Assembly: GCA_965662235.1 (NCBI GenBank)
Contig: CBFIGY010000018.1
Coordinates: 1 to 57,073 of the forward strand
Length of the DNA stretch: 57,073 nucleotides
Direction of reading: 5' to 3'
From: an uncultured bacterium
GTDB lineage: Bacteria; SAR324; NAC60-12
Shown: piece after piece, positions 1-57,073 of the stretch
Layout: every line of letters begins with the position of its first letter
Position numbering within the stretch: the first letter of the stretch is position 1
The notes under the pieces: generated by a model
The model's database searches: none
What the model was told of the DNA's origin: nothing
The model's input: only the letters and a program-made list of their open reading frames with translations
Position numbers and translations under genes: made by a program

Positions 1-104
1 ACCGCCCCGATCACTCCACCGGTGGCCGGGTTGTGGACGTCAAGGGTGGCCCCGGATGAGTGGGTCTGCTTGCCTGCGACGTAGTTGGAAATCAAGGAAG
101 CCAT
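1..104 (-). CDS. Aldehyde dehydrogenase N-terminus (partial), probably methylmalonate-semialdehyde dehydrogenase IolA/MmsA-like
   Basis: Manual translation from ATG at 104 gives MASLISNYVAGKQTHSSGATLDVHNPATGGVIGA, with the ALDH 'NPATG' motif; divergent from iolG. Confidence 0.7.
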   Translation of the reverse strand, partial: MASLISNYVAGKQTHSSGATLDVHNPATGGVIGA

Positions 105-127
105 TTTTGCCTGCTCTCTCAAATTTA

Positions 128-170
128 GGAAAAAATATTCTATTTAATAGATAAACGGAATATATTTGCC
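128..170. promoter_or_regulatory. Two IolR-like operator boxes in the divergent iol promoter region
   Basis: GGAA-aaaata-TTCT (128-141) and GGAA-tatatt-TGCC (157-170) each match the rhizobial IolR motif GGAA-N6-TTCC with one mismatch. Confidence 0.45.
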
Positions 171-353
171 ATTTAAGTGGAAGTCAACTACATTTTCAAG
201 CGGTGCTGCAGAATTTCGGGACTTGCATTGGTTCCTTCTCTGGTGTTTTCTCAGGGGGGCGGCCCCGGAAAGAACCGGTCCCTCCTTTCCCACCGGGCCG
301 ACGTCCCAAACGTCGCCGGGCTCTTCTTTTCTACTCACGCGAAACAGACTCTT

Positions 354-1352
354 ATGAAACCCCTTACCTTTGGCATCATCGGTGCGGGACGCATCGGCAA
401 GCTCCACGCAGACAACCTGCTCAGCCGTGTTGAAGGGGCGCGTCTCAAGGCCATCACCGATCCGTTTCTCGACGAAGCGTGGGCTCAGTCGCGAGGCATT
501 GAAGCCTTTGGCACCGACCATCGGATGCTCCTAGAGGATCCGGAAATCGACGCCATTCTCATCGGTTCACCGTCTCCGGAACATGCGCCCCAGATGATCG
601 AGTGCGCTCACGCCGGCAAGCACATCTTCTGTGAGAAGCCGGTCGCGCTGGATCCGGAGGTGATCCGCCACGCGCTTCAGGAAGTTGAAAAGGCCGGCAT
701 CAAGCTGCAGGTGGGCTTCAACCGACGCTTTGACCCCAGCTTTGCAGCCGTTCAGCAGCAGGTGGCTTCCGGCTCCCTCGGTGACCCGCAGCTGATCCGA
801 GTGACCTCCCGGGACCCTTCGCCGCCGCCGCCTGAGTACGTTGCCAGCTCCGGAGGCATGTTCCTCGACATGACCATCCACGACTTCGACATGATCCGCT
901 TCCTCAGCGGCAGCGAGGTTGAAGAGGTTCACGCCTATGGGGCCGTGTTGGTTGATCCGGAGATTGGCAAAGCCGGCGACATTGACACCGCGGTCATTTC
1001 CCTCAAGCTGGCAAATGGCGCGCTCGGCGTCATTGAAAACAGCCGGAAAGCGGTTTACGGCTACGACCAACGCATTGAGGTCTTCGGCTCGCAGGGGATG
1101 GCCTTTGCCGACAACAACACTCCGACCCGCATGACCGTGATGAGCGAGTCCGGAACCGTCAGCGACAAACCCCTGTACTTCTTCCTCGAGCGCTACCAAG
1201 CCGCCTTTGTTGCAGAAATGCAGGCCTTTGTGCAGGCGATCCAGAAGGATGAGGCCCCACCGGTTTCGGGAAACGACGGGCTGGCGCCGGTGCTCATTGC
1301 GCTTGCAGCCAAGGAATCGCTTCGAGTAGAAGGCCCCGTCAAGGTCGGCTAA
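354..1352 (+). CDS. iolG: myo-inositol 2-dehydrogenase (Gfo/Idh/MocA family)
   Basis: GIIGAGRIG Rossmann motif, CEKP, GFNRRFD, SRDP, DMTIHDFD, YGYDQRIE; start placed at ATG 354. Confidence 0.92.
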   Translation: MKPLTFGIIGAGRIGKLHADNLLSRVEGARLKAITDPFLDEAWAQSRGIEAFGTDHRMLLEDPEIDAILIGSPSPEHAPQMIECAHAGKHIFCEKPVALDPEVIRHALQEVEKAGIKLQVGFNRRFDPSFAAVQQQVASGSLGDPQLIRVTSRDPSPPPPEYVASSGGMFLDMTIHDFDMIRFLSGSEVEEVHAYGAVLVDPEIGKAGDIDTAVISLKLANGALGVIENSRKAVYGYDQRIEVFGSQGMAFADNNTPTRMTVMSESGTVSDKPLYFFLERYQAAFVAEMQAFVQAIQKDEAPPVSGNDGLAPVLIALAAKESLRVEGPVKVG

Positions 1353-1530
1353 CCCTCCCGCGCTGGCTTTGCTGCCTTGGCCAGCGCCCTCATCTTCCAA
1401 CCCCGGTGCTCCCTTCCCGCCTTTTCAATTCCCGGGTTTTCCCCACACGAAGGACTGAGTGTTGCAGGAGATTGTGGATCTGGCCCCACCAGATTCCAGG
1501 CCGTTCCTTTCTCTTCCCACTCTGACTGCC

Positions 1531-2394
1531 ATGAACGCTAACTCCATTGCTCGTCTGCTCATTTCCTGCCCCGACCGTCCGGGCATTGTCTCTGCGGTTT
1601 CCACCTTTCTCTACAATCACGGAGGAAACATTCTGGACCTCGACCAGCACTCCACCGACCCTTCCGGAGGAACGCTGTTCATGCGGGTGGAGTTTGCAAT
1701 TGAGGACCTAGAGGAGTCGCTGCCGGTGATGCGGAAGCACTTCCGCGACTCCGTGGCCCGGACGTACGGAATGGAGTGGGTGCTCAATCCGGCGGCGGAA
1801 CACAAGCGAGTCGCCATTTTGGTGTCAAAGTACGACCACGTGCTGCTGGATCTGCTCTGGCGTCACAGCCGAAAGCTGCTTCCGGCCGAAATTGCCTTGG
1901 TCATCAGCAACCATCCGGACCTGCAGGAAGCAACAGAGCGCTTTGGCGTGCCCTTTCACCAGGTGCCTGTTTCAGCAGACACCAAGGCAGAGGCGGAAGC
2001 CACCATCTTGAACCTGATGGCCGGCCAGGTGGACTTGGTGGTGCTCGCTCGCTACATGCAGATCCTTTCCCGGGACTTCATTGCCGAGTATCCCCACCGG
2101 ATCATCAACATCCACCACTCGTTCCTCCCTGCCTTTGTCGGAGCCAACCCCTACCGACAGGCCTATGAGCGCGGCGTCAAGCTCATTGGGGCCACCGCCC
2201 ATTACGCCACCATGGACCTTGATGAAGGCCCCATCATTGAGCAGGACGTGGTTCGGGTCGCACACGACTTTTCCCCTCGGCAACTGCAGGAGCTGGGGCA
2301 GGACATTGAGCGAGCAGTCTTGGCACGAGCCGTCCTCTGGCACCTTGAGGACCGGGTGCTTGTTCACCAGAACAAGACCATTGTCTTCAGCTAA
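1531..2394 (+). CDS. purU: Formyltetrahydrofolate deformylase
   Basis: N-terminal ACT domain (CPDRPGIV), [36 protein letters not shown]. Confidence 0.95.
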
Positions 2395-2494
2395 ACCACC
2401 GCTTCCCAAGCGTCAGCCCCTGCCGGATTCGTCTCCTTTACCCCTGCCGCCTAATCCGGCTAAAAAATATTTTTCTATAAATTAACAATTTTAG

Positions 2495-2522
2495 TTGCAA
2501 TTTATGGAGAGGTGGTTAGAAT
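2495..2522 (+). promoter_or_regulatory. Candidate sigma70 promoter
   Basis: TTGCAA-16 bp-TAGAAT with AT-rich upstream DNA, before the 2588 ORF. Confidence 0.55.
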
Positions 2523-2587
2523 CAGAATCATTGAAGTTGCTCATCTGAGCCAACCCCCGCACTGCATGACGCTCTAAAGGAGACCCC

Positions 2588-2893
2588 ATGGCAAAAGAAA
2601 CAATGATTGCTCCCGCAAAAAAAGCTTACAACGACTTCTGCGACCAGTACGAAAAAGGTCTGGGCGAGCTGGAGAACCTGCAAAAGCAAGCGCTTGAGCA
2701 GACCTTCGGCATGATGGAGAAGTGGCCGATGATGGACCAGAACCCAATGGCCGCCATGTTCAAGGACGCCAAGCCGGTTCAGCTGAAGGTCCTCACCGAT
2801 GGCTACGCTCAGGTCCGCAAGGTTGCTCAGGACATGCGCCAGCACACCAACCAGTGGATGGCTTCCGCTGAGACCATGGTCCCGGCTCTGTAA
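2588..2893 (+). CDS. Small helical hypothetical protein (phasin-like?)
   Basis: AAGGAG RBS, own promoter and terminator; amphipathic, Met/Gln/Lys-rich 101 aa. Confidence 0.75.
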   Translation: MAKETMIAPAKKAYNDFCDQYEKGLGELENLQKQALEQTFGMMEKWPMMDQNPMAAMFKDAKPVQLKVLTDGYAQVRKVAQDMRQHTNQWMASAETMVPAL

Positions 2894-2922
2894 GCACGAC
2901 TTTCTCCAAAGTCACCTTCCCG

Positions 2923-2962
2923 AATCCCCGGTGCGGTTCTTCCGTATCCGGGGATTTTTTTT
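2923..2962 (+). terminator. Rho-independent terminator
   Basis: aatccccgg-tgcgg...ccgta-t-ccggggatt stem followed by a T run. Confidence 0.85.
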
Positions 2963-3084
2963 GCTCTCCCCACCCACTTTTCTCCCCACTTATTTAACCC
3001 CATTTTATTCCCCAACCCTGTGAGATCGGCCTGATTCTACTTTTCAAATATTTGAATTTATTTAATAAAAATCGAATCTCACCA

Positions 3085-3101
3085 CTGGTCCATGACTTGC
3101 T
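3085..3101 (+). promoter_or_regulatory. Candidate sigma54 (-24/-12) promoter 1
   Basis: CTGGTCCATGACTTGCT has GG-N10-GC spacing with TTGCT; AT-rich tract upstream; the operon encodes a sigma54 activator. Confidence 0.55.
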
Positions 3102-3279
3102 GCAAGAAGAGAGAAACCGGCTTATACTGAAGGCTCTTTTGCAGACGTCGACCATGCTCACCCATCCCTCTCCCTTCTCCCGACCCGATGATTCCGCTGG
3201 GAATCCGTCTGGAGCATTGGCTACGGGTTCGGTGGGAAGTGGTTACCCTTCCGACCCATCAGATCCTTCGGAGGTTCTC

Positions 3280-4674
3280 ATGCCTGCCCGCGCTTTCCCG
3301 CTCCTTCCGGTTTTCTCGATTGCCAGTTTGCTGGTGCTCTGTGGCTTCACCCTCTTGCTCAGCTGGCTGCTGGGCAATCAGTTGGAAGAGGAGTTGCTGA
3401 GCCGCGACACGCTCATCACCACGACCACGGTGCAGTCAGAGGTAGTCGAGTACCTTGGCAACCGTTCCTTTGAGACGCTTTACCAGGACACAGAGTTGCT
3501 CAAGGACGTCCTGCACGCGGTGACCATGGTTCCCGGAAGCCACGGTGTGGAGATCATTCACCCCGACGGGTTGATCGGCTGGTCGTCCATCCATGAAGAA
3601 GTCGGAGAGTACAAGGATTCTGCCGTCTTCCGCAGAGCAATGTCTGGGAAGGCGACCCTGAAGCACGAGATGGTGGATGAGCAGGCGTTTCCCCACGCCG
3701 ACGCCCGCTACGCCTCAGCGCTGTACATTCCCATTCCACGGGGCAGCGAGATCCTCGGGGTGGTGGAGGTCCACCGTTACAACGTGCAGCTCAAGCGGCA
3801 GGTGGACTCGCTGCGGCAATCGGTCTGGGTCTACAGCCTGGGCTTCGGCAGCGTCCTCTACCTGACGCTGTTGTTGATCATCTTCCCGGCTTCACGCATC
3901 CTCCGACGTCAGCACAACAGCCTGCTGGACAATGCCCAGGAGCTGGCGCAAGCAAACCGGGAGCTCCGGGCCGCGCAGTCCCAGTTGCTCAAGCAAGAGC
4001 GGCTGGCTGCCATGGGAGAAGTGAGCGCGTCTGTGGCTCATGGACTCAAGAACCCCATTGCCGGACTCCGGGCGGCGCTGCAGCTGCTGTCCATTCCGTC
4101 CATCACTCAAGAAGAAAGCAAGGAGATCGTCCTCTCGCTGCTGCGGGAAATTGACCGTCTCACCGAGCGGGTGAACCACCTGCTCAACTTCGTCCGTCCC
4201 TTTCATCCCAACCCAACCGCTCTCTCGCTCTACCCCATGGTGGTGGAGGCCGGACGGTCCCTGGAGTGGCGCTTGCGCGAGAAACACATTGAGCTGCACC
4301 TCCCGGAGCCTTCTGTGCTTCCGGAGGTTCAGGCCGACCCATCGCTGCTGGAGGAGGCCTTCCTGATTGTCCTCTCCAATGCCCTAGACGCCTCTCCGGA
4401 AGGTTCCCGAATCGAGTGCACCGTGGAAGCCAATGCGACCCACCAGTGGATCCGGGTCACCGACGAAGGCGATGGCATCTCGGCAGAGCACATGGAACAC
4501 ATCTTTGAACAGTTTTACACCACCCGCAGCCGTGGGATTGGTCTTGGCCTCGCCCTCTGCAAGAAGATCATGGAGGCCCATCACGGCTCCATCGAGCTTG
4601 ACAGTCAGGAGCACCAGGGAACCACAGTACGGCTGATTCTTCCTAACACTCCCTCTGAGCTGCCTCATGAGTAA
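3280..4674 (+). CDS. Membrane sensor histidine kinase (NtrB-like)
   Basis: GGAGG RBS before ATG 3280; 2 TM segments around a periplasmic domain; H-box AHGLKNP, N-box SNALDA, DEGDG, GIGLGL. Confidence 0.92.
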   Translation: MPARAFPLLPVFSIASLLVLCGFTLLLSWLLGNQLEEELLSRDTLITTTTVQSEVVEYLGNRSFETLYQDTELLKDVLHAVTMVPGSHGVEIIHPDGLIGWSSIHEEVGEYKDSAVFRRAMSGKATLKHEMVDEQAFPHADARYASALYIPIPRGSEILGVVEVHRYNVQLKRQVDSLRQSVWVYSLGFGSVLYLTLLLIIFPASRILRRQHNSLLDNAQELAQANRELRAAQSQLLKQERLAAMGEVSASVAHGLKNPIAGLRAALQLLSIPSITQEESKEIVLSLLREIDRLTERVNHLLNFVRPFHPNPTALSLYPMVVEAGRSLEWRLREKHIELHLPEPSVLPEVQADPSLLEEAFLIVLSNALDASPEGSRIECTVEANATHQWIRVTDEGDGISAEHMEHIFEQFYTTRSRGIGLGLALCKKIMEAHHGSIELDSQEHQGTTVRLILPNTPSELPHE

Positions 4675-5245
4675 CCCTGCTCTTCGCTGGAAGTCCTTCC
4701 TGGTCCTGCTGACCACACTCCTCCTGGTCTCGGCTCCGCTCTGGGCCGACGACGATGACTGGGGAGAGGAGGACGATCGCCGCTCTTCCTTCTTCGGGGG
4801 AGACGGATACGGCGAGCGAGGCGAGGGTTCAGAAGATGCCAGCGAGGCGCTCGGCAACATTGCCCTCTTCGGCTTTGTGGCCCTGAACGGCCTCTACTAC
4901 TACAGCATGGGCTTCAAGCGGGCGCCCAAGCCCCTGCGGACCAGCTCCCCGTCTTGGGTGAAGCTGCCCCTCAAGTGGAAGAATGCGACCCGGAACTTTC
5001 ACTACTGGGGAAACCCGGTGCTCATCGGCATCGCCTGGCTCCACGGCATCACGGCAGAGGAAAGCAACCTCCTCGTCTGGACCGGTTGGGGGCTGATGAT
5101 CCTTCTGGCACTGAGTGGGCTGATCATGAAGCTCCAACGGGCCGATGCGCCTGGGGCCAAGATCAACCGCCTCATCCACTCTCAGCACTTTCTTTCCATT
5201 GCCATGGTCCTGCTGTTGTGGGTTGGGCACGGCTTTCTTGACTAA
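4667..5245 (+). CDS. Membrane protein with acidic exported N-terminus and His-bearing TM helices (possible cytochrome b/ferric-reductase-like)
   Basis: Signal peptide, DDDDWGEEDD tract, His residues in or next to TM helices (NFHYWG, AWLHG, IHSQH, VGHG). Confidence 0.7.
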   Translation: MSNPALRWKSFLVLLTTLLLVSAPLWADDDDWGEEDDRRSSFFGGDGYGERGEGSEDASEALGNIALFGFVALNGLYYYSMGFKRAPKPLRTSSPSWVKLPLKWKNATRNFHYWGNPVLIGIAWLHGITAEESNLLVWTGWGLMILLALSGLIMKLQRADAPGAKINRLIHSQHFLSIAMVLLLWVGHGFLD

Positions 5246-5272
5246 CCCGATGATGCTCTCCAGAGACCTGTG

Positions 5273-5485
5273 ATGATGAAACCCCTCTTTCTTTACAGCG
5301 CCCTGCCGCTCTCTTTAATGCTTGCCGGATGTTTTGGCCCCGAACGCTACGAGGGCCGCTACTCCGGTTCGTCCCGCTATTACGACTCAGACCGGTCTTA
5401 CGACAGTGACCGAAGTCGCTCCTACCGTGACCGTGGTCGCTATCACCGAGAGGGTGATGACGACCATGACGGCTGGGATGATTGA
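5273..5485 (+). CDS. Small lipoprotein 1
   Basis: Lipobox LAG-C; Tyr/Asp/Arg/Ser-rich tail ending DDDHDGWDD. Confidence 0.7.
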   Translation: MMKPLFLYSALPLSLMLAGCFGPERYEGRYSGSSRYYDSDRSYDSDRSRSYRDRGRYHREGDDDHDGWDD

Positions 5486-5596
5486 AGTTTTTTCTGAAAT
5501 CCCTGGGATGTTCATATTTGCTTCAAATTTCTTCGGTACCTTATCTCTTAGACCCTCTGAATCTGAAACAAACCTTAGATTAAGGAGTTGGTTGTT

Positions 5597-5776
5597 ATGA
5601 AACGTTTATCCGCTCTTCGACTTCGCTGGAGCCTCCTCGTCCTTACCCTGTTGACGGGAGGAAGCCTGATGCTGACCGGCTGTTCAAGTGCGTCCCACTC
5701 GGTAGGAGTTGGGGACTCTGACCACGACGGAGATGCCAATTGCTTCTTGCTCTGCGACTTCGACAGCGATGATTGA
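5597..5776 (+). CDS. Small lipoprotein 2
   Basis: TAAGGAG RBS, lipobox LTG-C, tail DSDHDGDANCFLLCDFDSDD; paralogue of 5804-6019. Confidence 0.75.
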   Translation: MKRLSALRLRWSLLVLTLLTGGSLMLTGCSSASHSVGVGDSDHDGDANCFLLCDFDSDD

Positions 5777-5803
5777 TTCACCTCTTTCACGCAAGGAGAC
5801 GCC

Positions 5804-6019
5804 ATGAAACGCTTATCGACTCTGCGGCTTCGCTGGACGGTGCTGGCCATCGTCCTTCTGACTGGAGGCAGCCTGCTGCTCTCCGGATGCCAGGCACGTC
5901 TGTTCCGCTCCGATTCACCTGGTTACAGCGACCGGGACTCGGATCGCGGCAACCGAGACCGGGACCGAGACGGCAGCTGTGTCCTCGGGATGTTCTGTGA
6001 CAGCGACAGCGATGATTGA
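5804..6019 (+). CDS. Small lipoprotein 3
   Basis: AAGGAG RBS, lipobox LSG-C, tail DRDRDGSCVLGMFCDSDSDD; signal peptide nearly identical to 5597. Confidence 0.75.
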   Translation: MKRLSTLRLRWTVLAIVLLTGGSLLLSGCQARLFRSDSPGYSDRDSDRGNRDRDRDGSCVLGMFCDSDSDD

Positions 6020-6102
6020 TCCTTTTTCTGCCGGCCTCGTGCCGGCACATTCCCACCGCGCCTTCTCAAGGGCGCGGGCCCTTCTTCTTCATGATTGACC
6101 TT

Positions 6103-6549
6103 ATGAAACAGACCGCCTTTTTCAAATCCCTCCTGTTGGGGGGCTTCGCTTCGCTCGTGTTGAGCTTTTCTGCCCACGCCGGAACCCCGGCCAGCCCTGA
6201 TGCCCAGAAGCTGTTGGACGGTTGGGCCAAGGTTGCTCAGACCGAAAACCCAAGCTTCCAGGGCTTCAGTGCGGCTGAAGGCAAGAAGATCTATCACACG
6301 GAGCACCTTCATTCCGAAGGAGAAAAGCGCAGCTGCGCCAGTTGTCACACCGACAATCCGGCTCAGGCTGGCCGCAACGCTTCTACCGGAAAGGTGATTG
6401 ACCCGCTCTCTCCAGCAGTCAATCCGGAGCGTTTCACCAAGGCGCGGACCATCAACAAGTGGTTCAAGCGCAACTGCAAATGGGTCCTAGAACGGGAGTG
6501 CACCGCTGAGGAAAAGGGGCACTTCACGACCTATATGCTCTCTCTCTAA
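6103..6549 (+). CDS. Sphaeroides heme protein (SHP/DUF1924)-like monoheme cytochrome c
   Basis: Signal peptide, CASCH, TGKVIDPLSPAVNPERFT, KWFKRNC...RECT (SHP-type Asn ligand plus disulfide pattern). Confidence 0.85.
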   Translation: MKQTAFFKSLLLGGFASLVLSFSAHAGTPASPDAQKLLDGWAKVAQTENPSFQGFSAAEGKKIYHTEHLHSEGEKRSCASCHTDNPAQAGRNASTGKVIDPLSPAVNPERFTKARTINKWFKRNCKWVLERECTAEEKGHFTTYMLSL

Positions 6550-6567
6550 ACCCTCAAGGAGTTACTA

Positions 6568-7167
6568 ATGCCAATGAAAAAGCTACTGCTACTCGGAGTC
6601 TCTGCCAGCTTGATGATGAGTTGTTCGGTCACCTCCTGGGCGGGAGATGACGATGACGAATACGGAGAGCGTGGAGAATATGGGGAACGTGGAGAGGAAA
6701 ATGAGCGCAGCTGGTGGAGCTCCGGAGGTCCCACCCAGCCTGTGTTGGACTCCATCCCGAACCAGCCCGTTGTCTTTCAGGAAGAGTGCGGAGCCTGCCA
6801 CATGGCGTATCAGGCGGAACTGCTCCCGGCTGAGTCCTGGAAGGCCGTCATGGGGGGCCTGAGCGATCACTTTGGAGAAGACGCCAGCATTGAGCCAGCT
6901 CTCAACCAGCAGATCCTCGGACACCTAGTTGCGTACTCGGCAGACAAGTCGTCCAGTCGGGTGTCCCGACGGGTGATGCGGCGCCTTGACAACCGCGTCT
7001 ACCTGCGGATCTCCGACGTTCCTGGCATTGCCCGCCAGCACCGGGAACACATCTCTCAGCGGGTCCTCCAACGAGACGCGATCCGCACCATCGCGAACTG
7101 CCAGGCATGCCACACCACGGCTGAGCAAGGGGATTACAATGAAGACTACGTTCGCATCCCGCGTTGA
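6568..7167 (+). CDS. Diheme cytochrome c (DHC family)
   Basis: EECGACHMAY, LLPAESW, LSDHFGEDAS, NCQACH; AAGGAG RBS. Confidence 0.9.
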   Translation: MPMKKLLLLGVSASLMMSCSVTSWAGDDDDEYGERGEYGERGEENERSWWSSGGPTQPVLDSIPNQPVVFQEECGACHMAYQAELLPAESWKAVMGGLSDHFGEDASIEPALNQQILGHLVAYSADKSSSRVSRRVMRRLDNRVYLRISDVPGIARQHREHISQRVLQRDAIRTIANCQACHTTAEQGDYNEDYVRIPR

Positions 7168-8296
7168 ACTCACCCCGTTTGAGCGGGTCAAGGTCTGGGA
7201 CCTCCCGACCCGCATCTTCCACTGGGCACTGGTCCTCGTTGTAACCGGTGCCTGGGTCACCACCTTCTGGGAGTGGATGCTGGACCTGCACATCTGGTTC
7301 GGCCGCATCCTGGTGCTCCTGTTAGGGTTCCGGATGGTCTGGGGCTGGATTGGCAACGGGTTTGTCCGCTTCCGGGAGTTTGTGGCTTCTCCTCAAGAGG
7401 TGCTGCACTACCTCAAGGAGCGGGCCAAGGGTCCCATTCTGGAGCTGGGGCACAACCCTGCTGCAGGCTGGATGATGGTCACCCTGCTGGCCGGACTGGT
7501 CGCCTTGGCCATCACTGGAGGAATGATTGTCTCCGGCGAGGAACGCATTGGCGTGCTCGGAGGGGTCATCAGTCGCGAGTGGGGCATCAACGCGCACATC
7601 CTCCACAACCTCCTCGCCTACGGGCTCCTTGTCCTGATCACCGGACACGTCCTGGCCGCTAGTCTGGAAAGCTGGGCTCAGCGTCAGAACCTGCCCTGGG
7701 CCATGGTCACGGGCTACAAGCGAGACGTCCCTGGCGCGAACCTCTCCGCCCGGAAGGTGGTCCCCAATGTGTGGGTCCAGAATGCCTTCCTCATCAGCCT
7801 CGGTCTTGTGGGCATGGGGGCCGCGGTCCTGATGCCACTGGAGTTCCACGATGAGTTGACCCAGCAAGCCCTCACCCAAAGTCCACCACCTGGGCATGAG
7901 CTGTATCAAGAAGAGTGTGCCGCCTGCCACGTGGGCTTCCACCCCAGCCTCCTTCCTCAACGGTCCTGGGAGAAGCTGTTTGCCGGACTCGAGGACCACT
8001 TCGGAGAAGACGCAAGCCTCGACGAAGAGACCACCCAGGAACTGCTGGCCTTTGCCACAGCGCACTCTGCCGAAAAGCTCCAGAGCGAAGCTTCTTTTCG
8101 CATTCTCGATTCGGTTCCGTCCCAAGAGACACCCCTACGGATCACAGAGACTCCGTATTGGAAGGAGAAGCACTCCGAGGTGGATCCCGCGGTATTTGAC
8201 CGCAAGTCCGTCCGCAGCCAGCTCAACTGCTCAGCGTGCCACCAGTATGCCGAATATGGTTCCTTTGAAGACGCTCACATCAAGATTCCGGAGTAA
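7139..8296 (+). CDS. Cytochrome b (Ni-hydrogenase CytB-like) fused to a C-terminal DHC domain
   Basis: VWDLPTRIFHW, GHNPAAG, H..LAY, GHV..., MVTGYK, then EECAACH...DHFGEDAS...NCSACH. Confidence 0.88.
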   Translation: MKTTFASRVELTPFERVKVWDLPTRIFHWALVLVVTGAWVTTFWEWMLDLHIWFGRILVLLLGFRMVWGWIGNGFVRFREFVASPQEVLHYLKERAKGPILELGHNPAAGWMMVTLLAGLVALAITGGMIVSGEERIGVLGGVISREWGINAHILHNLLAYGLLVLITGHVLAASLESWAQRQNLPWAMVTGYKRDVPGANLSARKVVPNVWVQNAFLISLGLVGMGAAVLMPLEFHDELTQQALTQSPPPGHELYQEECAACHVGFHPSLLPQRSWEKLFAGLEDHFGEDASLDEETTQELLAFATAHSAEKLQSEASFRILDSVPSQETPLRITETPYWKEKHSEVDPAVFDRKSVRSQLNCSACHQYAEYGSFEDAHIKIPE

Positions 8297-8302
8297 CTGC
8301 CT

Positions 8303-9919
8303 GTGCCTCTGAGTTCCGTTCCCCACGCCAAGATCCTGCTGGTTGAGGATGAACGCCTGTTGGGAAAGAGCATCCAGCGCTACCTGTCTGAGCACCACCA
8401 GTGCGAATGGTTTGAGAGCGTCGAAGCCGCCATCGGATTCCTGCGCAACGAGTCGGTGGACATCATTGTCTCAGACATCAAGCTGCCAGGAAAAAGCGGA
8501 CTCGACCTCCTCCACTGGATCCTGGAGTACCAACCCCAGACGCCCATCATCCTCATCACGGCACACAGCAGCATTCCGGATGCCGTCAAGGCCATTCGAG
8601 AGGGGGCGGCTGATTACCTCAGCAAGCCCCTCGACCTCGCCACCCTGGAGCTTTCAGTGGCCCGGGTGCTCCGCAACAACCGGTTGCAGCAGGAAGTTCA
8701 CTACCACCGCCAGCAAGCCCGTCAGATCGGAGAAGGCTCCGAGCCTCATGCGTTGACCGCCTCGGCATACGCAGAAATCGAGTCCCGGGTGCAGCGCCTC
8801 ATCAGCATTGAGAGCCAAAGCGGCGAGGCGCCCTCCATCCTCATCACCGGCGAGACAGGCACCGGTAAGGGAGTCCTTGCTCGACGGATTCATCAGCAGT
8901 CGCCACGGAGCGCTGAGCCGTTCATTGAAATCAACAGCACCGCCATTCCGGAAACCATGGTGGAGTCCGAGCTGTTTGGGCACGAAAAAGGGGCCTTCAC
9001 CGGAGCCGTGTCGCAACGGGCCGGACTCTTTGAGCTGGCCAACGGTGGCACCATCTTTCTTGATGAAATTGGGCACATCCCCCTTGGCCTGCAAGCCAAG
9101 CTGCTCAAGGTCATTGAAGACAAGCGCATCCGACGCATCGGAGGCGGACGGGAGACGGACCTGGACGTCCGGATCATCGCGGCCACCAACATCGACCTGG
9201 CCCAGGCGGTCCGAGAAGGCACCTTCCGTGAAGACCTCTACCACCGCCTCGCCCTCATCCACCTGCACCTTCCTCCCCTCCGGGAGATGACCGCTGAGAT
9301 TCCGGCGCTGGCTCAGGAATTCCTCCGCGAGGCCCTGCGCAAGTACGCCATCCCGCATGACCCTGAACACTTGCACCTGTCGGTTGAAAATGAACGAATG
9401 CTGAAGCAGCACTCGTGGCCAGGGAACATCCGGGAGCTGAAGAACGAGGTGGAACGCAGCGTCCTGTTTCACGGGATTGACCGGCTTCGCTTCACCCACC
9501 TGCAGCACCTGCAGGCGCCTTCTGCGCCGACGCTCTCACCGACGCCTTCAAGCAGCGCCCCAGGTCCCCTGTTTCAGCTCCCAGAAGATGGACTTTCGCT
9601 GCTGGAAGTGGAACCTCGGATCCTGGCCCAGGCCCTCAAGCAGACGTCCGGAGAGCCGGAGACCGCCGCCCGTTTGCTGCACATGACCGCCAAGGAGTTT
9701 GAATTCCGCCTTCAGCGGCACCACTTCGACTGGACCCAGGCGTCCGGATGGGAACACGCCATTCCGGAGGAGGGCATCGACCTCACGCTGCTGGAGCAAA
9801 ACCTGCTGAAGCAGGCTCTGGAACAGACTCGCCACAATGTCACAGGAGCCGCTCGACTCCTGAACCTCAGTCGCGACCAGATGCGGTACCGACTGGAAAA
9901 ACACGGACTGGATGGCTAA
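8303..9919 (+). CDS. Sigma54-dependent response regulator (NtrC family) with two C-terminal Fis-type HTH modules
   Basis: Receiver (VEDE, SDIKLP), GETGTGK, ESELFGHEKGAFTGA, FLDEIG, FREDLYHRL, WPGNIREL. Confidence 0.95.
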   Translation: MPLSSVPHAKILLVEDERLLGKSIQRYLSEHHQCEWFESVEAAIGFLRNESVDIIVSDIKLPGKSGLDLLHWILEYQPQTPIILITAHSSIPDAVKAIREGAADYLSKPLDLATLELSVARVLRNNRLQQEVHYHRQQARQIGEGSEPHALTASAYAEIESRVQRLISIESQSGEAPSILITGETGTGKGVLARRIHQQSPRSAEPFIEINSTAIPETMVESELFGHEKGAFTGAVSQRAGLFELANGGTIFLDEIGHIPLGLQAKLLKVIEDKRIRRIGGGRETDLDVRIIAATNIDLAQAVREGTFREDLYHRLALIHLHLPPLREMTAEIPALAQEFLREALRKYAIPHDPEHLHLSVENERMLKQHSWPGNIRELKNEVERSVLFHGIDRLRFTHLQHLQAPSAPTLSPTPSSSAPGPLFQLPEDGLSLLEVEPRILAQALKQTSGEPETAARLLHMTAKEFEFRLQRHHFDWTQASGWEHAIPEEGIDLTLLEQNLLKQALEQTRHNVTGAARLLNLSRDQMRYRLEKHGLDG

Positions 9920-9947
9920 AGCCCCACTCCCTCTTGAGAGACCTTAC

Positions 9948-10415
9948 ATGAAAAACCGACGTGAATTCCTTCAGCACTCCGCAGTCACCGTTTGCGCAGC
10001 CTGTGGTCTGATCGGTGGCTGCTCCTCCAGCGATGGAGGCTCGCCCCCAGCAGACAGCATCAGCGCTGACATCACCCTCGACTCCACCGATACAGCGGCG
10101 CTTGCTAACAACGGCAGTACTCTCACGTTAACCAGCACCGACTACTCGGACATCTCCGGTCAACTCCTCATGTGCCGAGACTCCTCCGGAACCCTACGTG
10201 CGTTTAGCGGATCGTGCCCTCATGCGGGAAGTAACCTTGCTTTTGCAAATGGGAAAATTGAGTGCAGCAACACCGACCCCACATCCCATGGAGCTGTTTT
10301 TTCATACAGCGGGAGTTGCACAAGTGGACCTGGTGGAGTAGATCCGACAAACTACTCACTCAGGGAATATACTGTAAGCGAAAGTGGAACAACCATAACC
10401 GTTAGCCTCACATAG
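9948..10415 (+). CDS. Exported Rieske [2Fe-2S]-like (lipo)protein
   Basis: NRREFL twin-arginine signal, GG-C possible lipobox, CPHAG box I, C-x7-HG box II, FSYSG..SGP. Confidence 0.75.
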   Translation: MKNRREFLQHSAVTVCAACGLIGGCSSSDGGSPPADSISADITLDSTDTAALANNGSTLTLTSTDYSDISGQLLMCRDSSGTLRAFSGSCPHAGSNLAFANGKIECSNTDPTSHGAVFSYSGSCTSGPGGVDPTNYSLREYTVSESGTTITVSLT

Positions 10416-10423
10416 GATCGTTC

Positions 10424-11020
10424 ATGAAGGCACTCTGGCTGATTGTAGGGGGATTCTTGCTGCAGACCTCTGTTGCAGGTGCTCAGGAAGCCCTTTTTGC
10501 GTCCGGCGACCACTGCCTCGCTTACCGGACCCACAAGGAAATGTTTTTGATGGCAGACGTGGAAGTGGTGGGAAAGAGCTGCGAGGTCTCTGCCCGCATG
10601 GAGGTCGACGGAAACCGGGTCCGGTTTACCGTCACGTCACCTGTGGCCTCCTTTGATTCTGACAGCTCCATGCGCGACAGCAGCGTCCAGGAGATTCTCA
10701 AAGCAGACGAGTATCCGGACCTAATTTTTCTCTCACGCTGGGTCCCCCGCGACGAGGTACAGGCCGTGAAGCAGGGAGGAACGTTTCGTTTGGAAGGGGA
10801 GTTGGAGATTGCGGGCGTGCCGCACCTGATGGGATTCTCTCTAAAGGTGCAATCTGCAGAGGGTTACTCCATCATCACCGGGGAGCAGGACACTTCCTTT
10901 TCGCTGCTGCAGATTGTGGTCCCCCCCGTAGCCGGAGGGGTAGTGGCTCAGCCAGCTGATGACCTTGCCATCCTCTTGCACTTGCGGACGGATCAGGTCT
11001 TGGGCTTCGACTCACTCTGA
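10424..11020 (+). CDS. YceI-like periplasmic lipid/quinone-binding protein
   Basis: Signal peptide; SFDSDSSMRD..ILKADEYPDLIF..GELEIAGV YceI pattern. Confidence 0.75.
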   Translation: MKALWLIVGGFLLQTSVAGAQEALFASGDHCLAYRTHKEMFLMADVEVVGKSCEVSARMEVDGNRVRFTVTSPVASFDSDSSMRDSSVQEILKADEYPDLIFLSRWVPRDEVQAVKQGGTFRLEGELEIAGVPHLMGFSLKVQSAEGYSIITGEQDTSFSLLQIVVPPVAGGVVAQPADDLAILLHLRTDQVLGFDSL

Positions 11021-12148
11021 TCCACGTGTCGGAATCGAAAATCCGGCCAGCAGCCCCTTTTCGTCCCCCACCACGGCATGCCCTGGAGCAAATGCGGCTC
11101 CGACTCGAGAGGTCAGCCCCGTCGCGATGCTCCACTGTGGCTTCCCGGAGTTCTCTTCCAGAGCAAACAGGTACCCCCGTTGCGACAGCCCGTAGAGGCG
11201 ACCATTCCGCACCGCGGGTGCGCCCAGCAGGTAATTGAAGGAGCCCCAAGGGATGTCGTACTCCCACAATCGGGTTCCTGACTGCACCTCATAGGCAAAG
11301 ACGCGGGTGTTTGCCGAGCCCCAATAGACCACGTTGCCGACACCAGTAAGGGACGGAACCCAGTTTCCCGTGTCCCGTTTCCAGAGGAAGTCTCCTGTGG
11401 TCGCAGACATCCCCACCAGAAAGTCCTGATACGCGATGAAGACCAGCCGTTCAGCTGTCGCGTGCAGGGCCTTGACGAACCCTTCGGTCCGTCGGACCTC
11501 CCAGCGCTTCTCTCCTGTGGCGGCATTCAGGCTGATGAGCATCATCGGCCCGCCCTCATCGACCTCAATTTCCGGAGCGTAGTAGCTGCCCCCGATGTAG
11601 AGCCAGCCTTCACTGAGCACCGGGGTCTGCATGGCGTAATGACGCGTTTCCTGCTTCCAGAGAACCGTCCCGTCAGATGCACGCAGCGCCCAAACGTAGG
11701 TGGGTTCGTTGAGCGTCTCCAAGGGTTCTCCCACCCGAGAGGTCACCACGTACAGCACCCCATCCACCAACAGCGGGGCCACCTGCGCGTTGAGCCCCAG
11801 GTCCTGTTTCCAGACCCGGTGCCCATCCTCTAGGTTCAGCGCAACCAGAGCGTGGTCCTTGAGGGCCACCCAGACCAGTTGGTCTGAAGCGGTAAATGAA
11901 CGTTCCCACAGGCCTTCCGGAGGCTGGAACCGCCAGTGCACGGTTCCGGAATCCACCGCGACGGCCCAGAGGGAATTTCCCGAAGCCGCCAACACCCTCT
12001 CCCCTTGAATGTGAGGAGAGAGGTTAAACGGAGCATCGGTCTGCAGCGTCCAAGTGGGCTTCACGGTCGGAGGCTCAGAGACCTGTGCCTCCGCTCCTCC
12101 CAGTTGAAGCATCCCAACCAGGACGCTGAGCAGCAGCAGTCGCCTCAC
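11012..12148 (-). CDS. Secreted PQQ-like (BamB-type) beta-propeller repeat protein
   Basis: Signal peptide and repeated A-L-x-x-x-x-G-x-x-x-W blades. Confidence 0.85.
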   Translation of the reverse strand: MRRLLLLSVLVGMLQLGGAEAQVSEPPTVKPTWTLQTDAPFNLSPHIQGERVLAASGNSLWAVAVDSGTVHWRFQPPEGLWERSFTASDQLVWVALKDHALVALNLEDGHRVWKQDLGLNAQVAPLLVDGVLYVVTSRVGEPLETLNEPTYVWALRASDGTVLWKQETRHYAMQTPVLSEGWLYIGGSYYAPEIEVDEGGPMMLISLNAATGEKRWEVRRTEGFVKALHATAERLVFIAYQDFLVGMSATTGDFLWKRDTGNWVPSLTGVGNVVYWGSANTRVFAYEVQSGTRLWEYDIPWGSFNYLLGAPAVRNGRLYGLSQRGYLFALEENSGKPQWSIATGLTSRVGAAFAPGHAVVGDEKGLLAGFSIPTRGSE

Positions 12149-13218
12149 TGCCGCTTGCCGTGCAGGACCATGGGTCCGTCGCGGTTCTCTTCCGTGATGT
12201 CAAAGGCAATCCCAATCGGCATCCGGTTGTTCCGCAGACGCTCCCGCATCTTCGAATGATCCCAATCGTAATCGGTCGCTCCCACAGCACTCTGTCCCAG
12301 CAGCGGCACACCCGGTGGGCTTGACACAACGTCTCCCCCCTTCATGATGCCTTCGTAGGAACTCAGGTCCATCTCATGGTAGGAGAGGTCGGTGTTGCCG
12401 AAGTGGCAGCTGGAGCAAGGCGCAGAGCCGTTGTACCACATGTTGCCTTCCGTGAAGAGCTGCTTCACGTCTCGCTCAAAGTTCACGGCGTGTCCGCCAT
12501 AGTTGAAGCTTTCTGCCTTCGTGGCGCCAGCGCTCACCCAGGCTTCCAGCAGTCCCACAGCGTTGAGGTCGCAACCGTACTCCAATGTTCCCTTGCCCTT
12601 GGAGCCCGGAATCGTGGCGCCAGCAGCCGTCACTTCCACACAGGGACCATCGCGGTTGACTTCTGAAAGGTCTTCCGGCCATCCCGGAGGCATGCGGTTG
12701 TTCCGCAGGCGGGCCCGTAGCTTCGAGTGTCCCCAGTCGTAATCGGTCGCCCCAACGTCAGACTGACCCAAAATCGCCACTCCCGGAGGACTCGACAGCA
12801 CATCGCCGCCCTTCATGATGCCCTCGTAGGAGCTTAGGTCCATCTCGTGGTAGGAGTTCTCCGTATTCCCGTTGTGGCAGCTGGCGCACGACCGAGCCCC
12901 TTCGTACCAGACACCAGCCTTGGTAAACAGCGGCAGAATGTCTTCTTCGAAGGTTCCCGGATACAGGTCTCCGTTGGCCCCCTTGTACTGAAACTCCCCG
13001 TTTGGTGACCCGGCATTGACCCAGTCCCCAATGATCTCCACCGCTTTTGCGCTGGGATCATTCTTGTATCCGGCCTGCGAGTCTCCAATGCAGTTCGCAT
13101 AAACCTGGATGGCCTCATTCAGGCACATCTCCACCTTGTTCTCTTGAGCCTCTGCCGTTCCAAACAGGCCCAGCAGCGCGACAGCAGTTTGTGCCATCCG
13201 CCTTACTAGCTTCAGCAT
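12145..13218 (-). CDS. Periplasmic diheme cytochrome c built from two tandem homologous domains
   Basis: GGAGG RBS; signal peptide; CASCH and CSSCH each followed by YHEMDLSSYEGIMKGGDV.SSPPGV...RLRNNRMP. Confidence 0.85.
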   Translation of the reverse strand: MLKLVRRMAQTAVALLGLFGTAEAQENKVEMCLNEAIQVYANCIGDSQAGYKNDPSAKAVEIIGDWVNAGSPNGEFQYKGANGDLYPGTFEEDILPLFTKAGVWYEGARSCASCHNGNTENSYHEMDLSSYEGIMKGGDVLSSPPGVAILGQSDVGATDYDWGHSKLRARLRNNRMPPGWPEDLSEVNRDGPCVEVTAAGATIPGSKGKGTLEYGCDLNAVGLLEAWVSAGATKAESFNYGGHAVNFERDVKQLFTEGNMWYNGSAPCSSCHFGNTDLSYHEMDLSSYEGIMKGGDVVSSPPGVPLLGQSAVGATDYDWDHSKMRERLRNNRMPIGIAFDITEENRDGPMVLHGKRQ

Positions 13219-13332
13219 GTACGCCTCCATCTATTGTTAACAGGAAAGTGCCCCGAGCCCCTTCATTCGGACTCGTTGCTCCCCCACTCCCTCCCCCGTG
13301 TTGGGGAGAAAGTTGGATAAGCTTCCTATAAC

Positions 13333-13348
13333 AGCAACGGACATACCG
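13333..13348 (-). promoter_or_regulatory. Candidate sigma54 promoter 2
   Basis: Minus strand CGGTATGTCCGTTGCT (GG-N10-GC, TTGCT), about 115 nt upstream of the 13218 start, with AT-rich DNA upstream. Confidence 0.5.
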
Positions 13349-13517
13349 AGTGCTTTCCAGAATCACATTCTCTTAAAACAAGAGAACTGTAACTCTTTGA
13401 AACACTAATTCTTTTAATTTGGATTCAAAAAAGACAAGAAACCCGTCAGGACAGGCCTTAAATCACAGAACGGGTATTTTTTTGGGTATTTGGGATTTTT
13501 CTGGGGTCAACTTGGGT

Positions 13518-13946
13518 TTAAGATCTGGGGACCCCATTGACTGCCCAGTCCTTCAGGTAACCGATCTCCCGATCAGTGAGTGGGGTTGCATAATCCAGCG
13601 GCATTTGACGGACGCTTCCCATCGGCTGTTCCAGGATGCCTCCTGTGATCCAAGACCCTAGGGTGTCCGCACCTCGGACCGTACTGTTGTCACCCGCGTA
13701 GAGGGTGAGGTTCAGGGTGTAGCTCCGGATGCTGGCCGGGGTGTAATCAGTCGCCGGCACCACGTGGCAGGTGGCGCACTTGTTCTGGATGATCTCGCCA
13801 ACTCCATTCTCCCAAGTCGGGGTTCCGGAAATGATCGTCTCATCCGGTGCTTCCCCTCCCAGCATGTCGGCATTGGAGCATCCGCCCATGCTCAGGGCGA
13901 TCAGAAGCAGGCCCCCGACTCCCCACTTTCCCAAAGCCTGACGCAT
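13518..13946 (-). CDS. Monoheme cytochrome c lipoprotein
   Basis: AAGGAGG RBS, lipobox MGG-C, PTW...IIQNKCATCH...QMP...LKDWA. Confidence 0.82.
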   Translation of the reverse strand: MRQALGKWGVGGLLLIALSMGGCSNADMLGGEAPDETIISGTPTWENGVGEIIQNKCATCHVVPATDYTPASIRSYTLNLTLYAGDNSTVRGADTLGSWITGGILEQPMGSVRQMPLDYATPLTDREIGYLKDWAVNGVPRS

Positions 13947-14689
13947 TAAAACCTCCTTTTGACTGAAAACTGAATGTGCTGGAGAAAGTCCTCGGTTTGG
14001 TGCTGTTCCACCACAAAGTCCCATTCGCTCCAGCGAAGCTCCAGTCCCACAAACTGGTAGCTGAAGGACTGATCCGGAAGCCGGAGCAGCACGTCATCTT
14101 CGCCAATCAGCAGGCTCAGATCCTGGTTGCCGGAGCCGTAACCTGCGTACGGGATCCATCCGCCCAGGTTCCACCCAAGGCGGAGGTCCATGTTGTTCTG
14201 CTGAATCTCAAAGGTATCGTCATACTCCTTGGTGGTCATGGCTCCGACAATTTTCCACGATGACAGAGACGCTCGGGCGCCCACCAGCAGGTTGCCGGTT
14301 TGTCCTCGCCACCCGAGTTCACCCTGAGCAAACGTTGCCGTCTGCGATCCGGTAGGAATTCCAGGAGAGCCGGCCACCCCGAGGGCCAATCCCCAAGGCA
14401 AGTGATAACGTCCCCGGAGGCGCGGCACCAGTGGAAGCGTGTCAACGGGCTCGCTCTTGGCCCCCACCCGGTTGTCGATCTCCGGCATCAGCAAAGCGTC
14501 TGCTTGCAGCACAAAGGTTCCGCTCTCTTCCGGCAGAGGTGCCGCGTTTGAACGGAAGTCCAGAATGAAGGCATACACCTGCTGAATGCGGTCTGCCTGT
14601 TCTTCCGACGTGACGGCGCTTGCTGAAGACGCCGTCAGGCTCAGGAGGCCTGTCAGCAGACCACATAAAAGACGATTAATTCGGCGCAT
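13946..14689 (-). CDS. Putative outer-membrane beta-barrel protein
   Basis: Signal peptide, alternating amphipathic strands (DLRLGWN, PYAGYG, FVGLEL), C-terminal Phe; translationally coupled to its neighbours. Confidence 0.65.
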   Translation of the reverse strand: MRRINRLLCGLLTGLLSLTASSASAVTSEEQADRIQQVYAFILDFRSNAAPLPEESGTFVLQADALLMPEIDNRVGAKSEPVDTLPLVPRLRGRYHLPWGLALGVAGSPGIPTGSQTATFAQGELGWRGQTGNLLVGARASLSSWKIVGAMTTKEYDDTFEIQQNNMDLRLGWNLGGWIPYAGYGSGNQDLSLLIGEDDVLLRLPDQSFSYQFVGLELRWSEWDFVVEQHQTEDFLQHIQFSVKRRF

Positions 14690-15323
14690 AGATTACAGAC
14701 TGGCTTCCGCCTGAGCTGTGGCAACTGTAGCAATTACCAGTGGTTGTATGTTGAGAGGACATCTCATAAACCTGATTGTTGCGCTCAATCACTGGGTAGA
14801 GGCCCGAACTGAGCGTTGAAACAGACTGCGTGGTGTAGAAGTTCCCGGTTTGGTCCACGGGAAGCGTCAGTACCAAGGTTCCCGTTTGATTCGCGCCTGT
14901 ATAAAACCTCATTACGGCGCTGCTGTTCGTTAAGGCCGTGCTCCCGGAGCTATCGGTGAAGACACTTCCGGCGATGGTAAAGGCGTATTCGGAGGCCTCA
15001 CTTCCGCTTCCAGCCACATGACAGGAAACGCATTCTCTTCCCGCGTTATGACTGCATGAAGCGTTGGTGCTGATTGCGCTATCCGAGTCCAGTGAAGTCC
15101 GGGCGCGGTCATCATCTCGACAGGCAACTTCGTTGCTTTCACTGTCATCGCTGTTGACCGTACTGGGATCAAGCGGGTTCAGGGGAAAGTCTTCGCTGCT
15201 GCACCCTGAGATGCCGAACACTCCAACAAATAATCCACCAAAAATCCATACTGGAACCGATAACCGACCAAACGTCATGGGCTTCCTCACAAAAGGGTTC
15301 ATTGTTTCAAAAGACATCATCAC
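14676..15323 (-). CDS. Diheme cytochrome c lipoprotein B (start uncertain)
   Basis: ISG-C lipobox, SHNAGRECVSCH and GNCYSCH; Ser/Thr-rich. Confidence 0.82.
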   Translation of the reverse strand: MMMSFETMNPFVRKPMTFGRLSVPVWIFGGLFVGVFGISGCSSEDFPLNPLDPSTVNSDDSESNEVACRDDDRARTSLDSDSAISTNASCSHNAGRECVSCHVAGSGSEASEYAFTIAGSVFTDSSGSTALTNSSAVMRFYTGANQTGTLVLTLPVDQTGNFYTTQSVSTLSSGLYPVIERNNQVYEMSSQHTTTGNCYSCHSSGGSQSVIYAPN

Positions 15324-15868
15324 GGCGCATACAGAGGAGGCTGACTGCCCCCGGAAGCGTGACAGCTTGCACAGTTTCCTGTGGTCGCAGCTTGGGTCAC
15401 CATGGACTGCGTTTTCCCGGCATAGGCAATCGTGGGATACAGGCCATTCCCCAACTCGGCAACCGATTGACTGGTGTAGAAGTTACCGGAACCATCTACC
15501 GGCAGTTCCAGCACCAGGTCACCCGCCTGACTTGGTTGCGTGTAAAACTTTACCACCGCACCACTGTTTCCCGTTAACGCCGCTGTGCTGACGTTGCTGG
15601 CGTGAACGCTTCCGGCAATGGTAAAGGCGTACTCAGAGGCCTCACTTCCACTTCCCGAGGAGTGGCAGTTGGTGCAGGTCTGCCCAAAGTTGTGGCTGAT
15701 TGCCCCAGCGCTGCTGGTGAGGCTGTGGGATTCGTCCTCCCCCTCTCCCGAACAACCCGTCAGGAGTAGGCTGCCCAGTAGCAACCCCATTCCCAGTGCT
15801 CGTTTTCCCCCAAGGAAAAGACGTCGTCCCTTCATGCTCATCTGCAACTCATCCATCTGACTTCTCAT
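15320..15868 (-). CDS. Diheme cytochrome c lipoprotein A (paralogue of B; start uncertain)
   Basis: LTG-C lipobox, SHNFGQTCTNCH and GNCASCH; GGAG upstream of ATG 15868. Confidence 0.82.
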   Translation of the reverse strand: MRSQMDELQMSMKGRRLFLGGKRALGMGLLLGSLLLTGCSGEGEDESHSLTSSAGAISHNFGQTCTNCHSSGSGSEASEYAFTIAGSVHASNVSTAALTGNSGAVVKFYTQPSQAGDLVLELPVDGSGNFYTSQSVAELGNGLYPTIAYAGKTQSMVTQAATTGNCASCHASGGSQPPLYAP

Positions 15869-15970
15869 CATTGCTCCAACCTTCCCTGAACGACGGACCC
15901 ATTCATGCTTTTTAAAAAAAATTTTACACCTCCTGACGCTTCTCTTTGCCAGAAAGCCTCCACTGCTCAT

Positions 15971-15986
15971 GGCAAGACCCAGACCT
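15971..15986 (-). promoter_or_regulatory. Candidate sigma54 promoter 3
   Basis: Minus strand AGGTCTGGGTCTTGCC (GG-N10-GC, TTGC), about 100 nt upstream of the cytochrome/porin operon. Confidence 0.45.
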
Positions 15987-16107
15987 TTTTTTTCGGGATC
16001 AATATCAGGGAGCTAGCCTATGTCCCTTCTGAAAAATGGGGGTGGATGCGGGGAAGTACTTGGGGAGAAGTGGGGAAAGCTGGGGGGCTTTCTTCGAGAG
16101 AGGTTCT

Positions 16108-19100
16108 TTACTTTTTGTGAGCAGCCCCCCGGATTTCTTCGCATCCGGGCCCTTCAAGGCGGCTGCGCCCAAAACGCTGAGGCTGTACCTGAATCTGAGG
16201 GCTCACACGGTCCTTGAGGCTCTGGACGTGTGAGATGATGCCAATGGTTTTTCCCTCATGCTGCAAGCTGGACAGGGTCTCCAGCGCCGTCTCCAGCGCC
16301 TCCTCGTCCAGTGTTCCAAATCCTTCATCCAGAAAAAGCGACTCGAGGCGGATGGTCTGGCTCGCCATCTGGGAAAAGCCAAGGGCCAGCGCAAGGCTGA
16401 CCAGGAAGCTCTCTCCGCCGGAAAGGTTGTAGGGAGAGCGCATTTCCCCGGCCTGATACGTGTCCAGGACCTGCAGTTCCAGCGGCGTGGTCATGTCCGT
16501 CACCAGCAGGTAACGATCGGTCATGCGTTGCAGTTGCTGATTGGCCATGAGCACCAAGCGCTCAAAGGTCAGTCCCTGGGCAAAGTTCCGAAACTTCTTT
16601 CCGTCTGCTGAGCCAATCAGGTCATGAAGCAAGTTCCAACGCCGGCATTCCTGCTTCTGGCGTTCCAGTTCGCCAAGGTGCGTTTCCTGCGTCTTCAACA
16701 ACGCGTCGTGGTCGCTGAGCCTCTTCTGGTGGGCACCGTATTCCTGCTGAAGCCGCGCCTGTGTCTCTAGCAAGGCCTCCTGTGCTTCCTCCAGTTCTGG
16801 CTGCGAGCGTTCAGTCAGCTTCCGGCCTTGCTCCTCAATCAGCTCCTGAGTGTGCTTCTGCGTTTGATCCAGCAGAATCATTTGACGACGAGCCAGGCGA
16901 GTCGAGTGTTCCTGCAAGCGACGACGTTCCTCTTCCGGAAGCACCGCTTGGTGAAACGCGGCCTCCTCTGCAAAGCCTCCGGCCTGGAGTTGCTCCAGAA
17001 AGGCCGCCTCCTGATGCCGCAACTCCGGAGCCCGTTGCTGCAGAGCCTGCTCGCGTTCAGCAATCTGACGCCGGAGCTGCTGTTCCTGACTCCGAGCCAA
17101 TTCCGTTTGCTGACGCTGCACCTCGAATGCCTGTTCCGCACGAGACACAGCTGCCGCGAGTTCCTGTTCCCGGTCATCCGGAGGCGTCGTGCCTAGAAGC
17201 TGGTTCCGCTCCTGCTGAAGCACCTTCTGCTCCTGCTCGAGGGCCTGAAGGCGCTGAAGGACCTGCTGTTCCTCAGTTTCAAGGCGCTGCACCGTCGAGT
17301 GCTCGTTCCTAAGCTGCTCCTGCAGAATCCGGAGCTCATTCGCCAGCTCGTTCAGCCGCGTGTGCCGCAGGTTCCAAGCATCTCGGCGCTGCTCCAGTTG
17401 CTGGCGAAGGACACTCGCTTCTTGCTGAGGAGAGAGGTTCAAGGGACTCAACAGGGCGCCCAACGCCTGATCGGCGTGTTCCAGCTGCTGCTCCAGAGGC
17501 TCCTGCTCCAGTTCACGCTGCTGGGCTTCCGCATCTTCAAGGCGCTGTGCCAGCAACGCCCCGTCACGCTCAACAGCACTCAGCTGCTCCCGGAGGACGC
17601 TCAGGGTTTCGTGACGTTCGACCCCCTGCTGATCCTGCTCTTCCACCAGCGTCACCACTTGGCGAGCGGCTTCTCGTTGCTTCTGCACCGCGACGACTTG
17701 GTCGGCCAGGTGTGCTTCCAGACCTTCGGTTGCCAGCGGGAGCCGGTCCGGAAGCTCCAGTTCCTGCCAGTCCTGTTCTGCCTGGTCTTGCTCCTGCTGA
17801 AGAGCCTCCGCACGCGCCTTCCGCTGCTGCTGATCCTGCACCTGCTGCTGAACCTTCAGCTGCTGCTCCAGGAGTTGCTGCTGCAGCGTCCGGAGCGTTG
17901 CCTTCACTTCGTCCAACCGAATCCGAACTGGCTCCGCCGGAGGCAGCGTTTCCGACGCAAACGGATGCTCCGTCGCGCCACAGAGCGGACAGGCCTCCCC
18001 GGCCTTGAGCTCCGCGCGAGCGTCTTCGAGGCTGAGGATCCGTTGCCGCAGGTGCAGCTGTTCCTCCAGCAGCGCCTGTTCCCGCTGCAGAGCGTCCTGC
18101 TGTTCTGTGAGCCGTTGCGTTTCCTGCTGTCCTCGCTCAATCAACGGTTCCTGTTGCTCCTGCTCCTGAATGAGGGCTCGTTGCGACGCCAGCCCCTGCT
18201 GATGACGGCTCCGGAGCGCCTGGGCCTGCTGCAGTTGCTGGTGCTGGTGCTGCAGTGTCTCGTGCCGGTGACTCCAATCAGCAAGCGTCTGCCCTTGCAA
18301 AGCCGCTTCCCGGGCCGCCTTCTGGGCGTCTTGAGCCTCTACCAGCTCCTGCCGCTGTGATTCCAGAGCGGCCTGCGTTTGCTGAAGCAGAGGACGTTCA
18401 TGAGCCAGCGTCTCCAGTCGGTTCCGGAGCACCTGACGCTGCCGTTGCTGTTCCTGCACCCGCTCAGCCAAATGCGTTCGCCCGTCCAGCCGCTCCAACA
18501 GGCCACTGAGTTGTTCCACAAGCAGAGCATCCCCTTCGTGCTCCTGCTGCTGGCGGCTCAAGGCTTCCTGCTCCTGCTGCAGCGCTCCCTGTTTCTGCTG
18601 GAGGGTCCGGAGGCGAGAGGCCGCATCCTCCTGCTCCTGTTGCTGCGTCTTCCGGGACACCTGCACCTCCGCCACCACCTGACGTTTTTCCTCCAACTGC
18701 ACATCCAGAGTCCGGACCTGCTGCAGCATGGGCTGCTGTGCCTGCTGAATCGTTCGACGCTCCTCGCGAACCTGCTCGGCCTGCTGCAACGCCACCGCTT
18801 GCTGCTCCCGAACCTGCTCGGCGATGGTCAGGTTTTCCCGGAGGCGTGTGAGTTCCTGCTGGTCGGCCTGCTGCTGCTTCCGGAGCGCCTGAACTTCAGA
18901 AAACGCCCCCATGCGCTCCAGAGCCTGAAGGGCACGATCCAGGCGTTGCTGCTCTGGAGCAAACGCCGCAAGTTCTTGATTCAGGGTTTCTTGCTGACGC
19001 TGCCCGCGCTCCAGCTCCTGCTGAAGCTCCTTCAGCTTCTTCAGCCACTCCAGATGCTCCGCTTGCTGCTTCAGCTGGGCCGTCACGGCCTGAGTCTGAT

Positions 19101-19788
19101 CTTGCAGCTGAGTCAGCCCCTTCCGGAGCTCCTGTTCCTCCTCAGCCGTCAGCAACGGCAGCCCCTCCAGCGTCTTCTGCAGGTCCCTCTCCTTCTGCTG
19201 CTCCTCAGCTCGACGAGCGTGTACCCGAATCGAGATCTCCGTGTAAATTCGGGTCCCCGTCAGGTGCTCCAGCAGCGGCGCACGCTCATTCGGAGCGGCA
19301 TGAAGAAAGGTCGCGAACCCACCCTGCGCCAACAGGATGGAGCGGGTGAAGCGGTCAAAGTCGAGGCCGGTGACTTCGATCACCTTATTGCGCACCGATC
19401 TCAGTTGCCCCTCTAGGAGTTTCTGAGACTCGGCATCGCTGATTTCATGCTTGGGAGCCTGGAGCTGATTCCCAGGTTTCTTGTTTGCCCGGTGCTGACT
19501 CCAGTGGCAGCGGTAGCGTCCGGACTGCGTGGAGAACGTCACCTCAGCAAAGCACTCCCCAGTTTGCCGGGACATGATCTCGTTGGTGCTGGCGCTCACC
19601 GATGGCAACCGCGGCGTCCGCCCATACAGCGCAAGGCAGATGGCGTCCAAAAGGGTGGTCTTTCCTGCTCCAGTGGGTCCGGTGATCGCAAAGAGGCGGC
19701 CTTCCACAAAATCCTGGGCCTCAAAGTTGATGCGCCAGGTCCCTTCTAGGGAGTTCAGGTTCCGGAAGCGCAACTCTAGGATCTTCAT
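16108..19788 (-). CDS. sbcC: SbcCD nuclease ATPase subunit (Rad50-like)
   Basis: GPTGAGKTT Walker A, long coiled coil, CPLCG zinc hook, LSGGE signature, LFLDEGFG. Confidence 0.95.
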   Translation of the reverse strand: MKILELRFRNLNSLEGTWRINFEAQDFVEGRLFAITGPTGAGKTTLLDAICLALYGRTPRLPSVSASTNEIMSRQTGECFAEVTFSTQSGRYRCHWSQHRANKKPGNQLQAPKHEISDAESQKLLEGQLRSVRNKVIEVTGLDFDRFTRSILLAQGGFATFLHAAPNERAPLLEHLTGTRIYTEISIRVHARRAEEQQKERDLQKTLEGLPLLTAEEEQELRKGLTQLQDQTQAVTAQLKQQAEHLEWLKKLKELQQELERGQRQQETLNQELAAFAPEQQRLDRALQALERMGAFSEVQALRKQQQADQQELTRLRENLTIAEQVREQQAVALQQAEQVREERRTIQQAQQPMLQQVRTLDVQLEEKRQVVAEVQVSRKTQQQEQEDAASRLRTLQQKQGALQQEQEALSRQQQEHEGDALLVEQLSGLLERLDGRTHLAERVQEQQRQRQVLRNRLETLAHERPLLQQTQAALESQRQELVEAQDAQKAAREAALQGQTLADWSHRHETLQHQHQQLQQAQALRSRHQQGLASQRALIQEQEQQEPLIERGQQETQRLTEQQDALQREQALLEEQLHLRQRILSLEDARAELKAGEACPLCGATEHPFASETLPPAEPVRIRLDEVKATLRTLQQQLLEQQLKVQQQVQDQQQRKARAEALQQEQDQAEQDWQELELPDRLPLATEGLEAHLADQVVAVQKQREAARQVVTLVEEQDQQGVERHETLSVLREQLSAVERDGALLAQRLEDAEAQQRELEQEPLEQQLEHADQALGALLSPLNLSPQQEASVLRQQLEQRRDAWNLRHTRLNELANELRILQEQLRNEHSTVQRLETEEQQVLQRLQALEQEQKVLQQERNQLLGTTPPDDREQELAAAVSRAEQAFEVQRQQTELARSQEQQLRRQIAEREQALQQRAPELRHQEAAFLEQLQAGGFAEEAAFHQAVLPEEERRRLQEHSTRLARRQMILLDQTQKHTQELIEEQGRKLTERSQPELEEAQEALLETQARLQQEYGAHQKRLSDHDALLKTQETHLGELERQKQECRRWNLLHDLIGSADGKKFRNFAQGLTFERLVLMANQQLQRMTDRYLLVTDMTTPLELQVLDTYQAGEMRSPYNLSGGESFLVSLALALGFSQMASQTIRLESLFLDEGFGTLDEEALETALETLSSLQHEGKTIGIISHVQSLKDRVSPQIQVQPQRFGRSRLEGPGCEEIRGAAHKK

Positions 19789-21014
19789 GCAGAGGCCTCC
19801 TCTAGGTGGTCTTCAGTTTCGAGTGCATGCAGCACTTCCTGATACGCCTGCAGCAGCTCCGGTTGCTGGGCTTTTGGAACCTGGTAATGCTCCAGGCAGC
19901 GCTGAAACACCTCTTTCGGACTCAGTTCTTCCAGGGTTTCTGCCGGATGCTGCAGACGCGGGACAGTGGGGGCCCAGCGGGCGTTCTTCACCCGGAGCAG
20001 CTCCAGCGGGGTTCCGGAAATGATTTCTTCCAACTGCTGCTGAAGGTTCTCCACCAGCTCGGCTCCCGTGTACGTCACTTCCAGCCAGACGGAGGTGTCT
20101 GCCGCGCACAGCTCCTGCAAACGCTCCTGGAGGGTCGCCCAGTCCCCCTGAAGGGAAACCAGCTTCTGGAAGGTCGGAATCGGCAACAGCCGGGCTGTGG
20201 TTCCTGCAGCAGTCAGGTCCACCAGCACCACGCTCTTTTGCTGTGCTGCCTCGCCAAATCCCATTGGCAGAGGCGAGCCACTGTAGCGGATCAGCGGGCC
20301 TCCCTTGACCTGCTGCGGCACATGCAGGTGCCCCAGCGCCACATAGTTCAGCGCCGACGGAAACAGCGCCGACGAGATCTGCCCCAAGGCGCCCACGTAA
20401 AGATTCCGGACGCCCTCGCCCTCTTGCACAGCCCCTCCGGTGGTAAACAAGTGCCCCATGGCCACCACCGGCAGGTCCGGATGCGCCGCACGTTCCTGTT
20501 CCGCTTTTGCAAAGACCCGGGCATAATGGTCATGAATTCCGGCGACGAGGCGCTGGTCCTTGTCCTCCGGTGTCTCTCCTGACTCCACGGTCCGGAGTTC
20601 CCGGTCATGGAGAAAGGGCACCGCGCAGACAATCAATTCCGGCATCCCCTGGTGACGCAGAACCAGCACCTCGTCCTCTGGAGACGAAGCCTTGCCGATC
20701 ACGTGCACGTTCAAGGCGCGCAGAAGGGTTTGAGGCGCATTGAGAAAGGTGGGCGAGTCGTGGTTTCCGGCAATCACCACCACGTGTCGGCACGAAGAGC
20801 CCGCCACTTGAGCCAGAAACTGGTAGTACTGCTGCTGAGCCGTGGTGCCCGGTGTTGAGGTGTCAAAGACGTCTCCGGCAATCAACAGCGCCTCCACCTG
20901 CTCGTCCCTAAGGGTCGTCACCAGCCAAGAGAGAAACGCCTCGAACTCCGCGTGACGCTTGCGTCCGTACAAGGAGCGTCCTAGGTGCCAGTCGGAAGTA
21001 TGAAGCAGCTTCAT
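19785..21014 (-). CDS. sbcD: SbcCD nuclease subunit D (Mre11-like)
   Basis: LHTSDWHLG, AGDVFD, AGNHD, LGHLH, YSGSP; start at ATG 21014. Confidence 0.95.
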   Translation of the reverse strand: MKLLHTSDWHLGRSLYGRKRHAEFEAFLSWLVTTLRDEQVEALLIAGDVFDTSTPGTTAQQQYYQFLAQVAGSSCRHVVVIAGNHDSPTFLNAPQTLLRALNVHVIGKASSPEDEVLVLRHQGMPELIVCAVPFLHDRELRTVESGETPEDKDQRLVAGIHDHYARVFAKAEQERAAHPDLPVVAMGHLFTTGGAVQEGEGVRNLYVGALGQISSALFPSALNYVALGHLHVPQQVKGGPLIRYSGSPLPMGFGEAAQQKSVVLVDLTAAGTTARLLPIPTFQKLVSLQGDWATLQERLQELCAADTSVWLEVTYTGAELVENLQQQLEEIISGTPLELLRVKNARWAPTVPRLQHPAETLEELSPKEVFQRCLEHYQVPKAQQPELLQAYQEVLHALETEDHLEEASA

Positions 21015-21132
21015 GGGCAATCGGGAAGATGAGGGGTTGAAAGAAGGGTTACCTTTTCGCAAATGCCCCAGCCTGTCAAGGCTTTTCCCTGAGCATGCAT
21101 GGAGCAGGATCGCGTTTTTTGCAGGAGTGCTG

Positions 21133-21963
21133 ATGGAACCCAACCCCTCTCGTTTTTCCTTGGAAGAGTCGCCTTCCACGGCCACCGAGACCGTTGCCGT
21201 GATGGACGAAACCGGCGCTTGGCGCGACGTTTCGGTAACAGGCGAACGCCCCCTAACGCTGCTGGTCAACAACCGAGAGCTTGTCACCTTGATGACCCTA
21301 GGGCGGCATCCGGAGCTTCTGGCCATTGGTTGGTTGCGGAATCAGGGATTCTTGGAGCAGGCTTCCGAGCTGCTGTCTGTTCAGGTCATCTGGGATGCAC
21401 AAACCGCGGTTCTCTTCATTCAGAACGACCTGACGGGCTGGGAGAAGAAGCTGGCCAAGCGTACGGTCACCACCGGCTGCGGGCAGGGCACGGTGTTTGG
21501 TGAGCTGGTCGGCGACTTAGAACGCTATCAGCTTCCACGCCCCACGGTTCGGCAATCCACGCTCTATGCGCTGTTGCGGAACCTCAAGCACTGCAATGAG
21601 GTGTACCGCGAATCCGGAGCCGTGCACGGCTGTGCCCTCTGCGAGGAGGACCAGGTTCGCTTCTTTGTGGAGGACGTGGGCCGTCACAACGCGGCCGACG
21701 CCATTGCTGGGCACATGCTGCTCGAGGGCATTCCTGGAGGAGACAAGGTGTTTTACACAACCGGACGCCTGACGTCAGAGATGGTCATCAAGACTGCGCA
21801 GATGGGCATTCCGGTGCTGGTCTCGCGGGCCGGTGTCACCCAGATGGGCCTAGACCTCGCTCGGCGGCTCGGGGTGACGCTCCTTTCCCGCGCCGGGGGC
21901 AAACACTTCCTTGTTTACAACGGCGCCGAAACCCTGGTGCTGGATGCTCCTCCGGACGCTTGA
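21133..21963 (+). CDS. fdhD: Formate dehydrogenase accessory sulfurtransferase
   Basis: ERPLTL, TTGCGQG, GAVHGCAL, EDVGRHNA, TTGRLTSEMV; GGAG RBS. Confidence 0.92.
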   Translation: MEPNPSRFSLEESPSTATETVAVMDETGAWRDVSVTGERPLTLLVNNRELVTLMTLGRHPELLAIGWLRNQGFLEQASELLSVQVIWDAQTAVLFIQNDLTGWEKKLAKRTVTTGCGQGTVFGELVGDLERYQLPRPTVRQSTLYALLRNLKHCNEVYRESGAVHGCALCEEDQVRFFVEDVGRHNAADAIAGHMLLEGIPGGDKVFYTTGRLTSEMVIKTAQMGIPVLVSRAGVTQMGLDLARRLGVTLLSRAGGKHFLVYNGAETLVLDAPPDA

Positions 21964-22008
21964 ATCTGTTTCTCACCCGCCGCTTGTTCTGATCGTACAA
22001 CCTCCCTC

Positions 22009-23073
22009 ATGATCCGCTCCCCCCACCTTCCGAAACGCCTGCCGCGTCCCAAGGAATTGGCCTCAATGACCGACCGGCAGTTCTTTTCCGCACTCGCTGA
22101 GCAGGGCCCCCTCTCGCGGGCCGACATCGCCAAGCTCACCGGCATCTCCAAGCCGACGATTTCAGAATCAGCCCAGCGGTTGGTCGGTCAGGGGTACGTC
22201 CGGGAGACGAACCGGAAGACGCAGGGGCGCCAGGGACGCAGTGGCCTGCTGTACGAAATCAACAGGGGCTTTGGTTTTGGGCTGGGGGTCACGCTGGACA
22301 GCGCGTTGCTGCGGGCTCAGGCTTTGGATTTTGCAGGAAGCCGCGTCTGGTCTGCTGAGCGGTCGCTCTCCGGGGTGACGTCCAAGGTAGAGTTGCTGAG
22401 CGTGCTGCATGAGCTGGTTGCTGAAAGCCAGACCCAGGTTTCCGGAAGCCTGCTGGCAACCAGCGTGTCGCTGTCAGCTCCTGTCAATGCCGCAACCGGA
22501 GAGGTGCGGGCGCTTCCGGATTCCCACTTTCCAATGGGACACGACCTCAATGTGCTGAAGGAAGTTGAAATCGACAGCCCCGTGCTTGTGGACAACGATG
22601 TCAACTGGGCCACCCTGGCTGAAAGCATCGCCGGCGCAGCTCAAGGAGTGGCTCACTTCCTGTTTGTTTACCTTGGCAGGGGCATTGGAGCTGGGGTGTA
22701 CCTTTCGGGACAGCTGCAGCAGGGCGCTGCAGGACTGGCAGGAGAGATTGGCTACTTCCGGGCCTCCGGAGATGAGACCCTGCTGGGACGCATCAACCGG
22801 CAGCCTTCCGGAAAGTGGGATGCCGCGACCCTTTCTCTGGCCGGTGAAGCCGTGGTGCACTCAGCCATTCTCCTCAACCCAAGCCAGATTGTTCTGGGAG
22901 GGCCACTCATGGAGGAAGAGGCGACCTTTCGCCAGCTTCAGCAGGAGATCCAGGCGCGCTCCCTGATTCCCCTAGAAGTCGTTCCCAGCCAGCTCCCAGA
23001 GCAGGGTCCGCTGGTGGGCGCGGCACTGGGCGCGTACCGGCACGCCCTGAACCGGCTGGAGCTACGCGTCTGA
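22009..23073 (+). CDS. ROK family transcriptional regulator
   Basis: N-terminal HTH (SRADIAKLTGISKPT), DNDVN, GRGIGAG, GLAGEIG. Confidence 0.92.
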   Translation: MIRSPHLPKRLPRPKELASMTDRQFFSALAEQGPLSRADIAKLTGISKPTISESAQRLVGQGYVRETNRKTQGRQGRSGLLYEINRGFGFGLGVTLDSALLRAQALDFAGSRVWSAERSLSGVTSKVELLSVLHELVAESQTQVSGSLLATSVSLSAPVNAATGEVRALPDSHFPMGHDLNVLKEVEIDSPVLVDNDVNWATLAESIAGAAQGVAHFLFVYLGRGIGAGVYLSGQLQQGAAGLAGEIGYFRASGDETLLGRINRQPSGKWDAATLSLAGEAVVHSAILLNPSQIVLGGPLMEEEATFRQLQQEIQARSLIPLEVVPSQLPEQGPLVGAALGAYRHALNRLELRV

Positions 23074-23075
23074 CG

Positions 23076-24191
23076 TCAGGTCAGGACGATGCGGGCTTCG
23101 CTCTTTGGGTCAAAGACCACCGCCTTGTCCATGTTGACCGCAAACTCAAAGGTCTGCTCTGCTTCCACCAGGATGTCTGAGCGCATCCGGGCAATCACCG
23201 CCTGATTGCACAGCGTTGTCGTGACAAACGTATCGGAACCCGCAGGCTCCGTGATGTCCACCTTGTTGGTGAGGGTCTGGATGTTTTTGGCCTTGCGGTC
23301 GGCGCCCTCCACATCGGTGATCGCTTCTGGACGAATGCCCAGGAGAACGTCCCGGTCCTTCCACTCCACCAGTCCCTTCTGACTGAACTTCAGCAGCACC
23401 GGTTTTCCCTGGGAGTCTTCTACCTGAATGAACGGGGCGTCCTCCTGCACCACGACCTTGGCCGGGACGATGTTCATCGCCGGGCTCCCCATGAAGGTGG
23501 CCACAAACACATTTGCAGGCGTATCGTAGATTTCCTGCGGGGTTCCCAGCTGCTGGACGTACCCGCGGTGCATCACCGCAATCCGGGTTGAAAGCGTGAG
23601 GGCTTCAATCTGGTCGTGGGTGACATAGACGGTGGTGGTCTTCAGCTTCTGGTGCAGCTTCTTGATCTCCGTCCGCATGTCCACACGCAGCTTGGCGTCG
23701 AGGTTCGAAAGTGGCTCATCAAAGAGGAACACGTCCGGATCCCGGACCAGGGCCCGTCCCATGGCGACCCGCTGACGCTGCCCTCCAGAAAGCTGTCCGG
23801 GCTTGCGGTCCAGGAGCTGATCGATCTGCAGCATGTTGGCCACCCGCTGCATGGCAGCGTCTCGCTCAGCCTTTGGAACACCGTGCATTTCGAGGCCAAA
23901 GGTGATGTTTTCCCCCACCGTCATGTTGGGGTAGAGGGCATAGGACTGAAAGACCATCGCAATGTTCCGCTTAGACGGATGCACTCCGTTCATCAAGCGT
24001 CCATTGATGTGGATGTTCCCGGAGGTGATGCCCTCAAGGCCGGCGATCATGTTGAGGAGGGTGGATTTGCCACACCCGGACGGTCCCACCAGCACCAGGA
24101 ATTCCCCTTTTTGCACCTCAATGTCAATTTTGTGCAGGACCTCCACCGAGCCGTACGACTTGGTGGCATTTTCAATCTTCAGAAAGCTCAT
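23076..24191 (-). CDS. Sugar ABC transporter ATP-binding protein (MalK-like)
   Basis: GPSGCGKST, LSGGQRQR, FDEPLSNLD, TOBE-like tail. Confidence 0.95.
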   Translation of the reverse strand: MSFLKIENATKSYGSVEVLHKIDIEVQKGEFLVLVGPSGCGKSTLLNMIAGLEGITSGNIHINGRLMNGVHPSKRNIAMVFQSYALYPNMTVGENITFGLEMHGVPKAERDAAMQRVANMLQIDQLLDRKPGQLSGGQRQRVAMGRALVRDPDVFLFDEPLSNLDAKLRVDMRTEIKKLHQKLKTTTVYVTHDQIEALTLSTRIAVMHRGYVQQLGTPQEIYDTPANVFVATFMGSPAMNIVPAKVVVQEDAPFIQVEDSQGKPVLLKFSQKGLVEWKDRDVLLGIRPEAITDVEGADRKAKNIQTLTNKVDITEPAGSDTFVTTTLCNQAVIARMRSDILVEAEQTFEFAVNMDKAVVFDPKSEARIVLT

Positions 24192-24216
24192 GTGAAAACA
24201 TAGCGTGTGGGGTTAA

Positions 24217-25098
24217 TCATCCCTTGACCGAGCCCGCCATCAGGCCTCTGACGAAGTAGCGTCCGGCAACAATGTAGACGAGGAGGGTGGGAAGTGCGGC
24301 AATGATGGCTCCGGCAAAGTGGACGTTGTACTCCTTCACCCCTGTGGAGCTCTGCACCAGGTTGTTGAGGGCGACCGTCATCGGCTGGCTGTCGAAGTCC
24401 GCAAAGGAGGCGCCAAAGAGGAAGTCATTCCAGATGTTGGTGAACTGCCAGATGACCGACACCACAATGATGGGCCCGGAGCTTGGCAGCAGGATGCGCC
24501 AGAAGATCCGGAAGAAGCCCGCCCCGTCGATCTGTGCCGCTCGGATCAGCTCTGTGGGAAACACCTGGTAGTAGTTCTTAAAGTACAGCGTGGTGAACCC
24601 CAGCCCGTAAACGACGTGCACCAGCACCAGTCCCGGAGTGGAACCGGCCAGACCACTGAGGCCCAGGATCCGGGCCATCGGAATGAGGACAATCTGGAAG
24701 GGGATGAAGCAGGCAAAGAGCATGAGCCCAAAAATGAGCGTGTCTCCCCGGAAACGCCACTTGGTCAGAACGTACCCATTGACCGCTCCCAAGACCGTCG
24801 AGATGGCCACTGCAGGAACCACCATCTTGATGGAGTTCCAGAAGTAGGGGCTCAGTCCGTTGGCTTCCACTCCGATCTGGGCACTCGACCACGCCTTGGC
24901 CCACGGCTCTAGGGTAAACACCAGCGGCAGGCTCATCATGTTTCCACCGGTGATTTCAGAAAGGGGCTTGACCGAGTTCAGCACCATGATGCCAAAGGGC
25001 AACAGGTAAAACAGCGCAAAGAGGAGCAGCGTCAGGTAGATGAGCACCTGAATGAAGCGGGAATTGCTGACTGCTGTTTCGTTCGAAGCAATCGCCAT
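24217..25098 (-). CDS. Carbohydrate ABC permease (MalG/GtsC-like)
   Basis: RAAQIDGA EAA loop, IWNDFL, 6 TM. Confidence 0.93.
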   Translation of the reverse strand: MAIASNETAVSNSRFIQVLIYLTLLLFALFYLLPFGIMVLNSVKPLSEITGGNMMSLPLVFTLEPWAKAWSSAQIGVEANGLSPYFWNSIKMVVPAVAISTVLGAVNGYVLTKWRFRGDTLIFGLMLFACFIPFQIVLIPMARILGLSGLAGSTPGLVLVHVVYGLGFTTLYFKNYYQVFPTELIRAAQIDGAGFFRIFWRILLPSSGPIIVVSVIWQFTNIWNDFLFGASFADFDSQPMTVALNNLVQSSTGVKEYNVHFAGAIIAALPTLLVYIVAGRYFVRGLMAGSVKG

Positions 25099-25994
25099 TA
25101 CTTTTTCTCCCTCAGTTCGGAATAGAGATACGGCACCATGATCGCCACAATCGTCAACAGCATGATGACGGCGGAAGAAGCGCCAATCCCCATTTGCTTG
25201 CGGGTAAAGGTGTAGGAGTACATGAAGGTCGCCGGCAGCTCCGTGGCCCGTCCCGGCCCCCCACCCGTTAGGGCAATCACTAGGTCGTAAGACTTGATGG
25301 CAAGGTGACTGAGGATGACAAATGCAGACAGAAACGCCGGACGCAGCTGCGGAATGATGATGCGGCGGTAGAGGTTCCAGTTGGAGGCCCCGTCAATCTG
25401 TGCGGCCTTGAGGATCTCGTTGTCAATCCCCCGCAGCCCCGCCAGAAACATGGCCATCACAAAACCACTGGTCTGCCACACTGCGGCCAGCACCACCGTG
25501 TAAAGCGCGTAGTCACGGTCCTTGATCCAGTTGAACTCAAAGGTCTCCCACCCCCACAGGTGCATGGTGTTTTCCAGACCAATTCCCGGATCCAGAAACC
25601 ACTTCCATGCGGTGCCTGTGACAATGAAGCTCAGGGCCATCGGGTAGAGAAAAATCGGACGCAGCACACCTTCGCCCCGGATCTTTTGGTCCAGGAAGAT
25701 GGCTAGGGTCAGTCCAATGACGGTGCAGATGGAGATGTAGAGTCCGGCAAAGACGCCCAGGTTGGTGATGGCGACGCTCCAGTGCCGGAGCTGAAACAGC
25801 TTTTCGTAGTTGGAGAACCCCACCCAGTCATAGGAGGGGAGCAAACGGCTATTGGTAAACGACAGGTAGAGCGAAAAGAGGATGAAGCCGTAAACAAAGA
25901 CCAGGGTCAGCGCCAGGGAGGGGGAAAGGACCAGCTTGGGAATCCATTGCTGAAGGCGTGTTTTCAGGTCGTCCTGCATGGCGGCATGTGCCAT
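25098..25994 (-). CDS. Carbohydrate ABC permease (MalF/GtsB-like)
   Basis: VGFSNY, KAAQIDGA, TGGGPG. Confidence 0.93.
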   Translation of the reverse strand: MAHAAMQDDLKTRLQQWIPKLVLSPSLALTLVFVYGFILFSLYLSFTNSRLLPSYDWVGFSNYEKLFQLRHWSVAITNLGVFAGLYISICTVIGLTLAIFLDQKIRGEGVLRPIFLYPMALSFIVTGTAWKWFLDPGIGLENTMHLWGWETFEFNWIKDRDYALYTVVLAAVWQTSGFVMAMFLAGLRGIDNEILKAAQIDGASNWNLYRRIIIPQLRPAFLSAFVILSHLAIKSYDLVIALTGGGPGRATELPATFMYSYTFTRKQMGIGASSAVIMLLTIVAIMVPYLYSELREKK

Positions 25995-26025
25995 GTGATG
26001 CCTCCTTATCAGTGAAATCGAAACA

Positions 26026-26052
26026 GGGCAGAGCCGGGAATCGACCCTGCCC
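26026..26052 (-). other. Intra-operonic stem-loop downstream of the binding-protein gene
   Basis: 11-bp stem that is fully paired (with G-U) only on the transcribed minus strand. Confidence 0.55.
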
Positions 26053-26075
26053 CAAACTCAGATCAGCAATGCTGA

Positions 26076-27326
26076 TTACTTGGCCATTGAAACCGCGCTG
26101 GCCATTTCTTCAGCTGCGGTGGCAGCGTCGTACTCACCGTTGAAGTGGGCGGTGATGACGTCGTACATGGCGTTCTTCACAGCCGCCGGGTTGGCGTGTC
26201 CGTGAGCCATGGAGCCGAACAGCATGCCGGTTGCGTTGGCAGCAGCCAGTTCAGCCATGCCCTTCTTGCCGCAGGCGTCAAAGTCGGTGTTCGGAACGTC
26301 GGTCCGTGCCGGCACCGAGCCCTTCACCACGTTGAAGGCAGACTGGAAGGAAGGAGCCATGATGGAGCTGGCCAGGGTGGCTTGGTCCTTTGCCGCTCCG
26401 CCCTGCACGCCAAACATGGCGAACTGGTCAGAGTTGAAGGTCACCGTGCCTTGGGTGCCTGGGACGCGGAAGCAGAGGAAGTCCTGATCCGGAACCTTGT
26501 TGGCCTTGAGGAATTCACCCTTGGCCCAGTCTCCCATGATCTGGAAAGCCGCTTCGTTGTTGATGACCATGGCAGACGCCAGGTTCCAGTCTCGACCCGA
26601 GAAGTTCTCATCAACAAAGCCTCGCAGCACAGCCATGCGCTCGAAGGTCTTGCGCATCGTCTCCGAGTTCAGTGCCTTCGGATCCAGGTCGATGAAGGCG
26701 GCGCGGTAGAAGTTCGGTCCACCGGTAGCCATGGCCACGCCATCAAAGATGGTCGCGTCCTGCCAGGCCTGTCCGCCGTGAGCGAGGGCGACCTTTCCGG
26801 AAGCCTTCACTTTTTCCAGAGCGGCCACAAACTCATCCCAAGTGCCCGGCTGCTGAATGCCCAGGTCGTCCAGGATCTTCTTGTTGGCCCACACCCAGTT
26901 GGTGGAGTGCACGTTCACCGGAGCCGACACCCACTGGCCGTCGTACTTGGCAAACTTCTGGAGTGCTGCCGGCACCACGGCGTCCCAGTTCTCTCGCTGA
27001 GCCACGGCGTTCAGGTTCGCCAGCTTGCCCTGCTTGGCCCAGTCCAGAATGTCAAAGCCCAGCATCTGGACCGCGGTGGGCGGGTTGCCTGCAGACACAC
27101 GAGCCGCCAAAACCGTCATGGCGCTCTCTCCACCCCCACCGGCGACCGGCATGTCTTTCCAGCCGACACCTTTGCCGACCAGGTCATCCTTCAGCACGTT
27201 CAGTGCTGCGGCCTCACCACCGGAGGTCCACCAGTGAAGGACTTCAACGTCGCTGGCCATTGCCAGGGAAGACGACAGCATCAGGGACCCTGCTACAGCA
27301 AAGTTTTTGATGAGTTTTTGGTGCAT
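26076..27326 (-). CDS. Sugar ABC substrate-binding protein (glucose/mannose GtsA-like)
   Basis: [46 protein letters not shown]. Confidence 0.92.
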
Positions 27327-27484
27327 GGTTACTCTCCAAAGAGTTGTGTGATGGACCGCCTCCGGAGCCCTTCGCTCCTGGGAAACGGCTGGATCTCCAG
27401 CACGACGGAACCCTCCGCCGGCCAGAATGCTGCCTTTGATTGCTCAAAGGTTCTCATGAGCCACAGGCTCAAACCGTCAAAGCG

Positions 27485-28765
27485 TCAGGTTCCAGACGAT
27501 TCCGGGGCCACACAGAAGCCCTGGCGCCCGTAGACGTTCAGGTCCTCCGGGGAAAACCGCTGGTTCCAGCCCACTTCATAGTGTTCACTGGGAAAGTCAT
27601 CGGGAGACTCTCCGGCTAAAAAACGCTGATAGCACTGCTGCGCATAAGCCACGTTCTTATCGCAAAGGGGGGCTGCTGGAATGTAGATCACGTTGCCCCA
27701 CCCCGTCTGGTCCTGAACCGGCTCCACGCCGTGGATCACATCGCAGTGCCACCAAACCGAATCTCCGGCTTCTAGGCTCGGAATGGTTGCCTTGCCCCGT
27801 AGCAGCAGAGCATGCCAGCGTTCGTCCACGGGAAGCACCCGCCGTGGACTGACCCCACAGAGTTCGTCTTCCGGAACATCCTCCAGCAACGGCCTCAGCA
27901 GCAGGTACGCCATTGCTGCCGGAATCGGAATGGTGAACAGCACCCCCTGGTCGCGCTGAATCTCCGAGAGCGCCGTCCAGCCCTGAAAGGTCCGGAACAC
28001 GGAACACATCGTGCTGCCTCCAGCATACTCGTTCACCTCCGTCCGGTAGGCTGCATCCCATGGGTCATAGTCTTGAAAGCGTCCTGCCCAAAGGTGCCGG
28101 AAGACCCGCTGATACGCCGGCAGCAGCCAGCGTTCCAAAGCGCCAGAATCCGTGTGCGGGCCTAAACCGTTTGAGGTAGTGCCCGGAGGCCGTCGCCGGA
28201 TGCGGTCCGGATACAAGCAGTTGACCTCTGGGTCAAACCAACGCTTTCCTTCAGAGTCGACCTTCCAGAAACCGTTGAGGAACGCTTGCACCTGCGCCAT
28301 GCGCTCATCCTGACGCGCTTCCATCTGGGCCGGCGACCAGTAGATCGGGTAGATCTCCGGACGGGACGCAGAGAGCGTACCGAAGAAATTGTCCCCCGGC
28401 CCCCGATACTGCTGATCGAATCCGTTGCGCTCCACGTAGTCGACCATCTGCTGATCCCACCGCTCAGCACGCTCACGTGGGAAGTGCCCCTTCACGACGA
28501 CGCAGCCACGCCGTCGGATCTGCTCACGCTGGGCCGCCGTCACGCGTCCGGAAGCCACCTCTTCATAAGGCACCACCGGCCAAACCGACTCGCCTCGCGC
28601 TTCTGCCGCTTCAATCTGTGCGACCTCGGCTTCCAGAAAGCGTGAGACTTCATCAAAAACCGCCCGGACGTTTCCCATCCGTTCGCGCAGCTGCCGCTTC
28701 ATCTGCACAATCGCCCCAGGAACGTCTTCCGGGAGCCACTCCACAGGAGGAGGTTGAATTTGCAT
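27485..28765 (-). CDS. DUF1479 (YbiU/Gig2-like) putative oxygenase
   Basis: IYWSPAQ, YPDRIRRRPPG, LGPHTDSG, FRTFQGWTALS, WWHCDVIH (HxD...H triad). Confidence 0.88.
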   Translation of the reverse strand: MQIQPPPVEWLPEDVPGAIVQMKRQLRERMGNVRAVFDEVSRFLEAEVAQIEAAEARGESVWPVVPYEEVASGRVTAAQREQIRRRGCVVVKGHFPRERAERWDQQMVDYVERNGFDQQYRGPGDNFFGTLSASRPEIYPIYWSPAQMEARQDERMAQVQAFLNGFWKVDSEGKRWFDPEVNCLYPDRIRRRPPGTTSNGLGPHTDSGALERWLLPAYQRVFRHLWAGRFQDYDPWDAAYRTEVNEYAGGSTMCSVFRTFQGWTALSEIQRDQGVLFTIPIPAAMAYLLLRPLLEDVPEDELCGVSPRRVLPVDERWHALLLRGKATIPSLEAGDSVWWHCDVIHGVEPVQDQTGWGNVIYIPAAPLCDKNVAYAQQCYQRFLAGESPDDFPSEHYEVGWNQRFSPEDLNVYGRQGFCVAPESSGT

Positions 28766-28776
28766 GTGAACCGCCT

Positions 28777-28797
28777 TTAGTTAAGTTTGTTAACTAA
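28777..28797. promoter_or_regulatory. ROK/XylR-like operator palindrome
   Basis: Perfect inverted repeat TTAGTTAA-gtttg-TTAACTAA, 12 bp upstream of the DUF1479 start. Confidence 0.7.
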
Positions 28798-28886
28798 TTA
28801 AACTGAAGTAGGCTAGATTCAGCATTCTGCAAAGTAAAGCCAAAGGCATGGGCCAACGAGGCTCCGGGCAACCCGGGGCGTGTCAA

Positions 28887-30029
28887 TCAGCGGCCCGCTT
28901 CCCGACCAACGGGCACTTCTTGGAGGACGCTCCGGACGGTCAGGTCGTATGCCTGCTGCGGGTGCAGAAACCGAGAGGCCTTCCGGAAGTCCAAACGAGC
29001 CTGACTCACCCCCTTCAGGGCAGCGGAAAAAGTGGGCCAGGTTTCGTGAGTGACCGTTTCCATCCGTGAACGCCACCGGACGTCGAGCGGGGCAAAGTCC
29101 ACGCCCTCCAAGTAGTCGAAGACCAGCACAATCGCCCAGCCTCCTTCCAAAAAATGCCCTCCGGCGCTGCTCCACTGGGTTCCGTTTGCAACAGAGCGCA
29201 GTCCGGTTTCTGCCCAGTCGAATCCCCCCACCAGCAGGTCCACTCCTGGGGTCAGCCCGTTTTGGCGAGCTGCTGTCAGCACCCCTTGCGCCATCACATC
29301 GCTCGCGCACCAGACTAGGCGGACGTCAGGAAAGCGCTGCTTGAGGATTGAGAAGCTCTGAGCCGCCTGCTCAGCGTTCCAGTTGGCAGGCACAATCTGG
29401 CGCAGCGACACTTCCGGATACTGCTGCAGGGTCCGGACGAGCCCCTGAGTTCGTTCCGTTGAGGCATAGTCGGAAATGATTCCCGCAATGCCGACCACTT
29501 CCAGCGCCGTTCCGGAGTCGTGAAACTGCTGGAACCCTTGCTGAATGAGACTCTCCGCGACTGCGGCGCCTGCTTCTGCTTCATCCGGGAGCAGCTCTCC
29601 AATCCAATACTGAAAGCCCTCACGCGGATTCCCCACCTGCTCTGCAGCGGTAAACCCGGAGTTGACGATGAAGGCTGGGACCTCGTGGGCTTCAGCGGCT
29701 TCGAGAAACGCGCGACCTCCCATTTTGAAATTCGGAAAGATCAGGGCGTCGTACGCTTCAGACGCAGCGGCAGCTTCAATCTGGTTCCGCATCTTGGGCA
29801 GGCTCCCTTCCGCATAGTGCGGGAAGACCTTCACGTTAAGATCCGCACCCGCCTGCAGGGCGAAGCGAACAAACTGCCCCCAAAATGGGTCGTCCTGCTG
29901 CCGTGGGGTGAAGAGGGCCACTCGCCATGGCGCAGCCACTGCCACCGCACTCCAGCCCATCAAGAGCAGGAGCAGCAGCGACGTTTGCCTCAAAAGGAAA
30001 CCGTGTTTTGAGAAAGCCGGCAAGAACAA
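28887..30029 (-). CDS. Periplasmic sugar-binding-fold protein (class I PBP), no adjacent permease
   Basis: DPFW, ERTQG, ANWN, WCASDVMAQG, GGFDW, GGHF. Confidence 0.85.
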   Translation of the reverse strand: MFLPAFSKHGFLLRQTSLLLLLLMGWSAVAVAAPWRVALFTPRQQDDPFWGQFVRFALQAGADLNVKVFPHYAEGSLPKMRNQIEAAAASEAYDALIFPNFKMGGRAFLEAAEAHEVPAFIVNSGFTAAEQVGNPREGFQYWIGELLPDEAEAGAAVAESLIQQGFQQFHDSGTALEVVGIAGIISDYASTERTQGLVRTLQQYPEVSLRQIVPANWNAEQAAQSFSILKQRFPDVRLVWCASDVMAQGVLTAARQNGLTPGVDLLVGGFDWAETGLRSVANGTQWSSAGGHFLEGGWAIVLVFDYLEGVDFAPLDVRWRSRMETVTHETWPTFSAALKGVSQARLDFRKASRFLHPQQAYDLTVRSVLQEVPVGREAGR

Positions 30030-30147
30030 TTTCTGGAAAAATCGGAAAAATTCTCAGGAAAATCTTTAAAAATCAGAAATTTATTAAAAATCACCCTGAC
30101 GAAGAATCGTTGCAATTCTGCCCAATTTTGGGAACACTTGGAGGCGC

Positions 30148-30741
30148 TTACGTAGATGACCGCAGGAGCAGACGCTGAAATTCCTGCAGATTCCGGAGGA
30201 GGTCTTCCACCACCGAGGAGGAGCCTTTGCTCAGAACAAAGCGCGCCGTGCGGGTGACATCACGCCAGCGGGGCTGCTTGGGGAGAGTCGGAACACTGAG
30301 GTACCGATCGAGGGTCCGGACCCGCAGGTAGCCCTTGTCCTGGTGCAGTTTCCAGATGCCGCTTTCTTCAGCGAGCTCCAGCTTGGTGGTGCCGGTGGCT
30401 TCTTCCCAGTGCCGGAGGGCGAGGTTCATCAATCGGACGAGGTGCTCCCGGAGCTGCTGGCCAGCGTCTCGCTGGTGCGCCTGCTGAGAGGCTTCTTCTA
30501 GGGACCCGTGCAGCACGTCCAGCTGGCGCTTGGTAAACTGCAGCTCCTCCACTAGGTCCTGCAACCCCCGGGAAACCGGTTGCCCTGCAGGAACGGTGAT
30601 CTGCTCCGCCTGGCGATGAAGGAAGCGGAGCTCTTCCAGCACATCCGCCAAGGCCGATTCCATGACCTGGACCTTGCGCTGGCTGATGTCAAGTTCACGT
30701 CGGAGTTCTTCATGAGGGAAGTAAAACTTCGCGGCAGTCAT
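30148..30741 (-). CDS. Coiled-coil plus ChiS-family DNA-binding domain protein
   Basis: GGAGG RBS; C-terminus LMNLALRHWEEATGTTKLELAEESGIW...RTLDRYL...LPKQPRWR resembles the Vibrio ChiS C-terminal DBD as I recall it. Confidence 0.72.
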   Translation of the reverse strand: MTAAKFYFPHEELRRELDISQRKVQVMESALADVLEELRFLHRQAEQITVPAGQPVSRGLQDLVEELQFTKRQLDVLHGSLEEASQQAHQRDAGQQLREHLVRLMNLALRHWEEATGTTKLELAEESGIWKLHQDKGYLRVRTLDRYLSVPTLPKQPRWRDVTRTARFVLSKGSSSVVEDLLRNLQEFQRLLLRSST

Positions 30742-30857
30742 AATTTTCCTCCAGGTTCTGTCTGGTCCAGGGCCCTTCCCGTGACCGATGCTGATAAATT
30801 GCCCAAAAGGATAAGGCATCCCGAACCGAGATGCGACGTCAAAATGCTTGAGTTCCT

Positions 30858-32339
30858 ATGAATTTTCCGCTTCCCATCGCCGCCCCTAAGGTCCTGCGAC
30901 GTGACTCAATCGGCAGTCGATTGATCTTTCACATCCTCCTAGCCAGTTCGCTGTTTACCCTGCTGAGCACCGGCTATCAGCTGCAAACGGACTACCGTCG
31001 GGATGTCAACCTGATTGAAGACCGCATGGAGCAGATCCGGACCAGTTACCTTCAGGGCATCATCAACAGCCTCTGGATGACGGACCTGCGACAGACGCAG
31101 GTGCTGCTGGAAGGGGTGGTCCGGTTACCAGACATGCGCTTTGCGGAAATCCGCTCTCCGGAGGGTGTGCAGATGGAGGAAGGCGCCTTGCCTGATTCCT
31201 CTGAGGTGGAACACCGTTACCCGCTCCGCTACACCCACAACGGTGAATCCTACGATCTAGGCGAGCTCCGGCTGGTCGCGTCTCTAGCAGAGGCAGAGCA
31301 GCGTCTCTGGGACCGCGTCCTGCTGATCCTGGCCACACAGGCGGTCAAAACCTTCCTCATCTCCGGATTCATCCTCATCCTTGTGCAGCGCCTTCTCACC
31401 CGGCACCTCGGCACCATGGCCGACTTTGCCCATGCCACCACTCCGGAGACGCTGGCTGCACCGCTGCAGCTGCAGCGACTGAAGCGTCACGACGAACTGG
31501 AGGAGGTCGTGTTTGCCTTCAACCGCATGCGTCAGACCCTGAGGCAGTACACGGAACAGCTCCGAGACGAGCTCAAACGCCGGGCGGAAGCCGAGGCCGA
31601 GCTGGTACGCTACAAGCAGCAGCTGGAAGAACAGGTGCTCAGCCGTACGGAGGAACTGCGTCAGGCCAACGAGCAGCTGCTTCAGGAGGTGGAGGAACGC
31701 ATTGATGCTGGAAACCAGCTGCAGCACTCCCTCAAGGAAAAGGAGATCCTGCTCCAGGAGGTCCACCACCGGGTGAAGAACAACATGCAGATCATCTCCA
31801 GCATGCTTCGGCTCCAGTTCCGGAGCATCCGGGACGAGCGACTGGAGGAGCTGACACGAGAGCTTCAGCAGCGCATCCACACCATGTCACTGATCCATGA
31901 GAAGCTCTACCGCGCGCCGGAGCTGACCCAGATCGACTTCCCGGAGTTTGTTGAGGAGCTTTCACAGGAGCTGCTGGCGTCCTACAGCACCCACGAAGCG
32001 ACCAAGCTGGTTCTCCGGGTTGCCCCAGTCCGGATCCGTCTCGATCACGTCATTCCCTGCGGGCTCATTCTCAACGAGCTCCTGACCAACGCCATTAAGC
32101 ACGCCCGGACCGGTGAGCAGACTCACATTGAAGTCGAGCTTCGCCCTGGCGCCTCCCAGCAGATCCGGCTCGCCGTCCGAGACGACGGTCCCGGATTTCC
32201 GGAACTGGCCAACTGGGGACAGTCCCAAACCACCGGGCTTCGCCTCATCCACCTGCTCTCCCGGCAGATTGGTCAGGCCTACCACGCCTACAATGACGGC
32301 GGCGCGTGCTTTGAACTCGAGTTCCCGGAGGACGCATGA
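30858..32339 (+). CDS. Sensor histidine kinase (CHASE5-like, HAMP, HisKA_2 type)
   Basis: 2 TM, DELEEV..FNRM HAMP, EVHHRVKNNMQ, NELLTNAIKH, DDGPG. Confidence 0.9.
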   Translation: MNFPLPIAAPKVLRRDSIGSRLIFHILLASSLFTLLSTGYQLQTDYRRDVNLIEDRMEQIRTSYLQGIINSLWMTDLRQTQVLLEGVVRLPDMRFAEIRSPEGVQMEEGALPDSSEVEHRYPLRYTHNGESYDLGELRLVASLAEAEQRLWDRVLLILATQAVKTFLISGFILILVQRLLTRHLGTMADFAHATTPETLAAPLQLQRLKRHDELEEVVFAFNRMRQTLRQYTEQLRDELKRRAEAEAELVRYKQQLEEQVLSRTEELRQANEQLLQEVEERIDAGNQLQHSLKEKEILLQEVHHRVKNNMQIISSMLRLQFRSIRDERLEELTRELQQRIHTMSLIHEKLYRAPELTQIDFPEFVEELSQELLASYSTHEATKLVLRVAPVRIRLDHVIPCGLILNELLTNAIKHARTGEQTHIEVELRPGASQQIRLAVRDDGPGFPELANWGQSQTTGLRLIHLLSRQIGQAYHAYNDGGACFELEFPEDA

Positions 32340-33322
32340 ACCGTGGACGGCTCCTCGTGATTGAGGATGAAGCCATTGTGGCCGACGACATGGTCTACTG
32401 CTTGGAAGAGGCCGGGTATTCGGCCGTGATTGCGTCTTCTGGCGAAGAAGCCCTAGCGCTGCTGCAGGAACAGTCCGTGGACCTGGCCCTTGTTGACGTG
32501 ATGCTGTCAGGCGAGATGGATGGCATTGAAACCGCCCAGCAGCTTCGGCAGCAGCACGGTCTACCAATGATCTATGTGACGTCGTTCACCAACCAGTCGA
32601 TGCTCGAGCGGGCCAAGCTCACACACCCCTCCGGCTACATCGTCAAGCCCTTCAAGCGTCGGGAGCTGCTGGCAACCATTGAAATGGCTCTGCATCAAAG
32701 CAGCCTCTTCTCCGGAAACGCCAGTGGCCTTTCCTTCCACCATGGACACCTGCTGGCGCGGACCTGGCTGAAGTGGGAGCAGAGCACGCTCTCTCCTGAG
32801 CTCCGGATGCGGTTTCAGCAGCAGCTCGCGGTGCTCACTCCCGGGGTTCCCAATGAGGAATCGGTGCTGGATCAGGTGCTGCCGCTGATTGAGACGCTCT
32901 GGGAGGGAAGCGTCCCGGACGTCCCGCTGCAGATTCAGCGCGAGGTCGAGGCCCGGTCCGTTGGCTGCGATGCCTTGATGCTGCTGGAGCTGCTGCTGTG
33001 GGGACTGCAAACCTGCGCGGTGGCCCTGCCGCCCGGAGCACCGTTGCTGCTGGAAGTCGGAGCGCTTCGGGCCACCGACACCAATGCTCCGTTCCTGAAC
33101 CTGCGTCCAGGCGTGCACTCGCGCTTCCGGATTCAGCTGCCTCACCCCTCTGCCGCGCTCGATGCGTTGCTGGAGTCGGCTTCAGAGGATGCGCTGCTTC
33201 AGCACTTTCGGATTGTCGCACATCAGCTGAAAGGGGAATTGATGCTGCTTCGGCAGCAGGAGGGGGTGTCCGGAATCGCCATGGCACTGCCGCTGGGCAA
33301 TCCCGGACAGGGAGGGAGTTGA
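32336..33322 (+). CDS. Response regulator receiver with degenerate C-terminal domain
   Basis: IEDE, LVDVML, MDGIETA, YIVKPF; ATGA overlap with the kinase. Confidence 0.85.
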   Translation: MNRGRLLVIEDEAIVADDMVYCLEEAGYSAVIASSGEEALALLQEQSVDLALVDVMLSGEMDGIETAQQLRQQHGLPMIYVTSFTNQSMLERAKLTHPSGYIVKPFKRRELLATIEMALHQSSLFSGNASGLSFHHGHLLARTWLKWEQSTLSPELRMRFQQQLAVLTPGVPNEESVLDQVLPLIETLWEGSVPDVPLQIQREVEARSVGCDALMLLELLLWGLQTCAVALPPGAPLLLEVGALRATDTNAPFLNLRPGVHSRFRIQLPHPSAALDALLESASEDALLQHFRIVAHQLKGELMLLRQQEGVSGIAMALPLGNPGQGGS

Positions 33323-33323
33323 C

Positions 33324-34355
33324 TCAGTCGAGCTCTGCAGACTGCGCCCACAGGTTAATGGCCTCTTCGTCGGCATACTGGTCGATTTCTGCCAGCTCTT
33401 CCGGCGTAAAGTCGAGGTTCTGAATGGCTGCAGCACAGTCCAGCACCTGCTGCGGACGCGAGGCACCAATCAAGGCGCTAGTGATGCCTCCGTCTCGAAG
33501 CACCCATGCAATGGCCATCTGCGCCAGAGTCTGTCCACGTCGCTGAGCAATTTCGTTGAGCTTGGCAATGTTCCCCAGCGCCCGCTCAGAGAGGAATCCC
33601 GGATCCAGCGACTTGTCCTGAGCCGCCCGACTGTCCTGTGGTACACCGCCCAAGTACTTGTTCGTCAGCATCCCCTGCGCCAGCGGTGAAAAAGCAATCG
33701 ATCCCACGCCCAACTCCTCCAGGGTTTCCTTCAGGCCATCGCGTTCCAACCAGCGGTTGATCATGCTGTACGACGGTTGATGGATCAGGCACGGGGTGCC
33801 CAGTTCCTTCAAAATCGCCACGGCTTCCCGAGTCCGTTGGGAGTTGTAGGATGAAATTCCCACATACAGGGCCCGTCCGGAACGGACGATGTAATCCAGC
33901 GCGCCCATCGTTTCCTCCAGCGGCGTGTCTGGATCGAAACGGTGCGAGTAGAAGATGTCCACATAGTCGAGCCCCATGCGCTTGAGGGACTGGTCACATG
34001 AGGCAACGAGGTACTTGCGACTGCCCCATTCGCCATAAGGCCCCGGCCACATCAGGTACCCGGCCTTGGAAGAGATGATCAATTCGTCCCGATAGCCCTG
34101 AAAATCGGTTTTGAGGATCTCCCCAAACGCCTCTTCGGCGCTTCCCGGAGGAGGTCCGTAGTTGTTGGCCAGGTCAAAGTGGTTGATCCCTTGGTCGAAA
34201 GCCACCTGACACATGGCCCGCTTGGTCTCATGCGGGGTGTCTTCTCCAAAGTTGTGCCACAGGCCCAAGGAGACCAGGGGCAGTTGGAGGCCCGACCGGC
34301 CGCAGCGGCGGTAGACCATCTGTTCATAGCGATTTTCAGCGGGCGTGTAGCTCAT
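33324..34355 (-). CDS. Aldo/keto reductase, L-glyceraldehyde-3-phosphate reductase (Gpr/YghZ/MgrA-like)
   Basis: SLGLWHNFG, HFDLANNYGPP, SKAGYLMWPGPYG, IHQPSYS. Confidence 0.92.
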   Translation of the reverse strand: MSYTPAENRYEQMVYRRCGRSGLQLPLVSLGLWHNFGEDTPHETKRAMCQVAFDQGINHFDLANNYGPPPGSAEEAFGEILKTDFQGYRDELIISSKAGYLMWPGPYGEWGSRKYLVASCDQSLKRMGLDYVDIFYSHRFDPDTPLEETMGALDYIVRSGRALYVGISSYNSQRTREAVAILKELGTPCLIHQPSYSMINRWLERDGLKETLEELGVGSIAFSPLAQGMLTNKYLGGVPQDSRAAQDKSLDPGFLSERALGNIAKLNEIAQRRGQTLAQMAIAWVLRDGGITSALIGASRPQQVLDCAAAIQNLDFTPEELAEIDQYADEEAINLWAQSAELD

Positions 34356-34407
34356 GTACTTCCTCAAGGTTGAAGGTCAAAGGGGCATGATCATGAAAAT
34401 AGAGGGC

Positions 34408-34923
34408 CTAGAGGCTGCGCCACCAGAGGCCGATCAGGGGCACGTATCCAACGGCCCGGGACTCAATCCGTCCGGCTTCATCGAGCGCGTACACCGTCGG
34501 GAAGGCCTGAACCCGGTAGCTCGCCCAGGTATCTCGGGTTCCCAGCAACACCGGGACCTCCAACTCGTGCTTCTGGACGTACTGCAGCAGCTCGTCCGGA
34601 CCCTGGTAGTCCAGCGCCACTGCGTAAATGGCCAGCGTCTCCTCTGAGCGAAGGGTCCGGAGCCAGTCCAAGTTGTCAATGTTGACCGCACACACCGAAC
34701 ACCACGGCGCAAAAAAGTAGAGCAGCACCCGCTTCCCACGGTGTGCTTCCAGAGGAGGCACCGGACCCGTCAGCGAGTCTGCGGGCAATGGTGCGGCCAG
34801 GGTTTGTGTGGGAACCAGGTCTCGGGTTTGCCACCAAGTGACTCCCAGCCACATGGCCGCCATGAGAACCAGGTTGCGGAGGAGACGGCGGTCACTCAGA
34901 ACGGCTTTCCATTTCAGCTTCAT
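34408..34923 (-). CDS. TlpA-like redoxin
   Basis: N-terminal TM, FFAPWCSVC, AFPT. Confidence 0.85.
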   Translation of the reverse strand: MKLKWKAVLSDRRLLRNLVLMAAMWLGVTWWQTRDLVPTQTLAAPLPADSLTGPVPPLEAHRGKRVLLYFFAPWCSVCAVNIDNLDWLRTLRSEETLAIYAVALDYQGPDELLQYVQKHELEVPVLLGTRDTWASYRVQAFPTVYALDEAGRIESRAVGYVPLIGLWWRSL

Positions 34924-34965
34924 GGGATTTCTGAGGGACCGCTTGTCGGGGAACGGAAGGGAGGA

Positions 34966-35508
34966 TCAGCCTTCTTGGGAGAGCTTTGCGACCTGCTGAT
35001 CGAGCCAGGCTCGCGTCACACCGCCCACCTGCTTGGTGCGGATGACCCCTTCCGCGTCAATGATGAAGGTTTCGGGAACACCATAAATGCCATAGTCCAG
35101 AGCAATTTTTCCCGCAGCATCATCCAGCCCCAGCAAGTAGGTCTTGCCGAAACGTTGGGCAAAGGCCTGGGCCTGATCAACGGTGTCCTGAATGGCAACC
35201 CCGACCACAACCGCGTCGCCCTTTGCCGAATGCTCCTGATGGAAGGCCTCCAGCTCAGCGGCCTCAGAACGGCACTCCACACACCACGAGGCCCAGAAGT
35301 TCAGGACCAGGGGTTTGCCCCGGAAGTCTTCCAGAGAAACCGTCTGAGTGCCGTTGAGCAGCTGCAGCTCAAACGAGCGAGCCGGTTTCCCAATCAACGG
35401 AGACGGCACCAGCTTGGGGTCGGTAGTGAACCCAAAGGCGAAGAGGCCAATGAGGCCTCCGATCAGGCCCCAAGCCGCCCAGAACTTCCAGGACGTCCAG
35501 AGGCTCAT
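34966..35508 (-). CDS. ccmG: CcmG/DsbE-like thiol:disulfide oxidoreductase
   Basis: PSPLIGKPA, NFWASWCVEC, YGVPETF; coupled to ccmF. Confidence 0.82.
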   Translation of the reverse strand: MSLWTSWKFWAAWGLIGGLIGLFAFGFTTDPKLVPSPLIGKPARSFELQLLNGTQTVSLEDFRGKPLVLNFWASWCVECRSEAAELEAFHQEHSAKGDAVVVGVAIQDTVDQAQAFAQRFGKTYLLGLDDAAGKIALDYGIYGVPETFIIDAEGVIRTKQVGGVTRAWLDQQVAKLSQEG

Positions 35509-37520
35509 TGCGCGCCTCCGGCCGCGTAGCCACGCTCGTAGCGCTTCCGGATGACCGACTCACGGGTGAGCAGCTGCTTCGGTCGGTACGAAAGGCACAG
35601 GCCAATGCCGAGGGTGAAGATCGGCAACGCCGACCACGCCCAAGCCATGAGGGGGTTGACAAACATCCGGATCGTCACGGTGCCCTGATCGGAACCGTCT
35701 TCACTGGAGAAGATGAGGTAGAGGTCCTCGCTGAAGGTCCGGCGGATGGCGACCTCTGTCAGCGGCTGCGGCTGCGTGGGGTAGAAACTCTTGGCGGGCT
35801 TCATCACCTCCAGCAGGGTGCCGTCTGCATCGTAGACTTCGATCACTGCCGCCCGATGGGTCGCGTTCGCCACGGGGAACTCCTCCACGCCTTTTGAAAC
35901 CAGCGTGAAGCCTTCCACCGTCTTCGGCACCCCTTGCTCCAGGGTAAAGGAGTGTTCGGTGCTGATGAACTTCCCGGCAATGCCGGCGTACATGAGGATC
36001 ACCCCAACGTGAATCAGCAGGCCTCCGTAACGACGGCGGTTGCGGTTGACGGCATAGAAGAAGCCGGTGAACCAGTTGGTTCGCAGTTGCTTGGCCTTGG
36101 CGTTTCCGGCCTTGGTCACCTCAATGACGATGGTGGCCGACACAAACGACGTGGTCCAGATGATGGCGTAGACGCCAGAAGCGGATCCGGACGGAAGCAG
36201 AAAGAAGCCGGCGACGGTCGCTAGGGTGGCCAGCAGCATCGGACTCTGGAAGCTCCGACGCAGGCTCTCCCAGCTCGCTTTCCGCCAAGCGATGAGCGTG
36301 CCGATGCCCATGAGGAACATCAGCAGGTAGCCCATGGGCGCAATGATCGTGTTGAAGAACGGCGCCTGAATGGAGAGCTTCGCGCCCCGGACTGCTTCTG
36401 CCAGCAGCGGGAAGGTGGTTCCCAGCAGAACCGTGAAGGCAATGCTGACGAAGAGGACGTTTTGCGCAAGGAAGGCGTTTTCCCGGCACAGCACCGACTC
36501 CATCTTGTGCTCAGACTCCAGCAGGTTGATCCGCTTGAACAGCAGGGCAAACGCGATCACCAGCACCACGGCTAGGAACACGAGGAAGGCCGGACCAATT
36601 TCGGACTGTGTGAAGGAGTGGACCGAATTAACAACGCCGGAGCGGGTCAGGAACGTTCCAATGATCGTCAGAGCAAAGGTGACAATGATGAGCACCACGT
36701 TCCAGATCCGGAGCATGTTCCGCTTCTCCTGAATCATCACGGAGTGCAGGAACGCGGTTCCAGTCAGCCAGGGCATGAAGGCCGCGTTTTCCACCGGGTC
36801 CCATGCCCAGAAGCCGCCCCAGCCCAGCTCCTCATAGGCCCACTGGCCACCGAGGATCAGTCCTGCCGAAAGGAAGTAGAAGGCAAACAGCGTCCAGCGC
36901 CGGGTGGTCAGAACCCATTCGTTGTCCAGCCGTCCCTTGATCAGGCCGCCCATTGCAAACGCGAAGGGGACGCTGAAGCCGATGAAGCCCAGGTACAGGG
37001 ATGGCGGGTGCACGGCCATTGCCGGATGCTGGAGCAGCGGATTCAGGCCCCGCCCTTCTTCCGGAATCACCGACTGCAGTTCCAACGGATTGGACCACCC
37101 CAGCAAGAGGATGAGCAGGAACGCCATCAGGGCGTTCAGGGTGGTGAGCACGTAGGGAATGATTTCTCGGTTCGAGTACTGGTAGCGGAAGGCCACCACC
37201 ATCGTGAAGAGGCTCTGGACCAACAGCCAGAACAGGAGGGATCCGTCTAGTCCGCCCCAGAAGGCCGCCACTTTGTAGAAAAGTGGCATGTCGGTGCTGG
37301 AGGTTTCCCAGACGTAGCGAATGCTAAAATCGCTCGTGATCAGCGCGTATTCAAGGACCAGAGAGGCCAGCGCAATCAAGAAGAACGTCAGGATGCTGGC
37401 GTTCTGGGCGGAGCGGACCAAATTCCAATTGTTGGTCCTCACGCCGAGGTGCGGCACGACCGTGCCGTAGAGGCAGGCAGCAAGAGCCACCATTAATGAG
37501 ATTGTACCAAAATCTGCCAT
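35505..37520 (-). CDS. ccmF: Cytochrome c heme lyase CcmF
   Basis: GLNPLLQHP, HPP, WAYEELGWGGFWAWDPVENA, TRSG...SVHSF. Confidence 0.95.
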   Translation of the reverse strand: MADFGTISLMVALAACLYGTVVPHLGVRTNNWNLVRSAQNASILTFFLIALASLVLEYALITSDFSIRYVWETSSTDMPLFYKVAAFWGGLDGSLLFWLLVQSLFTMVVAFRYQYSNREIIPYVLTTLNALMAFLLILLLGWSNPLELQSVIPEEGRGLNPLLQHPAMAVHPPSLYLGFIGFSVPFAFAMGGLIKGRLDNEWVLTTRRWTLFAFYFLSAGLILGGQWAYEELGWGGFWAWDPVENAAFMPWLTGTAFLHSVMIQEKRNMLRIWNVVLIIVTFALTIIGTFLTRSGVVNSVHSFTQSEIGPAFLVFLAVVLVIAFALLFKRINLLESEHKMESVLCRENAFLAQNVLFVSIAFTVLLGTTFPLLAEAVRGAKLSIQAPFFNTIIAPMGYLLMFLMGIGTLIAWRKASWESLRRSFQSPMLLATLATVAGFFLLPSGSASGVYAIIWTTSFVSATIVIEVTKAGNAKAKQLRTNWFTGFFYAVNRNRRRYGGLLIHVGVILMYAGIAGKFISTEHSFTLEQGVPKTVEGFTLVSKGVEEFPVANATHRAAVIEVYDADGTLLEVMKPAKSFYPTQPQPLTEVAIRRTFSEDLYLIFSSEDGSDQGTVTIRMFVNPLMAWAWSALPIFTLGIGLCLSYRPKQLLTRESVIRKRYERGYAAGGAQ

Positions 37521-37655
37521 GGTTCACCATTACGGGTGGAGGGTGGGTAAGACGCTCAACAGAGTACCCGCCCATGATGGTGCTGCAAGTTTTCTATCAC
37601 GAAAAAATGTAACGATCCGGCGGAATGCCGGTGCCTCCGGAGGAGGCGACTGAGG

Positions 37656-39272
37656 TCAGCGGCTACGCGCAATTTCCTGCTGCACCCGCTCTAGGGTACG
37701 CTGGATTTTGAGGTTGTTGGGCTCCAACGCCAGGGCCTGACTCCAGGCCTCTTCAGCCAGGCGGAGTTCGTTGAGCTGATGGTAGGTGATGCCCAGGTTC
37801 CACCACGCCACCGTGTAGGTCGGGTACTTGCGGGTCAGGCTTTCTAGGAAGCTACGGGCCTCTTCAAGGCGTCCACGCTTGATCAGCACCGTTCCCAGTC
37901 GCAGCAGCGCCCGAGAGTTGTCAGGAGAGTTCCGGAGGGAGTCCCGGTAGGCATTCTCGGCAGCCTCCATCTCGCCAAGCTTCTCCAGCGTGTAGCCGTA
38001 GTACAGGAGCACCTGCGGCTCGTTGGGAAACCGCTTCCGGAGGGGATCAAGGAGTTTCAGGCTTCCGGCTAGGTCTTCCTGCGCAATCCGGAGACGAGCC
38101 AAGAACACTGGGGACTCCGGACGGTCGGGTTCCAGCTGCTGGGCGCGTTTGAAGTAGCGCTCCGCACGGGTCCACTCTCCGGCCTGATACTGCGCCTCGC
38201 CTTCCCGCATCAGGGTCGCGTAGTCTTCCTGCTCGCCGGAGTCTTCAGAAGGAACCAGCCAACGTTCCAGTTCTGGCGCCAGTACATGATAAGGGGGGAG
38301 GTCCCGCGGGCTGGCCTCTTTGAGAAACGGGTAGTGCGTCAGCCCGGAGACAATGTAGTTCTGGCCATCTTGCGGACGCTGTCCCACCGTCAACCCATAG
38401 AGGATCAGGGCCGGTCCCAGCCGTGGATTGGTCGCATTGGCCTGCACCGCTTCTGACTTGGCCAGAGGCTTTTCCCCTTTCAGGTGGAGGATGAGGGCCA
38501 TGAGAGCATGCTGCTCGCTGGCGCCAGGCTGTAGCTCCATGGCCGGTTTCAGTGCGTCCTCGGCTTCGCGTAACGTCGGGACGTGCGCCGGGCGCCGAAC
38601 CGTTGCCTTGAGGACCAACAGCATCGCCCGGTGGTAGGCAATCCACTGCTGCAGTTCCGGATAGCTGGACTCCAGCGCGTCCAGCTCCGTGAGGCGTGTG
38701 TCCAGAGTATCCGGAGGAATCTGCGTCAGCTGAGCCCGCCAGCGGAAGAAGGCTTCGGTGCCCTCCCAGGAGTAGGAGGGAGGCCAGGGGTCGAGCTCGG
38801 CAAAAATTGTGGAGCGTCCCATTCCCTGCAGCAGCTCGTCCACCACTCCGGCCGGGTCGGTCCACGAGAGCGTCTGGGTCCACTCCTGCACGGTCCACTC
38901 CTGACCGTTGTGCTGCAGCACCTGCCAGGTGGCAACCGCTTGACCAAGCACCTTTTGGAGGCTCAGGGAGACGCCCACCTCCACCTGCATTTCCGTGAGG
39001 GTGGCCTGGAGGTTTTGCTTCAGACGCGGCTGCCACAGCTCCACAATTTCAGGAGGCATGACCGCAAACTGTCCGGAAAGCTGCAGCTGCCGAGTCAGCT
39101 CAAACTGCAGAAAGGGCTCCAGCCAGGGGGCACTCTGAGAGGGGTACGTGAGGGTAGGGCGCAACACCGTCACCTGAAGCTTGCCCCAGCACCACGTGGG
39201 CAGGAGGAGCAGCGCCAGGCTGAAAAGAAGGGGCCACCAAACCTGTCGACGGATCACAGGGCTGAAGCGCAT
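37656..39272 (-). CDS. Exported tetratricopeptide-repeat protein
   Basis: Signal peptide; C-terminal TPRs (ALLRLGTVL, AWWNLGITY..ALALEPNN). Confidence 0.85.
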   Translation of the reverse strand: MRFSPVIRRQVWWPLLFSLALLLLPTWCWGKLQVTVLRPTLTYPSQSAPWLEPFLQFELTRQLQLSGQFAVMPPEIVELWQPRLKQNLQATLTEMQVEVGVSLSLQKVLGQAVATWQVLQHNGQEWTVQEWTQTLSWTDPAGVVDELLQGMGRSTIFAELDPWPPSYSWEGTEAFFRWRAQLTQIPPDTLDTRLTELDALESSYPELQQWIAYHRAMLLVLKATVRRPAHVPTLREAEDALKPAMELQPGASEQHALMALILHLKGEKPLAKSEAVQANATNPRLGPALILYGLTVGQRPQDGQNYIVSGLTHYPFLKEASPRDLPPYHVLAPELERWLVPSEDSGEQEDYATLMREGEAQYQAGEWTRAERYFKRAQQLEPDRPESPVFLARLRIAQEDLAGSLKLLDPLRKRFPNEPQVLLYYGYTLEKLGEMEAAENAYRDSLRNSPDNSRALLRLGTVLIKRGRLEEARSFLESLTRKYPTYTVAWWNLGITYHQLNELRLAEEAWSQALALEPNNLKIQRTLERVQQEIARSR

Positions 39273-39300
39273 GGAGGGGGTGGACCGTTAGGGGAGGGGC

Positions 39301-39576
39301 TCAGTAGTGATGCCCGGAGTTTTCGTAAGACGGAGACTCGTAGGAGGTCGTGGACTCTTCCTGTGCCTCGCCCTCTTCGGCGTTGCTGCCACCGTCTTCA
39401 GCATCAAACTGCTCAAATTTTTCAATCAAGGCGTTCAGCTTGTCTTCCCACTCCTGCTGCTGCTGCTCCAGCTCATCGTTGCGTTGCTTGAGCTCGGCAA
39501 TTTCCATGCGCTGCATCTCAATGGTTTCAATCGCATCCTGAATCTTGGCTTCCAGCCGGGACATTGTGTCAGACAT
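39301..39576 (-). CDS. zapB: ZapB-like cell division coiled-coil protein
   Basis: LEAKIQDAIETIEM..MEIAELK..N...EW..KLNAL pattern; acidic tail. Confidence 0.7.
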   Translation of the reverse strand: MSDTMSRLEAKIQDAIETIEMQRMEIAELKQRNDELEQQQQEWEDKLNALIEKFEQFDAEDGGSNAEEGEAQEESTTSYESPSYENSGHHY

Positions 39577-39746
39577 TCTTCATCCTTGAAGTAATTGGGG
39601 AAGTTAACAAACCGTGCTGCCAAACCAGAGGGTTTCAGCACCCAACTCAATGCCGGGTTAAGGGGTCCCGAAACAGGGTCAGCAGACGGTCCAAGTAGAA
39701 GGGGTTTGGCGGGGTTTTGCAAGTAAAAAGTGTGTTCTGGAGCCCC

Positions 39747-41681
39747 TTAGGACACCTTTCGCGCCTCCTGAGGAAGAGCACGCAGGCGTTGGGGTTGACG
39801 GGCTTCCAGACGTGCCTGAATCTGAGCTTCAATCGCCTCCACAGACAGGCCTGCCTCCTCGCGTTGCTCCTCCGGAGAGCCCTGGGCGATGAAGCGGTCG
39901 GGAATGCCCAGCACCAGGGTTTCCACAGAAGACCGGGCCGATGAGAGGGCCTCCAGCACAGCGCTCCCGAATCCGCCGTGGGCCGTGTTTTCCTCCAGCG
40001 TCACCACCAGCTCAGCGGATTCAGCAAAGCGCAGCAGTGTGGCTTCGTCCAGAGGCTTCACAAAACGACCGTTGATCACAGCGCACGACCAACCCTGCTC
40101 ACTCAGGCGATCCGCAACCGCTTGGGCGGCATCAACCATGACTCCGACGGCAAAGATCGCCACCTCGGTGCCTTCCTGAAGCACATGCGCCCGGCCCAGT
40201 TCAATTTCGGGAACCGACGACTCTTCCAGCTCAGCCGACTCTCCACGTGGGTAGCGCATGGCAATGGGTCCAGACTCAAACTGGTGGGCAAAGCGGAGCA
40301 TCCGTTTCATTTCCGCACCGTTGCGAGGCACCATCACCGTCAGTCCCGGGATCATCCGCAGGTAAGTGAGGTCATAGGCCCCATGGTGCGTGGGCCCGTC
40401 GGCGCCGACAAAGCCGGCACGATCGAGCATCAGGCGGACCGGGAGCTTCTGGATTGCGACGTCGTGAATGAGCTGATCAATGGACCGCTGGAGGAAGGAA
40501 GAGTAGATGGCCACAAAGGGTTTGGTGCCATTGGTCGCCATTCCCGCAGCACAGGTCACCGCGTGCCCTTCGGCAATCCCAACGTCAATGATGCGTTCCG
40601 GGTAGCGTTCTTGCAGGGCTAAGAGTCCGGTCCCGCTGAGCATGGCGGCGCTGATCCCGACCACATCCGGATCCTGCGTCATCAGTTCACTCAGCGTGGA
40701 GCCAAACAGGTCGGAGTAGCTGACGGCCTTGGTGGGCGCCGCAGTGCTCTTTTTGATGAATTCGCCACTCTCCGGGACAAAGGGTTTCACCCCGTGGTAC
40801 TTGTAGGCGTCTTCTTCCGCGTACTTGTAGCCCTTGCCCTTTTTGGTGATCGCATGGACCACCACCGGCCCCTCGAAGTCCTTCACATGCGTCAGCATGT
40901 CGAGGAGTTCCTTCAGGTTGTGTCCATCGACCGGGCCAAAGTAACGCCACCCCAGCTGCTCAAAGAGCATCCCTGGAGTGAAGAAGGTCTTCATGGAGTC
41001 CAGCACCTTCTCCATGCCAATGTGGAGGGTTTTGGAAAACGGAGACTTGCCGATGAGGTCCCAGGTCTCTTCGCGGATGCGGTTGTAGTAACGTGAGGCA
41101 GCAATGCGGGTGACGAATTTGGAGAGGGCGCCCACATTCGGGTCAATGCTCATGCCGTTGTCACTGTAGATCAGCAGCATTTTCTTTTCGGCAAACCCGT
41201 TGTGGTTGAGCGCCTCAAACGCCATGCCTCCGGTCATGGAGCCATCGCCAATGACGGCAATGACCTGGTGGTCCTCTTCCCGGAGGTCCCGGCTGATGGC
41301 CATGCCCACTCCGGCAGAGATCGACGTGGAGGCATGCCCAGCCCCGAAGTGGTCATACGGGCTCTCGTCCCGGGACAGAAACTTCTTGATGCCCCCCCGT
41401 TGGGCTAGGGTTTCAAAGGCATCGCTTCGGCCACTGAGGATCTTGTGGGCGTAGGCCTGGTGCCCGACGTCCCAGATGATGCGGTCCTTCTGGAAGTCGA
41501 ACAGGTGGAAGAGGGCCACAGAGAGTTCCACCGCGCCGAGAGAAGACGCCAAGTGCCCGCCGCGCTTGCTGGTGACCTCAATAATCCGTTGCCGGCACTC
41601 TTCAGCGAGTTGCTCGAGTTGCGTTAAACTCAGCTGTTGAATCTCGCGGGGTTGTGAGATATTTTTTAGCAACGAGTTCAT
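39747..41681 (-). CDS. dxs: 1-deoxy-D-xylulose-5-phosphate synthase
   Basis: GGHLASSLG, WDVGHQAY, GDGSMTGG, GIAEGH, DRAG.VGADGPTH, RYPRG. Confidence 0.96.
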   Translation of the reverse strand: MNSLLKNISQPREIQQLSLTQLEQLAEECRQRIIEVTSKRGGHLASSLGAVELSVALFHLFDFQKDRIIWDVGHQAYAHKILSGRSDAFETLAQRGGIKKFLSRDESPYDHFGAGHASTSISAGVGMAISRDLREEDHQVIAVIGDGSMTGGMAFEALNHNGFAEKKMLLIYSDNGMSIDPNVGALSKFVTRIAASRYYNRIREETWDLIGKSPFSKTLHIGMEKVLDSMKTFFTPGMLFEQLGWRYFGPVDGHNLKELLDMLTHVKDFEGPVVVHAITKKGKGYKYAEEDAYKYHGVKPFVPESGEFIKKSTAAPTKAVSYSDLFGSTLSELMTQDPDVVGISAAMLSGTGLLALQERYPERIIDVGIAEGHAVTCAAGMATNGTKPFVAIYSSFLQRSIDQLIHDVAIQKLPVRLMLDRAGFVGADGPTHHGAYDLTYLRMIPGLTVMVPRNGAEMKRMLRFAHQFESGPIAMRYPRGESAELEESSVPEIELGRAHVLQEGTEVAIFAVGVMVDAAQAVADRLSEQGWSCAVINGRFVKPLDEATLLRFAESAELVVTLEENTAHGGFGSAVLEALSSARSSVETLVLGIPDRFIAQGSPEEQREEAGLSVEAIEAQIQARLEARQPQRLRALPQEARKVS

Positions 41682-41774
41682 GTCTTTGTTGAAAAACGAG
41701 TTAGCTGGGTCCCCCAGTTCCACTAGGGACGTGTGCTTGATTTTTTCTTGAATCGCGGTCTTTCAGGAGTTCCC

Positions 41775-44180
41775 TTGAACGATTCTCTTCTTCAAAGTGT
41801 CCAACAGAAACGCTCGGCGCTTCAGCAACAGAGACGACCGGTTTCTCAGCTCCAGGCCGCTCAGGTTGAAACCGAAGCCATCCAGCAGTTTGTCAAAACG
41901 GCACTTCATCCCGACCATCGCTGGTTCATTCCGTCGAGTGAGCAAAGCACCATCGTCAAGACGCTGAACGAGATCCGTCAGCTCTTCAAAACGTATTATG
42001 AGGACTGCCGAACTCCGGAGCACTTCCAGCGGGCGCCTCAGCGCTTCCTTGAACTGGGCAACCGGATCAGCCACCTCAGCTACTGCATCCACCTGAGCCT
42101 CGACCAGGGCTTCTTTGGCATTGAGCCCAAAGGCCTGACTCCACGGGAGTCCGTTTCCCGGGCTCTGGAACGACTGGATCGGCTGCACGACAGCCTCCAG
42201 GGCCAGACGTGGAAGGACCTGCCCATTCCTCATCAGGTAGAGGAGGAGTTCGTCTCACAGTTTGAGCAGATCTACTCCGAGCAGAAGCCCAAGGCGCAGG
42301 ACCTGTTGAACCGCCCCGACTTTGGCGGTGCAGAGAAGCCCCTTACGGTTGAACAGCTTGAAGCCGCTTACGCGCTGTTTCAAGGGCTCCGCCCCCTGCA
42401 GGAAATGGAAGAACAGCTGCTCGAATCTGTTTTGAAGGGAGAGCACCCTCATCCGCCATCTCCGGCCCCCAGCATCGAATCCATTCTGCGGCGGCTCAAG
42501 AACCTCCAGCAAAGCCTGACGCTGCAGCATCCGCCCAAGCCCCTGCACGATCCCAAGGGGCGTTTCCCGCTCACGGTGAACGACCTGCGCCTGCAGCTCG
42601 GACTGCTTCAGGTCCCACTGGCTCCGTTGCAGTACCTGAGCGACCTGAGTCTGCAGCTTGGAGGCAGCCGTAACCCCAGCGGGTTCGCGGAGAGGCATCT
42701 TCAAAAGGCTACACAGGAGCAACAAGACCTGCAAATGTTTAATGGGAAGCTGGACCAGGTCCTAGACTCCCTCCGGCAGGTCAATTCCATCTTAGGGAAC
42801 CTGGCCGTTTCATTTGGGAAGCTCTACTACAACGCCTCTCCCAAACGCCTGCAGGCCGCCTTCCTGAAAAAGGTCCTCACCACCATCCGGGGCCTCCTGC
42901 GCAAGGCGTTGCAGATCTTTGACTCCCACCACCGCATGCTCCTTGAATCCAAAGAGCTGCTGGAAAAAATGGACCTCGTCGTCGCGTTCGTCAAAGGGCT
43001 CACTGAGACCATCAGCGAAATTGAACAGGCCCGCAACGAGATCTCGCAGTATGAGATGCAGCTCGGGGGCTTGCTAGAAGATGTTGACTCCACTCCCAAA
43101 GCCACCTCTGCGCAGCTCTATCAGTGGCTCCAGCAGGCCTATGAGGCCCGGACTTCTGTCGCATCCGCCTGCATGGTGTTGGGTAATGTGGAGATGATGG
43201 GAGAACTGCTTTCTCTCTCCATTGACCGCTTCCAGGACTTCTACGCTCACTTTGACACCATCAAGGCGGAGCACACGGACCCTGCTGAGCGAGCCCAGGC
43301 CCTGAAGGACTTCTTGGCCACTCCGCCCAGCTATCAGGAGGAGCTTCTCAAAGCGGTCGACTTCAACGCAGAAGCCTTGGAGTGGGTGGTCAATGAAGTG
43401 CTGGAGAGTTCCTTTGAGGAGGAGCGCCTCTTTGTCGAGACCGCCGAGGAGCAGGTGCTCCCCGTGAAGCTGCGGGTGAAGTCGCTGCAGGCGACCGAAG
43501 CCCCTCGAGTGGGAGGAACACGCGATGCCAACTCACCAGAAGAAAAGCGTCCGGCGCATCAGATCCAACGGATGTCCACCGGCAGCAGCTCCGGCGATGC
43601 CGACCCCCTCAAGGCCCTCAAGAGCATGCAGCAGGGACGTCCCTCTGCCCGTTACGATCCGTTCCCGCCCAACGTCATGGACACCATGCGTCGGGTCACT
43701 CGCCGCATGCGGACGCCCAAGGGAGACATGCTGTACTACATCCTGACGCACACGCATGTGATGTTCGACAGCCTCGACAAGTCCGAAGCCAGCTACAACA
43801 TGCCCAACACCACTGTCACCAACCTGGAGCGCGCCCTGCACGCCAGCAAGACGGCAAACGACTTCATTGTCAACTTTGCCAAGCTCAAGCTGCTCACGCA
43901 CGGCTACTACAACTCGCACTCCAAGGAGTTTGTCTTTGACGAGGCAAAGAAGCGGTTCGACATCCCGGCGCAGGTGGACAAGTTCCTCATGCTCAACAAG
44001 GGCGCCTTTGAGACCCCCAAGGGTCTGTTTGACCGGCTGGTCCGGATCATGTTGAAGATGGACGATGCCAAACTGGTGGAGAAGGTCATGACTGAGCAAG
44101 CCTTTGCCATCCTGAAATCAGACTTCATCCTCTCTGATGAGGAGGCCCAGCAGATTCAGGACGAGCTCGCCATGCTCTAG
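41775..44180 (+). CDS. Large helical hypothetical protein (start uncertain)
   Basis: ~800 codon ORF with coding-like codon bias; AGGAG before TTG 41775; no motif recognised. Confidence 0.8.
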   Translation: MNDSLLQSVQQKRSALQQQRRPVSQLQAAQVETEAIQQFVKTALHPDHRWFIPSSEQSTIVKTLNEIRQLFKTYYEDCRTPEHFQRAPQRFLELGNRISHLSYCIHLSLDQGFFGIEPKGLTPRESVSRALERLDRLHDSLQGQTWKDLPIPHQVEEEFVSQFEQIYSEQKPKAQDLLNRPDFGGAEKPLTVEQLEAAYALFQGLRPLQEMEEQLLESVLKGEHPHPPSPAPSIESILRRLKNLQQSLTLQHPPKPLHDPKGRFPLTVNDLRLQLGLLQVPLAPLQYLSDLSLQLGGSRNPSGFAERHLQKATQEQQDLQMFNGKLDQVLDSLRQVNSILGNLAVSFGKLYYNASPKRLQAAFLKKVLTTIRGLLRKALQIFDSHHRMLLESKELLEKMDLVVAFVKGLTETISEIEQARNEISQYEMQLGGLLEDVDSTPKATSAQLYQWLQQAYEARTSVASACMVLGNVEMMGELLSLSIDRFQDFYAHFDTIKAEHTDPAERAQALKDFLATPPSYQEELLKAVDFNAEALEWVVNEVLESSFEEERLFVETAEEQVLPVKLRVKSLQATEAPRVGGTRDANSPEEKRPAHQIQRMSTGSSSGDADPLKALKSMQQGRPSARYDPFPPNVMDTMRRVTRRMRTPKGDMLYYILTHTHVMFDSLDKSEASYNMPNTTVTNLERALHASKTANDFIVNFAKLKLLTHGYYNSHSKEFVFDEAKKRFDIPAQVDKFLMLNKGAFETPKGLFDRLVRIMLKMDDAKLVEKVMTEQAFAILKSDFILSDEEAQQIQDELAML

Positions 44181-44181
44181 T

Positions 44182-44727
44182 TCAGAAGGACGAGCGGAAT
44201 CCGAGCGCAAGCTGCAACTCCGTGGGCCGGTCATGCGGAAGGTGCAGCGTGGTGATGTCCAACCCAAACAGCCAGACGATCCAGTCTGCAGCTCCGGATT
44301 CCCAGCTCCACCCCATGTGGAGCGCATCCAGGGAAGCCTTCTCAGCCGCAGGAGCCTCCTCGGCCGCTTCCCATTCAATGTGCCGGACCGAGAGGGTTGC
44401 GGCCTTCCCGGCCGGGCTGGTCCACTGATCGTGCACCCCCAGTTCCACCCCACGCCCATCGGTTTCCGGACCAAAGGTGCTGAGCCGCGTTTGCCCTCCC
44501 GCGTTTGGGACCTGTACCGCTAGCACATGCAGGTAGCGCGACGGCCCGCCAACCTCATCAAACAAATGAATGGCCATGCCTCCGGCAAGTGTGGTATAAG
44601 AACTGTTTCGGCTCCCGACGGAATGATAGAGCTGAACTTCCGGCAGCACCGGAGCCGACTGGGCCCACAGCAGGGGCCCCCACAACCAAAGCCCCAGTCC
44701 CAGCAACCGTGCTCTCCAATTTGACAA
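44182..44727 (-). CDS. Hypothetical exported beta-rich protein
   Basis: Signal peptide (LWA-Q), amphipathic strands, terminal LQLALGFRSSF. Confidence 0.6.
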   Translation of the reverse strand: MSNWRARLLGLGLWLWGPLLWAQSAPVLPEVQLYHSVGSRNSSYTTLAGGMAIHLFDEVGGPSRYLHVLAVQVPNAGGQTRLSTFGPETDGRGVELGVHDQWTSPAGKAATLSVRHIEWEAAEEAPAAEKASLDALHMGWSWESGAADWIVWLFGLDITTLHLPHDRPTELQLALGFRSSF

Positions 44728-44803
44728 CCGACCTCCCTTTCTGCAAAACGGCGCTCACCGGGCACCGCATTGTTTTCAATTGAACCTCATTACCACTCAG
44801 TCA

Positions 44804-46186
44804 ATGCATTATCGCAGTACGCGCGGACAAGTTGAAGGGCTTTCCTTTGAAGAAGCCGTCATGATGGGCCTGGCCGAAGACGGAGGCCTGCTGGTCCCCG
44901 ACACCCTCCCGGACCTGAGTCAGGCGCTGCAGGGGTGGAAGCACCTGAGTTTCCCCGAGCTCGGAGCCGCCATCCTGCGCCCCTTTGTGGAGGGAGAGCT
45001 TTCAGAGGAAACCCTTGGTGCGCTGCTGAAGCGAAGCTACCAGAGCTTCCGGACTCCTGAGGTGACACCCGTGCAGCCTGTCGGAGACCGCTTCATTCTG
45101 GAACTCTTCCATGGCCCGACGTTCGCGTTCAAGGATGTGGCCCTGCAGTTCCTCGGCAACCTCTTTGAGCACTTCCTCAACCAGCGCCAGCACCCTCTGC
45201 GCATCCTCGGCGCCACTTCGGGAGACACCGGCAGCGCCGCCATTCACGGCATGCGAGGCCGCACAGGGGTCGAGGTTTTCATGCTCCATCCGGAAGGACG
45301 CGTCAGCCCCATCCAGGAGCGGCAGATGACAACGGTGCTGGATCCGAACATCCACAACCTCGCCGTGCAGGGGTTCTTTGATGATGCGCAGAACATCGTC
45401 AAGGACCTGTTTGGTGACCTCGACTTCAAGCGGAAGTACCACCTCGGCGCCGTGAATTCCATCAACTGGGCGCGGGTGCTCGCTCAGATCGTTTACTACT
45501 TTTATGCCTGGTTCCGGGTCAGCCCCAACGGCGCCCCGGTGACCTTTGTGGTCCCCTCCGGAAACTTTGGGAACGTGCTCGCTGGTTGGTACGCCAAGCA
45601 GATGGGGCTTCCGGTGAACCGGCTGGTGGTGGCCACCAATCAGAACGACATCCTCCACCGCTTCTTCAGCACAGGAGAGTACCATCAGCTGGGCGTCACT
45701 CCCACCCTCAGCCCGTCCATGGACATCCAGATTTCCAGCAACTTTGAACGCTACCTGTTCGAGCTGACGGGACGAGATGCCGGCACCATCCAGAACTGGA
45801 TGAGCACCTTCCGGGAGACCGGAAAGCTCACCATTGACGCCGCCTTGCTGGCCAACGCCCGCCAGGAGTTTGACTCTGCTGGCGCCTCCGATGACGACAT
45901 CTTAGAAACCATCCGGAAGACGTACCACGACCAGGGCTACCTGCTCGACCCCCACACGGCCACCGGGGTTCATGCCGCCGAGACGCTTCAGCTCGAAGGC
46001 CCCGTCATCTCCTTGGCCTGCGCGCATCCGGCCAAGTTTGCCGACGCCGTGGAACGCGCCACCGGTTCCGTCCTAGAGCTTCCGGAAGCCCTTCAGGCCC
46101 TGACGACTCAGGAAACCCGCAAGACGGTGCTCCCGGCGACCGCCGCAGCGGTCCGCGAGTACATTGAAGCCCATGTCTCCCTCTGA
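44804..46186 (+). CDS. thrC: Threonine synthase
   Basis: YRSTRG, ELFHGPTFAFKD (PLP Lys), ATSGDTGSAA, NSINWAR, VPSGNFG. Confidence 0.96.
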   Translation: MHYRSTRGQVEGLSFEEAVMMGLAEDGGLLVPDTLPDLSQALQGWKHLSFPELGAAILRPFVEGELSEETLGALLKRSYQSFRTPEVTPVQPVGDRFILELFHGPTFAFKDVALQFLGNLFEHFLNQRQHPLRILGATSGDTGSAAIHGMRGRTGVEVFMLHPEGRVSPIQERQMTTVLDPNIHNLAVQGFFDDAQNIVKDLFGDLDFKRKYHLGAVNSINWARVLAQIVYYFYAWFRVSPNGAPVTFVVPSGNFGNVLAGWYAKQMGLPVNRLVVATNQNDILHRFFSTGEYHQLGVTPTLSPSMDIQISSNFERYLFELTGRDAGTIQNWMSTFRETGKLTIDAALLANARQEFDSAGASDDDILETIRKTYHDQGYLLDPHTATGVHAAETLQLEGPVISLACAHPAKFADAVERATGSVLELPEALQALTTQETRKTVLPATAAAVREYIEAHVSL

Positions 46187-47219
46187 GCCTCCGGAAACCG
46201 AAACCGCTTTTGACGCCCATTGGCAGGAAGAGGCCCTGAACTACCAGGCCTTCCGGCACCACCGGTCTTCTCGCCTGGCTCACTTGCGCCGAACCGCCGA
46301 GTGGCGTCTCTTCCAAGGGGGGCTCTGGCTGGGGAAGCGTTTGCCCCTGGAACAGCTCCAGCTGCTCGGACGTCAGCTCGGACGCGTGGCCCTCAAGCTC
46401 TTCCCCAAAGAACGGGGCATTGCTCAAACGCAGCTGGCACACGTCTTCCCGGACGCCTCTGATGAGCAACGGGCGACCTGGCTGCAGGCCTGCTTTGAGA
46501 ACTTTGGGCAGCTGCTGTTTGAGTTCCTCGGCATGGATCAGATTGACCATGACGCCTCGAATCGGCTTCTGGTGGAAAACGAAGCGGTGCTGCGTGACGC
46601 TCTGGATCAGCAACGTGGAGTGATCCTGCTGGGCCTGCATCTGGGAAACTGGGAACTGATCAACGTCTACTCCCGGCTCTCCGGAATTCCCATGTCAGCG
46701 GCCACCACCAATGTTCCGGACCCGCGGCTCAATGACGCCATCCGCGCTATCCGGGAGCGGGGCGCCCTCAAGCTCATCAGCCGAGGAGACCCTCAGGCCA
46801 CGCGGAAGCTGCTCCGCTGCTTTCAGGACAAGGAGGTCTTTGTGCTGGCCACCGATCAGGACACCAACGTCCCAAGCCACTGGGTGCCGTTCTTCAACCT
46901 GCCGGCCAAGACCCCACAGAGCGCGGCGGCCTTGGCGCTCCGGACTGGTGCTCCCGTGGTCAACTACCTCATTCTGCGGGAACCGGACGGACGCTTTCGG
47001 CTCCGCTTTGAGCACTGGGGCAGCTTCCGCCGGGACCCGGAGGTGGAAGACGCTCAGAATCAGTTCAACGTCAGCTTGCACCTGAACCGCCAGATGGAAA
47101 CCGTCCTTCGGAACCACCCCGACCAGTGGGCCTGGTTTCACCGGCGGTGGCGGCATCAGCCCACTCCGGAAGAGCTGGACGACATGAAAACCCGGCTGCG
47201 TCGGGCAACCCGTCTCTGA
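46173..47219 (+). CDS. Lipid A late acyltransferase (LpxL/HtrB family)
   Basis: HLGNWE, DQD, VPFF, PDQWAWFHRRW. Confidence 0.88.
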   Translation: MSPSEPPETETAFDAHWQEEALNYQAFRHHRSSRLAHLRRTAEWRLFQGGLWLGKRLPLEQLQLLGRQLGRVALKLFPKERGIAQTQLAHVFPDASDEQRATWLQACFENFGQLLFEFLGMDQIDHDASNRLLVENEAVLRDALDQQRGVILLGLHLGNWELINVYSRLSGIPMSAATTNVPDPRLNDAIRAIRERGALKLISRGDPQATRKLLRCFQDKEVFVLATDQDTNVPSHWVPFFNLPAKTPQSAAALALRTGAPVVNYLILREPDGRFRLRFEHWGSFRRDPEVEDAQNQFNVSLHLNRQMETVLRNHPDQWAWFHRRWRHQPTPEELDDMKTRLRRATRL

Positions 47220-47230
47220 ATCGGCGAAAC

Positions 47231-48001
47231 ATGCCTTTTGTTGTCATCAACCACCAGAAGATTCACTACGAGCTTTACGGCGACCGAGGCCCCTACCTGC
47301 TGCTGCACGGCCCCATCTTGGTCACAGAAAACTACTGGCAGGAAACCGGATACATCGAACAGCTGGAGTCGATTTTCCGCATTGTCACCCTTGAGCCCTT
47401 GGGACAGGGACGCAGCGACGCTCCAGATGATCCGGAGGCCTACTCAATCAGCAACCGGATTGCCCACGTGATGGGAGTCTTGCAGGAGATGCGGGTGGAT
47501 TACACCCACTTCATTGGGGTGGGGCTTGGTGCACAGGTCGGCTTTCAGATGGCCGTGACGCACCGGCAGGTCATCCGGACCCTCAACACCATGTCTGCTC
47601 ATGCGTACCCCCTTATCGACGAACTGCCCCTTCAGAAGGAAGGCGTGGAGCTGCTCCGTCAGGGGAACCTCCAAGGCTACCTAGATCGGTGCCGCCCAGA
47701 CGAAGCCTTTACCCCTGAACAGGTGGAGCTCCTGCAGGAGGGCAGCGCTGAGGGATATGCCCACAGCCTGCAGGCGTCTGTCCACTGGGAAGGCATCAGC
47801 GACCACCTGGGTGAGCTGAGCACGCCCATGCAGCTCATCACGGCCACGTCTGAGCCACGGTTCCTCTCGGTCCGGGAGTCGGGACGGCAGATGCGTTTTG
47901 GACGCTACACCATCCTCCCGGAGATGAAGTTTGACCGGGGCTTGTGGAGTGCCGAGTTGGTCGTCCCGGCTCTGCTGGACTACCTCCGCCGCCAACGGTA
48001 A
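47231..48001 (+). CDS. Alpha/beta hydrolase-fold protein, catalytic Ser apparently absent
   Basis: LLLHG, GQGRSDAP, but the nucleophile elbow reads GVGLG. Confidence 0.8.
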   Translation: MPFVVINHQKIHYELYGDRGPYLLLHGPILVTENYWQETGYIEQLESIFRIVTLEPLGQGRSDAPDDPEAYSISNRIAHVMGVLQEMRVDYTHFIGVGLGAQVGFQMAVTHRQVIRTLNTMSAHAYPLIDELPLQKEGVELLRQGNLQGYLDRCRPDEAFTPEQVELLQEGSAEGYAHSLQASVHWEGISDHLGELSTPMQLITATSEPRFLSVRESGRQMRFGRYTILPEMKFDRGLWSAELVVPALLDYLRRQR

Positions 48002-48014
48002 CCCCGAGAGCGCT

Positions 48015-48719
48015 GTGCCGTTGGGTTTGTGGCTGCTGACCGTTACCGCCTCCGCCTTGGCGGCAGGAGGACTCACCTGGCACCTGAACCGGGCCCTGGT
48101 TCGTGAGTGGCACGACGTCCCGCTGGCGGACCCCACGTCTCCTCCTCCACAACTGCACCTGCTGCCCGTCGGTCTCAGTTTTGTCAGCGCTACCACGCTG
48201 CTCTACTGGCTCCGGGGCCCCACCCCGCTGCTCCTTCAAGACAGCCTGCTCCTCATCACTCTGATCGGAATCGCCTGGTTTGACCTCAAGACGCTGCTCA
48301 TTGAGATGCGTCTGCTGCTGCTGGGCGCCGCGCTGCAGGTGACGTGGTTGGTCGTCTTTGCCCCTCACCTGCTTCCGGAACGCCTGCTGGCGCTGTTGCT
48401 CGGCGCAGGAGGGCTCTACTGGGTTGGCGTCGTTTATGAAACCCTCCGGGAACGCGAAGGCCTGGGATCCGGCGATGGAGCAGTCCTCGGACTGCTGGGG
48501 CTCTGGACCGGAAGCCTTGGACTGCCGCTGATCATTTTCTTGGCGGCGTTGCTCGGGACCGTTTGGGGAGGCTTTCAGTGGGTGCGCCAGGGGCCGGAAG
48601 GACTCCATCAGCCCTTCCCCTTTGCCCCCTTCCTCTGCCTTGCAGGAGCCGTCGTTTACGGCACTGAGCAGGTTTACGACAGTCCCCTCCGGGAGATCCT
48701 CAGCCAACTCCCCCTTTGA
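48015..48719 (+). CDS. Prepilin peptidase (A24) family protein, lacking the N-terminal Cys/Zn domain
   Basis: WFDLK, REGLGSGD, PFAPFL; multi-TM; start uncertain. Confidence 0.8.
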   Translation: MPLGLWLLTVTASALAAGGLTWHLNRALVREWHDVPLADPTSPPPQLHLLPVGLSFVSATTLLYWLRGPTPLLLQDSLLLITLIGIAWFDLKTLLIEMRLLLLGAALQVTWLVVFAPHLLPERLLALLLGAGGLYWVGVVYETLREREGLGSGDGAVLGLLGLWTGSLGLPLIIFLAALLGTVWGGFQWVRQGPEGLHQPFPFAPFLCLAGAVVYGTEQVYDSPLREILSQLPL

Positions 48720-48930
48720 AGGTCAGCCGCCCAGCAACCGCGTGGAGAGCGACCGCTTCAATCGTGACAGAAGCCTCTCGACCCTTCCCCCACTCTCTGA
48801 AGAGAGAACCCACCCTGCGATTTCGGGCCCTCGGCTTCCGCCTTTCATTGTGGTTTGGCCCCAAATGTGGCACCGTGTCTAAACCAGTTGAGCCATCCCG
48901 ATTCCGCCCAACCGTTCCCAGCTCTGCGCC

Positions 48931-49248
48931 ATGTCGACCAATGCATCTTCCTTCAAACGGACGCCTCTGACAGGGGCCCAGCGTCAACAGCGTTACCGCG
49001 AACGCCAGCAGCAAAAAGGCATGGTTCGGGTGGAGCTGCAGCTCTCTGAAGAGGTCATCAAGCAACTGGACGCCCTGTGCCAGATTGTGGGCAAGGAACG
49101 CAGCGAGCTGGTCAGCTCCTGGGTGGGGCAAGCGACCCGCCAGGTCCGGAAGCGCGCCAAGAAGCCGGAAAAAGCCGAGCCCCCCAAAGAGAAGGTCAAA
49201 AAGGAAAGGTCCATCGTCCGTCCCAAACCGACGAAGAAGCACGAATGA
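48931..49248 (+). CDS. Small basic ribbon-helix-helix-like protein
   Basis: TGAQRQQRYRER then VRVELQL..EVIKQLDAL...RSELV. Confidence 0.6.
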   Translation: MSTNASSFKRTPLTGAQRQQRYRERQQQKGMVRVELQLSEEVIKQLDALCQIVGKERSELVSSWVGQATRQVRKRAKKPEKAEPPKEKVKKERSIVRPKPTKKHE

Positions 49249-49640
49249 ACCTGCTGCTCTACGATGGGGAATGTGCCCTTTGTAGCGCCTCCGTGCAGTT
49301 TGTCCTTCAACACGATCCGGAGGGTCAGTTTCGCTTTGCCTCGCTGCAGAGCGAGTTGGGGCAGCAGCACCTCCAGCATCATCAAATCGACCGCCACACC
49401 ATCGACAGCCTTGTGCTCATCGAAGCCTCCGGAGCCTGCTTCCTCCGCAGCGAAGCCGCTCTGCGGGTGGCGATGAGGCTCCGGAAGCCTTGGGCCTGGC
49501 TGGCCGCCTTCCGGTGTCTTCCGGTTTCGTGGCGAGACCGGGTTTACGACTTCGTGGCGCGTCACCGGTTTCACTGGTTTGGACGTCATGACACCTGCTG
49601 GATGCCGCGACCGGAGTGGCGCGATCGCTTCTTGGATTAA
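49245..49640 (+). CDS. DCC1-like thiol-disulfide oxidoreductase (DUF393)
   Basis: YDGECALC, FASLQS, RDRVYDFVARHR.WFG...C. Confidence 0.9.
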   Translation: MNLLLYDGECALCSASVQFVLQHDPEGQFRFASLQSELGQQHLQHHQIDRHTIDSLVLIEASGACFLRSEAALRVAMRLRKPWAWLAAFRCLPVSWRDRVYDFVARHRFHWFGRHDTCWMPRPEWRDRFLD

Positions 49641-49661
49641 CGTTTTTTAAGGGGGAACACC

Positions 49662-51278
49662 ATGACTCATCTCTTTGAGGAGCACCTGCCCAAACGGCCG
49701 GCCAACTACCAGCCGCTCACACCCATCGACTTCCTTGACCGAGCCGCCTGGATTCACCGGAACAAGCCGGCTGTTTTCTACCGGGATCAGCACTGGACCT
49801 ACCCGCAGCTGGCCGAGCGCTGTCGGCGCTTTGCGTCTGCCCTGCACCGTCATGGAGTGACGCCGGGAGACACGGTGGCGCTGATGGCTCCGAACATTCC
49901 TCCCATGCTGGAAGCCCACTTTGCGGTGCCGATGGCTGGGGCTGTGCTCAACGCCCTTAACATCCGACTCGACGCCCGCACCATTGCTCACATTCTGGAG
50001 CACGGTGAGGCCAAGGTCCTGATCACCGACCGCGAGTTTTCCCCGGTCATTCGCGAAGCGCTTGCCCAGTGCTCCCGGGAGCTGCTGGTGATCGACATTG
50101 ACGATGAGCCCGTTGGGGAGCTGCTGGGGTCCATGACCTATGAGGCCTTCTTGCAGGAGGGCACTCCCGATTTTGAACCGCACCGTCCGGAAGACGAATG
50201 GGAGGCCATTTCGCTGAACTACACGTCGGGCACCACCGGAAATCCCAAAGGCGTGGTCTACCACCACCGAGGCGCCTACCTTGCGGGCCTGTGCAATCCG
50301 TTGATGCTGGGCATGCAGCCGGAGTCCACCTACCTCTGGACCCTGCCCATGTTTCACTGCAACGGATGGGGCTTCAACTGGGGAGTCACCGCAATGGGAG
50401 CCTCTCACGTGTGCCTACGCAAGTTCACACCAGAAGCCGTGTTTCAGCTCATTGAACGGCACCGGGTGACTCACCTCTGCGGGGCCCCGATCATACTGAA
50501 CGCGCTCGCCAATGCTCCGGAAGCCGCGTCGCTCCGGTTTGAGCACCAGGTGGTCATTGCGACCGGAGGCGCGGCCCCTCCGAGTCAGGTGATTGCCGCC
50601 ATGGAGCCCATGAACTTCCGAGTCATTCACCTGTACGGCCTGACCGAATCGTATGGCCCTGCGACGCTGTGCCAGTGGCAACCGGAGTGGAATGCGCTTC
50701 CTTCTGCTGAACAAGCCCGCAAGAACGCTCGGCAAGGGGTTCGTTACCCAAGTCTCAGCGAAGCAGAAGTGCTGGACGCCTCCGGAAGCCCCGTTCCACA
50801 TGACGGTGAAACCCTGGGAGAGATTGCGTTACGGGGCAACACCCTCATGAAGGGGTACCTGAAGAATCCAGAAGCGTCCGAGGCATCTCTTGGTCAGGGG
50901 TGGTTCCGGACCGGAGACCTCGCCGTCATGCACCCAGACGGGTACCTGGAGATCAAGGATCGCTCCAAGGACGTCATCATTTCCGGAGGCGAGAACATCT
51001 CCAGCTTGGAGATTGAGGAAACCCTTTACCGGCACCCGGCTGTTCTGGAAGCGGCCGTGGTGGCGCGTCCCGATGCGACGTGGGGGGAAACGCCGTGTGC
51101 CTTTGTGACCCTCAAGTCCGGTCAACGTGTCTCGGACGAGGAGCTGATCGCCTTCTGTCGAAGCGAGATGGCTCACTTCAAGTGCCCCAAGACGGTTCTC
51201 TTTGCGGAACTCCCCAAGACCTCCACGGGGAAGGTCCAGAAGCATGTGCTCCGCGACCAGGCGAAGGCGCTGGAGTGA
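49662..51278 (+). CDS. Acyl-CoA synthetase (AMP-binding; DmdB/AAE-like subgroup)
   Basis: NYTSGTTGNPKGV, LPMFHCNGW, YGLTE, TGD, DRSKD, PKTSTGK. Confidence 0.93.
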   Translation: MTHLFEEHLPKRPANYQPLTPIDFLDRAAWIHRNKPAVFYRDQHWTYPQLAERCRRFASALHRHGVTPGDTVALMAPNIPPMLEAHFAVPMAGAVLNALNIRLDARTIAHILEHGEAKVLITDREFSPVIREALAQCSRELLVIDIDDEPVGELLGSMTYEAFLQEGTPDFEPHRPEDEWEAISLNYTSGTTGNPKGVVYHHRGAYLAGLCNPLMLGMQPESTYLWTLPMFHCNGWGFNWGVTAMGASHVCLRKFTPEAVFQLIERHRVTHLCGAPIILNALANAPEAASLRFEHQVVIATGGAAPPSQVIAAMEPMNFRVIHLYGLTESYGPATLCQWQPEWNALPSAEQARKNARQGVRYPSLSEAEVLDASGSPVPHDGETLGEIALRGNTLMKGYLKNPEASEASLGQGWFRTGDLAVMHPDGYLEIKDRSKDVIISGGENISSLEIEETLYRHPAVLEAAVVARPDATWGETPCAFVTLKSGQRVSDEELIAFCRSEMAHFKCPKTVLFAELPKTSTGKVQKHVLRDQAKALE

Positions 51279-51310
51279 GTGAGCGCACTCGCGTTTTTTT
51301 CATTATCTAC

Positions 51311-51339
51311 TTGCAATCGCATTCAGGAGTGCCTATTTT
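51311..51339 (+). promoter_or_regulatory. Candidate sigma70 promoter of the tRNA
   Basis: TTGCAA-17 bp-TATTTT. Confidence 0.55.
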
Positions 51340-51352
51340 AGTGGATTGCAGT

Positions 51353-51438
51353 GCCGAAGTGGTGGAACTGGTAGACACGCTATCTTGAGGGGGTAGTGGG
51401 CAACGCCCGTAGGAGTTCGAGTCTCCTCTTCGGCACCA
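51353..51438 (+). tRNA. tRNA-Leu(GAG)
   Basis: Acceptor stem GCCGAAG/CTTCGGC + ACCA, anticodon arm CTATC-TTGAGGG-GGTAG, long variable arm, GTTCGAG T-loop. Confidence 0.95.
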
Positions 51439-51707
51439 TCCTTTCCGAATCATCCGATTCCCGCATTCCTGATCCCTTCTTACTTTCCCCAAGTTTTTCT
51501 GTTTCGTTGGTGAGAAAAGCCGCTCAAAGGCTGACTCGTTCACGGACTTCTCTGGTCTTCCCGTAGCGTCAAACCCTTCACAGTTTCTCACGACCGGGCC
51601 TGTTTTTCGGAGCACTTTCGCATCTGGCTCCCCCCTTCTGCACCGCTTTCCTCATTCTCCTGCTCTCAAGAAACCTCTGCCCCTTCGCCGGTCCTCTGCC
51701 CGCTTAA

Positions 51708-51725
51708 TTTAGTTGATCAACTAAA
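51708..51725. promoter_or_regulatory. Perfect 18-bp palindrome, candidate operator
   Basis: TTTAGTTGATCAACTAAA in the AT-rich region upstream of the antiporter pair. Confidence 0.55.
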
Positions 51726-52031
51726 AAATTAACAATTTCTATCAGCTATTTAGAAAAGATCCGGATTGCTTAGTCGGAACCGTTTGATGAAGAGAAGTAC
51801 TCAGCAAAGGGCCTGCTGATTTAAATTTTAAATTTATTTTCCGGACAATTTTTTTAAGGAACTGACGAGGGGGGTTCGTTTAGGTGTTTCTTTTGCATGA
51901 AGCCCGACTTGGTTTTAGGAATGTAAAAAAGCCAAGAAACGATTGCGTTCGGCACGCGAAGCCGATAGATATTAGGGGCTTTTTTTGATTCTAATTTTTG
52001 AGGAACCTCAACACCAGGGAGCAGGAACCAT

Positions 52032-53921
52032 ATGGCACGCCTCATAACTTTGCTGGGATCACTCGTACTGGCCCTGCCTGCTTATGCGGGCGGTGGCGGT
52101 GGCGGAACGGACCTGATCGAGCCCTTGGGAGCCATGCTCCTGGCGGCGGCAATCATTGCGGTCATTCTGAGCTACGCCAAGCAGGCCAGCCTCTTCGCCT
52201 TCATCATTGTGGGCATCATCGGCGGAGCGATCGGCTTCAAGGAGGTCATCAACACGAACGTGATGACCGCCTTCGTGGACGTGGGCATCACGCTCCTGCT
52301 CTTCATGGCAGGGATGGAAGTGGACATCCCGGGACTGATCAAGCGCTGGAAGCTGCTCCTGATCAACGGAATGGGGCAGATCGTTGGCCTGCTGATCGTC
52401 TGTGTCGGGTTCGGTGTGGTGTACATGGGCATTGGTGAGGAGTACATGCGCAACGCTGGGCTGCCAGAAGGCAATGCCACTGCCGCGCTGCTGTACTTTG
52501 GCATCTGCCTCACGCTCTCCTCCACCATCTTGGTGGTGGGGAACCTCAAGCAAACCGGACAGATTGCTCAGGAGCACGGACAGATTGCTCTGGGCCTGAT
52601 GGTGCTGCAGGACATCACTGCGGTGGTGGCGCTGGCCATTCTTGGAGTTCTGAAGCCGATTGCCCCGGGAGAAGAGCCTCCGGTGCTGGGGGTTGAGATC
52701 GGCCTGATCTTCGGCAAGATGATCATCCTTGCTGTCATTCTGTACTTTGTCACCAAGCACGTCCTCAGTCCGCTCTTCAAGTTCTTTGCTCGCTCCCCTC
52801 AGCTCCTCTTCATTGGGACCCTGGGATACGGCATGGGCGTCGCGGGACTCTGTGAGGTGGTGCACTTCTCCTCTGGAATCGGAGCCTTCTTCGCAGGAGC
52901 GACCCTGGCTGCGTTGCCATACCGGCACGAAATTGAAGACAAGGTGGAGCCCCTCAAGGCCTTTGGGGTGATGCTGTTCTTCTTCGGTCTCGGCTTTGAC
53001 ATCTCCGGCCTTGAGGTGGAGCAGGTCATGGGAGGTCTGGTGGATGGCATCTTCCTGGCGATTGTTCCGGTTGTCATTGGAACCATCCCGCTGATGCTCA
53101 CCCTGGGGTACCTCAGTAAGCTGGAGTCGAAACCCTCGCTCTTGATGGGGGTCATCATCAACCAGTCTTCCGAGTTTTCGCTCATGCTGTCGGTCTTGTG
53201 CCTGCAGTACAAGATCTTTGACCCGCACCTCTTCATTGTCATCACCATCGTTGTGCTGGTGACCTTCTTCCTTTCATCGCTGGGGCACCAGTTCATGGAT
53301 CAGATCTACAACGCCCTCTCCGGACCGTTGAAGTTCATGGACGGACGCCGCACCCGCGAAGAGACCGACCACGAAGGCGAGCACGACCTGGTGCTGGAAA
53401 ACCATGTGGTGATCATGGAGTACAACGACCTTGCCGTTGAGATTGCCGACTTCTATGCGAAGCGGGGACAGCAGGTTCTGCTTTTGGACCTTGATCCGGA
53501 CATCACCGAGTACTTTGAGAATCAGCACGGACACAGTAACATTCACGCCCACTACTCGGACATGCAGGATCCGGATGTGTGGGAAAGCATGGCCTTCGAC
53601 AAGGCCAAGGTCGTTATCTCCTGCATGGACGGAGGCCAGGAAGCCGAGATGGGCATTGCCCGCTGGCTGAAGGAGCGCTCCCCTGAGGTGCCGTTTATTG
53701 CCGCCACCTCCTCGCACCAAGAGACCCTGGACCTCTACGGCTCAGGCGCACGCTTTGTGATTCAGACTGAATACCTTGCGGCGAAGTCCTTCCGGCAGGT
53801 CTTTGAACAAGAGGCCCACAAGCCTGTGAAAGACGCTTTTGTGGAACCCGGAAAAGCGGATCTGCAAGAAGTGGAAAGCCTGCTGAAGAGTGCGGAGCAC
53901 GCTGAAGTTGCTCACGCCTGA
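52032..53921 (+). CDS. CPA2 cation:proton antiporter with C-terminal RCK/TrkA-N-like domain (paralogue 1)
   Basis: LLLFMAGME, LSSTI, MVLQD, GAFFAG, QSSEFS; soluble C-terminal domain. Confidence 0.9.
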   Translation: MARLITLLGSLVLALPAYAGGGGGGTDLIEPLGAMLLAAAIIAVILSYAKQASLFAFIIVGIIGGAIGFKEVINTNVMTAFVDVGITLLLFMAGMEVDIPGLIKRWKLLLINGMGQIVGLLIVCVGFGVVYMGIGEEYMRNAGLPEGNATAALLYFGICLTLSSTILVVGNLKQTGQIAQEHGQIALGLMVLQDITAVVALAILGVLKPIAPGEEPPVLGVEIGLIFGKMIILAVILYFVTKHVLSPLFKFFARSPQLLFIGTLGYGMGVAGLCEVVHFSSGIGAFFAGATLAALPYRHEIEDKVEPLKAFGVMLFFFGLGFDISGLEVEQVMGGLVDGIFLAIVPVVIGTIPLMLTLGYLSKLESKPSLLMGVIINQSSEFSLMLSVLCLQYKIFDPHLFIVITIVVLVTFFLSSLGHQFMDQIYNALSGPLKFMDGRRTREETDHEGEHDLVLENHVVIMEYNDLAVEIADFYAKRGQQVLLLDLDPDITEYFENQHGHSNIHAHYSDMQDPDVWESMAFDKAKVVISCMDGGQEAEMGIARWLKERSPEVPFIAATSSHQETLDLYGSGARFVIQTEYLAAKSFRQVFEQEAHKPVKDAFVEPGKADLQEVESLLKSAEHAEVAHA

Positions 53922-53946
53922 ACCGTCTGATTGAAAGGAAACTGAA

Positions 53947-55809
53947 ATGCTGAACTCTCGATTTTTTCGATTTTCTGTGGCCTTAGGAGTGCTGCTGCTG
54001 CTTGCTCTCCCGGCTTACGCAGGGGGAGGTGGCTGGCTGATCAAGCCCCTGGGCCTGATGCTCGGTGGCGCCATGCTGCTCACCATTGTCCTCACGCTGC
54101 TTAAGCAGACGAGCACCCTCTCCTTCATCGTCATGGGCTTCCTCATGGGAGGAGTGGCTGGTGGAATGGCTTCGACTCCGGAAGAGCTCGAGGCCCTTTT
54201 CCCCGGAATTGAGTCCATTCTGCTGGGATTCCAGCAGATTGGGGTGATCCTGATCTTCTTCATGGCGGGTCTGCAGTTTGACATCAATGACATCACCAAG
54301 CGCGGACGCCTGATCACAGTCAACGGATTGGGGTACCTCGCACTGGGGCTGCTGTTCTTCTACTTTGTCGGCTCCAAGATTGTGGGCACCACCAGCTTTG
54401 CTGACTCCATCTACTTTGCTCTCTGCATGGTGATTCCTTCTGCAGCCCTGGTGGGACTGGCGCTGGAGCAGTATGAGAGTGAAGAGAGCCTGCATGGACA
54501 GATTGCCAAGGGAAGCATGGTCATCTCCAGCCTCGTGGCTGTGGTCCTGCTGGCCAAGCTCGATGCCACCGTTGGCAGCGATGCCACTCAGGATTCCGGG
54601 GTCTTCAACCTCTGGATGACCGAGGGCGTCATTTTGATGCTCCTCTTCCTCCTTGTGCTGGCAAAGCTGTTCCTGGAGCCCATCCTCCGCTACCTGCTGC
54701 GTTCCTCTGAGATGCTGTTCATCAGCGCCCTGGGATACTGCATGGGGGTGGCCAGTATCTGTGACTACTTGGGCATTGCTCCGGAAGCCGGAGCCTTCTT
54801 CGCAGGGGTTTCCATCGGCATCCTGCCCTACCGCATTGACGTCGAAGACAAGGTCGGCCCCCTGCAGTCGTTTGGGCAGATCCTGTTCTTCATCACCCTG
54901 GGCGTGATGATGGCCCGCATCGACGGTGCCGTCTACGCATCGAGCTTCGGAGGCATCATCATGCTGACGATCCTCGTGCTGGTGGTGAAGCCTATCATTT
55001 CCATCATCATGGGATACGCCACGGGTCTGAAAGCACGTCCGACCTTCATGGTGGGGCTAACCCTCAACCAAGGATCTGAGATCACCATCATCCTGGCGCT
55101 GCTGGCTTGGATGGATGGGCTCTTCTCCGACCAGGTCTTTGCCACAGCCGTCTGTGTGACGCTGCTTTCATTTGTGCTTTCTTCCTTTGGGCACAGCGGC
55201 ATCCACTCCCTCTATAAGTCCTTCAAGGGGCTTCTGAGCTTCTTGGACCGGAACACACCTCCTCAGCAGCTGACGGCAACCCACAACTTTGAACTGAAGG
55301 ACCACGTCATCCTCCTTTCCTTCAATGAACTGTCTCAGGAAATTGCGGCGTTCTACGAGGAGAAGGGTGAGCGGGTGCTACTCGTGGACATTGATCCGGA
55401 GATCTACTCCTTCTTCAATGCCAAGATCGACGGCAACATTGTTCCGCTTTATGCCGACAGCACCGACAACGGCGTTTGGGGCGCGTATCGCTTTGACCAG
55501 GCCAAGCTTGTGGTGGCCTGTAATGCCGACGACCAAGAGGCCAATGTGGCGCTCGCAGGCTTCCTGAAGAGCTCCGGGGTCCCCTTTCTGTCAGTCGCAG
55601 GCTCCAACGAAGATGCGCAGGCCCTCTATGAAGGCGGTGCCCGTTTCGTGATCAATCCGGAACACTCGGCTTCCAAGGCCTTCCGGACGATCTTCGAGGA
55701 AGAGATCAGCAAGCCCACCGCTGAATCCTTCCAGGTCCGGGGTGCTTCTCACTGGAAGGACACCCGTCAGATTCGGGACGAGCTCGGAGAGATCTTCAAA
55801 CTCGTCTAA
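53947..55809 (+). CDS. CPA2 antiporter-like protein with RCK domain (paralogue 2)
   Basis: Co-linear with paralogue 1 (LPAYAGGG, FMAG, GAFFAG, EDKV, NQ.SE, GARFVI) but MVISS replaces MVLQD. Confidence 0.88.
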   Translation: MLNSRFFRFSVALGVLLLLALPAYAGGGGWLIKPLGLMLGGAMLLTIVLTLLKQTSTLSFIVMGFLMGGVAGGMASTPEELEALFPGIESILLGFQQIGVILIFFMAGLQFDINDITKRGRLITVNGLGYLALGLLFFYFVGSKIVGTTSFADSIYFALCMVIPSAALVGLALEQYESEESLHGQIAKGSMVISSLVAVVLLAKLDATVGSDATQDSGVFNLWMTEGVILMLLFLLVLAKLFLEPILRYLLRSSEMLFISALGYCMGVASICDYLGIAPEAGAFFAGVSIGILPYRIDVEDKVGPLQSFGQILFFITLGVMMARIDGAVYASSFGGIIMLTILVLVVKPIISIIMGYATGLKARPTFMVGLTLNQGSEITIILALLAWMDGLFSDQVFATAVCVTLLSFVLSSFGHSGIHSLYKSFKGLLSFLDRNTPPQQLTATHNFELKDHVILLSFNELSQEIAAFYEEKGERVLLVDIDPEIYSFFNAKIDGNIVPLYADSTDNGVWGAYRFDQAKLVVACNADDQEANVALAGFLKSSGVPFLSVAGSNEDAQALYEGGARFVINPEHSASKAFRTIFEEEISKPTAESFQVRGASHWKDTRQIRDELGEIFKLV

Positions 55810-55818
55810 CCCTCCCTC

Positions 55819-55845
55819 CCTCCCGGAGGCCCTGCCTCCGGGAGG
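55819..55845 (+). terminator. GC-rich hairpin after the antiporter operon
   Basis: cctcccggaggc-cct-gcctccgggagg 12-bp stem; no clear U tract. Confidence 0.5.
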
Positions 55846-55947
55846 TCCCTGTTGTCCCCCTACCTCTTCTCCTTCTCCCTCGTCATCTGCCTGTCTCCTT
55901 AGAGGAGCCGCTCAGCATCCCCCGTTTTCTGAGGGAAGCCTCAGGAA

Positions 55948-56131
55948 ATGGCTTAATCAACCGCCACCTACCTTTGGAAGCATCCAGGCTCTGCGCCGGG
56001 AAATCACCGCTTTGCAAGCAGAGGGTGAAGCCTCAGTAGTATGCTGGGGGAAAAACGCGTCAGGGCAGCTGGGTGACAACTCCCAAACTGATGCCATGAT
56101 CCCGGTTCCGGTCGGGGTCAAAGCGGATTAG
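55948..56131 (+). pseudogene. RCC1-repeat remnant
   Basis: Single repeat VVCWGKNASGQLGD.....IPVPV; too short for a propeller. Confidence 0.5.
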
Positions 56132-56182
56132 ACGGCGAGAAGGCTTTGCGGAGAGTATTAGACGGCGAGAAGGCTTCGCGGA
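56127..56182. repeat. Tandem direct repeat, 26 bp unit with 30 bp period
   Basis: attagacggcgagaaggctt(t/c)gcgga at 56127 and 56157. Confidence 0.85.
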
Positions 56183-56264
56183 TGGCGCCTAGGCAGAAGC
56201 CCCTCAGCTCTTCTGGTGGAGGAAAAAACGGTGGGCTCCGGAAGTAAAGGCAGGGGTCTTTTTC

Positions 56265-57073
56265 TCAGAGAGCCACCTGAAGCGCTTCACGAACGCTCTT
56301 GCGGTAGGCGGACCACCCGGGCAGAATGCCGAGTATTGCTCCGGAGCCGATCAACAGCAGCGCCATCCTGAATTCAGGCCACGCCAGTTGAACTGGCAGG
56401 AACAGGCCACTCTGTTGTGCAAAGCCCCAGGAGAGAGCCAGTGCACCGACCCACCCCAAAGCCAGCCCCAGGAGGACCCCCACCAGAACCATGGAGCCAA
56501 CGTGGAGCCAGATTCCTAGAAAGATGAAGGTTCTTGAGGCGCCCAAAGCCCGAAGCAACGCTAACTGAGAACGTCGCAGCTCAAGGGTCATGAGCACGGT
56601 GATCCAGACGGCAGCAATGACCAGCACCTGAGTGGCCCAAGCCAGCAAGCTCATGGCGTCTCGTACGTCACCAAGCGTCTGGTACAGCTCCACCAGCACC
56701 TCTGCAGGAAAAAACGCCTGTGTTTCCGTGGTCCGGTAAGCAGCTCTTAACTGATAGGCCTCTGCCACGCCACGAGGCTTCACCACGATGGAAGGAACCC
56801 CTGGCGCCTCTTCTCCTGCAGAGTCATGATTTCCCTCAGAATCAGAATGTTCTGGCGAAAAATGGTCTTCCAGCGAGCGCCCGTACCCGGAAGGCTCGTA
56901 GGACATCCCGTGGGCATGCCACACTGCCTCAACCGGAACCAAGATCGCCCAATCCCAAGGGGTCCCTTGGGGAGCCAGGCGCCCTACCACGGTGAACGGA
57001 GTGGCATCATGCTCTGTCGTGCTGGACCCCATCTGATGCTGAATCCGAACCTGGTCTGGGGTTCCGTGGCTTG
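56265..57073 (-). CDS. FtsX/MacB-like ABC permease (partial, 5' end outside the window)
   Basis: Frame open to the window edge; VVGRLAPQGTPWD, RRSQLALLRALGA, C-terminal TMs, His-rich periplasmic insert. Confidence 0.85.
   Translation of the reverse strand, partial: SHGTPDQVRIQHQMGSSTTEHDATPFTVVGRLAPQGTPWDWAILVPVEAVWHAHGMSYEPSGYGRSLEDHFSPEHSDSEGNHDSAGEEAPGVPSIVVKPRGVAEAYQLRAAYRTTETQAFFPAEVLVELYQTLGDVRDAMSLLAWATQVLVIAAVWITVLMTLELRRSQLALLRALGASRTFIFLGIWLHVGSMVLVGVLLGLALGWVGALALSWGFAQQSGLFLPVQLAWPEFRMALLLIGSGAILGILPGWSAYRKSVREALQVAL

Follow-up and report, generated by a model that had tools for sequence, protein, structure and literature searches.

The palindrome TCCGGA recurs throughout this stretch of DNA, which raises the question of whether it behaves as a highly iterated palindrome (HIP) comparable to HIP1 of cyanobacteria, and if so, what maintains it. 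The window (the whole 57,073-nt stretch analysed) holds 138 copies, or 2.42 per kb, against 19.48±4.06 expected from 100 dinucleotide-preserving shuffles, none of which reached 138 (maximum, 30). A reading made earlier from the sequence only had listed starts at 539, 575, 653, 849, 956, 1149, 1663 and 1914, all eight of which are present; it had put roughly 18 copies across 16.9-20.6 kb, where the exact count is 18, and had set the range of the word at 539..55686, which encloses 136 of the 138 copies, two more lying at 56237 and 56340. Its zero-order expectation of about 0.3 per kb is borne out (0.32 per kb at 59.9% GC), and the excess that it saw is real, but the proposed size of roughly 10-fold was somewhat high, since the window shows ~7.5-fold and the genome as a whole 6.9-fold. 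As had also been noted, copies lie in genes on both strands (121 of the 138, in 41 called genes), and they occur between genes as well.

Table 1. TCCGGA features of the window; gene coordinates and per-gene counts come from a crude in-house caller.
Feature	Position	Strand	Content or evidence
Dispersed TCCGGA, 138 copies	539..56345		Position list, shuffle expectation and per-gene counts
TCCGGA run, 8 copies in 1.4 kb	539..1919		Within the oxidoreductase and formyltransferase/ACT genes
Gfo/Idh/MocA oxidoreductase gene	177-1352	+	Holds part of the 8-copy run
Formyltransferase/ACT gene	1459-2394	+	Holds part of the 8-copy run
TCCGGA cluster, 18 copies in 3.7 kb	16934..20596		Within the sbcC-like and sbcD-like genes
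sbcC-like gene	16108-19788	-	14 TCCGGA sites (3.8 per kb)
sbcD-like gene	19785-21326	-	Shares the 18-copy cluster with the sbcC-like gene
TCCGGA-poorest stretch, 3.4 kb	40672..44040		Single copy at 42014

Genome-wide, the spacing of TCCGGA is Poisson (CV 0.99; variance/mean 1.05 in 5-kb windows), with no evenness or saturation seen, which makes the eight-copy run a local fluctuation of the size that chance produces, not an array. The poorest stretch, which spans the end of dxs and an 815-aa gene without a Pfam match, is also inside the Poisson range, the largest TCCGGA gap of the genome being 4.2 kb. The flanks of the word are uninformative (≤0.05 bit per position), which, together with the spacing and the absence of arrays, rules out a longer repeat or mobile element, while a promoter or terminator element was rejected because the metagene profile is flat save for a slight dip at start codons.

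The excess extends well beyond the window. The source genome (G000; 3.47 Mb in 75 contigs, 96.9% complete, 2,713 predicted proteins) contains 7,726 copies, that is, 2.23 per kb or 2,228 per Mb, with a zero-order observed/expected ratio (O/E) of 6.9, and TCCGGA is the most frequent hexamer in this genome and in each of the relatives G002 and G013. When synonymous codons were shuffled, its O/E in the source genome was 3.45 (z 82, which ranks it first by z of 4,096 hexamers), with values of 2.8, 2.95 and 4.3 in the three reading frames. A shuffle preserving the protein, codon usage and all dinucleotides still left 2.48 (z ~108; 2.7, 2.1 and 2.6 by frame), and unrelated words dropped to 0.96-1.43. 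In 963 strict spacers totalling 121.7 kb, there are 206 copies against 45.1±7.2 expected, which makes TCCGGA the top hexamer there too; the excess of codon-context words such as CATTGA vanishes in these spacers. The sequence-only reading had named an O/E near 1 after codon and dipeptide correction, or confinement to one frame, as grounds for abandoning its proposal, and both fail, since the excess survives the shuffles, is present in all three frames with none exclusive, and persists in strict spacers. Although TCC, GGA, CCG and CGG are all common codons in the source genome (frequencies 0.30, 0.30, 0.41 and 0.37), an artefact of codon usage and dipeptides (Ser-Gly, x-Pro-Glu/Asp, xTC-CGG-A) is refuted, with next to no probability left to it, by the synonymous, codon-permutation and dicodon shuffles in every frame and by the equal excess in spacers. 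The abundance of TCCGGA is thus a property of the DNA, and does not stem from the encoded proteins or codon usage.

Relatives, sampled at 57-400 kb each, reveal a gradient of the trait within the family, with O/E values of 0.28-8.65 that are independent of GC content (42-61%). It is strong in G012 (7.3), G013 (7.6), G000 (6.9) and G002 (8.6) and missing from G014 (1.14), G010 (1.07), G009 (1.11) and G006 (0.28), and TCCGGA is the best word separating enriched genomes from G014. An effect of GC content is ruled out, since G012 reaches its value at 41.9% GC while G010 stays at 1.07 with 46.7%. In the tree of a methylase gene, discussed below, the strongly enriched genera (g1, g12, g4 and g11) form a single clade (support 88/86). 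The excess had been called lineage-specific, and indeed only part of one family has it, one clade most strongly. None of the non-enriched relatives showed an "alternate HIP," their top palindromes being 1.9-3.5x enriched. The reversed word AAGGCCTT, tried as a control, proved misleading outside the family: the high ratio of G066 relative to AAGGCCTT arises because AGGCCT is depleted in that genome, and the apparent "depletion" in f7 because CCGG is generally avoided there.

Individual sites are also conserved between species. In G002, 57.9% of 815 TCCGGA sites are retained, compared with 33.7% for all hexamers, and all six codon classes are better retained inside the word than outside it (0.70 versus 0.39 for GGA, 0.74 versus 0.41 for NNT, 0.83 versus 0.54 for CGG). 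Retention of CGG rises from 0.54 with no flank to 0.72 or 0.66 when one flank is present and to 0.83 when both are. At orthologous positions, the Jaccard index of TCCGGA is 0.342 in coding and 0.319 in non-coding DNA; control palindromes of the same composition, 23 in number, stand at 0.205 and 0.201, and two control palindromes with ATG match the score of TCCGGA. Positions shared by three species amount to 27 of 208 (13%) for TCCGGA and 24 of 754 (3.2%) for controls. In contrast, 18 words one base away from TCCGGA (0.193 coding, 0.212 non-coding) do no better than the controls. Across 822 hexamers, synonymous retention increases with over-representation (Spearman 0.47), and since TCCGGA sits on this general trend (rank 73, residual -0.5 SD), its conservation is of a kind that other words share. 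Single-base differences between species favour the outer T/A (87/187 and 129/325, against one third expected). Polarising gains and losses with G001 as outgroup gave no net direction, since with an outgroup of 75% identity parsimony inflates the "gains" of control words too.

The criteria for HIPs, and the properties of HIP1 (GCGATCGC) and of the alternate HIPs of cyanobacteria, are set out by Elhai (2015; PMC4390886) and by Xu, Lawrence and Durand (2018; PMC5861425). Like HIP1, TCCGGA is palindromic, short and GC-rich, and no word of its length is commoner; its abundance lies inside the range of 500-2,500 per Mb given by Elhai (PMC4390886). It is more abundant than codons predict in each reading frame and in non-coding DNA, is conserved above control palindromes of the same GC content with codons better kept inside the motif, is clade-specific with exceptions, and deviates by single bases toward its outer positions. 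Unlike HIP1, it is a hexamer from a different phylum, its half-sites act nearly independently, and its 6.9-fold excess is less than an order of magnitude, whereas 15-300x is reported for HIP1 and ~15x or more for GGCGCC (PMC4390886, PMC5861425). Here only the extended form TTCCGGAA gets to 17-29x over base composition. At the 10-90 kb scale on which HIPs are periodic, no consistent signal was detected in the six largest contigs of the fragmented assembly. Unlike HIP1*, its one-off variants are not conserved beyond controls, and unlike HIP1 and the alternate HIPs, which are methylase-associated, it has no cognate methylase that we could find in the 96.9%-complete genome. The suggestion that TCCGGA behaves like a highly iterated palindrome is nevertheless well founded, as it is the top hexamer, found in every frame as well as in spacers, and conserved above control palindromes. 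We conclude that it is a genuine HIP-like palindrome outside cyanobacteria, belonging to one clade of an uncultured family.

As for what maintains the word, we infer the existence of a protein that reads it. Under the explanation that we tentatively favour, with a little less than even confidence, a vertically inherited putative reader and a weak genome-wide fixation advantage would account for the excess. Changes that create or keep a site would gain this advantage, either through natural selection or through biased gene conversion or repair, which are inseparable here. Sites would then arise wherever chance puts them until there is about one per 350-450 bp; their turnover would be slow, and they would last longer than comparable words.

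The same excess might instead be a neutral by-product of a mutation or repair spectrum that depends on context, is specific to the lineage and favours TC, TCC, CCG, CCGG and CCGGA, the palindrome resulting from overlap on both strands without any reader. Under an order-4 Markov model, the O/E of TCCGGA is only 1.14 (rank 414 of 4,061 hexamers), and every sub-word is modestly enriched (O/E 1.15-1.33 under maximal-order models), so the two half-sites contribute almost independently. Nearly multiplicative half-site effects on CGG retention point the same way, as do the place of TCCGGA on the general retention trend, Poisson dispersion, one-off words that are not specially conserved and the graded strength of the trait among genera. 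However, 15,452 of 31,832 TCCGG pentamers (48.5%) sit within TCCGGA, which makes maximal-order Markov tests insensitive here. With dinucleotides kept, TCCGGA stays well above expectation while other words fall to about 1, and its three-species conservation is 4 times that of controls. The same single word is enriched 7-9x at 42%, 57%, 60% and 61% GC, and because one word is singled out over such a range, a generic mutational spectrum is unlikely; we regard the by-product explanation as rather improbable.

The sequence-only reading had also connected the word with DNA methyltransferases or with a mark for repair, and this part of it found no backing. Elhai's HIP model is a ratchet of this type, in which an orphan methylase would mark TCCGGA or CCGG, and methyl-directed mismatch correction would turn near-sites into sites and shield those already present. 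The genome does encode a conserved orphan methylase-like protein of 730 aa with beta-class N4/N6 DNA methylase motifs (FMGGGT ... TSPPYPG), which scores 34.8 bits against Pfam N6_N4_Mtase and weakly matches PDB 2zie and N4-cytosine methylases. Moreover, m4C and m6A leave no mutational footprint in sequence, and the lean of single-base differences to the outer T/A is a tendency that Elhai reported for HIP1 (PMC4390886). Yet the gene, the one intact methylase-like gene that was found, does not co-vary with the trait. Four non-enriched genomes (G003, G014, G006 and G010) have it, as does most of the sister family, and it did not turn up in G011, which is weakly to moderately enriched (O/E 2.08), or in G018, where enrichment is known only via a TTCCGGAA ratio of 909:34. 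Its catalytic motif is the canonical SPPY in non-enriched groups (g2, g9, g5 and f2) and degenerate in the enriched g4 (RPPL/RPPF) and g3 (APPA) and the weakly enriched g6 (NPPM/HPPL). This phyletic pattern, together with motif IV, rules it out as the driver.

No better candidate emerged from the 96.9%-complete genome, in which profile searches and a motif screen found no cognate or CCGG-type methylase. PF02086 and PF01555 matched the 730-aa protein only, PF02384 had zero matches, and the PF00145 match is a 112-aa N-terminal remnant adjoining a YhcG/DUF1016 gene. Screening all 2,713 predicted proteins for methylase motifs gave 21 candidates including the 730-aa protein; of the other 20, two are rRNA methylases (RlmL/K-like and RsmD-like), 16 carry unrelated domains and two have no Pfam match. 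Neither Vsr (PF03852) nor MutH was found in this genome. Under synonymous shuffling, the deamination neighbours TCTGGA (1.43) and TCCAGA (1.37) are not depleted, TTCGGA stands at 0.77 and TCCGAA at 0.88, and even spacing is absent. A methylase-linked ratchet is thus distinctly unlikely.

Two known systems bear on this. Very-short-patch repair by Dcm/Vsr in E. coli has reportedly (Bhagwat and McClelland, 1992) left a footprint in which CCWGG is raised and CTWGG lowered. The resemblance is that a process of the repair or methylation kind reshapes the genome-wide count of one short palindrome, but here PF03852 has no match and no depletion is seen in the C-to-T neighbours of TCCGGA. The Dcm-type site of the source genome shows the opposite of a Vsr footprint, CCWGG decaying to CTWGG. 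TCCGGA is also the recognition sequence of restriction-modification systems of the Kpn2I/BspEI type. Restriction systems normally deplete their own site, whereas TCCGGA is enriched here, and the methylase partner was not found in the 96.9%-complete genome.

TCCGGA might alternatively bind an abundant chromosome-organising protein and be selected for nucleoid structure, which is how Xu, Lawrence and Durand read HIP1. The word passes their three conservation tests, namely control palindromes, codons inside and outside the motif, and non-coding DNA (PMC5861425). On the other hand, periodicity is inconsistent: a 5-100 kb test on the six largest contigs gave one p=0.02 (at 11 kb) and 0.18-0.97 for the rest, in a fragmented assembly of 75 contigs that limits power. 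Dispersion is that of random placement, there is no gene-relative preference but for the start-codon dip, and no candidate protein is at hand, which leaves this explanation little credence. Less credible still is a Chi-like recombination hotspot or protective signal, acting in both orientations because it is palindromic. Chi sites are typically short (5-8 nt), lineage-specific, over-represented and dense in core genes, which counts in its favour, but we know of no palindromic Chi, and one site per 450 bp is far above any repair need. A leading-strand skew is not evident: the palindrome has no orientation, and asymmetric extensions of it, for example TCCGGAAG, follow GC skew with |r| ≤0.30 only (40 windows of 50 kb). 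An action of Chi type has been proposed for HIP1 (bioRxiv 10.1101/2024.09.10.611283).

Returning to a reader protein with a weak fixation advantage, the process served may, as a best guess that we consider unlikely to be right as it stands, be the uptake of DNA from conspecifics and/or homologous recombination with it, and not repair directed by methylation. Uptake sequences such as the Neisseria DUS and Pasteurellaceae USS occur at about one to two per kb, in core genes and all frames, are lineage-specific, and can accumulate by drive without a benefit per site; those known are 9-12 nt long and non-palindromic. TCCGGA resembles them in being over-represented, at 2.23 per kb and uniform density, in a genome with ComEC and DprA. 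Unlike them, a 6-nt word would discriminate self from foreign DNA only ~7-fold, and competence genes do not track the trait. ComEC and DprA are equally common in relatives without it (31/31 and 30/31), and were rejected as discriminators. The uptake-like signal that the sequence-only reading had offered as a further option thus gains no support from these genes, nor do they count against it. For HIP1, an effect on transformation efficiency, which it raises, has been described (bioRxiv 10.1101/2024.09.10.611283; PMC13756078). That TCCGGA constitutes an independent non-cyanobacterial HIP system, with a putative reader, no cognate methyltransferase and a role as self-mark in DNA uptake or recombination, is conceivable, though we doubt it more than we believe it.

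A literature search turned up neither a description of TCCGGA as a palindrome over-represented in genomes nor anything on the lineage. The role of HIP1 has been debated for three decades on evidence almost all from one phylum and one motif, and TCCGGA adds a second HIP case, in an unrelated lineage and with a different word that passes the same conservation tests. Since the trait varies ~30-fold among sister genera, independently of GC and with no obvious methylase, it offers a natural comparative experiment, in which genes whose presence or sequence follows the excess should indicate the mechanism. Were TCCGGA an independent HIP system, its graded relatives would let phylogenetic profiling find the gene and would open a second route to HIP function. 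In practice, such dominance of a single word skews the k-mer signatures used in binning, as well as methods that rely on restriction, when they are applied to these genomes. Finally, TCCGGA density may mark native versus recently acquired DNA, of which there is one example, a low-site block on contig C32.

The hexamer TCCGGA is strongly over-represented in the window, where it occurs 138 times against 19.48±4.06 expected from 100 dinucleotide-preserving shuffles (shuffle maximum 30). The sequence-only reading that drew attention to it gave coordinates that are all correct, and its hand count of 18 copies in the second cluster is exact. Across the whole assembly of the source genome, G000 (3,467,002 bases in 75 contigs, 96.9% complete, 59.9% GC), there are 7,726 sites, or 2.23 per kb, which makes TCCGGA the commonest hexamer (15,452 on both strands vs. 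9,578 for the runner-up). The observed/expected ratio (O/E) is 6.89 by base composition; the strong excess is therefore present, but its initial estimate of about 10-fold was too high and is nearer 7-fold. Under Markov models of order 1, 2, 3, and 4, the O/E is 6.24, 3.06, 2.01, and 1.14. Flanking positions are almost featureless (≤0.05 bit each) and lean only weakly toward CTTCCGGAAG-like extensions, and the extended word TTCCGGAA is 17-fold enriched in G000. In the window, both strands carry ordinary housekeeping genes, 41 in all, among them sbcCD, dxs, thrC, and genes for cytochrome c biogenesis, transporters, and two-component systems. The product of one window gene, 815 aa long, matches nothing in Pfam at E ≤1e-5 and shares 84% identity with a protein from a MAG whose record bears the label Deltaproteobacteria; this gene contains only two TCCGGA (0.8 per kb).

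The excess is not a by-product of coding. We used 2,713 G000 genes (3.0 Mb) from a simple iterative codon-score caller, with our own rough annotation, and two null models: a synonymous shuffle (20 replicates) in which the proteins and the codon usage of every gene stay fixed, and a stricter dicodon shuffle that additionally fixes every dinucleotide, including those at codon junctions. All three reading frames are enriched under both.

TCCGGA in G000 genes, by reading frame
Frame	Observed	Synonymous expectation	O/E, synonymous	O/E, dicodon
TCC GGA	1,522	545	2.8	2.71
xxT CCG GAx	1,980	670	2.95	2.13
xTC CGG Axx	3,391	781	4.3	2.64
All frames	6,893	1,996	3.45	2.48

Under synonymous shuffling, TCCGGA has the top z (82) among all 4,096 hexamers and is the sole strong outlier among high-count palindromes. 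The dicodon shuffle predicts 2,774±38 copies over all frames (z ~108), and unrelated words drop to an O/E of 0.96-1.43. Strict intergenic spacers (n=963; 40-350 bp each, 121.7 kb in total, 54% GC) again have TCCGGA as their commonest hexamer, with 206 copies vs. 45.1±7.2 in first-order simulations, and codon-context words such as CATTGA show no excess there. A coding artefact, which as the sequence-only reading had noted should bring the O/E near 1 after correction or confine the excess to one reading frame, thus fails on both counts, because the frame-wise shuffles and the spacer counts keep the excess.

The sites also persist between species. In 374 kb of the congener G002 aligned to G000 at 82% identity, 57.9% of 815 G000 sites are intact, whereas the figure over all hexamers is 33.7%, with AGGCCT at 28% and GGATCC at 35%; in aligned spacers, 40 of 71 (56%) are fully conserved vs. 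33% of spacer hexamers generally. Where the amino acid is conserved between these two genomes, all six codon classes compared are retained more often within the motif than outside: GGA (0.70 vs. 0.39), TCC (0.80 vs. 0.61), CGG (0.83 vs. 0.54), NTC (0.88 vs. 0.68), CCG (0.77 vs. 0.59), and NNT (0.74 vs. 0.41). CGG with one cognate flank only shows intermediate retention (0.72 and 0.66). The Jaccard score, which Xu et al. (PMC5861425) used for HIP1, the prototype of the highly iterated palindromes (HIPs) of cyanobacteria, is 0.342 for TCCGGA in coding and 0.319 in non-coding sequence; the corresponding values are 0.205 and 0.201 for 23 composition-matched palindromes, and 0.193 and 0.212 for 18 one-off variants. 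When a third congener, G001 (~75% identical), is included (47.8 kb), 27 of 208 TCCGGA are common to all three genomes vs. 24 of 754 controls; many are private to one species, and there is therefore turnover too. This evidence is tempered by a general trend, retention rising with over-representation across 822 hexamers (Spearman 0.47), on which TCCGGA itself lies (rank 73, residual -0.5 SD), and by two control palindromes containing ATG that are as conserved as TCCGGA.

The class of G000 comprises only 88 species genomes, and we sampled 14 relatives (57-400 kb each).

Zero-order O/E of TCCGGA in G000 and its relatives (f, family; g, genus; G000 belongs to f1)
Genome	Family, genus	GC	O/E	Grade
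G002	f1, g1	61.0%	8.65	enriched
G013	f1, g12	56.7%	7.64	enriched
G012	f1, g11	41.9%	7.29	enriched
G000	f1, g1	59.9%	6.89	enriched
G005	f1, g4		4.09	enriched
G004	f1, g3		3.62	enriched
G011	f1, g10		2.08	weak
G007	f1, g6		2.02	weak
G017	f1, g7		1.21	none
G014	f1, g2		1.14	none
G009	f1, g8		1.11	none
G010	f1, g9		1.07	none
G006	f1, g5		0.28	none
G078	f7		3.44	
G066	f4		2.09	

This series shows that the trait is graded and independent of GC. TCCGGA is the number one hexamer by count in G000, G002, G013, and G005, and the word that best separates enriched genomes from G014; the NCCGGN pattern is identical in G000, G002, and G013. As the sequence-only reading proposed, the excess is lineage-specific: in the tree of a methylase-like gene, the strongly enriched g1, g12, g4, and g11 fall into a single clade (support 88/86), whose sister is the non-enriched g2. 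With this single gene tree as proxy for the species tree, the distribution would fit one origin, with the trait passed on vertically over a long time since.

Other CCGG words vary among the relatives. In family f7, an 8.9-kb stretch of G083 has zero CCGG vs. about 17 expected, and genera g38 and g40-g43 have 3-30 copies of TTCCGGAA genome-wide vs. 228-333 of the reversed word AAGGCCTT; this branch looks like one that strongly avoids CCGG and may favour another palindrome. In G066 (35.4% GC; loci L090-L099), GCCGGC exceeds the base-composition expectation 10.2-fold (63 copies in 200 kb), RCCGGY words are 3-5-fold up, and AGGCCT is almost absent (0.05), a GCCGGC/RCCGGY excess that resembles the alternate HIP rCCGGy of Oscillatoria PCC 10802 described by Elhai (PMC4390886). 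In G078, all NCCGGN words are at ~2.2x. Because these three genomes differ in CCGG words, the reversed-word control is not reliable outside f1. In G013 (loci L049-L068), the 7.6x TCCGGA stands beside CCWGG at 0.16, CCCGGG at 0.17, GCCGGC at 0.19, and ACCGGT and AGGCCT at 0.28 each, which suggests that several restriction systems may act there.

The proposed link to a methyltransferase or repair mark is not supported: we found no DNA-methylase gene that follows the trait, and neither Vsr nor MutH was found in G000. A C5 methylase (PF00145) is represented in G000 only by a 112-aa N-terminal remnant, and PF02384 has no match. PF01555 and PF02086 match a single gene, a conserved orphan encoding 730 aa, which is also among 21 candidates from a methylase motif screen of all 2,713 predicted proteins; of the other 20, two are rRNA methylases, 16 have unrelated domains, and two lack a Pfam match. 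In its product, an N-terminal repeat region of ~340 residues that is rich in Arg, Asp, and Glu (EDRPRR-like; weak Pfam match to LED_rpt) is fused to a methylase domain. Both motifs that characterize beta-class N4/N6 DNA methylases occur in this domain, but permuted, with motif I ahead of SPPY, and the protein could plausibly be an orphan DNA methylase. As a driver it was rejected, since neither its presence nor its catalytic motif tracks the trait. Homologues were detected in 26 of 31 genomes, among them the non-enriched G003, G014, G006, and G010 together with most of the sister family; none was found in the weakly enriched G011 or in G018, whose enrichment is known from a TTCCGGAA ratio of 909 to 34. 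The SPPY motif is canonical in the non-enriched g2, g9, g5, and f2, and degenerate in the enriched g4 (RPPL/RPPF) and g3 (APPA) and the weakly enriched g6 (NPPM/HPPL). 5-Methylcytosine at TCCGGA is unlikely, because its C-to-T neighbours show no depletion and the site, far from being hypermutable, is unusually stable; m4C or m6A is possible and would be invisible in sequence alone. The competence genes ComEC (31/31) and DprA (30/31) are present across the order regardless of the trait. In G014, an internal stop interrupts both the ComEC match (TAG) and the DprA match (TAA), which could be pseudogenes or assembly errors; both frames are open in its congener G003.

Coordinates of the features (C, contig; L, locus)
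Feature	Genome	Contig, locus	Position	Strand
Eight TCCGGA copies	G000	C18 (window)	539-1919	
18 TCCGGA copies	G000	C18 (window)	16934-20596	
815-aa protein gene	G000	C18 (window)	41733-44180	+
C5-methylase remnant	G000	C32, L001	1378-1716	-
730-aa protein gene	G000	C16, L002	409-2601	+
Stretch with zero CCGG	G083	C1, L089	1-8935	
ComEC match	G014	C146	5513-6151	
DprA match	G014	C55	6619-7224	

Within G000, the sites are randomly dispersed: inter-site spacing has a CV of 0.99, the variance/mean in 5-kb windows is 1.05, and only 3 of 653 such windows hold ≤2 sites. One of these is a block of contig C32 with the methylase remnant and a YhcG gene, which we read, from its gene content and low site count, as probably foreign. 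Site density is unrelated to gene starts or ends, apart from a slight dip at start codons, and shows no consistent 5-100 kb periodicity in the six largest contigs of the 75-contig assembly (one of six at p=0.02). Under maximal-order Markov models, every sub-word of TCCGGA is at 1.15-1.33, the excess being shared across sub-words, and the half-sites are nearly independent in effect. On the coding strand, synonymous shuffling leaves TCCGGN up for any N (TCCGGG 2.27, TCCGGT 1.73, TCCGGC 1.27) but not VCCGGA, the reverse complements (CCCGGA 1.19, ACCGGA 1.22, GCCGGA 0.88). This strand asymmetry is additional to the palindrome effect and could come from codon-pair context or transcription-linked mutation asymmetry.

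What the data show is that a single palindromic hexamer is over-abundant at the DNA level in one clade, at randomly dispersed positions that tend to persist. The main rival explanation is a neutral context-dependent mutation spectrum, which is favoured by half-sites that act almost independently, Poisson spacing, one-off words that behave like any others, and the general trend between O/E and retention. We nevertheless infer that something reads TCCGGA itself, because the excess is 7-9-fold at 42%-61% GC and survives a null that fixes dinucleotides. Such a reader would act through a fixation bias toward TCCGGA, by selection or by biased conversion or repair, which the data do not separate; Xu et al. 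read the conservation of HIP1 as selection, but conservation alone does not distinguish the two. By analogy with recent HIP1 work (bioRxiv 10.1101/2024.09.10.611283, PMC13756078), our guess is that TCCGGA might serve uptake or recombination of conspecific DNA, a role we would favour over methyl-directed repair since the tests for methylation and repair came out negative.

The closest known counterpart is the HIP family of cyanobacteria, and the HIP-like character first proposed is borne out by a word that is the commonest hexamer, enriched in all frames and in spacers, and conserved beyond control palindromes. TCCGGA is like HIPs in abundance per Mb, frame independence, non-coding presence, and the conservation tests passed. 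It differs from HIP1 in word length and magnitude (7-fold vs. 15-300-fold) and, unlike HIPs, has no cognate methylase that we could find, no one-off variants conserved above controls, and no consistent periodicity in the six contigs analysed. Our literature searches yielded no paper in which TCCGGA is described as an over-represented genomic word, and the text of Elhai does not mention it. The excess itself is solid, and it makes a comparative approach to the old HIP question possible.

G000 also bears a Dcm-type decay footprint that its congener G002 lacks. Per kb, CTAG occurs 1.02 times in G000 vs. 0.15 in G002, CCWGG 3.4 vs. 5.0, and CTWGG 3.9 vs. 1.9. CCTGG in G002 (n=908) lies opposite CTTGG in G000 in 81 cases and CCTAG in 52, the reverse being rare. 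Among 92,000 aligned codons, CAG has become the stop TAG only three times, which marks the changes at CCTGG as real substitutions filtered by selection, not sequencing errors. CCTAGA and ACCTAG, 5-fold over the synonymous shuffle with zero retention, are explained by the decay of CCWGG to CTWGG and CTAG.

What the first reader, a model, noticed from the sequence alone, without database searches (positions are those of the whole stretch)
3280..15868. Sigma54-controlled cytochrome island spanning inner membrane to cell surface
Seen: 12 CxxCH motifs in 7 genes, a cytochrome b, a second His-rich membrane protein, a Tat Rieske protein, YceI, a beta-propeller, a putative porin, up to 7 lipoproteins and a dedicated kinase/bEBP pair. 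Known: the SHP-DHC-cytochrome b core is described from Rhodobacter and Shewanella, and porin-cytochrome conduits mediate extracellular electron transfer. Inference: an undescribed trans-envelope electron-transfer or metal-redox system made of small mono/diheme cytochromes instead of decahemes. No catalytic subunit is evident, so the substrate is unknown.
Basis: partly seen in the sequence, partly recalled or inferred. Interest (0 to 1): 0.85.

Follow-up and report, generated by a model that had tools for sequence, protein, structure and literature searches.

The report
Regulated cytochrome island with iron-oxidase homologue
A marine SAR324-type bacterium clusters a known but functionally unexplained cytochrome complex (SHP), a distant relative of a bacterial iron-oxidising cytochrome and a small outer-membrane barrel with lipoprotein cytochromes behind similar-looking promoters, which points to iron as a testable substrate.

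Summary
In detail: 12 CxxCH motifs in 7 adjacent genes, cytochrome b, Tat-Rieske, YceI, a propeller, an outer-membrane barrel, 7 lipoboxes and a kinase/sigma54-activator pair.

The island is built from separable modules:
1. A kinase/activator pair.
2. A bona fide SHP / cytochrome c''–DHC–CytB::DHC operon, which is a known kind.
3. A 361-aa diheme cytochrome whose only PDB relative is FoxE, the Fe(II) oxidoreductase of Rhodobacter SW2 (E 1.4e-24). It is followed by a FoxY-like 8-blade propeller, and the pair recurs in 62 of 79 loci across phyla.
4. A rare 10-12-strand barrel paired with a monoheme lipoprotein, plus diheme lipoproteins.
5. Rieske and YceI.

Sigma54-type -24/-12 elements, conserved in related genomes, precede all three transcription units. 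In other SAR324 genera the modules are adjacent in different orders, which argues for functional coupling.

The barrel is too small for an Mtr-type porin-cytochrome sheath, and surface exposure is unshown. There are no expression or biochemical data.

Verdict: a new variant of known kinds, moderately to highly interesting.

The parts
3086..3101 (+). P1, sigma54-type -24/-12 element TGGTCCATGACTTGCT upstream of the kinase gene
   Evidence: The same element is at the same place in the two same-genus genomes (TGGTCTGCGACTTGCT and TGGTCTGTTGCTTGCT). C-rich repeats and an AT-rich stretch lie upstream. Promoter function is inferred, not shown.
3280..4674 (+). Sensor histidine kinase with 2 TM segments and a periplasmic domain of about 150 aa that matches no known family
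   Evidence: Pfam HisKA and HATPase_c. AtoS/ZraS-like core, below the cut-offs. TM-like segments at 2-33 and 181-205, and no SK1 motifs.
4667..5245 (+). Small membrane protein with an acidic periplasmic N-terminal part and a borderline cytochrome b561-like C-terminus; its start overlaps the kinase stop
   Evidence: Ni_hydr_CYTB 29.6 bits against a 30.1 cut-off. Conserved next to the SHP genes in other SAR324 genera.
5270..5485 (+). Small lipoprotein A: Arg/Tyr/Ser/Asp-rich, with an acidic GW-DD C-terminus
   Evidence: Counterparts with His/Glu-rich repeats and a ...DDDD or ...EDD end occur in four other genomes.
5597..5776 (+). Small lipoprotein B, a paralogue of C, ending C..C-DFDSDD
5804..6019 (+). 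Small lipoprotein C
   Evidence: conserved in G002.
6103..6549 (+). SHP / cytochrome c'' family monoheme cytochrome
   Evidence: DUF1924 131 bits. PDB 1E8E cytochrome c'' E 1.1e-23; SHP 1DW0 E 7.5e-15.
6568..7167 (+). Soluble diheme cytochrome c (sDHC) with an acidic N-terminal extension
   Evidence: PF09626 122 bits. PDB 2FW5 E 9.4e-30; 3U99 E 2.8e-22.
7139..8296 (+). Membrane cytochrome b561 fused to a second DHC domain (CytB/mDHC chimera)
   Evidence: Ni_hydr_CYTB 69.7 bits plus DHC 125.9 bits. This chimera is described for Rhodobacter sphaeroides (PMC2909971, passages read).
8303..9919 (+). NtrC-type response regulator, a sigma54 enhancer-binding protein
   Evidence: REC, Sigma54_activat 213.6 bits, AAA_lid_14 and HTH_8. 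GAFTGA at residue 230. One of 9 full-length matches to this domain in the genome.
9912..10415 (+). Tat-signal lipoprotein with a Rieske domain and an unusual second cluster motif (C-x7-H in place of C-x-x-H)
   Evidence: Adjacent copies were seen only in the two same-genus genomes.
10424..11020 (+). YceI-like periplasmic protein
   Evidence: PF04264 35.3 bits. Adjacent copies were seen only in the two same-genus genomes.
11012..12148 (-). FoxY-like secreted 8-blade beta-propeller (PQQ_2 family) with a Sec signal
   Evidence: PQQ_2 104 bits. A homologue is adjacent to the FoxE-like gene in 62 of 79 loci. It is the only own-genome hit of the proteins in the FoxY position of two canonical foxE loci (E 1.7e-10 and 7.3e-8).
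12145..13230 (-). FoxE-like diheme c-type cytochrome made of two tandem modules of about 150 aa
   Evidence: The only significant PDB relative is FoxE 5MAB: single sequence E 5.3e-15, family profile E 1.4e-24. Reciprocal hit from a FoxE orthologue E 1e-24. 340 homologues, 50-65% identical across phyla.
13333..13348 (-). P2, sigma54-type element CGGTATGTCCGTTGCT upstream of the FoxE-like gene
   Evidence: Corresponding elements, TGG(A/T)AC-N5-CTTGCG, score 9 of 11 in four loci of other genera. Promoter function is inferred.
13433..13458 (-). Terminator-like hairpins after the monoheme gene
   Evidence: This is a pattern match only, and the number found in the region (9) is below the shuffle mean (13.2).
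13518..13946 (-). Monoheme c-type cytochrome lipoprotein; its ATG overlaps the barrel gene's stop
   Evidence: It lies directly after the barrel gene in G005 and in 4 of 6 further SAR324 loci. No PDB or Pfam match.
13946..14689 (-). Outer-membrane beta-barrel of 247 aa, about 10-12 strands, ending in Phe
   Evidence: AlphaFold model pLDDT 72.5 with 10 strands. Listed Foldseek hits are almost all outer-membrane barrels such as FapF, autotransporters, OmpT/Pla and TodX. The family is rare: 70 representatives among 1.84 billion proteins.
14676..15323 (-). Diheme lipoprotein 2: a disordered acidic linker, then CxxCH, a beta-sandwich and a second CxxCH
   Evidence: Only the beta-sandwich core is confidently modelled.
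15320..15871 (-). Diheme lipoprotein 1, a paralogue of lipoprotein 2 (57% identity)
15971..15986 (-). P3, sigma54-type element AGGTCTGGGTCTTGCC upstream of the lipoprotein/barrel operon
   Evidence: G002 has CGGTCCAGGTCTTGCC and G001 has AGGCATAATTTCTGCT at the corresponding place. This is the weakest of the three elements. Promoter function is inferred.

Best explanation
The region is one regulon made of separable modules. It is switched on by its own two-component system through sigma54, and most likely handles a reduced metal in the periplasm, with Fe(II) the best candidate.

**Proposed chain**
1. The kinase senses a periplasmic signal. The overlapping membrane protein and the acidic small lipoproteins may help (inferred).
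2. The kinase phosphorylates the NtrC-type activator.
3. The activator opens three sigma54 promoters:
   - P1: kinase through SHP, sDHC, CytB::DHC, activator, Rieske and YceI.
   - P2: FoxE-like cytochrome and FoxY-like propeller.
   - P3: two diheme lipoproteins, the small outer-membrane barrel and the monoheme lipoprotein.
4. The FoxE-like diheme cytochrome, with its propeller partner, takes electrons from Fe(II) in the periplasm.
5. The lipoprotein cytochromes, held near a small outer-membrane barrel, act as further entry or relay points at the inner face of the outer membrane.
6. The SHP-sDHC-CytB::DHC complex connects this periplasmic cytochrome pool to the quinone pool, or to SHP's small-molecule ligand site (O2 or NO).

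**Shown here:** gene content, homologies, operon layout, conserved promoter-like elements and re-shuffled synteny.

**Inferred:** the regulon itself, the substrate, the direction of electron flow and all protein contacts.
For: **Regulation**
- The activator has REC, a sigma54 AAA+ domain with GAFTGA, and HTH_8. rpoN is present.
- GG-N10-GC elements with a TTGC -12 box lie upstream of each unit. They recur at the same places in related genomes: P1 in 3 of 3 genomes of the genus, P3 in 3 of 3, and P2 in the 5 genomes.
- P2-type sites score 9 of 11 in four other-genus loci, L016, L017, L018 and L048. L017 and L048 are the same genomes as G012 and G005, so P2 is seen in 7 distinct genomes.

**Coupling of modules through changed gene order**
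- In G005 the order FoxE-like, propeller, kinase, activator lies on one strand without SHP.
- A second G005 locus has, on one strand: membrane protein, small lipoprotein, SHP, sDHC, CytB::DHC, diheme lipoprotein, barrel (47% identity), monoheme (52% identity).
- In three loci of other genera (L016, L017 = G012, L018) the FoxE-like/propeller pair is convergent with activator-CytB::DHC-sDHC-SHP-kinase.
- A Thioglobus locus has SHP, DHC and CytB 3 kb from the FoxE-like/propeller pair.
- All 7 SAR324 genomes with a strong FoxE-like hit also have SHP.

**Substrate**
- FoxE is the only PDB relative of the family.
- The CxxCH motifs and the R-x-N-R-M-P motifs that hold the conserved methionines align.
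- An orthologue of FoxE (E 9e-125 to 5MAB) is followed by a PQQ_2 propeller of 362 aa. Both hit only the island's two genes in this genome.
- The FoxE-like/propeller pair is conserved in 62 of 79 loci. In Chloroflexota it sits by aa3 oxidase genes: COX2 in 19, COX1 in 18 and COX3 in 16 of the 79 loci.
- Iron-related neighbours occur elsewhere: FeoB and FTR1 in L069, Fur in L034.

**Literature**
- FoxE takes electrons from Fe(II), and foxEY-like operons without foxZ exist (PMC10654088, foxEYZ section read).
- SHP complexes have already been proposed as links in iron oxidation (bioRxiv 10.64898/2026.01.22.701106, passages read).
Against: - **Remote homology.** The FoxE match is about 26-33% identical over the modules. 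Function may have drifted. By the aa3 oxidase in Chloroflexota the family could be a plain electron carrier.
- **Weak propeller link.** The propeller-FoxY match is weak (28% over 114 aa). Another own-genome PQQ-like protein scores higher against the propeller profile (87 against 71 bits).
- **No foxZ.** No foxZ-like transporter family was hit among the island's ORFs.
- **Genome context.** RuBisCO was not found. PqqC was not found either, but that search's control was silent, so the negative is weak.
- **Promoter matches are not rare.** There are 41 sites scoring at least 8 of 11 in the first 22 kb on both strands. The strict consensus found no excess (6 against 11.3 expected). P1 and P3 have GGTCC/GGTCT rather than GGCAC at -24.
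- **Spacing failure in G005.** The corresponding element upstream of the G005 SHP operon has the wrong spacing.
- **Repeats not enriched.** The C-rich repeat heptamer is not enriched in the window (15 against 17.5 expected). A genome scan found look-alike clusters upstream of unrelated genes.
- **Modules mostly occur apart.** SHP is in 17 of 88, FoxE-like in 10 of 88 and the barrel family in 16 of 88 SAR324 genomes. All three occur together only in G000, G001, G002, G005 and, with weaker hits, G043.
- **No direct data.** No surface exposure is shown, and there are no expression data.
Confidence: 0.45

Rival explanations
1. Adjacent but independent systems. On this view the region holds a classical SHP operon with its own two-component regulator, a stand-alone foxEY-like cassette, and an unrelated outer-membrane barrel/lipoprotein operon. 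They lie together by chance or by co-transfer and share no pathway.
For: - Each module is found alone in most genomes: SHP in 17 of 88, FoxE-like in 10 of 88 and the barrel family in 16 of 88 SAR324 genomes.
- Outside SAR324 the FoxE-like/propeller pair is a two-gene cassette in variable contexts. Only 1 of the non-SAR324 loci (L034) has SHP nearby.
- The barrel/monoheme pair occurs without any other island gene in L117, L118, L119 and L121.
- Rieske and YceI were seen adjacent only in the own genus.
Against: - Adjacency is kept while order and strand change between genera, including single-strand fusions: FoxE-like-propeller-kinase-activator, and SHP-...-CytB::DHC-diheme lipoprotein-barrel-monoheme.
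- In G049 and G051 the FoxE-like and SHP genes lie about 5 kb apart on the same contig.
- All three units carry the same promoter type next to a dedicated activator.
Confidence: 0.2
2. A small-molecule (NO, O2 or a related ligand) reduction or detoxification system centred on SHP / cytochrome c''. Quinol reduces CytB::DHC, then sDHC, then SHP, which acts on a diatomic ligand. The FoxE-like and lipoprotein cytochromes are merely extra periplasmic electron carriers, and iron plays no part.
For: - SHP binds O2, NO and other ligands and has reported NO dioxygenase activity. The quinol-to-SHP direction is the published model (PMC2909971 and the bioRxiv preprint, passages read).
- The window's protein is nearest to cytochrome c''.
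- In G005 the FoxE-like locus lies a few kb from cd1-type NirS/NirF-like and cytochrome c genes. That naming rests on my reading of the ORF translation, not on a family search.
- The family's position by the aa3 oxidase in Chloroflexota fits a carrier role.
Against: - It does not explain the tightly conserved propeller partner (62 of 79 loci).
- It does not explain the outer-membrane barrel with lipoprotein cytochromes fused to the SHP operon in G005.
- The only characterised relative of the 361-aa protein is an Fe(II) oxidoreductase.
Confidence: 0.2
3. An outward extracellular electron-transfer conduit for metal-oxide respiration. Electrons run from quinol through CytB::DHC and sDHC to the lipoprotein cytochromes, and then across the outer membrane through the barrel.
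For: - An inner-membrane quinol-side module, periplasmic cytochromes, outer-membrane-type lipoproteins with no Asp at position +2, and an outer-membrane barrel are all encoded together.
- There are weak sub-threshold matches to MtrC/MtrF domain II/IV (E 6e-4 to 2e-3).
Against: - The barrel has only 247 aa and about 10-12 strands. That is too narrow to enclose a cytochrome domain.
- No protein has more than 2 hemes.
- There is no multiheme wire and no evidence of surface exposure.
- The MtrC matches are below the cut-offs.
Confidence: 0.07

Closest known systems
SHP operon: SHP / cytochrome c'', soluble DHC and membrane CytB or CytB/mDHC chimera, often with a sensor kinase/response regulator (Meyer, Kyndt and Cusanovich 2010, PMC2909971)
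   Same: All three core proteins are present and adjacent, including the CytB/mDHC chimera known from Rhodobacter sphaeroides. A two-component pair is embedded in the cluster, as in most species described.
   Different: - The kinase lacks the SK1 motifs.
- The regulator is an NtrC-type sigma54 activator. The passages I read name three kinase types and do not mention sigma54 (0 occurrences of 'sigma' in the paper).
- Extra genes are embedded: a b561-like membrane protein, three small acidic lipoproteins, Rieske and YceI.
- The cluster is linked to foxEY-like and outer-membrane modules.
foxEYZ operon of Rhodobacter ferrooxidans SW2: FoxE, a diheme Fe(II) oxidoreductase (PDB 5MAB); FoxY, an 8-blade propeller; FoxZ, a DMT-type transporter. 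Related foxEY-like operons lack foxZ (PMC10654088)
   Same: - A two-module diheme c-type cytochrome homologous to FoxE, with aligned CxxCH and RMP methionine motifs.
- It is followed directly by a secreted PQQ_2-family propeller of about 370 aa.
- Both genes are reciprocal best hits.
   Different: - Only about 26-33% identity, with longer modules (about 150 aa) carrying an insertion.
- The family has 2 to 4 or more modules in other phyla.
- The propeller has a Sec-type rather than a Tat-type signal.
- No foxZ.
- The host carries no sign of being a phototroph that I tested for. Phototrophy genes were not searched.
- It sits under a sigma54 promoter.
Outer-membrane iron oxidases and porin-cytochrome conduits: Cyc2 (a monoheme cytochrome fused to a porin) and MtoAB/PioAB/MtrAB (a decaheme inside a large porin). 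Their architecture is recalled from general knowledge and from the table in PMC10654088.
   Same: A c-type cytochrome is genetically paired with an outer-membrane beta-barrel. The barrel-to-monoheme gene overlap is conserved in G005 and in 4 of 6 further SAR324 loci.
   Different: - The genes are separate rather than fused.
- The barrel has about 10-12 strands and 247 aa.
- The cytochromes are lipoproteins with 1 or 2 hemes.
- No sequence or profile match to these families was obtained.
NtrBC / ZraSR / AtoSC-type sigma54-dependent two-component systems
   Same: The domain architecture of both proteins matches. GAFTGA is present. rpoN is present. There are -24/-12-type elements upstream of the target operons.
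   Different: All NCBIfam equivalog scores are far below their cut-offs; for example AtoS scores 200.6 against 646, and NtrC 366 against 558.6. The sensor domain matches no family.

Membership tests
SHP operon (PMC2909971) | Monoheme SHP / cytochrome c'' family protein | tested here: met
   DUF1924 131 bits against a 22.5 cut-off. 1E8E E 1.1e-23; 1DW0 E 7.5e-15.
SHP operon (PMC2909971) | Soluble diheme cytochrome c (DHC) adjacent to SHP | tested here: met
   PF09626 122 bits. 2FW5 E 9.4e-30. The gene starts 19 nt after the SHP gene ends.
SHP operon (PMC2909971) | Membrane diheme cytochrome b, alone or fused to a second DHC | tested here: met
   Ni_hydr_CYTB 69.7 bits plus DHC 125.9 bits in one ORF.
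SHP operon (PMC2909971) | Regulator of one of the three described kinase types (SK1 with Orf1, SK2 QseC-like, SK3) | tested here: inconclusive
   The SK1 motifs SGVYWQ and RSRSLWD are absent. SK2 and SK3 were not compared, because no reference sequences were in hand. The partner regulator is NtrC-type.
foxEY(Z) iron-oxidation operon | Diheme c-type cytochrome homologous to FoxE | tested here: met
   FoxE 5MAB is the only significant PDB hit: E 5.3e-15, profile E 1.4e-24. Reciprocal hit E 1e-24, the only hit in the genome.
foxEY(Z) iron-oxidation operon | Met-His heme ligation, with methionines in conserved R-M-P motifs | tested here: met
   M180 and M337 are invariant in 23 of 23 family members. 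They align to FoxE's RANRMP and TEDRMP. Ligation itself is inferred.
foxEY(Z) iron-oxidation operon | FoxY: a PQQ-type 8-blade propeller encoded next to foxE | tested here: met
   The Pfam families match those of the protein in the FoxY position: PQQ_2 104 against 96.9 bits. It is the only own-genome hit of two FoxY-position proteins. Caveat: the similarity is low, and another PQQ-like protein scores higher against the propeller profile.
foxEY(Z) iron-oxidation operon | FoxZ, an inner-membrane DMT-type transporter | tested here: not met
   No transporter family was hit among the island's ORFs. The literature says foxZ is usually missing from foxEY-like operons (PMC10654088).
foxEY(Z) iron-oxidation operon | Fe(II) oxidation activity | not testable with these tools
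   This needs protein biochemistry or physiology.
Porin-cytochrome conduit (Mtr/Mto/Pio type) | Large porin (20 or more strands) enclosing a multiheme cytochrome | tested here: not met
   The barrel has 247 aa and 10 modelled strands. No protein has more than 2 CxxCH.
Cyc2-type fused cytochrome-porin | Monoheme cytochrome domain fused to the barrel in one polypeptide | tested here: not met
   The barrel ORF has no CxxCH. The monoheme is a separate lipoprotein gene.
Sigma54-dependent two-component regulon | Activator with a sigma54 AAA+ domain and GAFTGA; rpoN in the genome | tested here: met
Sigma54-dependent two-component regulon | Functional -24/-12 promoters at the target operons | tested here: inconclusive
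   Conserved GG-N10-GC elements are at P1, P2 and P3. Single matches are common by chance, and no transcript data were available.

The most novel reading that the evidence does not exclude
Non-phototrophic marine SAR324 bacteria may run an inducible, modular Fe(II)-oxidation pathway. A FoxEY-type periplasmic iron oxidase and a split 'barrel plus lipoprotein cytochrome' unit at the outer membrane (a functional analogue of Cyc2) would feed electrons into the SHP-DHC-CytB complex. That would give the long-orphan SHP complex its physiological role, as the coupling site between metal-derived electrons and the quinone pool or a terminal ligand. The same FoxE-like/propeller cassette, spread through SUP05-type Gammaproteobacteria, Rhodospirillaceae and Chloroflexota (there beside the aa3 oxidase), would then mark a widespread and overlooked route of dark iron oxidation.
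Probability: 0.25. Interest if true: 0.85.

Novelty: new variant of a known kind. Interest (0 to 1): 0.66.

Why it matters
- **SHP function.** SHP was found in 1985 and its function is still unknown (stated in the preprint passages read). Here its operon is wired, by gene order in several genera and by promoter type, to a homologue of a proven Fe(II) oxidoreductase and to an outer-membrane cytochrome module. That gives a concrete hypothesis to test with a handful of proteins.
- **Unannotated family.** The FoxE-like/propeller cassette has no Pfam family, and nearly all source names listed for it are 'hypothetical protein'. Yet it is 50-65% identical across very distant phyla and sits in abundant marine groups.
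- If the cassette oxidises iron, gene-based iron-cycle budgets that count only canonical FoxE or Cyc2 would miss it.
- **Literature.** I found no paper holding both 'FoxE' and 'SAR324'.

Tried and rejected
- **Complex prediction.** The FoxE-like protein with the propeller (alignments A1 and A3) returned 'no answer' (score 0.01). It says nothing either way.
- **Expression.** No RNA holder was listed among the public runs. DNA holders with at least half of the words were 6 runs from 4 studies labelled marine or aquatic.
- **Strict sigma54 consensus.** A search with up to 2 mismatches found nothing in the island and no excess (6 against 11.3 expected).
- **C-rich upstream repeat.** The heptamer AWTCCCC is not enriched in the window. 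My looser cluster definition was derived from the island itself, and it also picks sites before unrelated genes such as acyl-CoA dehydrogenase-like and CoA-transferase-like ORFs. I keep the repeats only as something noticed.
- **Barrel as an orphan.** The word-index homologue search found only 4 clusters for the barrel, which first suggested a genus-restricted orphan. Profile searches corrected this: 16 of 88 SAR324 genomes and 70 library representatives.
- **Diheme lipoprotein model.** Mean pLDDT was 56.9, too poor for a fold search, so none was run.
- **ESM Atlas.** It returned only unnamed Myxococcota 'putative lipoprotein' clusters.
- **PqqC search.** It was negative, but its control rang nowhere, so it is uninformative.
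- **Quinohemoprotein amine dehydrogenase.** This reading of 'diheme plus propeller' was considered and dropped, because no small gamma subunit or radical-SAM gene is present.
- **Earlier-findings look-ups.** All returned nothing.

Full report
**What is there**

The window is contig C18 of a 3.47-Mb, 96.9%-complete genome. The record titles of its closest relatives read 'Deltaproteobacteria bacterium' or 'SAR324 cluster bacterium' MAGs.

Between 3.0 and 16.0 kb lie 17 genes in two convergent blocks.

Plus strand:
- kinase, 3280-4674
- a small membrane protein whose start overlaps the kinase stop, 4667-5245
- three small lipoproteins, 5270-5485, 5597-5776 and 5804-6019
- SHP-type cytochrome, 6103-6549
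- soluble DHC, 6568-7167
- cytochrome b561 fused to a second DHC, 7139-8296
- NtrC-type activator, 8303-9919
- Tat-signal Rieske lipoprotein overlapping the activator stop, 9912-10415
- YceI, 10424-11020

Minus strand, read from 15871 down:
- two paralogous diheme lipoproteins
- a 247-aa barrel
- a monoheme lipoprotein; these four genes overlap or abut
- a 287-nt gap
- a 361-aa diheme cytochrome, 13230-12145
- a 378-aa propeller, 12148-11012

The count of 12 CxxCH in 7 genes is exact. None of 28 ORFs in the rest of the window has the motif. Pfam and NCBIfam assignments are, and seven lipoboxes are listed. Two trims apply: the 'second His-rich membrane protein' has only 5 His and a sub-threshold b561 match, and the Rieske protein's second cluster motif is C-x7-H here and C-x6-H in the sister genome, not C-x-x-H.

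**The left core is a known kind**

- The monoheme protein matches DUF1924. In the PDB it matches cytochrome c'' (E 1.1e-23) and SHP (E 7.5e-15).
- The DHC matches the R. sphaeroides and Shewanella DHC structures.
- The CytB/DHC chimera is the arrangement described for R. sphaeroides.
- Meyer et al. report SHP as part of a 3-6 gene operon with a membrane cytochrome b, one or two DHCs and, in most species, one of three kinase/regulator types (PMC2909971, abstract and passages read).
- Here the kinase lacks the SK1 motifs, and the regulator is a sigma54 activator with GAFTGA. That paper does not contain the word 'sigma'.

**The '361-aa diheme plus propeller' pair is a distant foxEY**

The diheme protein has no Pfam family, yet 340 homologues were found, many 50-65% identical. 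Their source names span Chloroflexota, Gammaproteobacteria, Rhodospirillaceae and Actinomycetota. Each of its two modules of about 150 aa carries an invariant CxxCH, SYHEMDL-like and R-N-N-R-M-P motif.

Evidence for the FoxE link:
- A profile of 23 members hits exactly one PDB sequence, FoxE of Rhodobacter ferrooxidans SW2 (5MAB, E 1.4e-24). The window protein alone gives E 5.3e-15.
- To obtain a canonical locus I searched 401 genomes of the family of a Rhodobacteraceae MAG. Apart from that MAG itself, two genomes had weak hits.
- One of them encodes a protein with E 9e-125 to 5MAB, followed directly by a 362-aa Tat-signal PQQ_2 propeller. This is the foxE-foxY arrangement.
- Used as queries against all ORFs of at least 150 aa in the window's genome, the FoxE orthologue hits only the 361-aa protein (E 1e-24). 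The two FoxY-position proteins hit only the island's propeller (E 1.7e-10 and 7.3e-8).

Caveats:
- The propeller similarity is low (28% over 114 aa).
- The propeller-family profile scores another own-genome PQQ-like protein higher than FoxY (87 against 71 bits).

Distribution of the pair:
- By tblastn, 62 of 79 loci have a propeller next to the cytochrome.
- By ORF clustering, 49 of 54 loci with at least 3 kb of room have one. Three of the five misses do have a tblastn hit.
- The pair lies on the same strand in 27 loci and on opposite strands in 22.

Neighbours of the pair:
- In Chloroflexota they are aa3 oxidase genes (COX2 in 19, COX1 in 18 and COX3 in 16 of the 79 loci, plus SURF1, SCO1 and heme O synthase), with a LuxR regulator and a GAF kinase.
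- In Proteobacteria the context varies, with some iron genes: FeoB and FTR1 in L069, Fur in L034.

The literature describes FoxE as the cytochrome that takes electrons from Fe(II) and FoxY as an 8-blade propeller. It also reports foxEY-like operons that lack foxZ in other lineages (PMC10654088, foxEYZ section read). No foxZ-like gene is in the island.

**The outer-membrane module**

- The 247-aa protein has a signal peptide and a C-terminal Phe. It folds as a barrel with 10 modelled strands (pLDDT 72.5).
- Its listed Foldseek matches are almost all outer-membrane barrels: FapF, autotransporter domains, OmpT/Pla and TodX.
- The family is rare, with 70 representatives at E <= 1e-3 in 1.84 billion proteins. 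It is not genus-restricted, being present in 16 of 88 SAR324 genomes.
- In G005 and in 4 of 6 further loci examined, the monoheme lipoprotein gene follows the barrel gene directly. Barrel plus monoheme is therefore the conserved core.
- The diheme lipoproteins have a disordered acidic linker and a beta-sandwich between the two heme motifs. A third paralogue sits on contig C23.
- A barrel of this size cannot sheath a cytochrome, so an Mtr-type conduit is excluded. Nothing shows that any cytochrome reaches the surface.

**Are the modules one system?**

Gene order gives the main evidence:
- The whole island is syntenic in both same-genus genomes.
- In three loci of other genera (L016, L017 = G012, L018) the FoxE-like/propeller pair is convergent with activator-CytB::DHC-sDHC-SHP-(membrane protein)-kinase. 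The barrel operon, Rieske and YceI are absent there.
- In G005 one locus reads FoxE-like, propeller, kinase, activator on one strand without SHP.
- A second G005 locus reads, on one strand with overlaps: membrane protein, small lipoprotein, SHP, sDHC, CytB::DHC, diheme lipoprotein, barrel, monoheme.
- A Thioglobus locus has SHP, DHC and CytB 3 kb from the FoxE-like/propeller pair.

So every pair of modules is adjacent somewhere, in changing order.

Across 88 SAR324 genomes the counts are:
- SHP in 17
- FoxE-like in 10, of which 7 are strong and all 7 have SHP
- the barrel family in 16
- all three together only in G000, G001, G002, G005 and, weakly, G043

The modules are thus separable, and the full combination is confined to a few lineages.

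**Promoters**

A strict consensus search found nothing. Comparing orthologous upstream regions did find sites:
- **P2** is upstream of the FoxE-like gene.
  - The window has CGGTATGTCCGTTGCT.
  - G002 has the near-identical site.
  - G001 has GGGCATGCCTCTTGCC.
  - Four other-genus loci have TGG(A/T)AC-N5-CTTGCG, scoring 9 of 11.
- **P1** is upstream of the kinase: TGGTCCATGACTTGCT at 3086-3101, conserved in 3 of 3 genomes of the genus. This makes the long TTG-start ORF from 3052 an artefact.
- **P3** is upstream of the lipoprotein operon: AGGTCTGGGTCTTGCC at 15986-15971, with counterparts in G002 and G001.

Other points:
- Terminator-like hairpins lie between the monoheme gene and P2.
- rpoN is present, and there are 9 full activator matches.
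- Each promoter has C-rich direct repeats 60-170 nt upstream. Their heptamer core is not enriched, and look-alike clusters exist elsewhere.
- Single -24/-12 matches are common.
- The element before the G005 SHP operon has a spacing 2 nt too short.

I rate sigma54 control as probable for P2 and plausible for P1 and P3.

**Mechanism and rivals**

The best reading (0.45) is a sigma54-governed regulon for handling a reduced metal, most likely Fe(II). The FoxE-like/propeller pair and the outer-membrane-proximal lipoprotein cytochromes would be electron entry points. The SHP-sDHC-CytB::DHC complex would link them to quinone or to SHP's ligand site.

The genome has two heme-copper oxidases and no RuBisCO hit. 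Any iron oxidation would therefore be supplementary or protective rather than autotrophic.

The rivals are:
- independent neighbours (0.20)
- an SHP-centred NO/O2 system in which the other cytochromes are plain carriers (0.20)
- outward extracellular electron transfer (0.07)

The direction of electron flow cannot be read from sequence.

**Comparison and novelty**

- The SHP core is a member of its family.
- The FoxE-like/propeller pair meets the sequence and synteny features of foxEY but not foxZ. It forms a divergent subfamily that has no Pfam family, and nearly all source names listed for it are 'hypothetical protein'.
- The barrel with lipoprotein cytochromes matches no known family.
- What is new is the combination, the sigma54 regulator and the barrel/monoheme pair.
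- The SHP-iron link has been hypothesised before, for Ferrigenium and Sideroxydans (preprint passages).
- No paper in the library holds both 'FoxE' and 'SAR324'.
- Metagenome surveys do report foxEYZ hits in many phyla (PMC12482716 and PMC12501874, passages read). One family member, P0106, bears the tag prefix Fur0018, and a MAG of that name is listed among Chloroflexota MAGs with iron-oxidation genes in PMC12501874. The passage does not say which gene was detected. Some members may therefore already be flagged as FoxE by HMM tools; I could not check this.
- The figshare supplements of PMC10654088 were not seen. They may list related taxa.

Noticed in passing
window 4667-6019; also L017, L018, L016 and L112:12190-12580: Acid-rich periplasmic segments recur. 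The b561-like protein and the soluble DHC both begin with DDDD...YGERGE-type stretches. The small lipoprotein after the b561-like gene is conserved in other genera: a lipobox, then Arg/Tyr or His/Glu-rich repeats, then a ...GW/F-DDDD or EDD end. These look like metal-binding peptides or sensor accessories.
   Followed up: partly
window 9912-10415: The Rieske domain keeps C-P-H, but its second motif is C-x7-H here and C-x6-H in G002, instead of C-x-x-H. It carries both a Tat signal and a lipobox.
   Followed up: partly
G000:C23:36723-37733 (L102:1495-2505, minus strand): A third paralogue of the diheme lipoprotein (336 aa) has a linker of about 190 aa rich in Asp, Ser, Gly and His (for example HDANDPHDPHDANGPHDD). 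It stands apart from the island.
   Followed up: partly
loci L022-L033, L038-L040, L054-L062 and others (Chloroflexota): The FoxE-like (2-4 modules) plus propeller pair lies beside an aa3 cytochrome oxidase operon (COX1/2/3, SURF1, SCO1, heme O synthase) with a LuxR-type regulator and a GAF kinase. Several loci have two propeller paralogues in tandem.
   Followed up: partly
window 2923-3013, 13471-13519 (minus) and 16050-16078 (minus): C-rich direct repeats (TTCCCC, ATCCCC or TACCC cores, 2-4 copies) lie 60-170 nt upstream of each sigma54-like element, and at the same places in related genomes. They may be activator binding sites. The core heptamer is not statistically enriched.
   Followed up: partly
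window 6020-6102: The 83-nt gap between small lipoprotein C and the SHP gene holds two GC-rich hairpins, one of them terminator-like (6068-6083). This may be an attenuator or processing site inside the long plus-strand unit.
   Followed up: no
G005:C74:4071-5049: A second SHP-like stretch in G005 is interrupted by stops (1 TGA and 2 TAA inside the match). It is probably a decayed copy.
   Followed up: no
L098:20-1971 (G004): A 274-aa protein with 8 CxxCH, ending HHEEKDDDDHDD, lies next to a 346-aa relative of the diheme lipoproteins with 3 CxxCH. This is another small-cytochrome cluster in a SAR324 relative.
   Followed up: no
window 35505-39272 (minus): CcmF and a TPR CcmH-like protein (cytochrome c maturation system I) lie about 20 kb from the island.
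   Followed up: no
L110:5942-7030 compared with window 11012-12148: The canonical FoxY-position propeller has a twin-arginine signal (MQLTNRRQLLAG...). The island's propeller has a Sec-type signal. This hints at a difference in cofactor loading.
   Followed up: no
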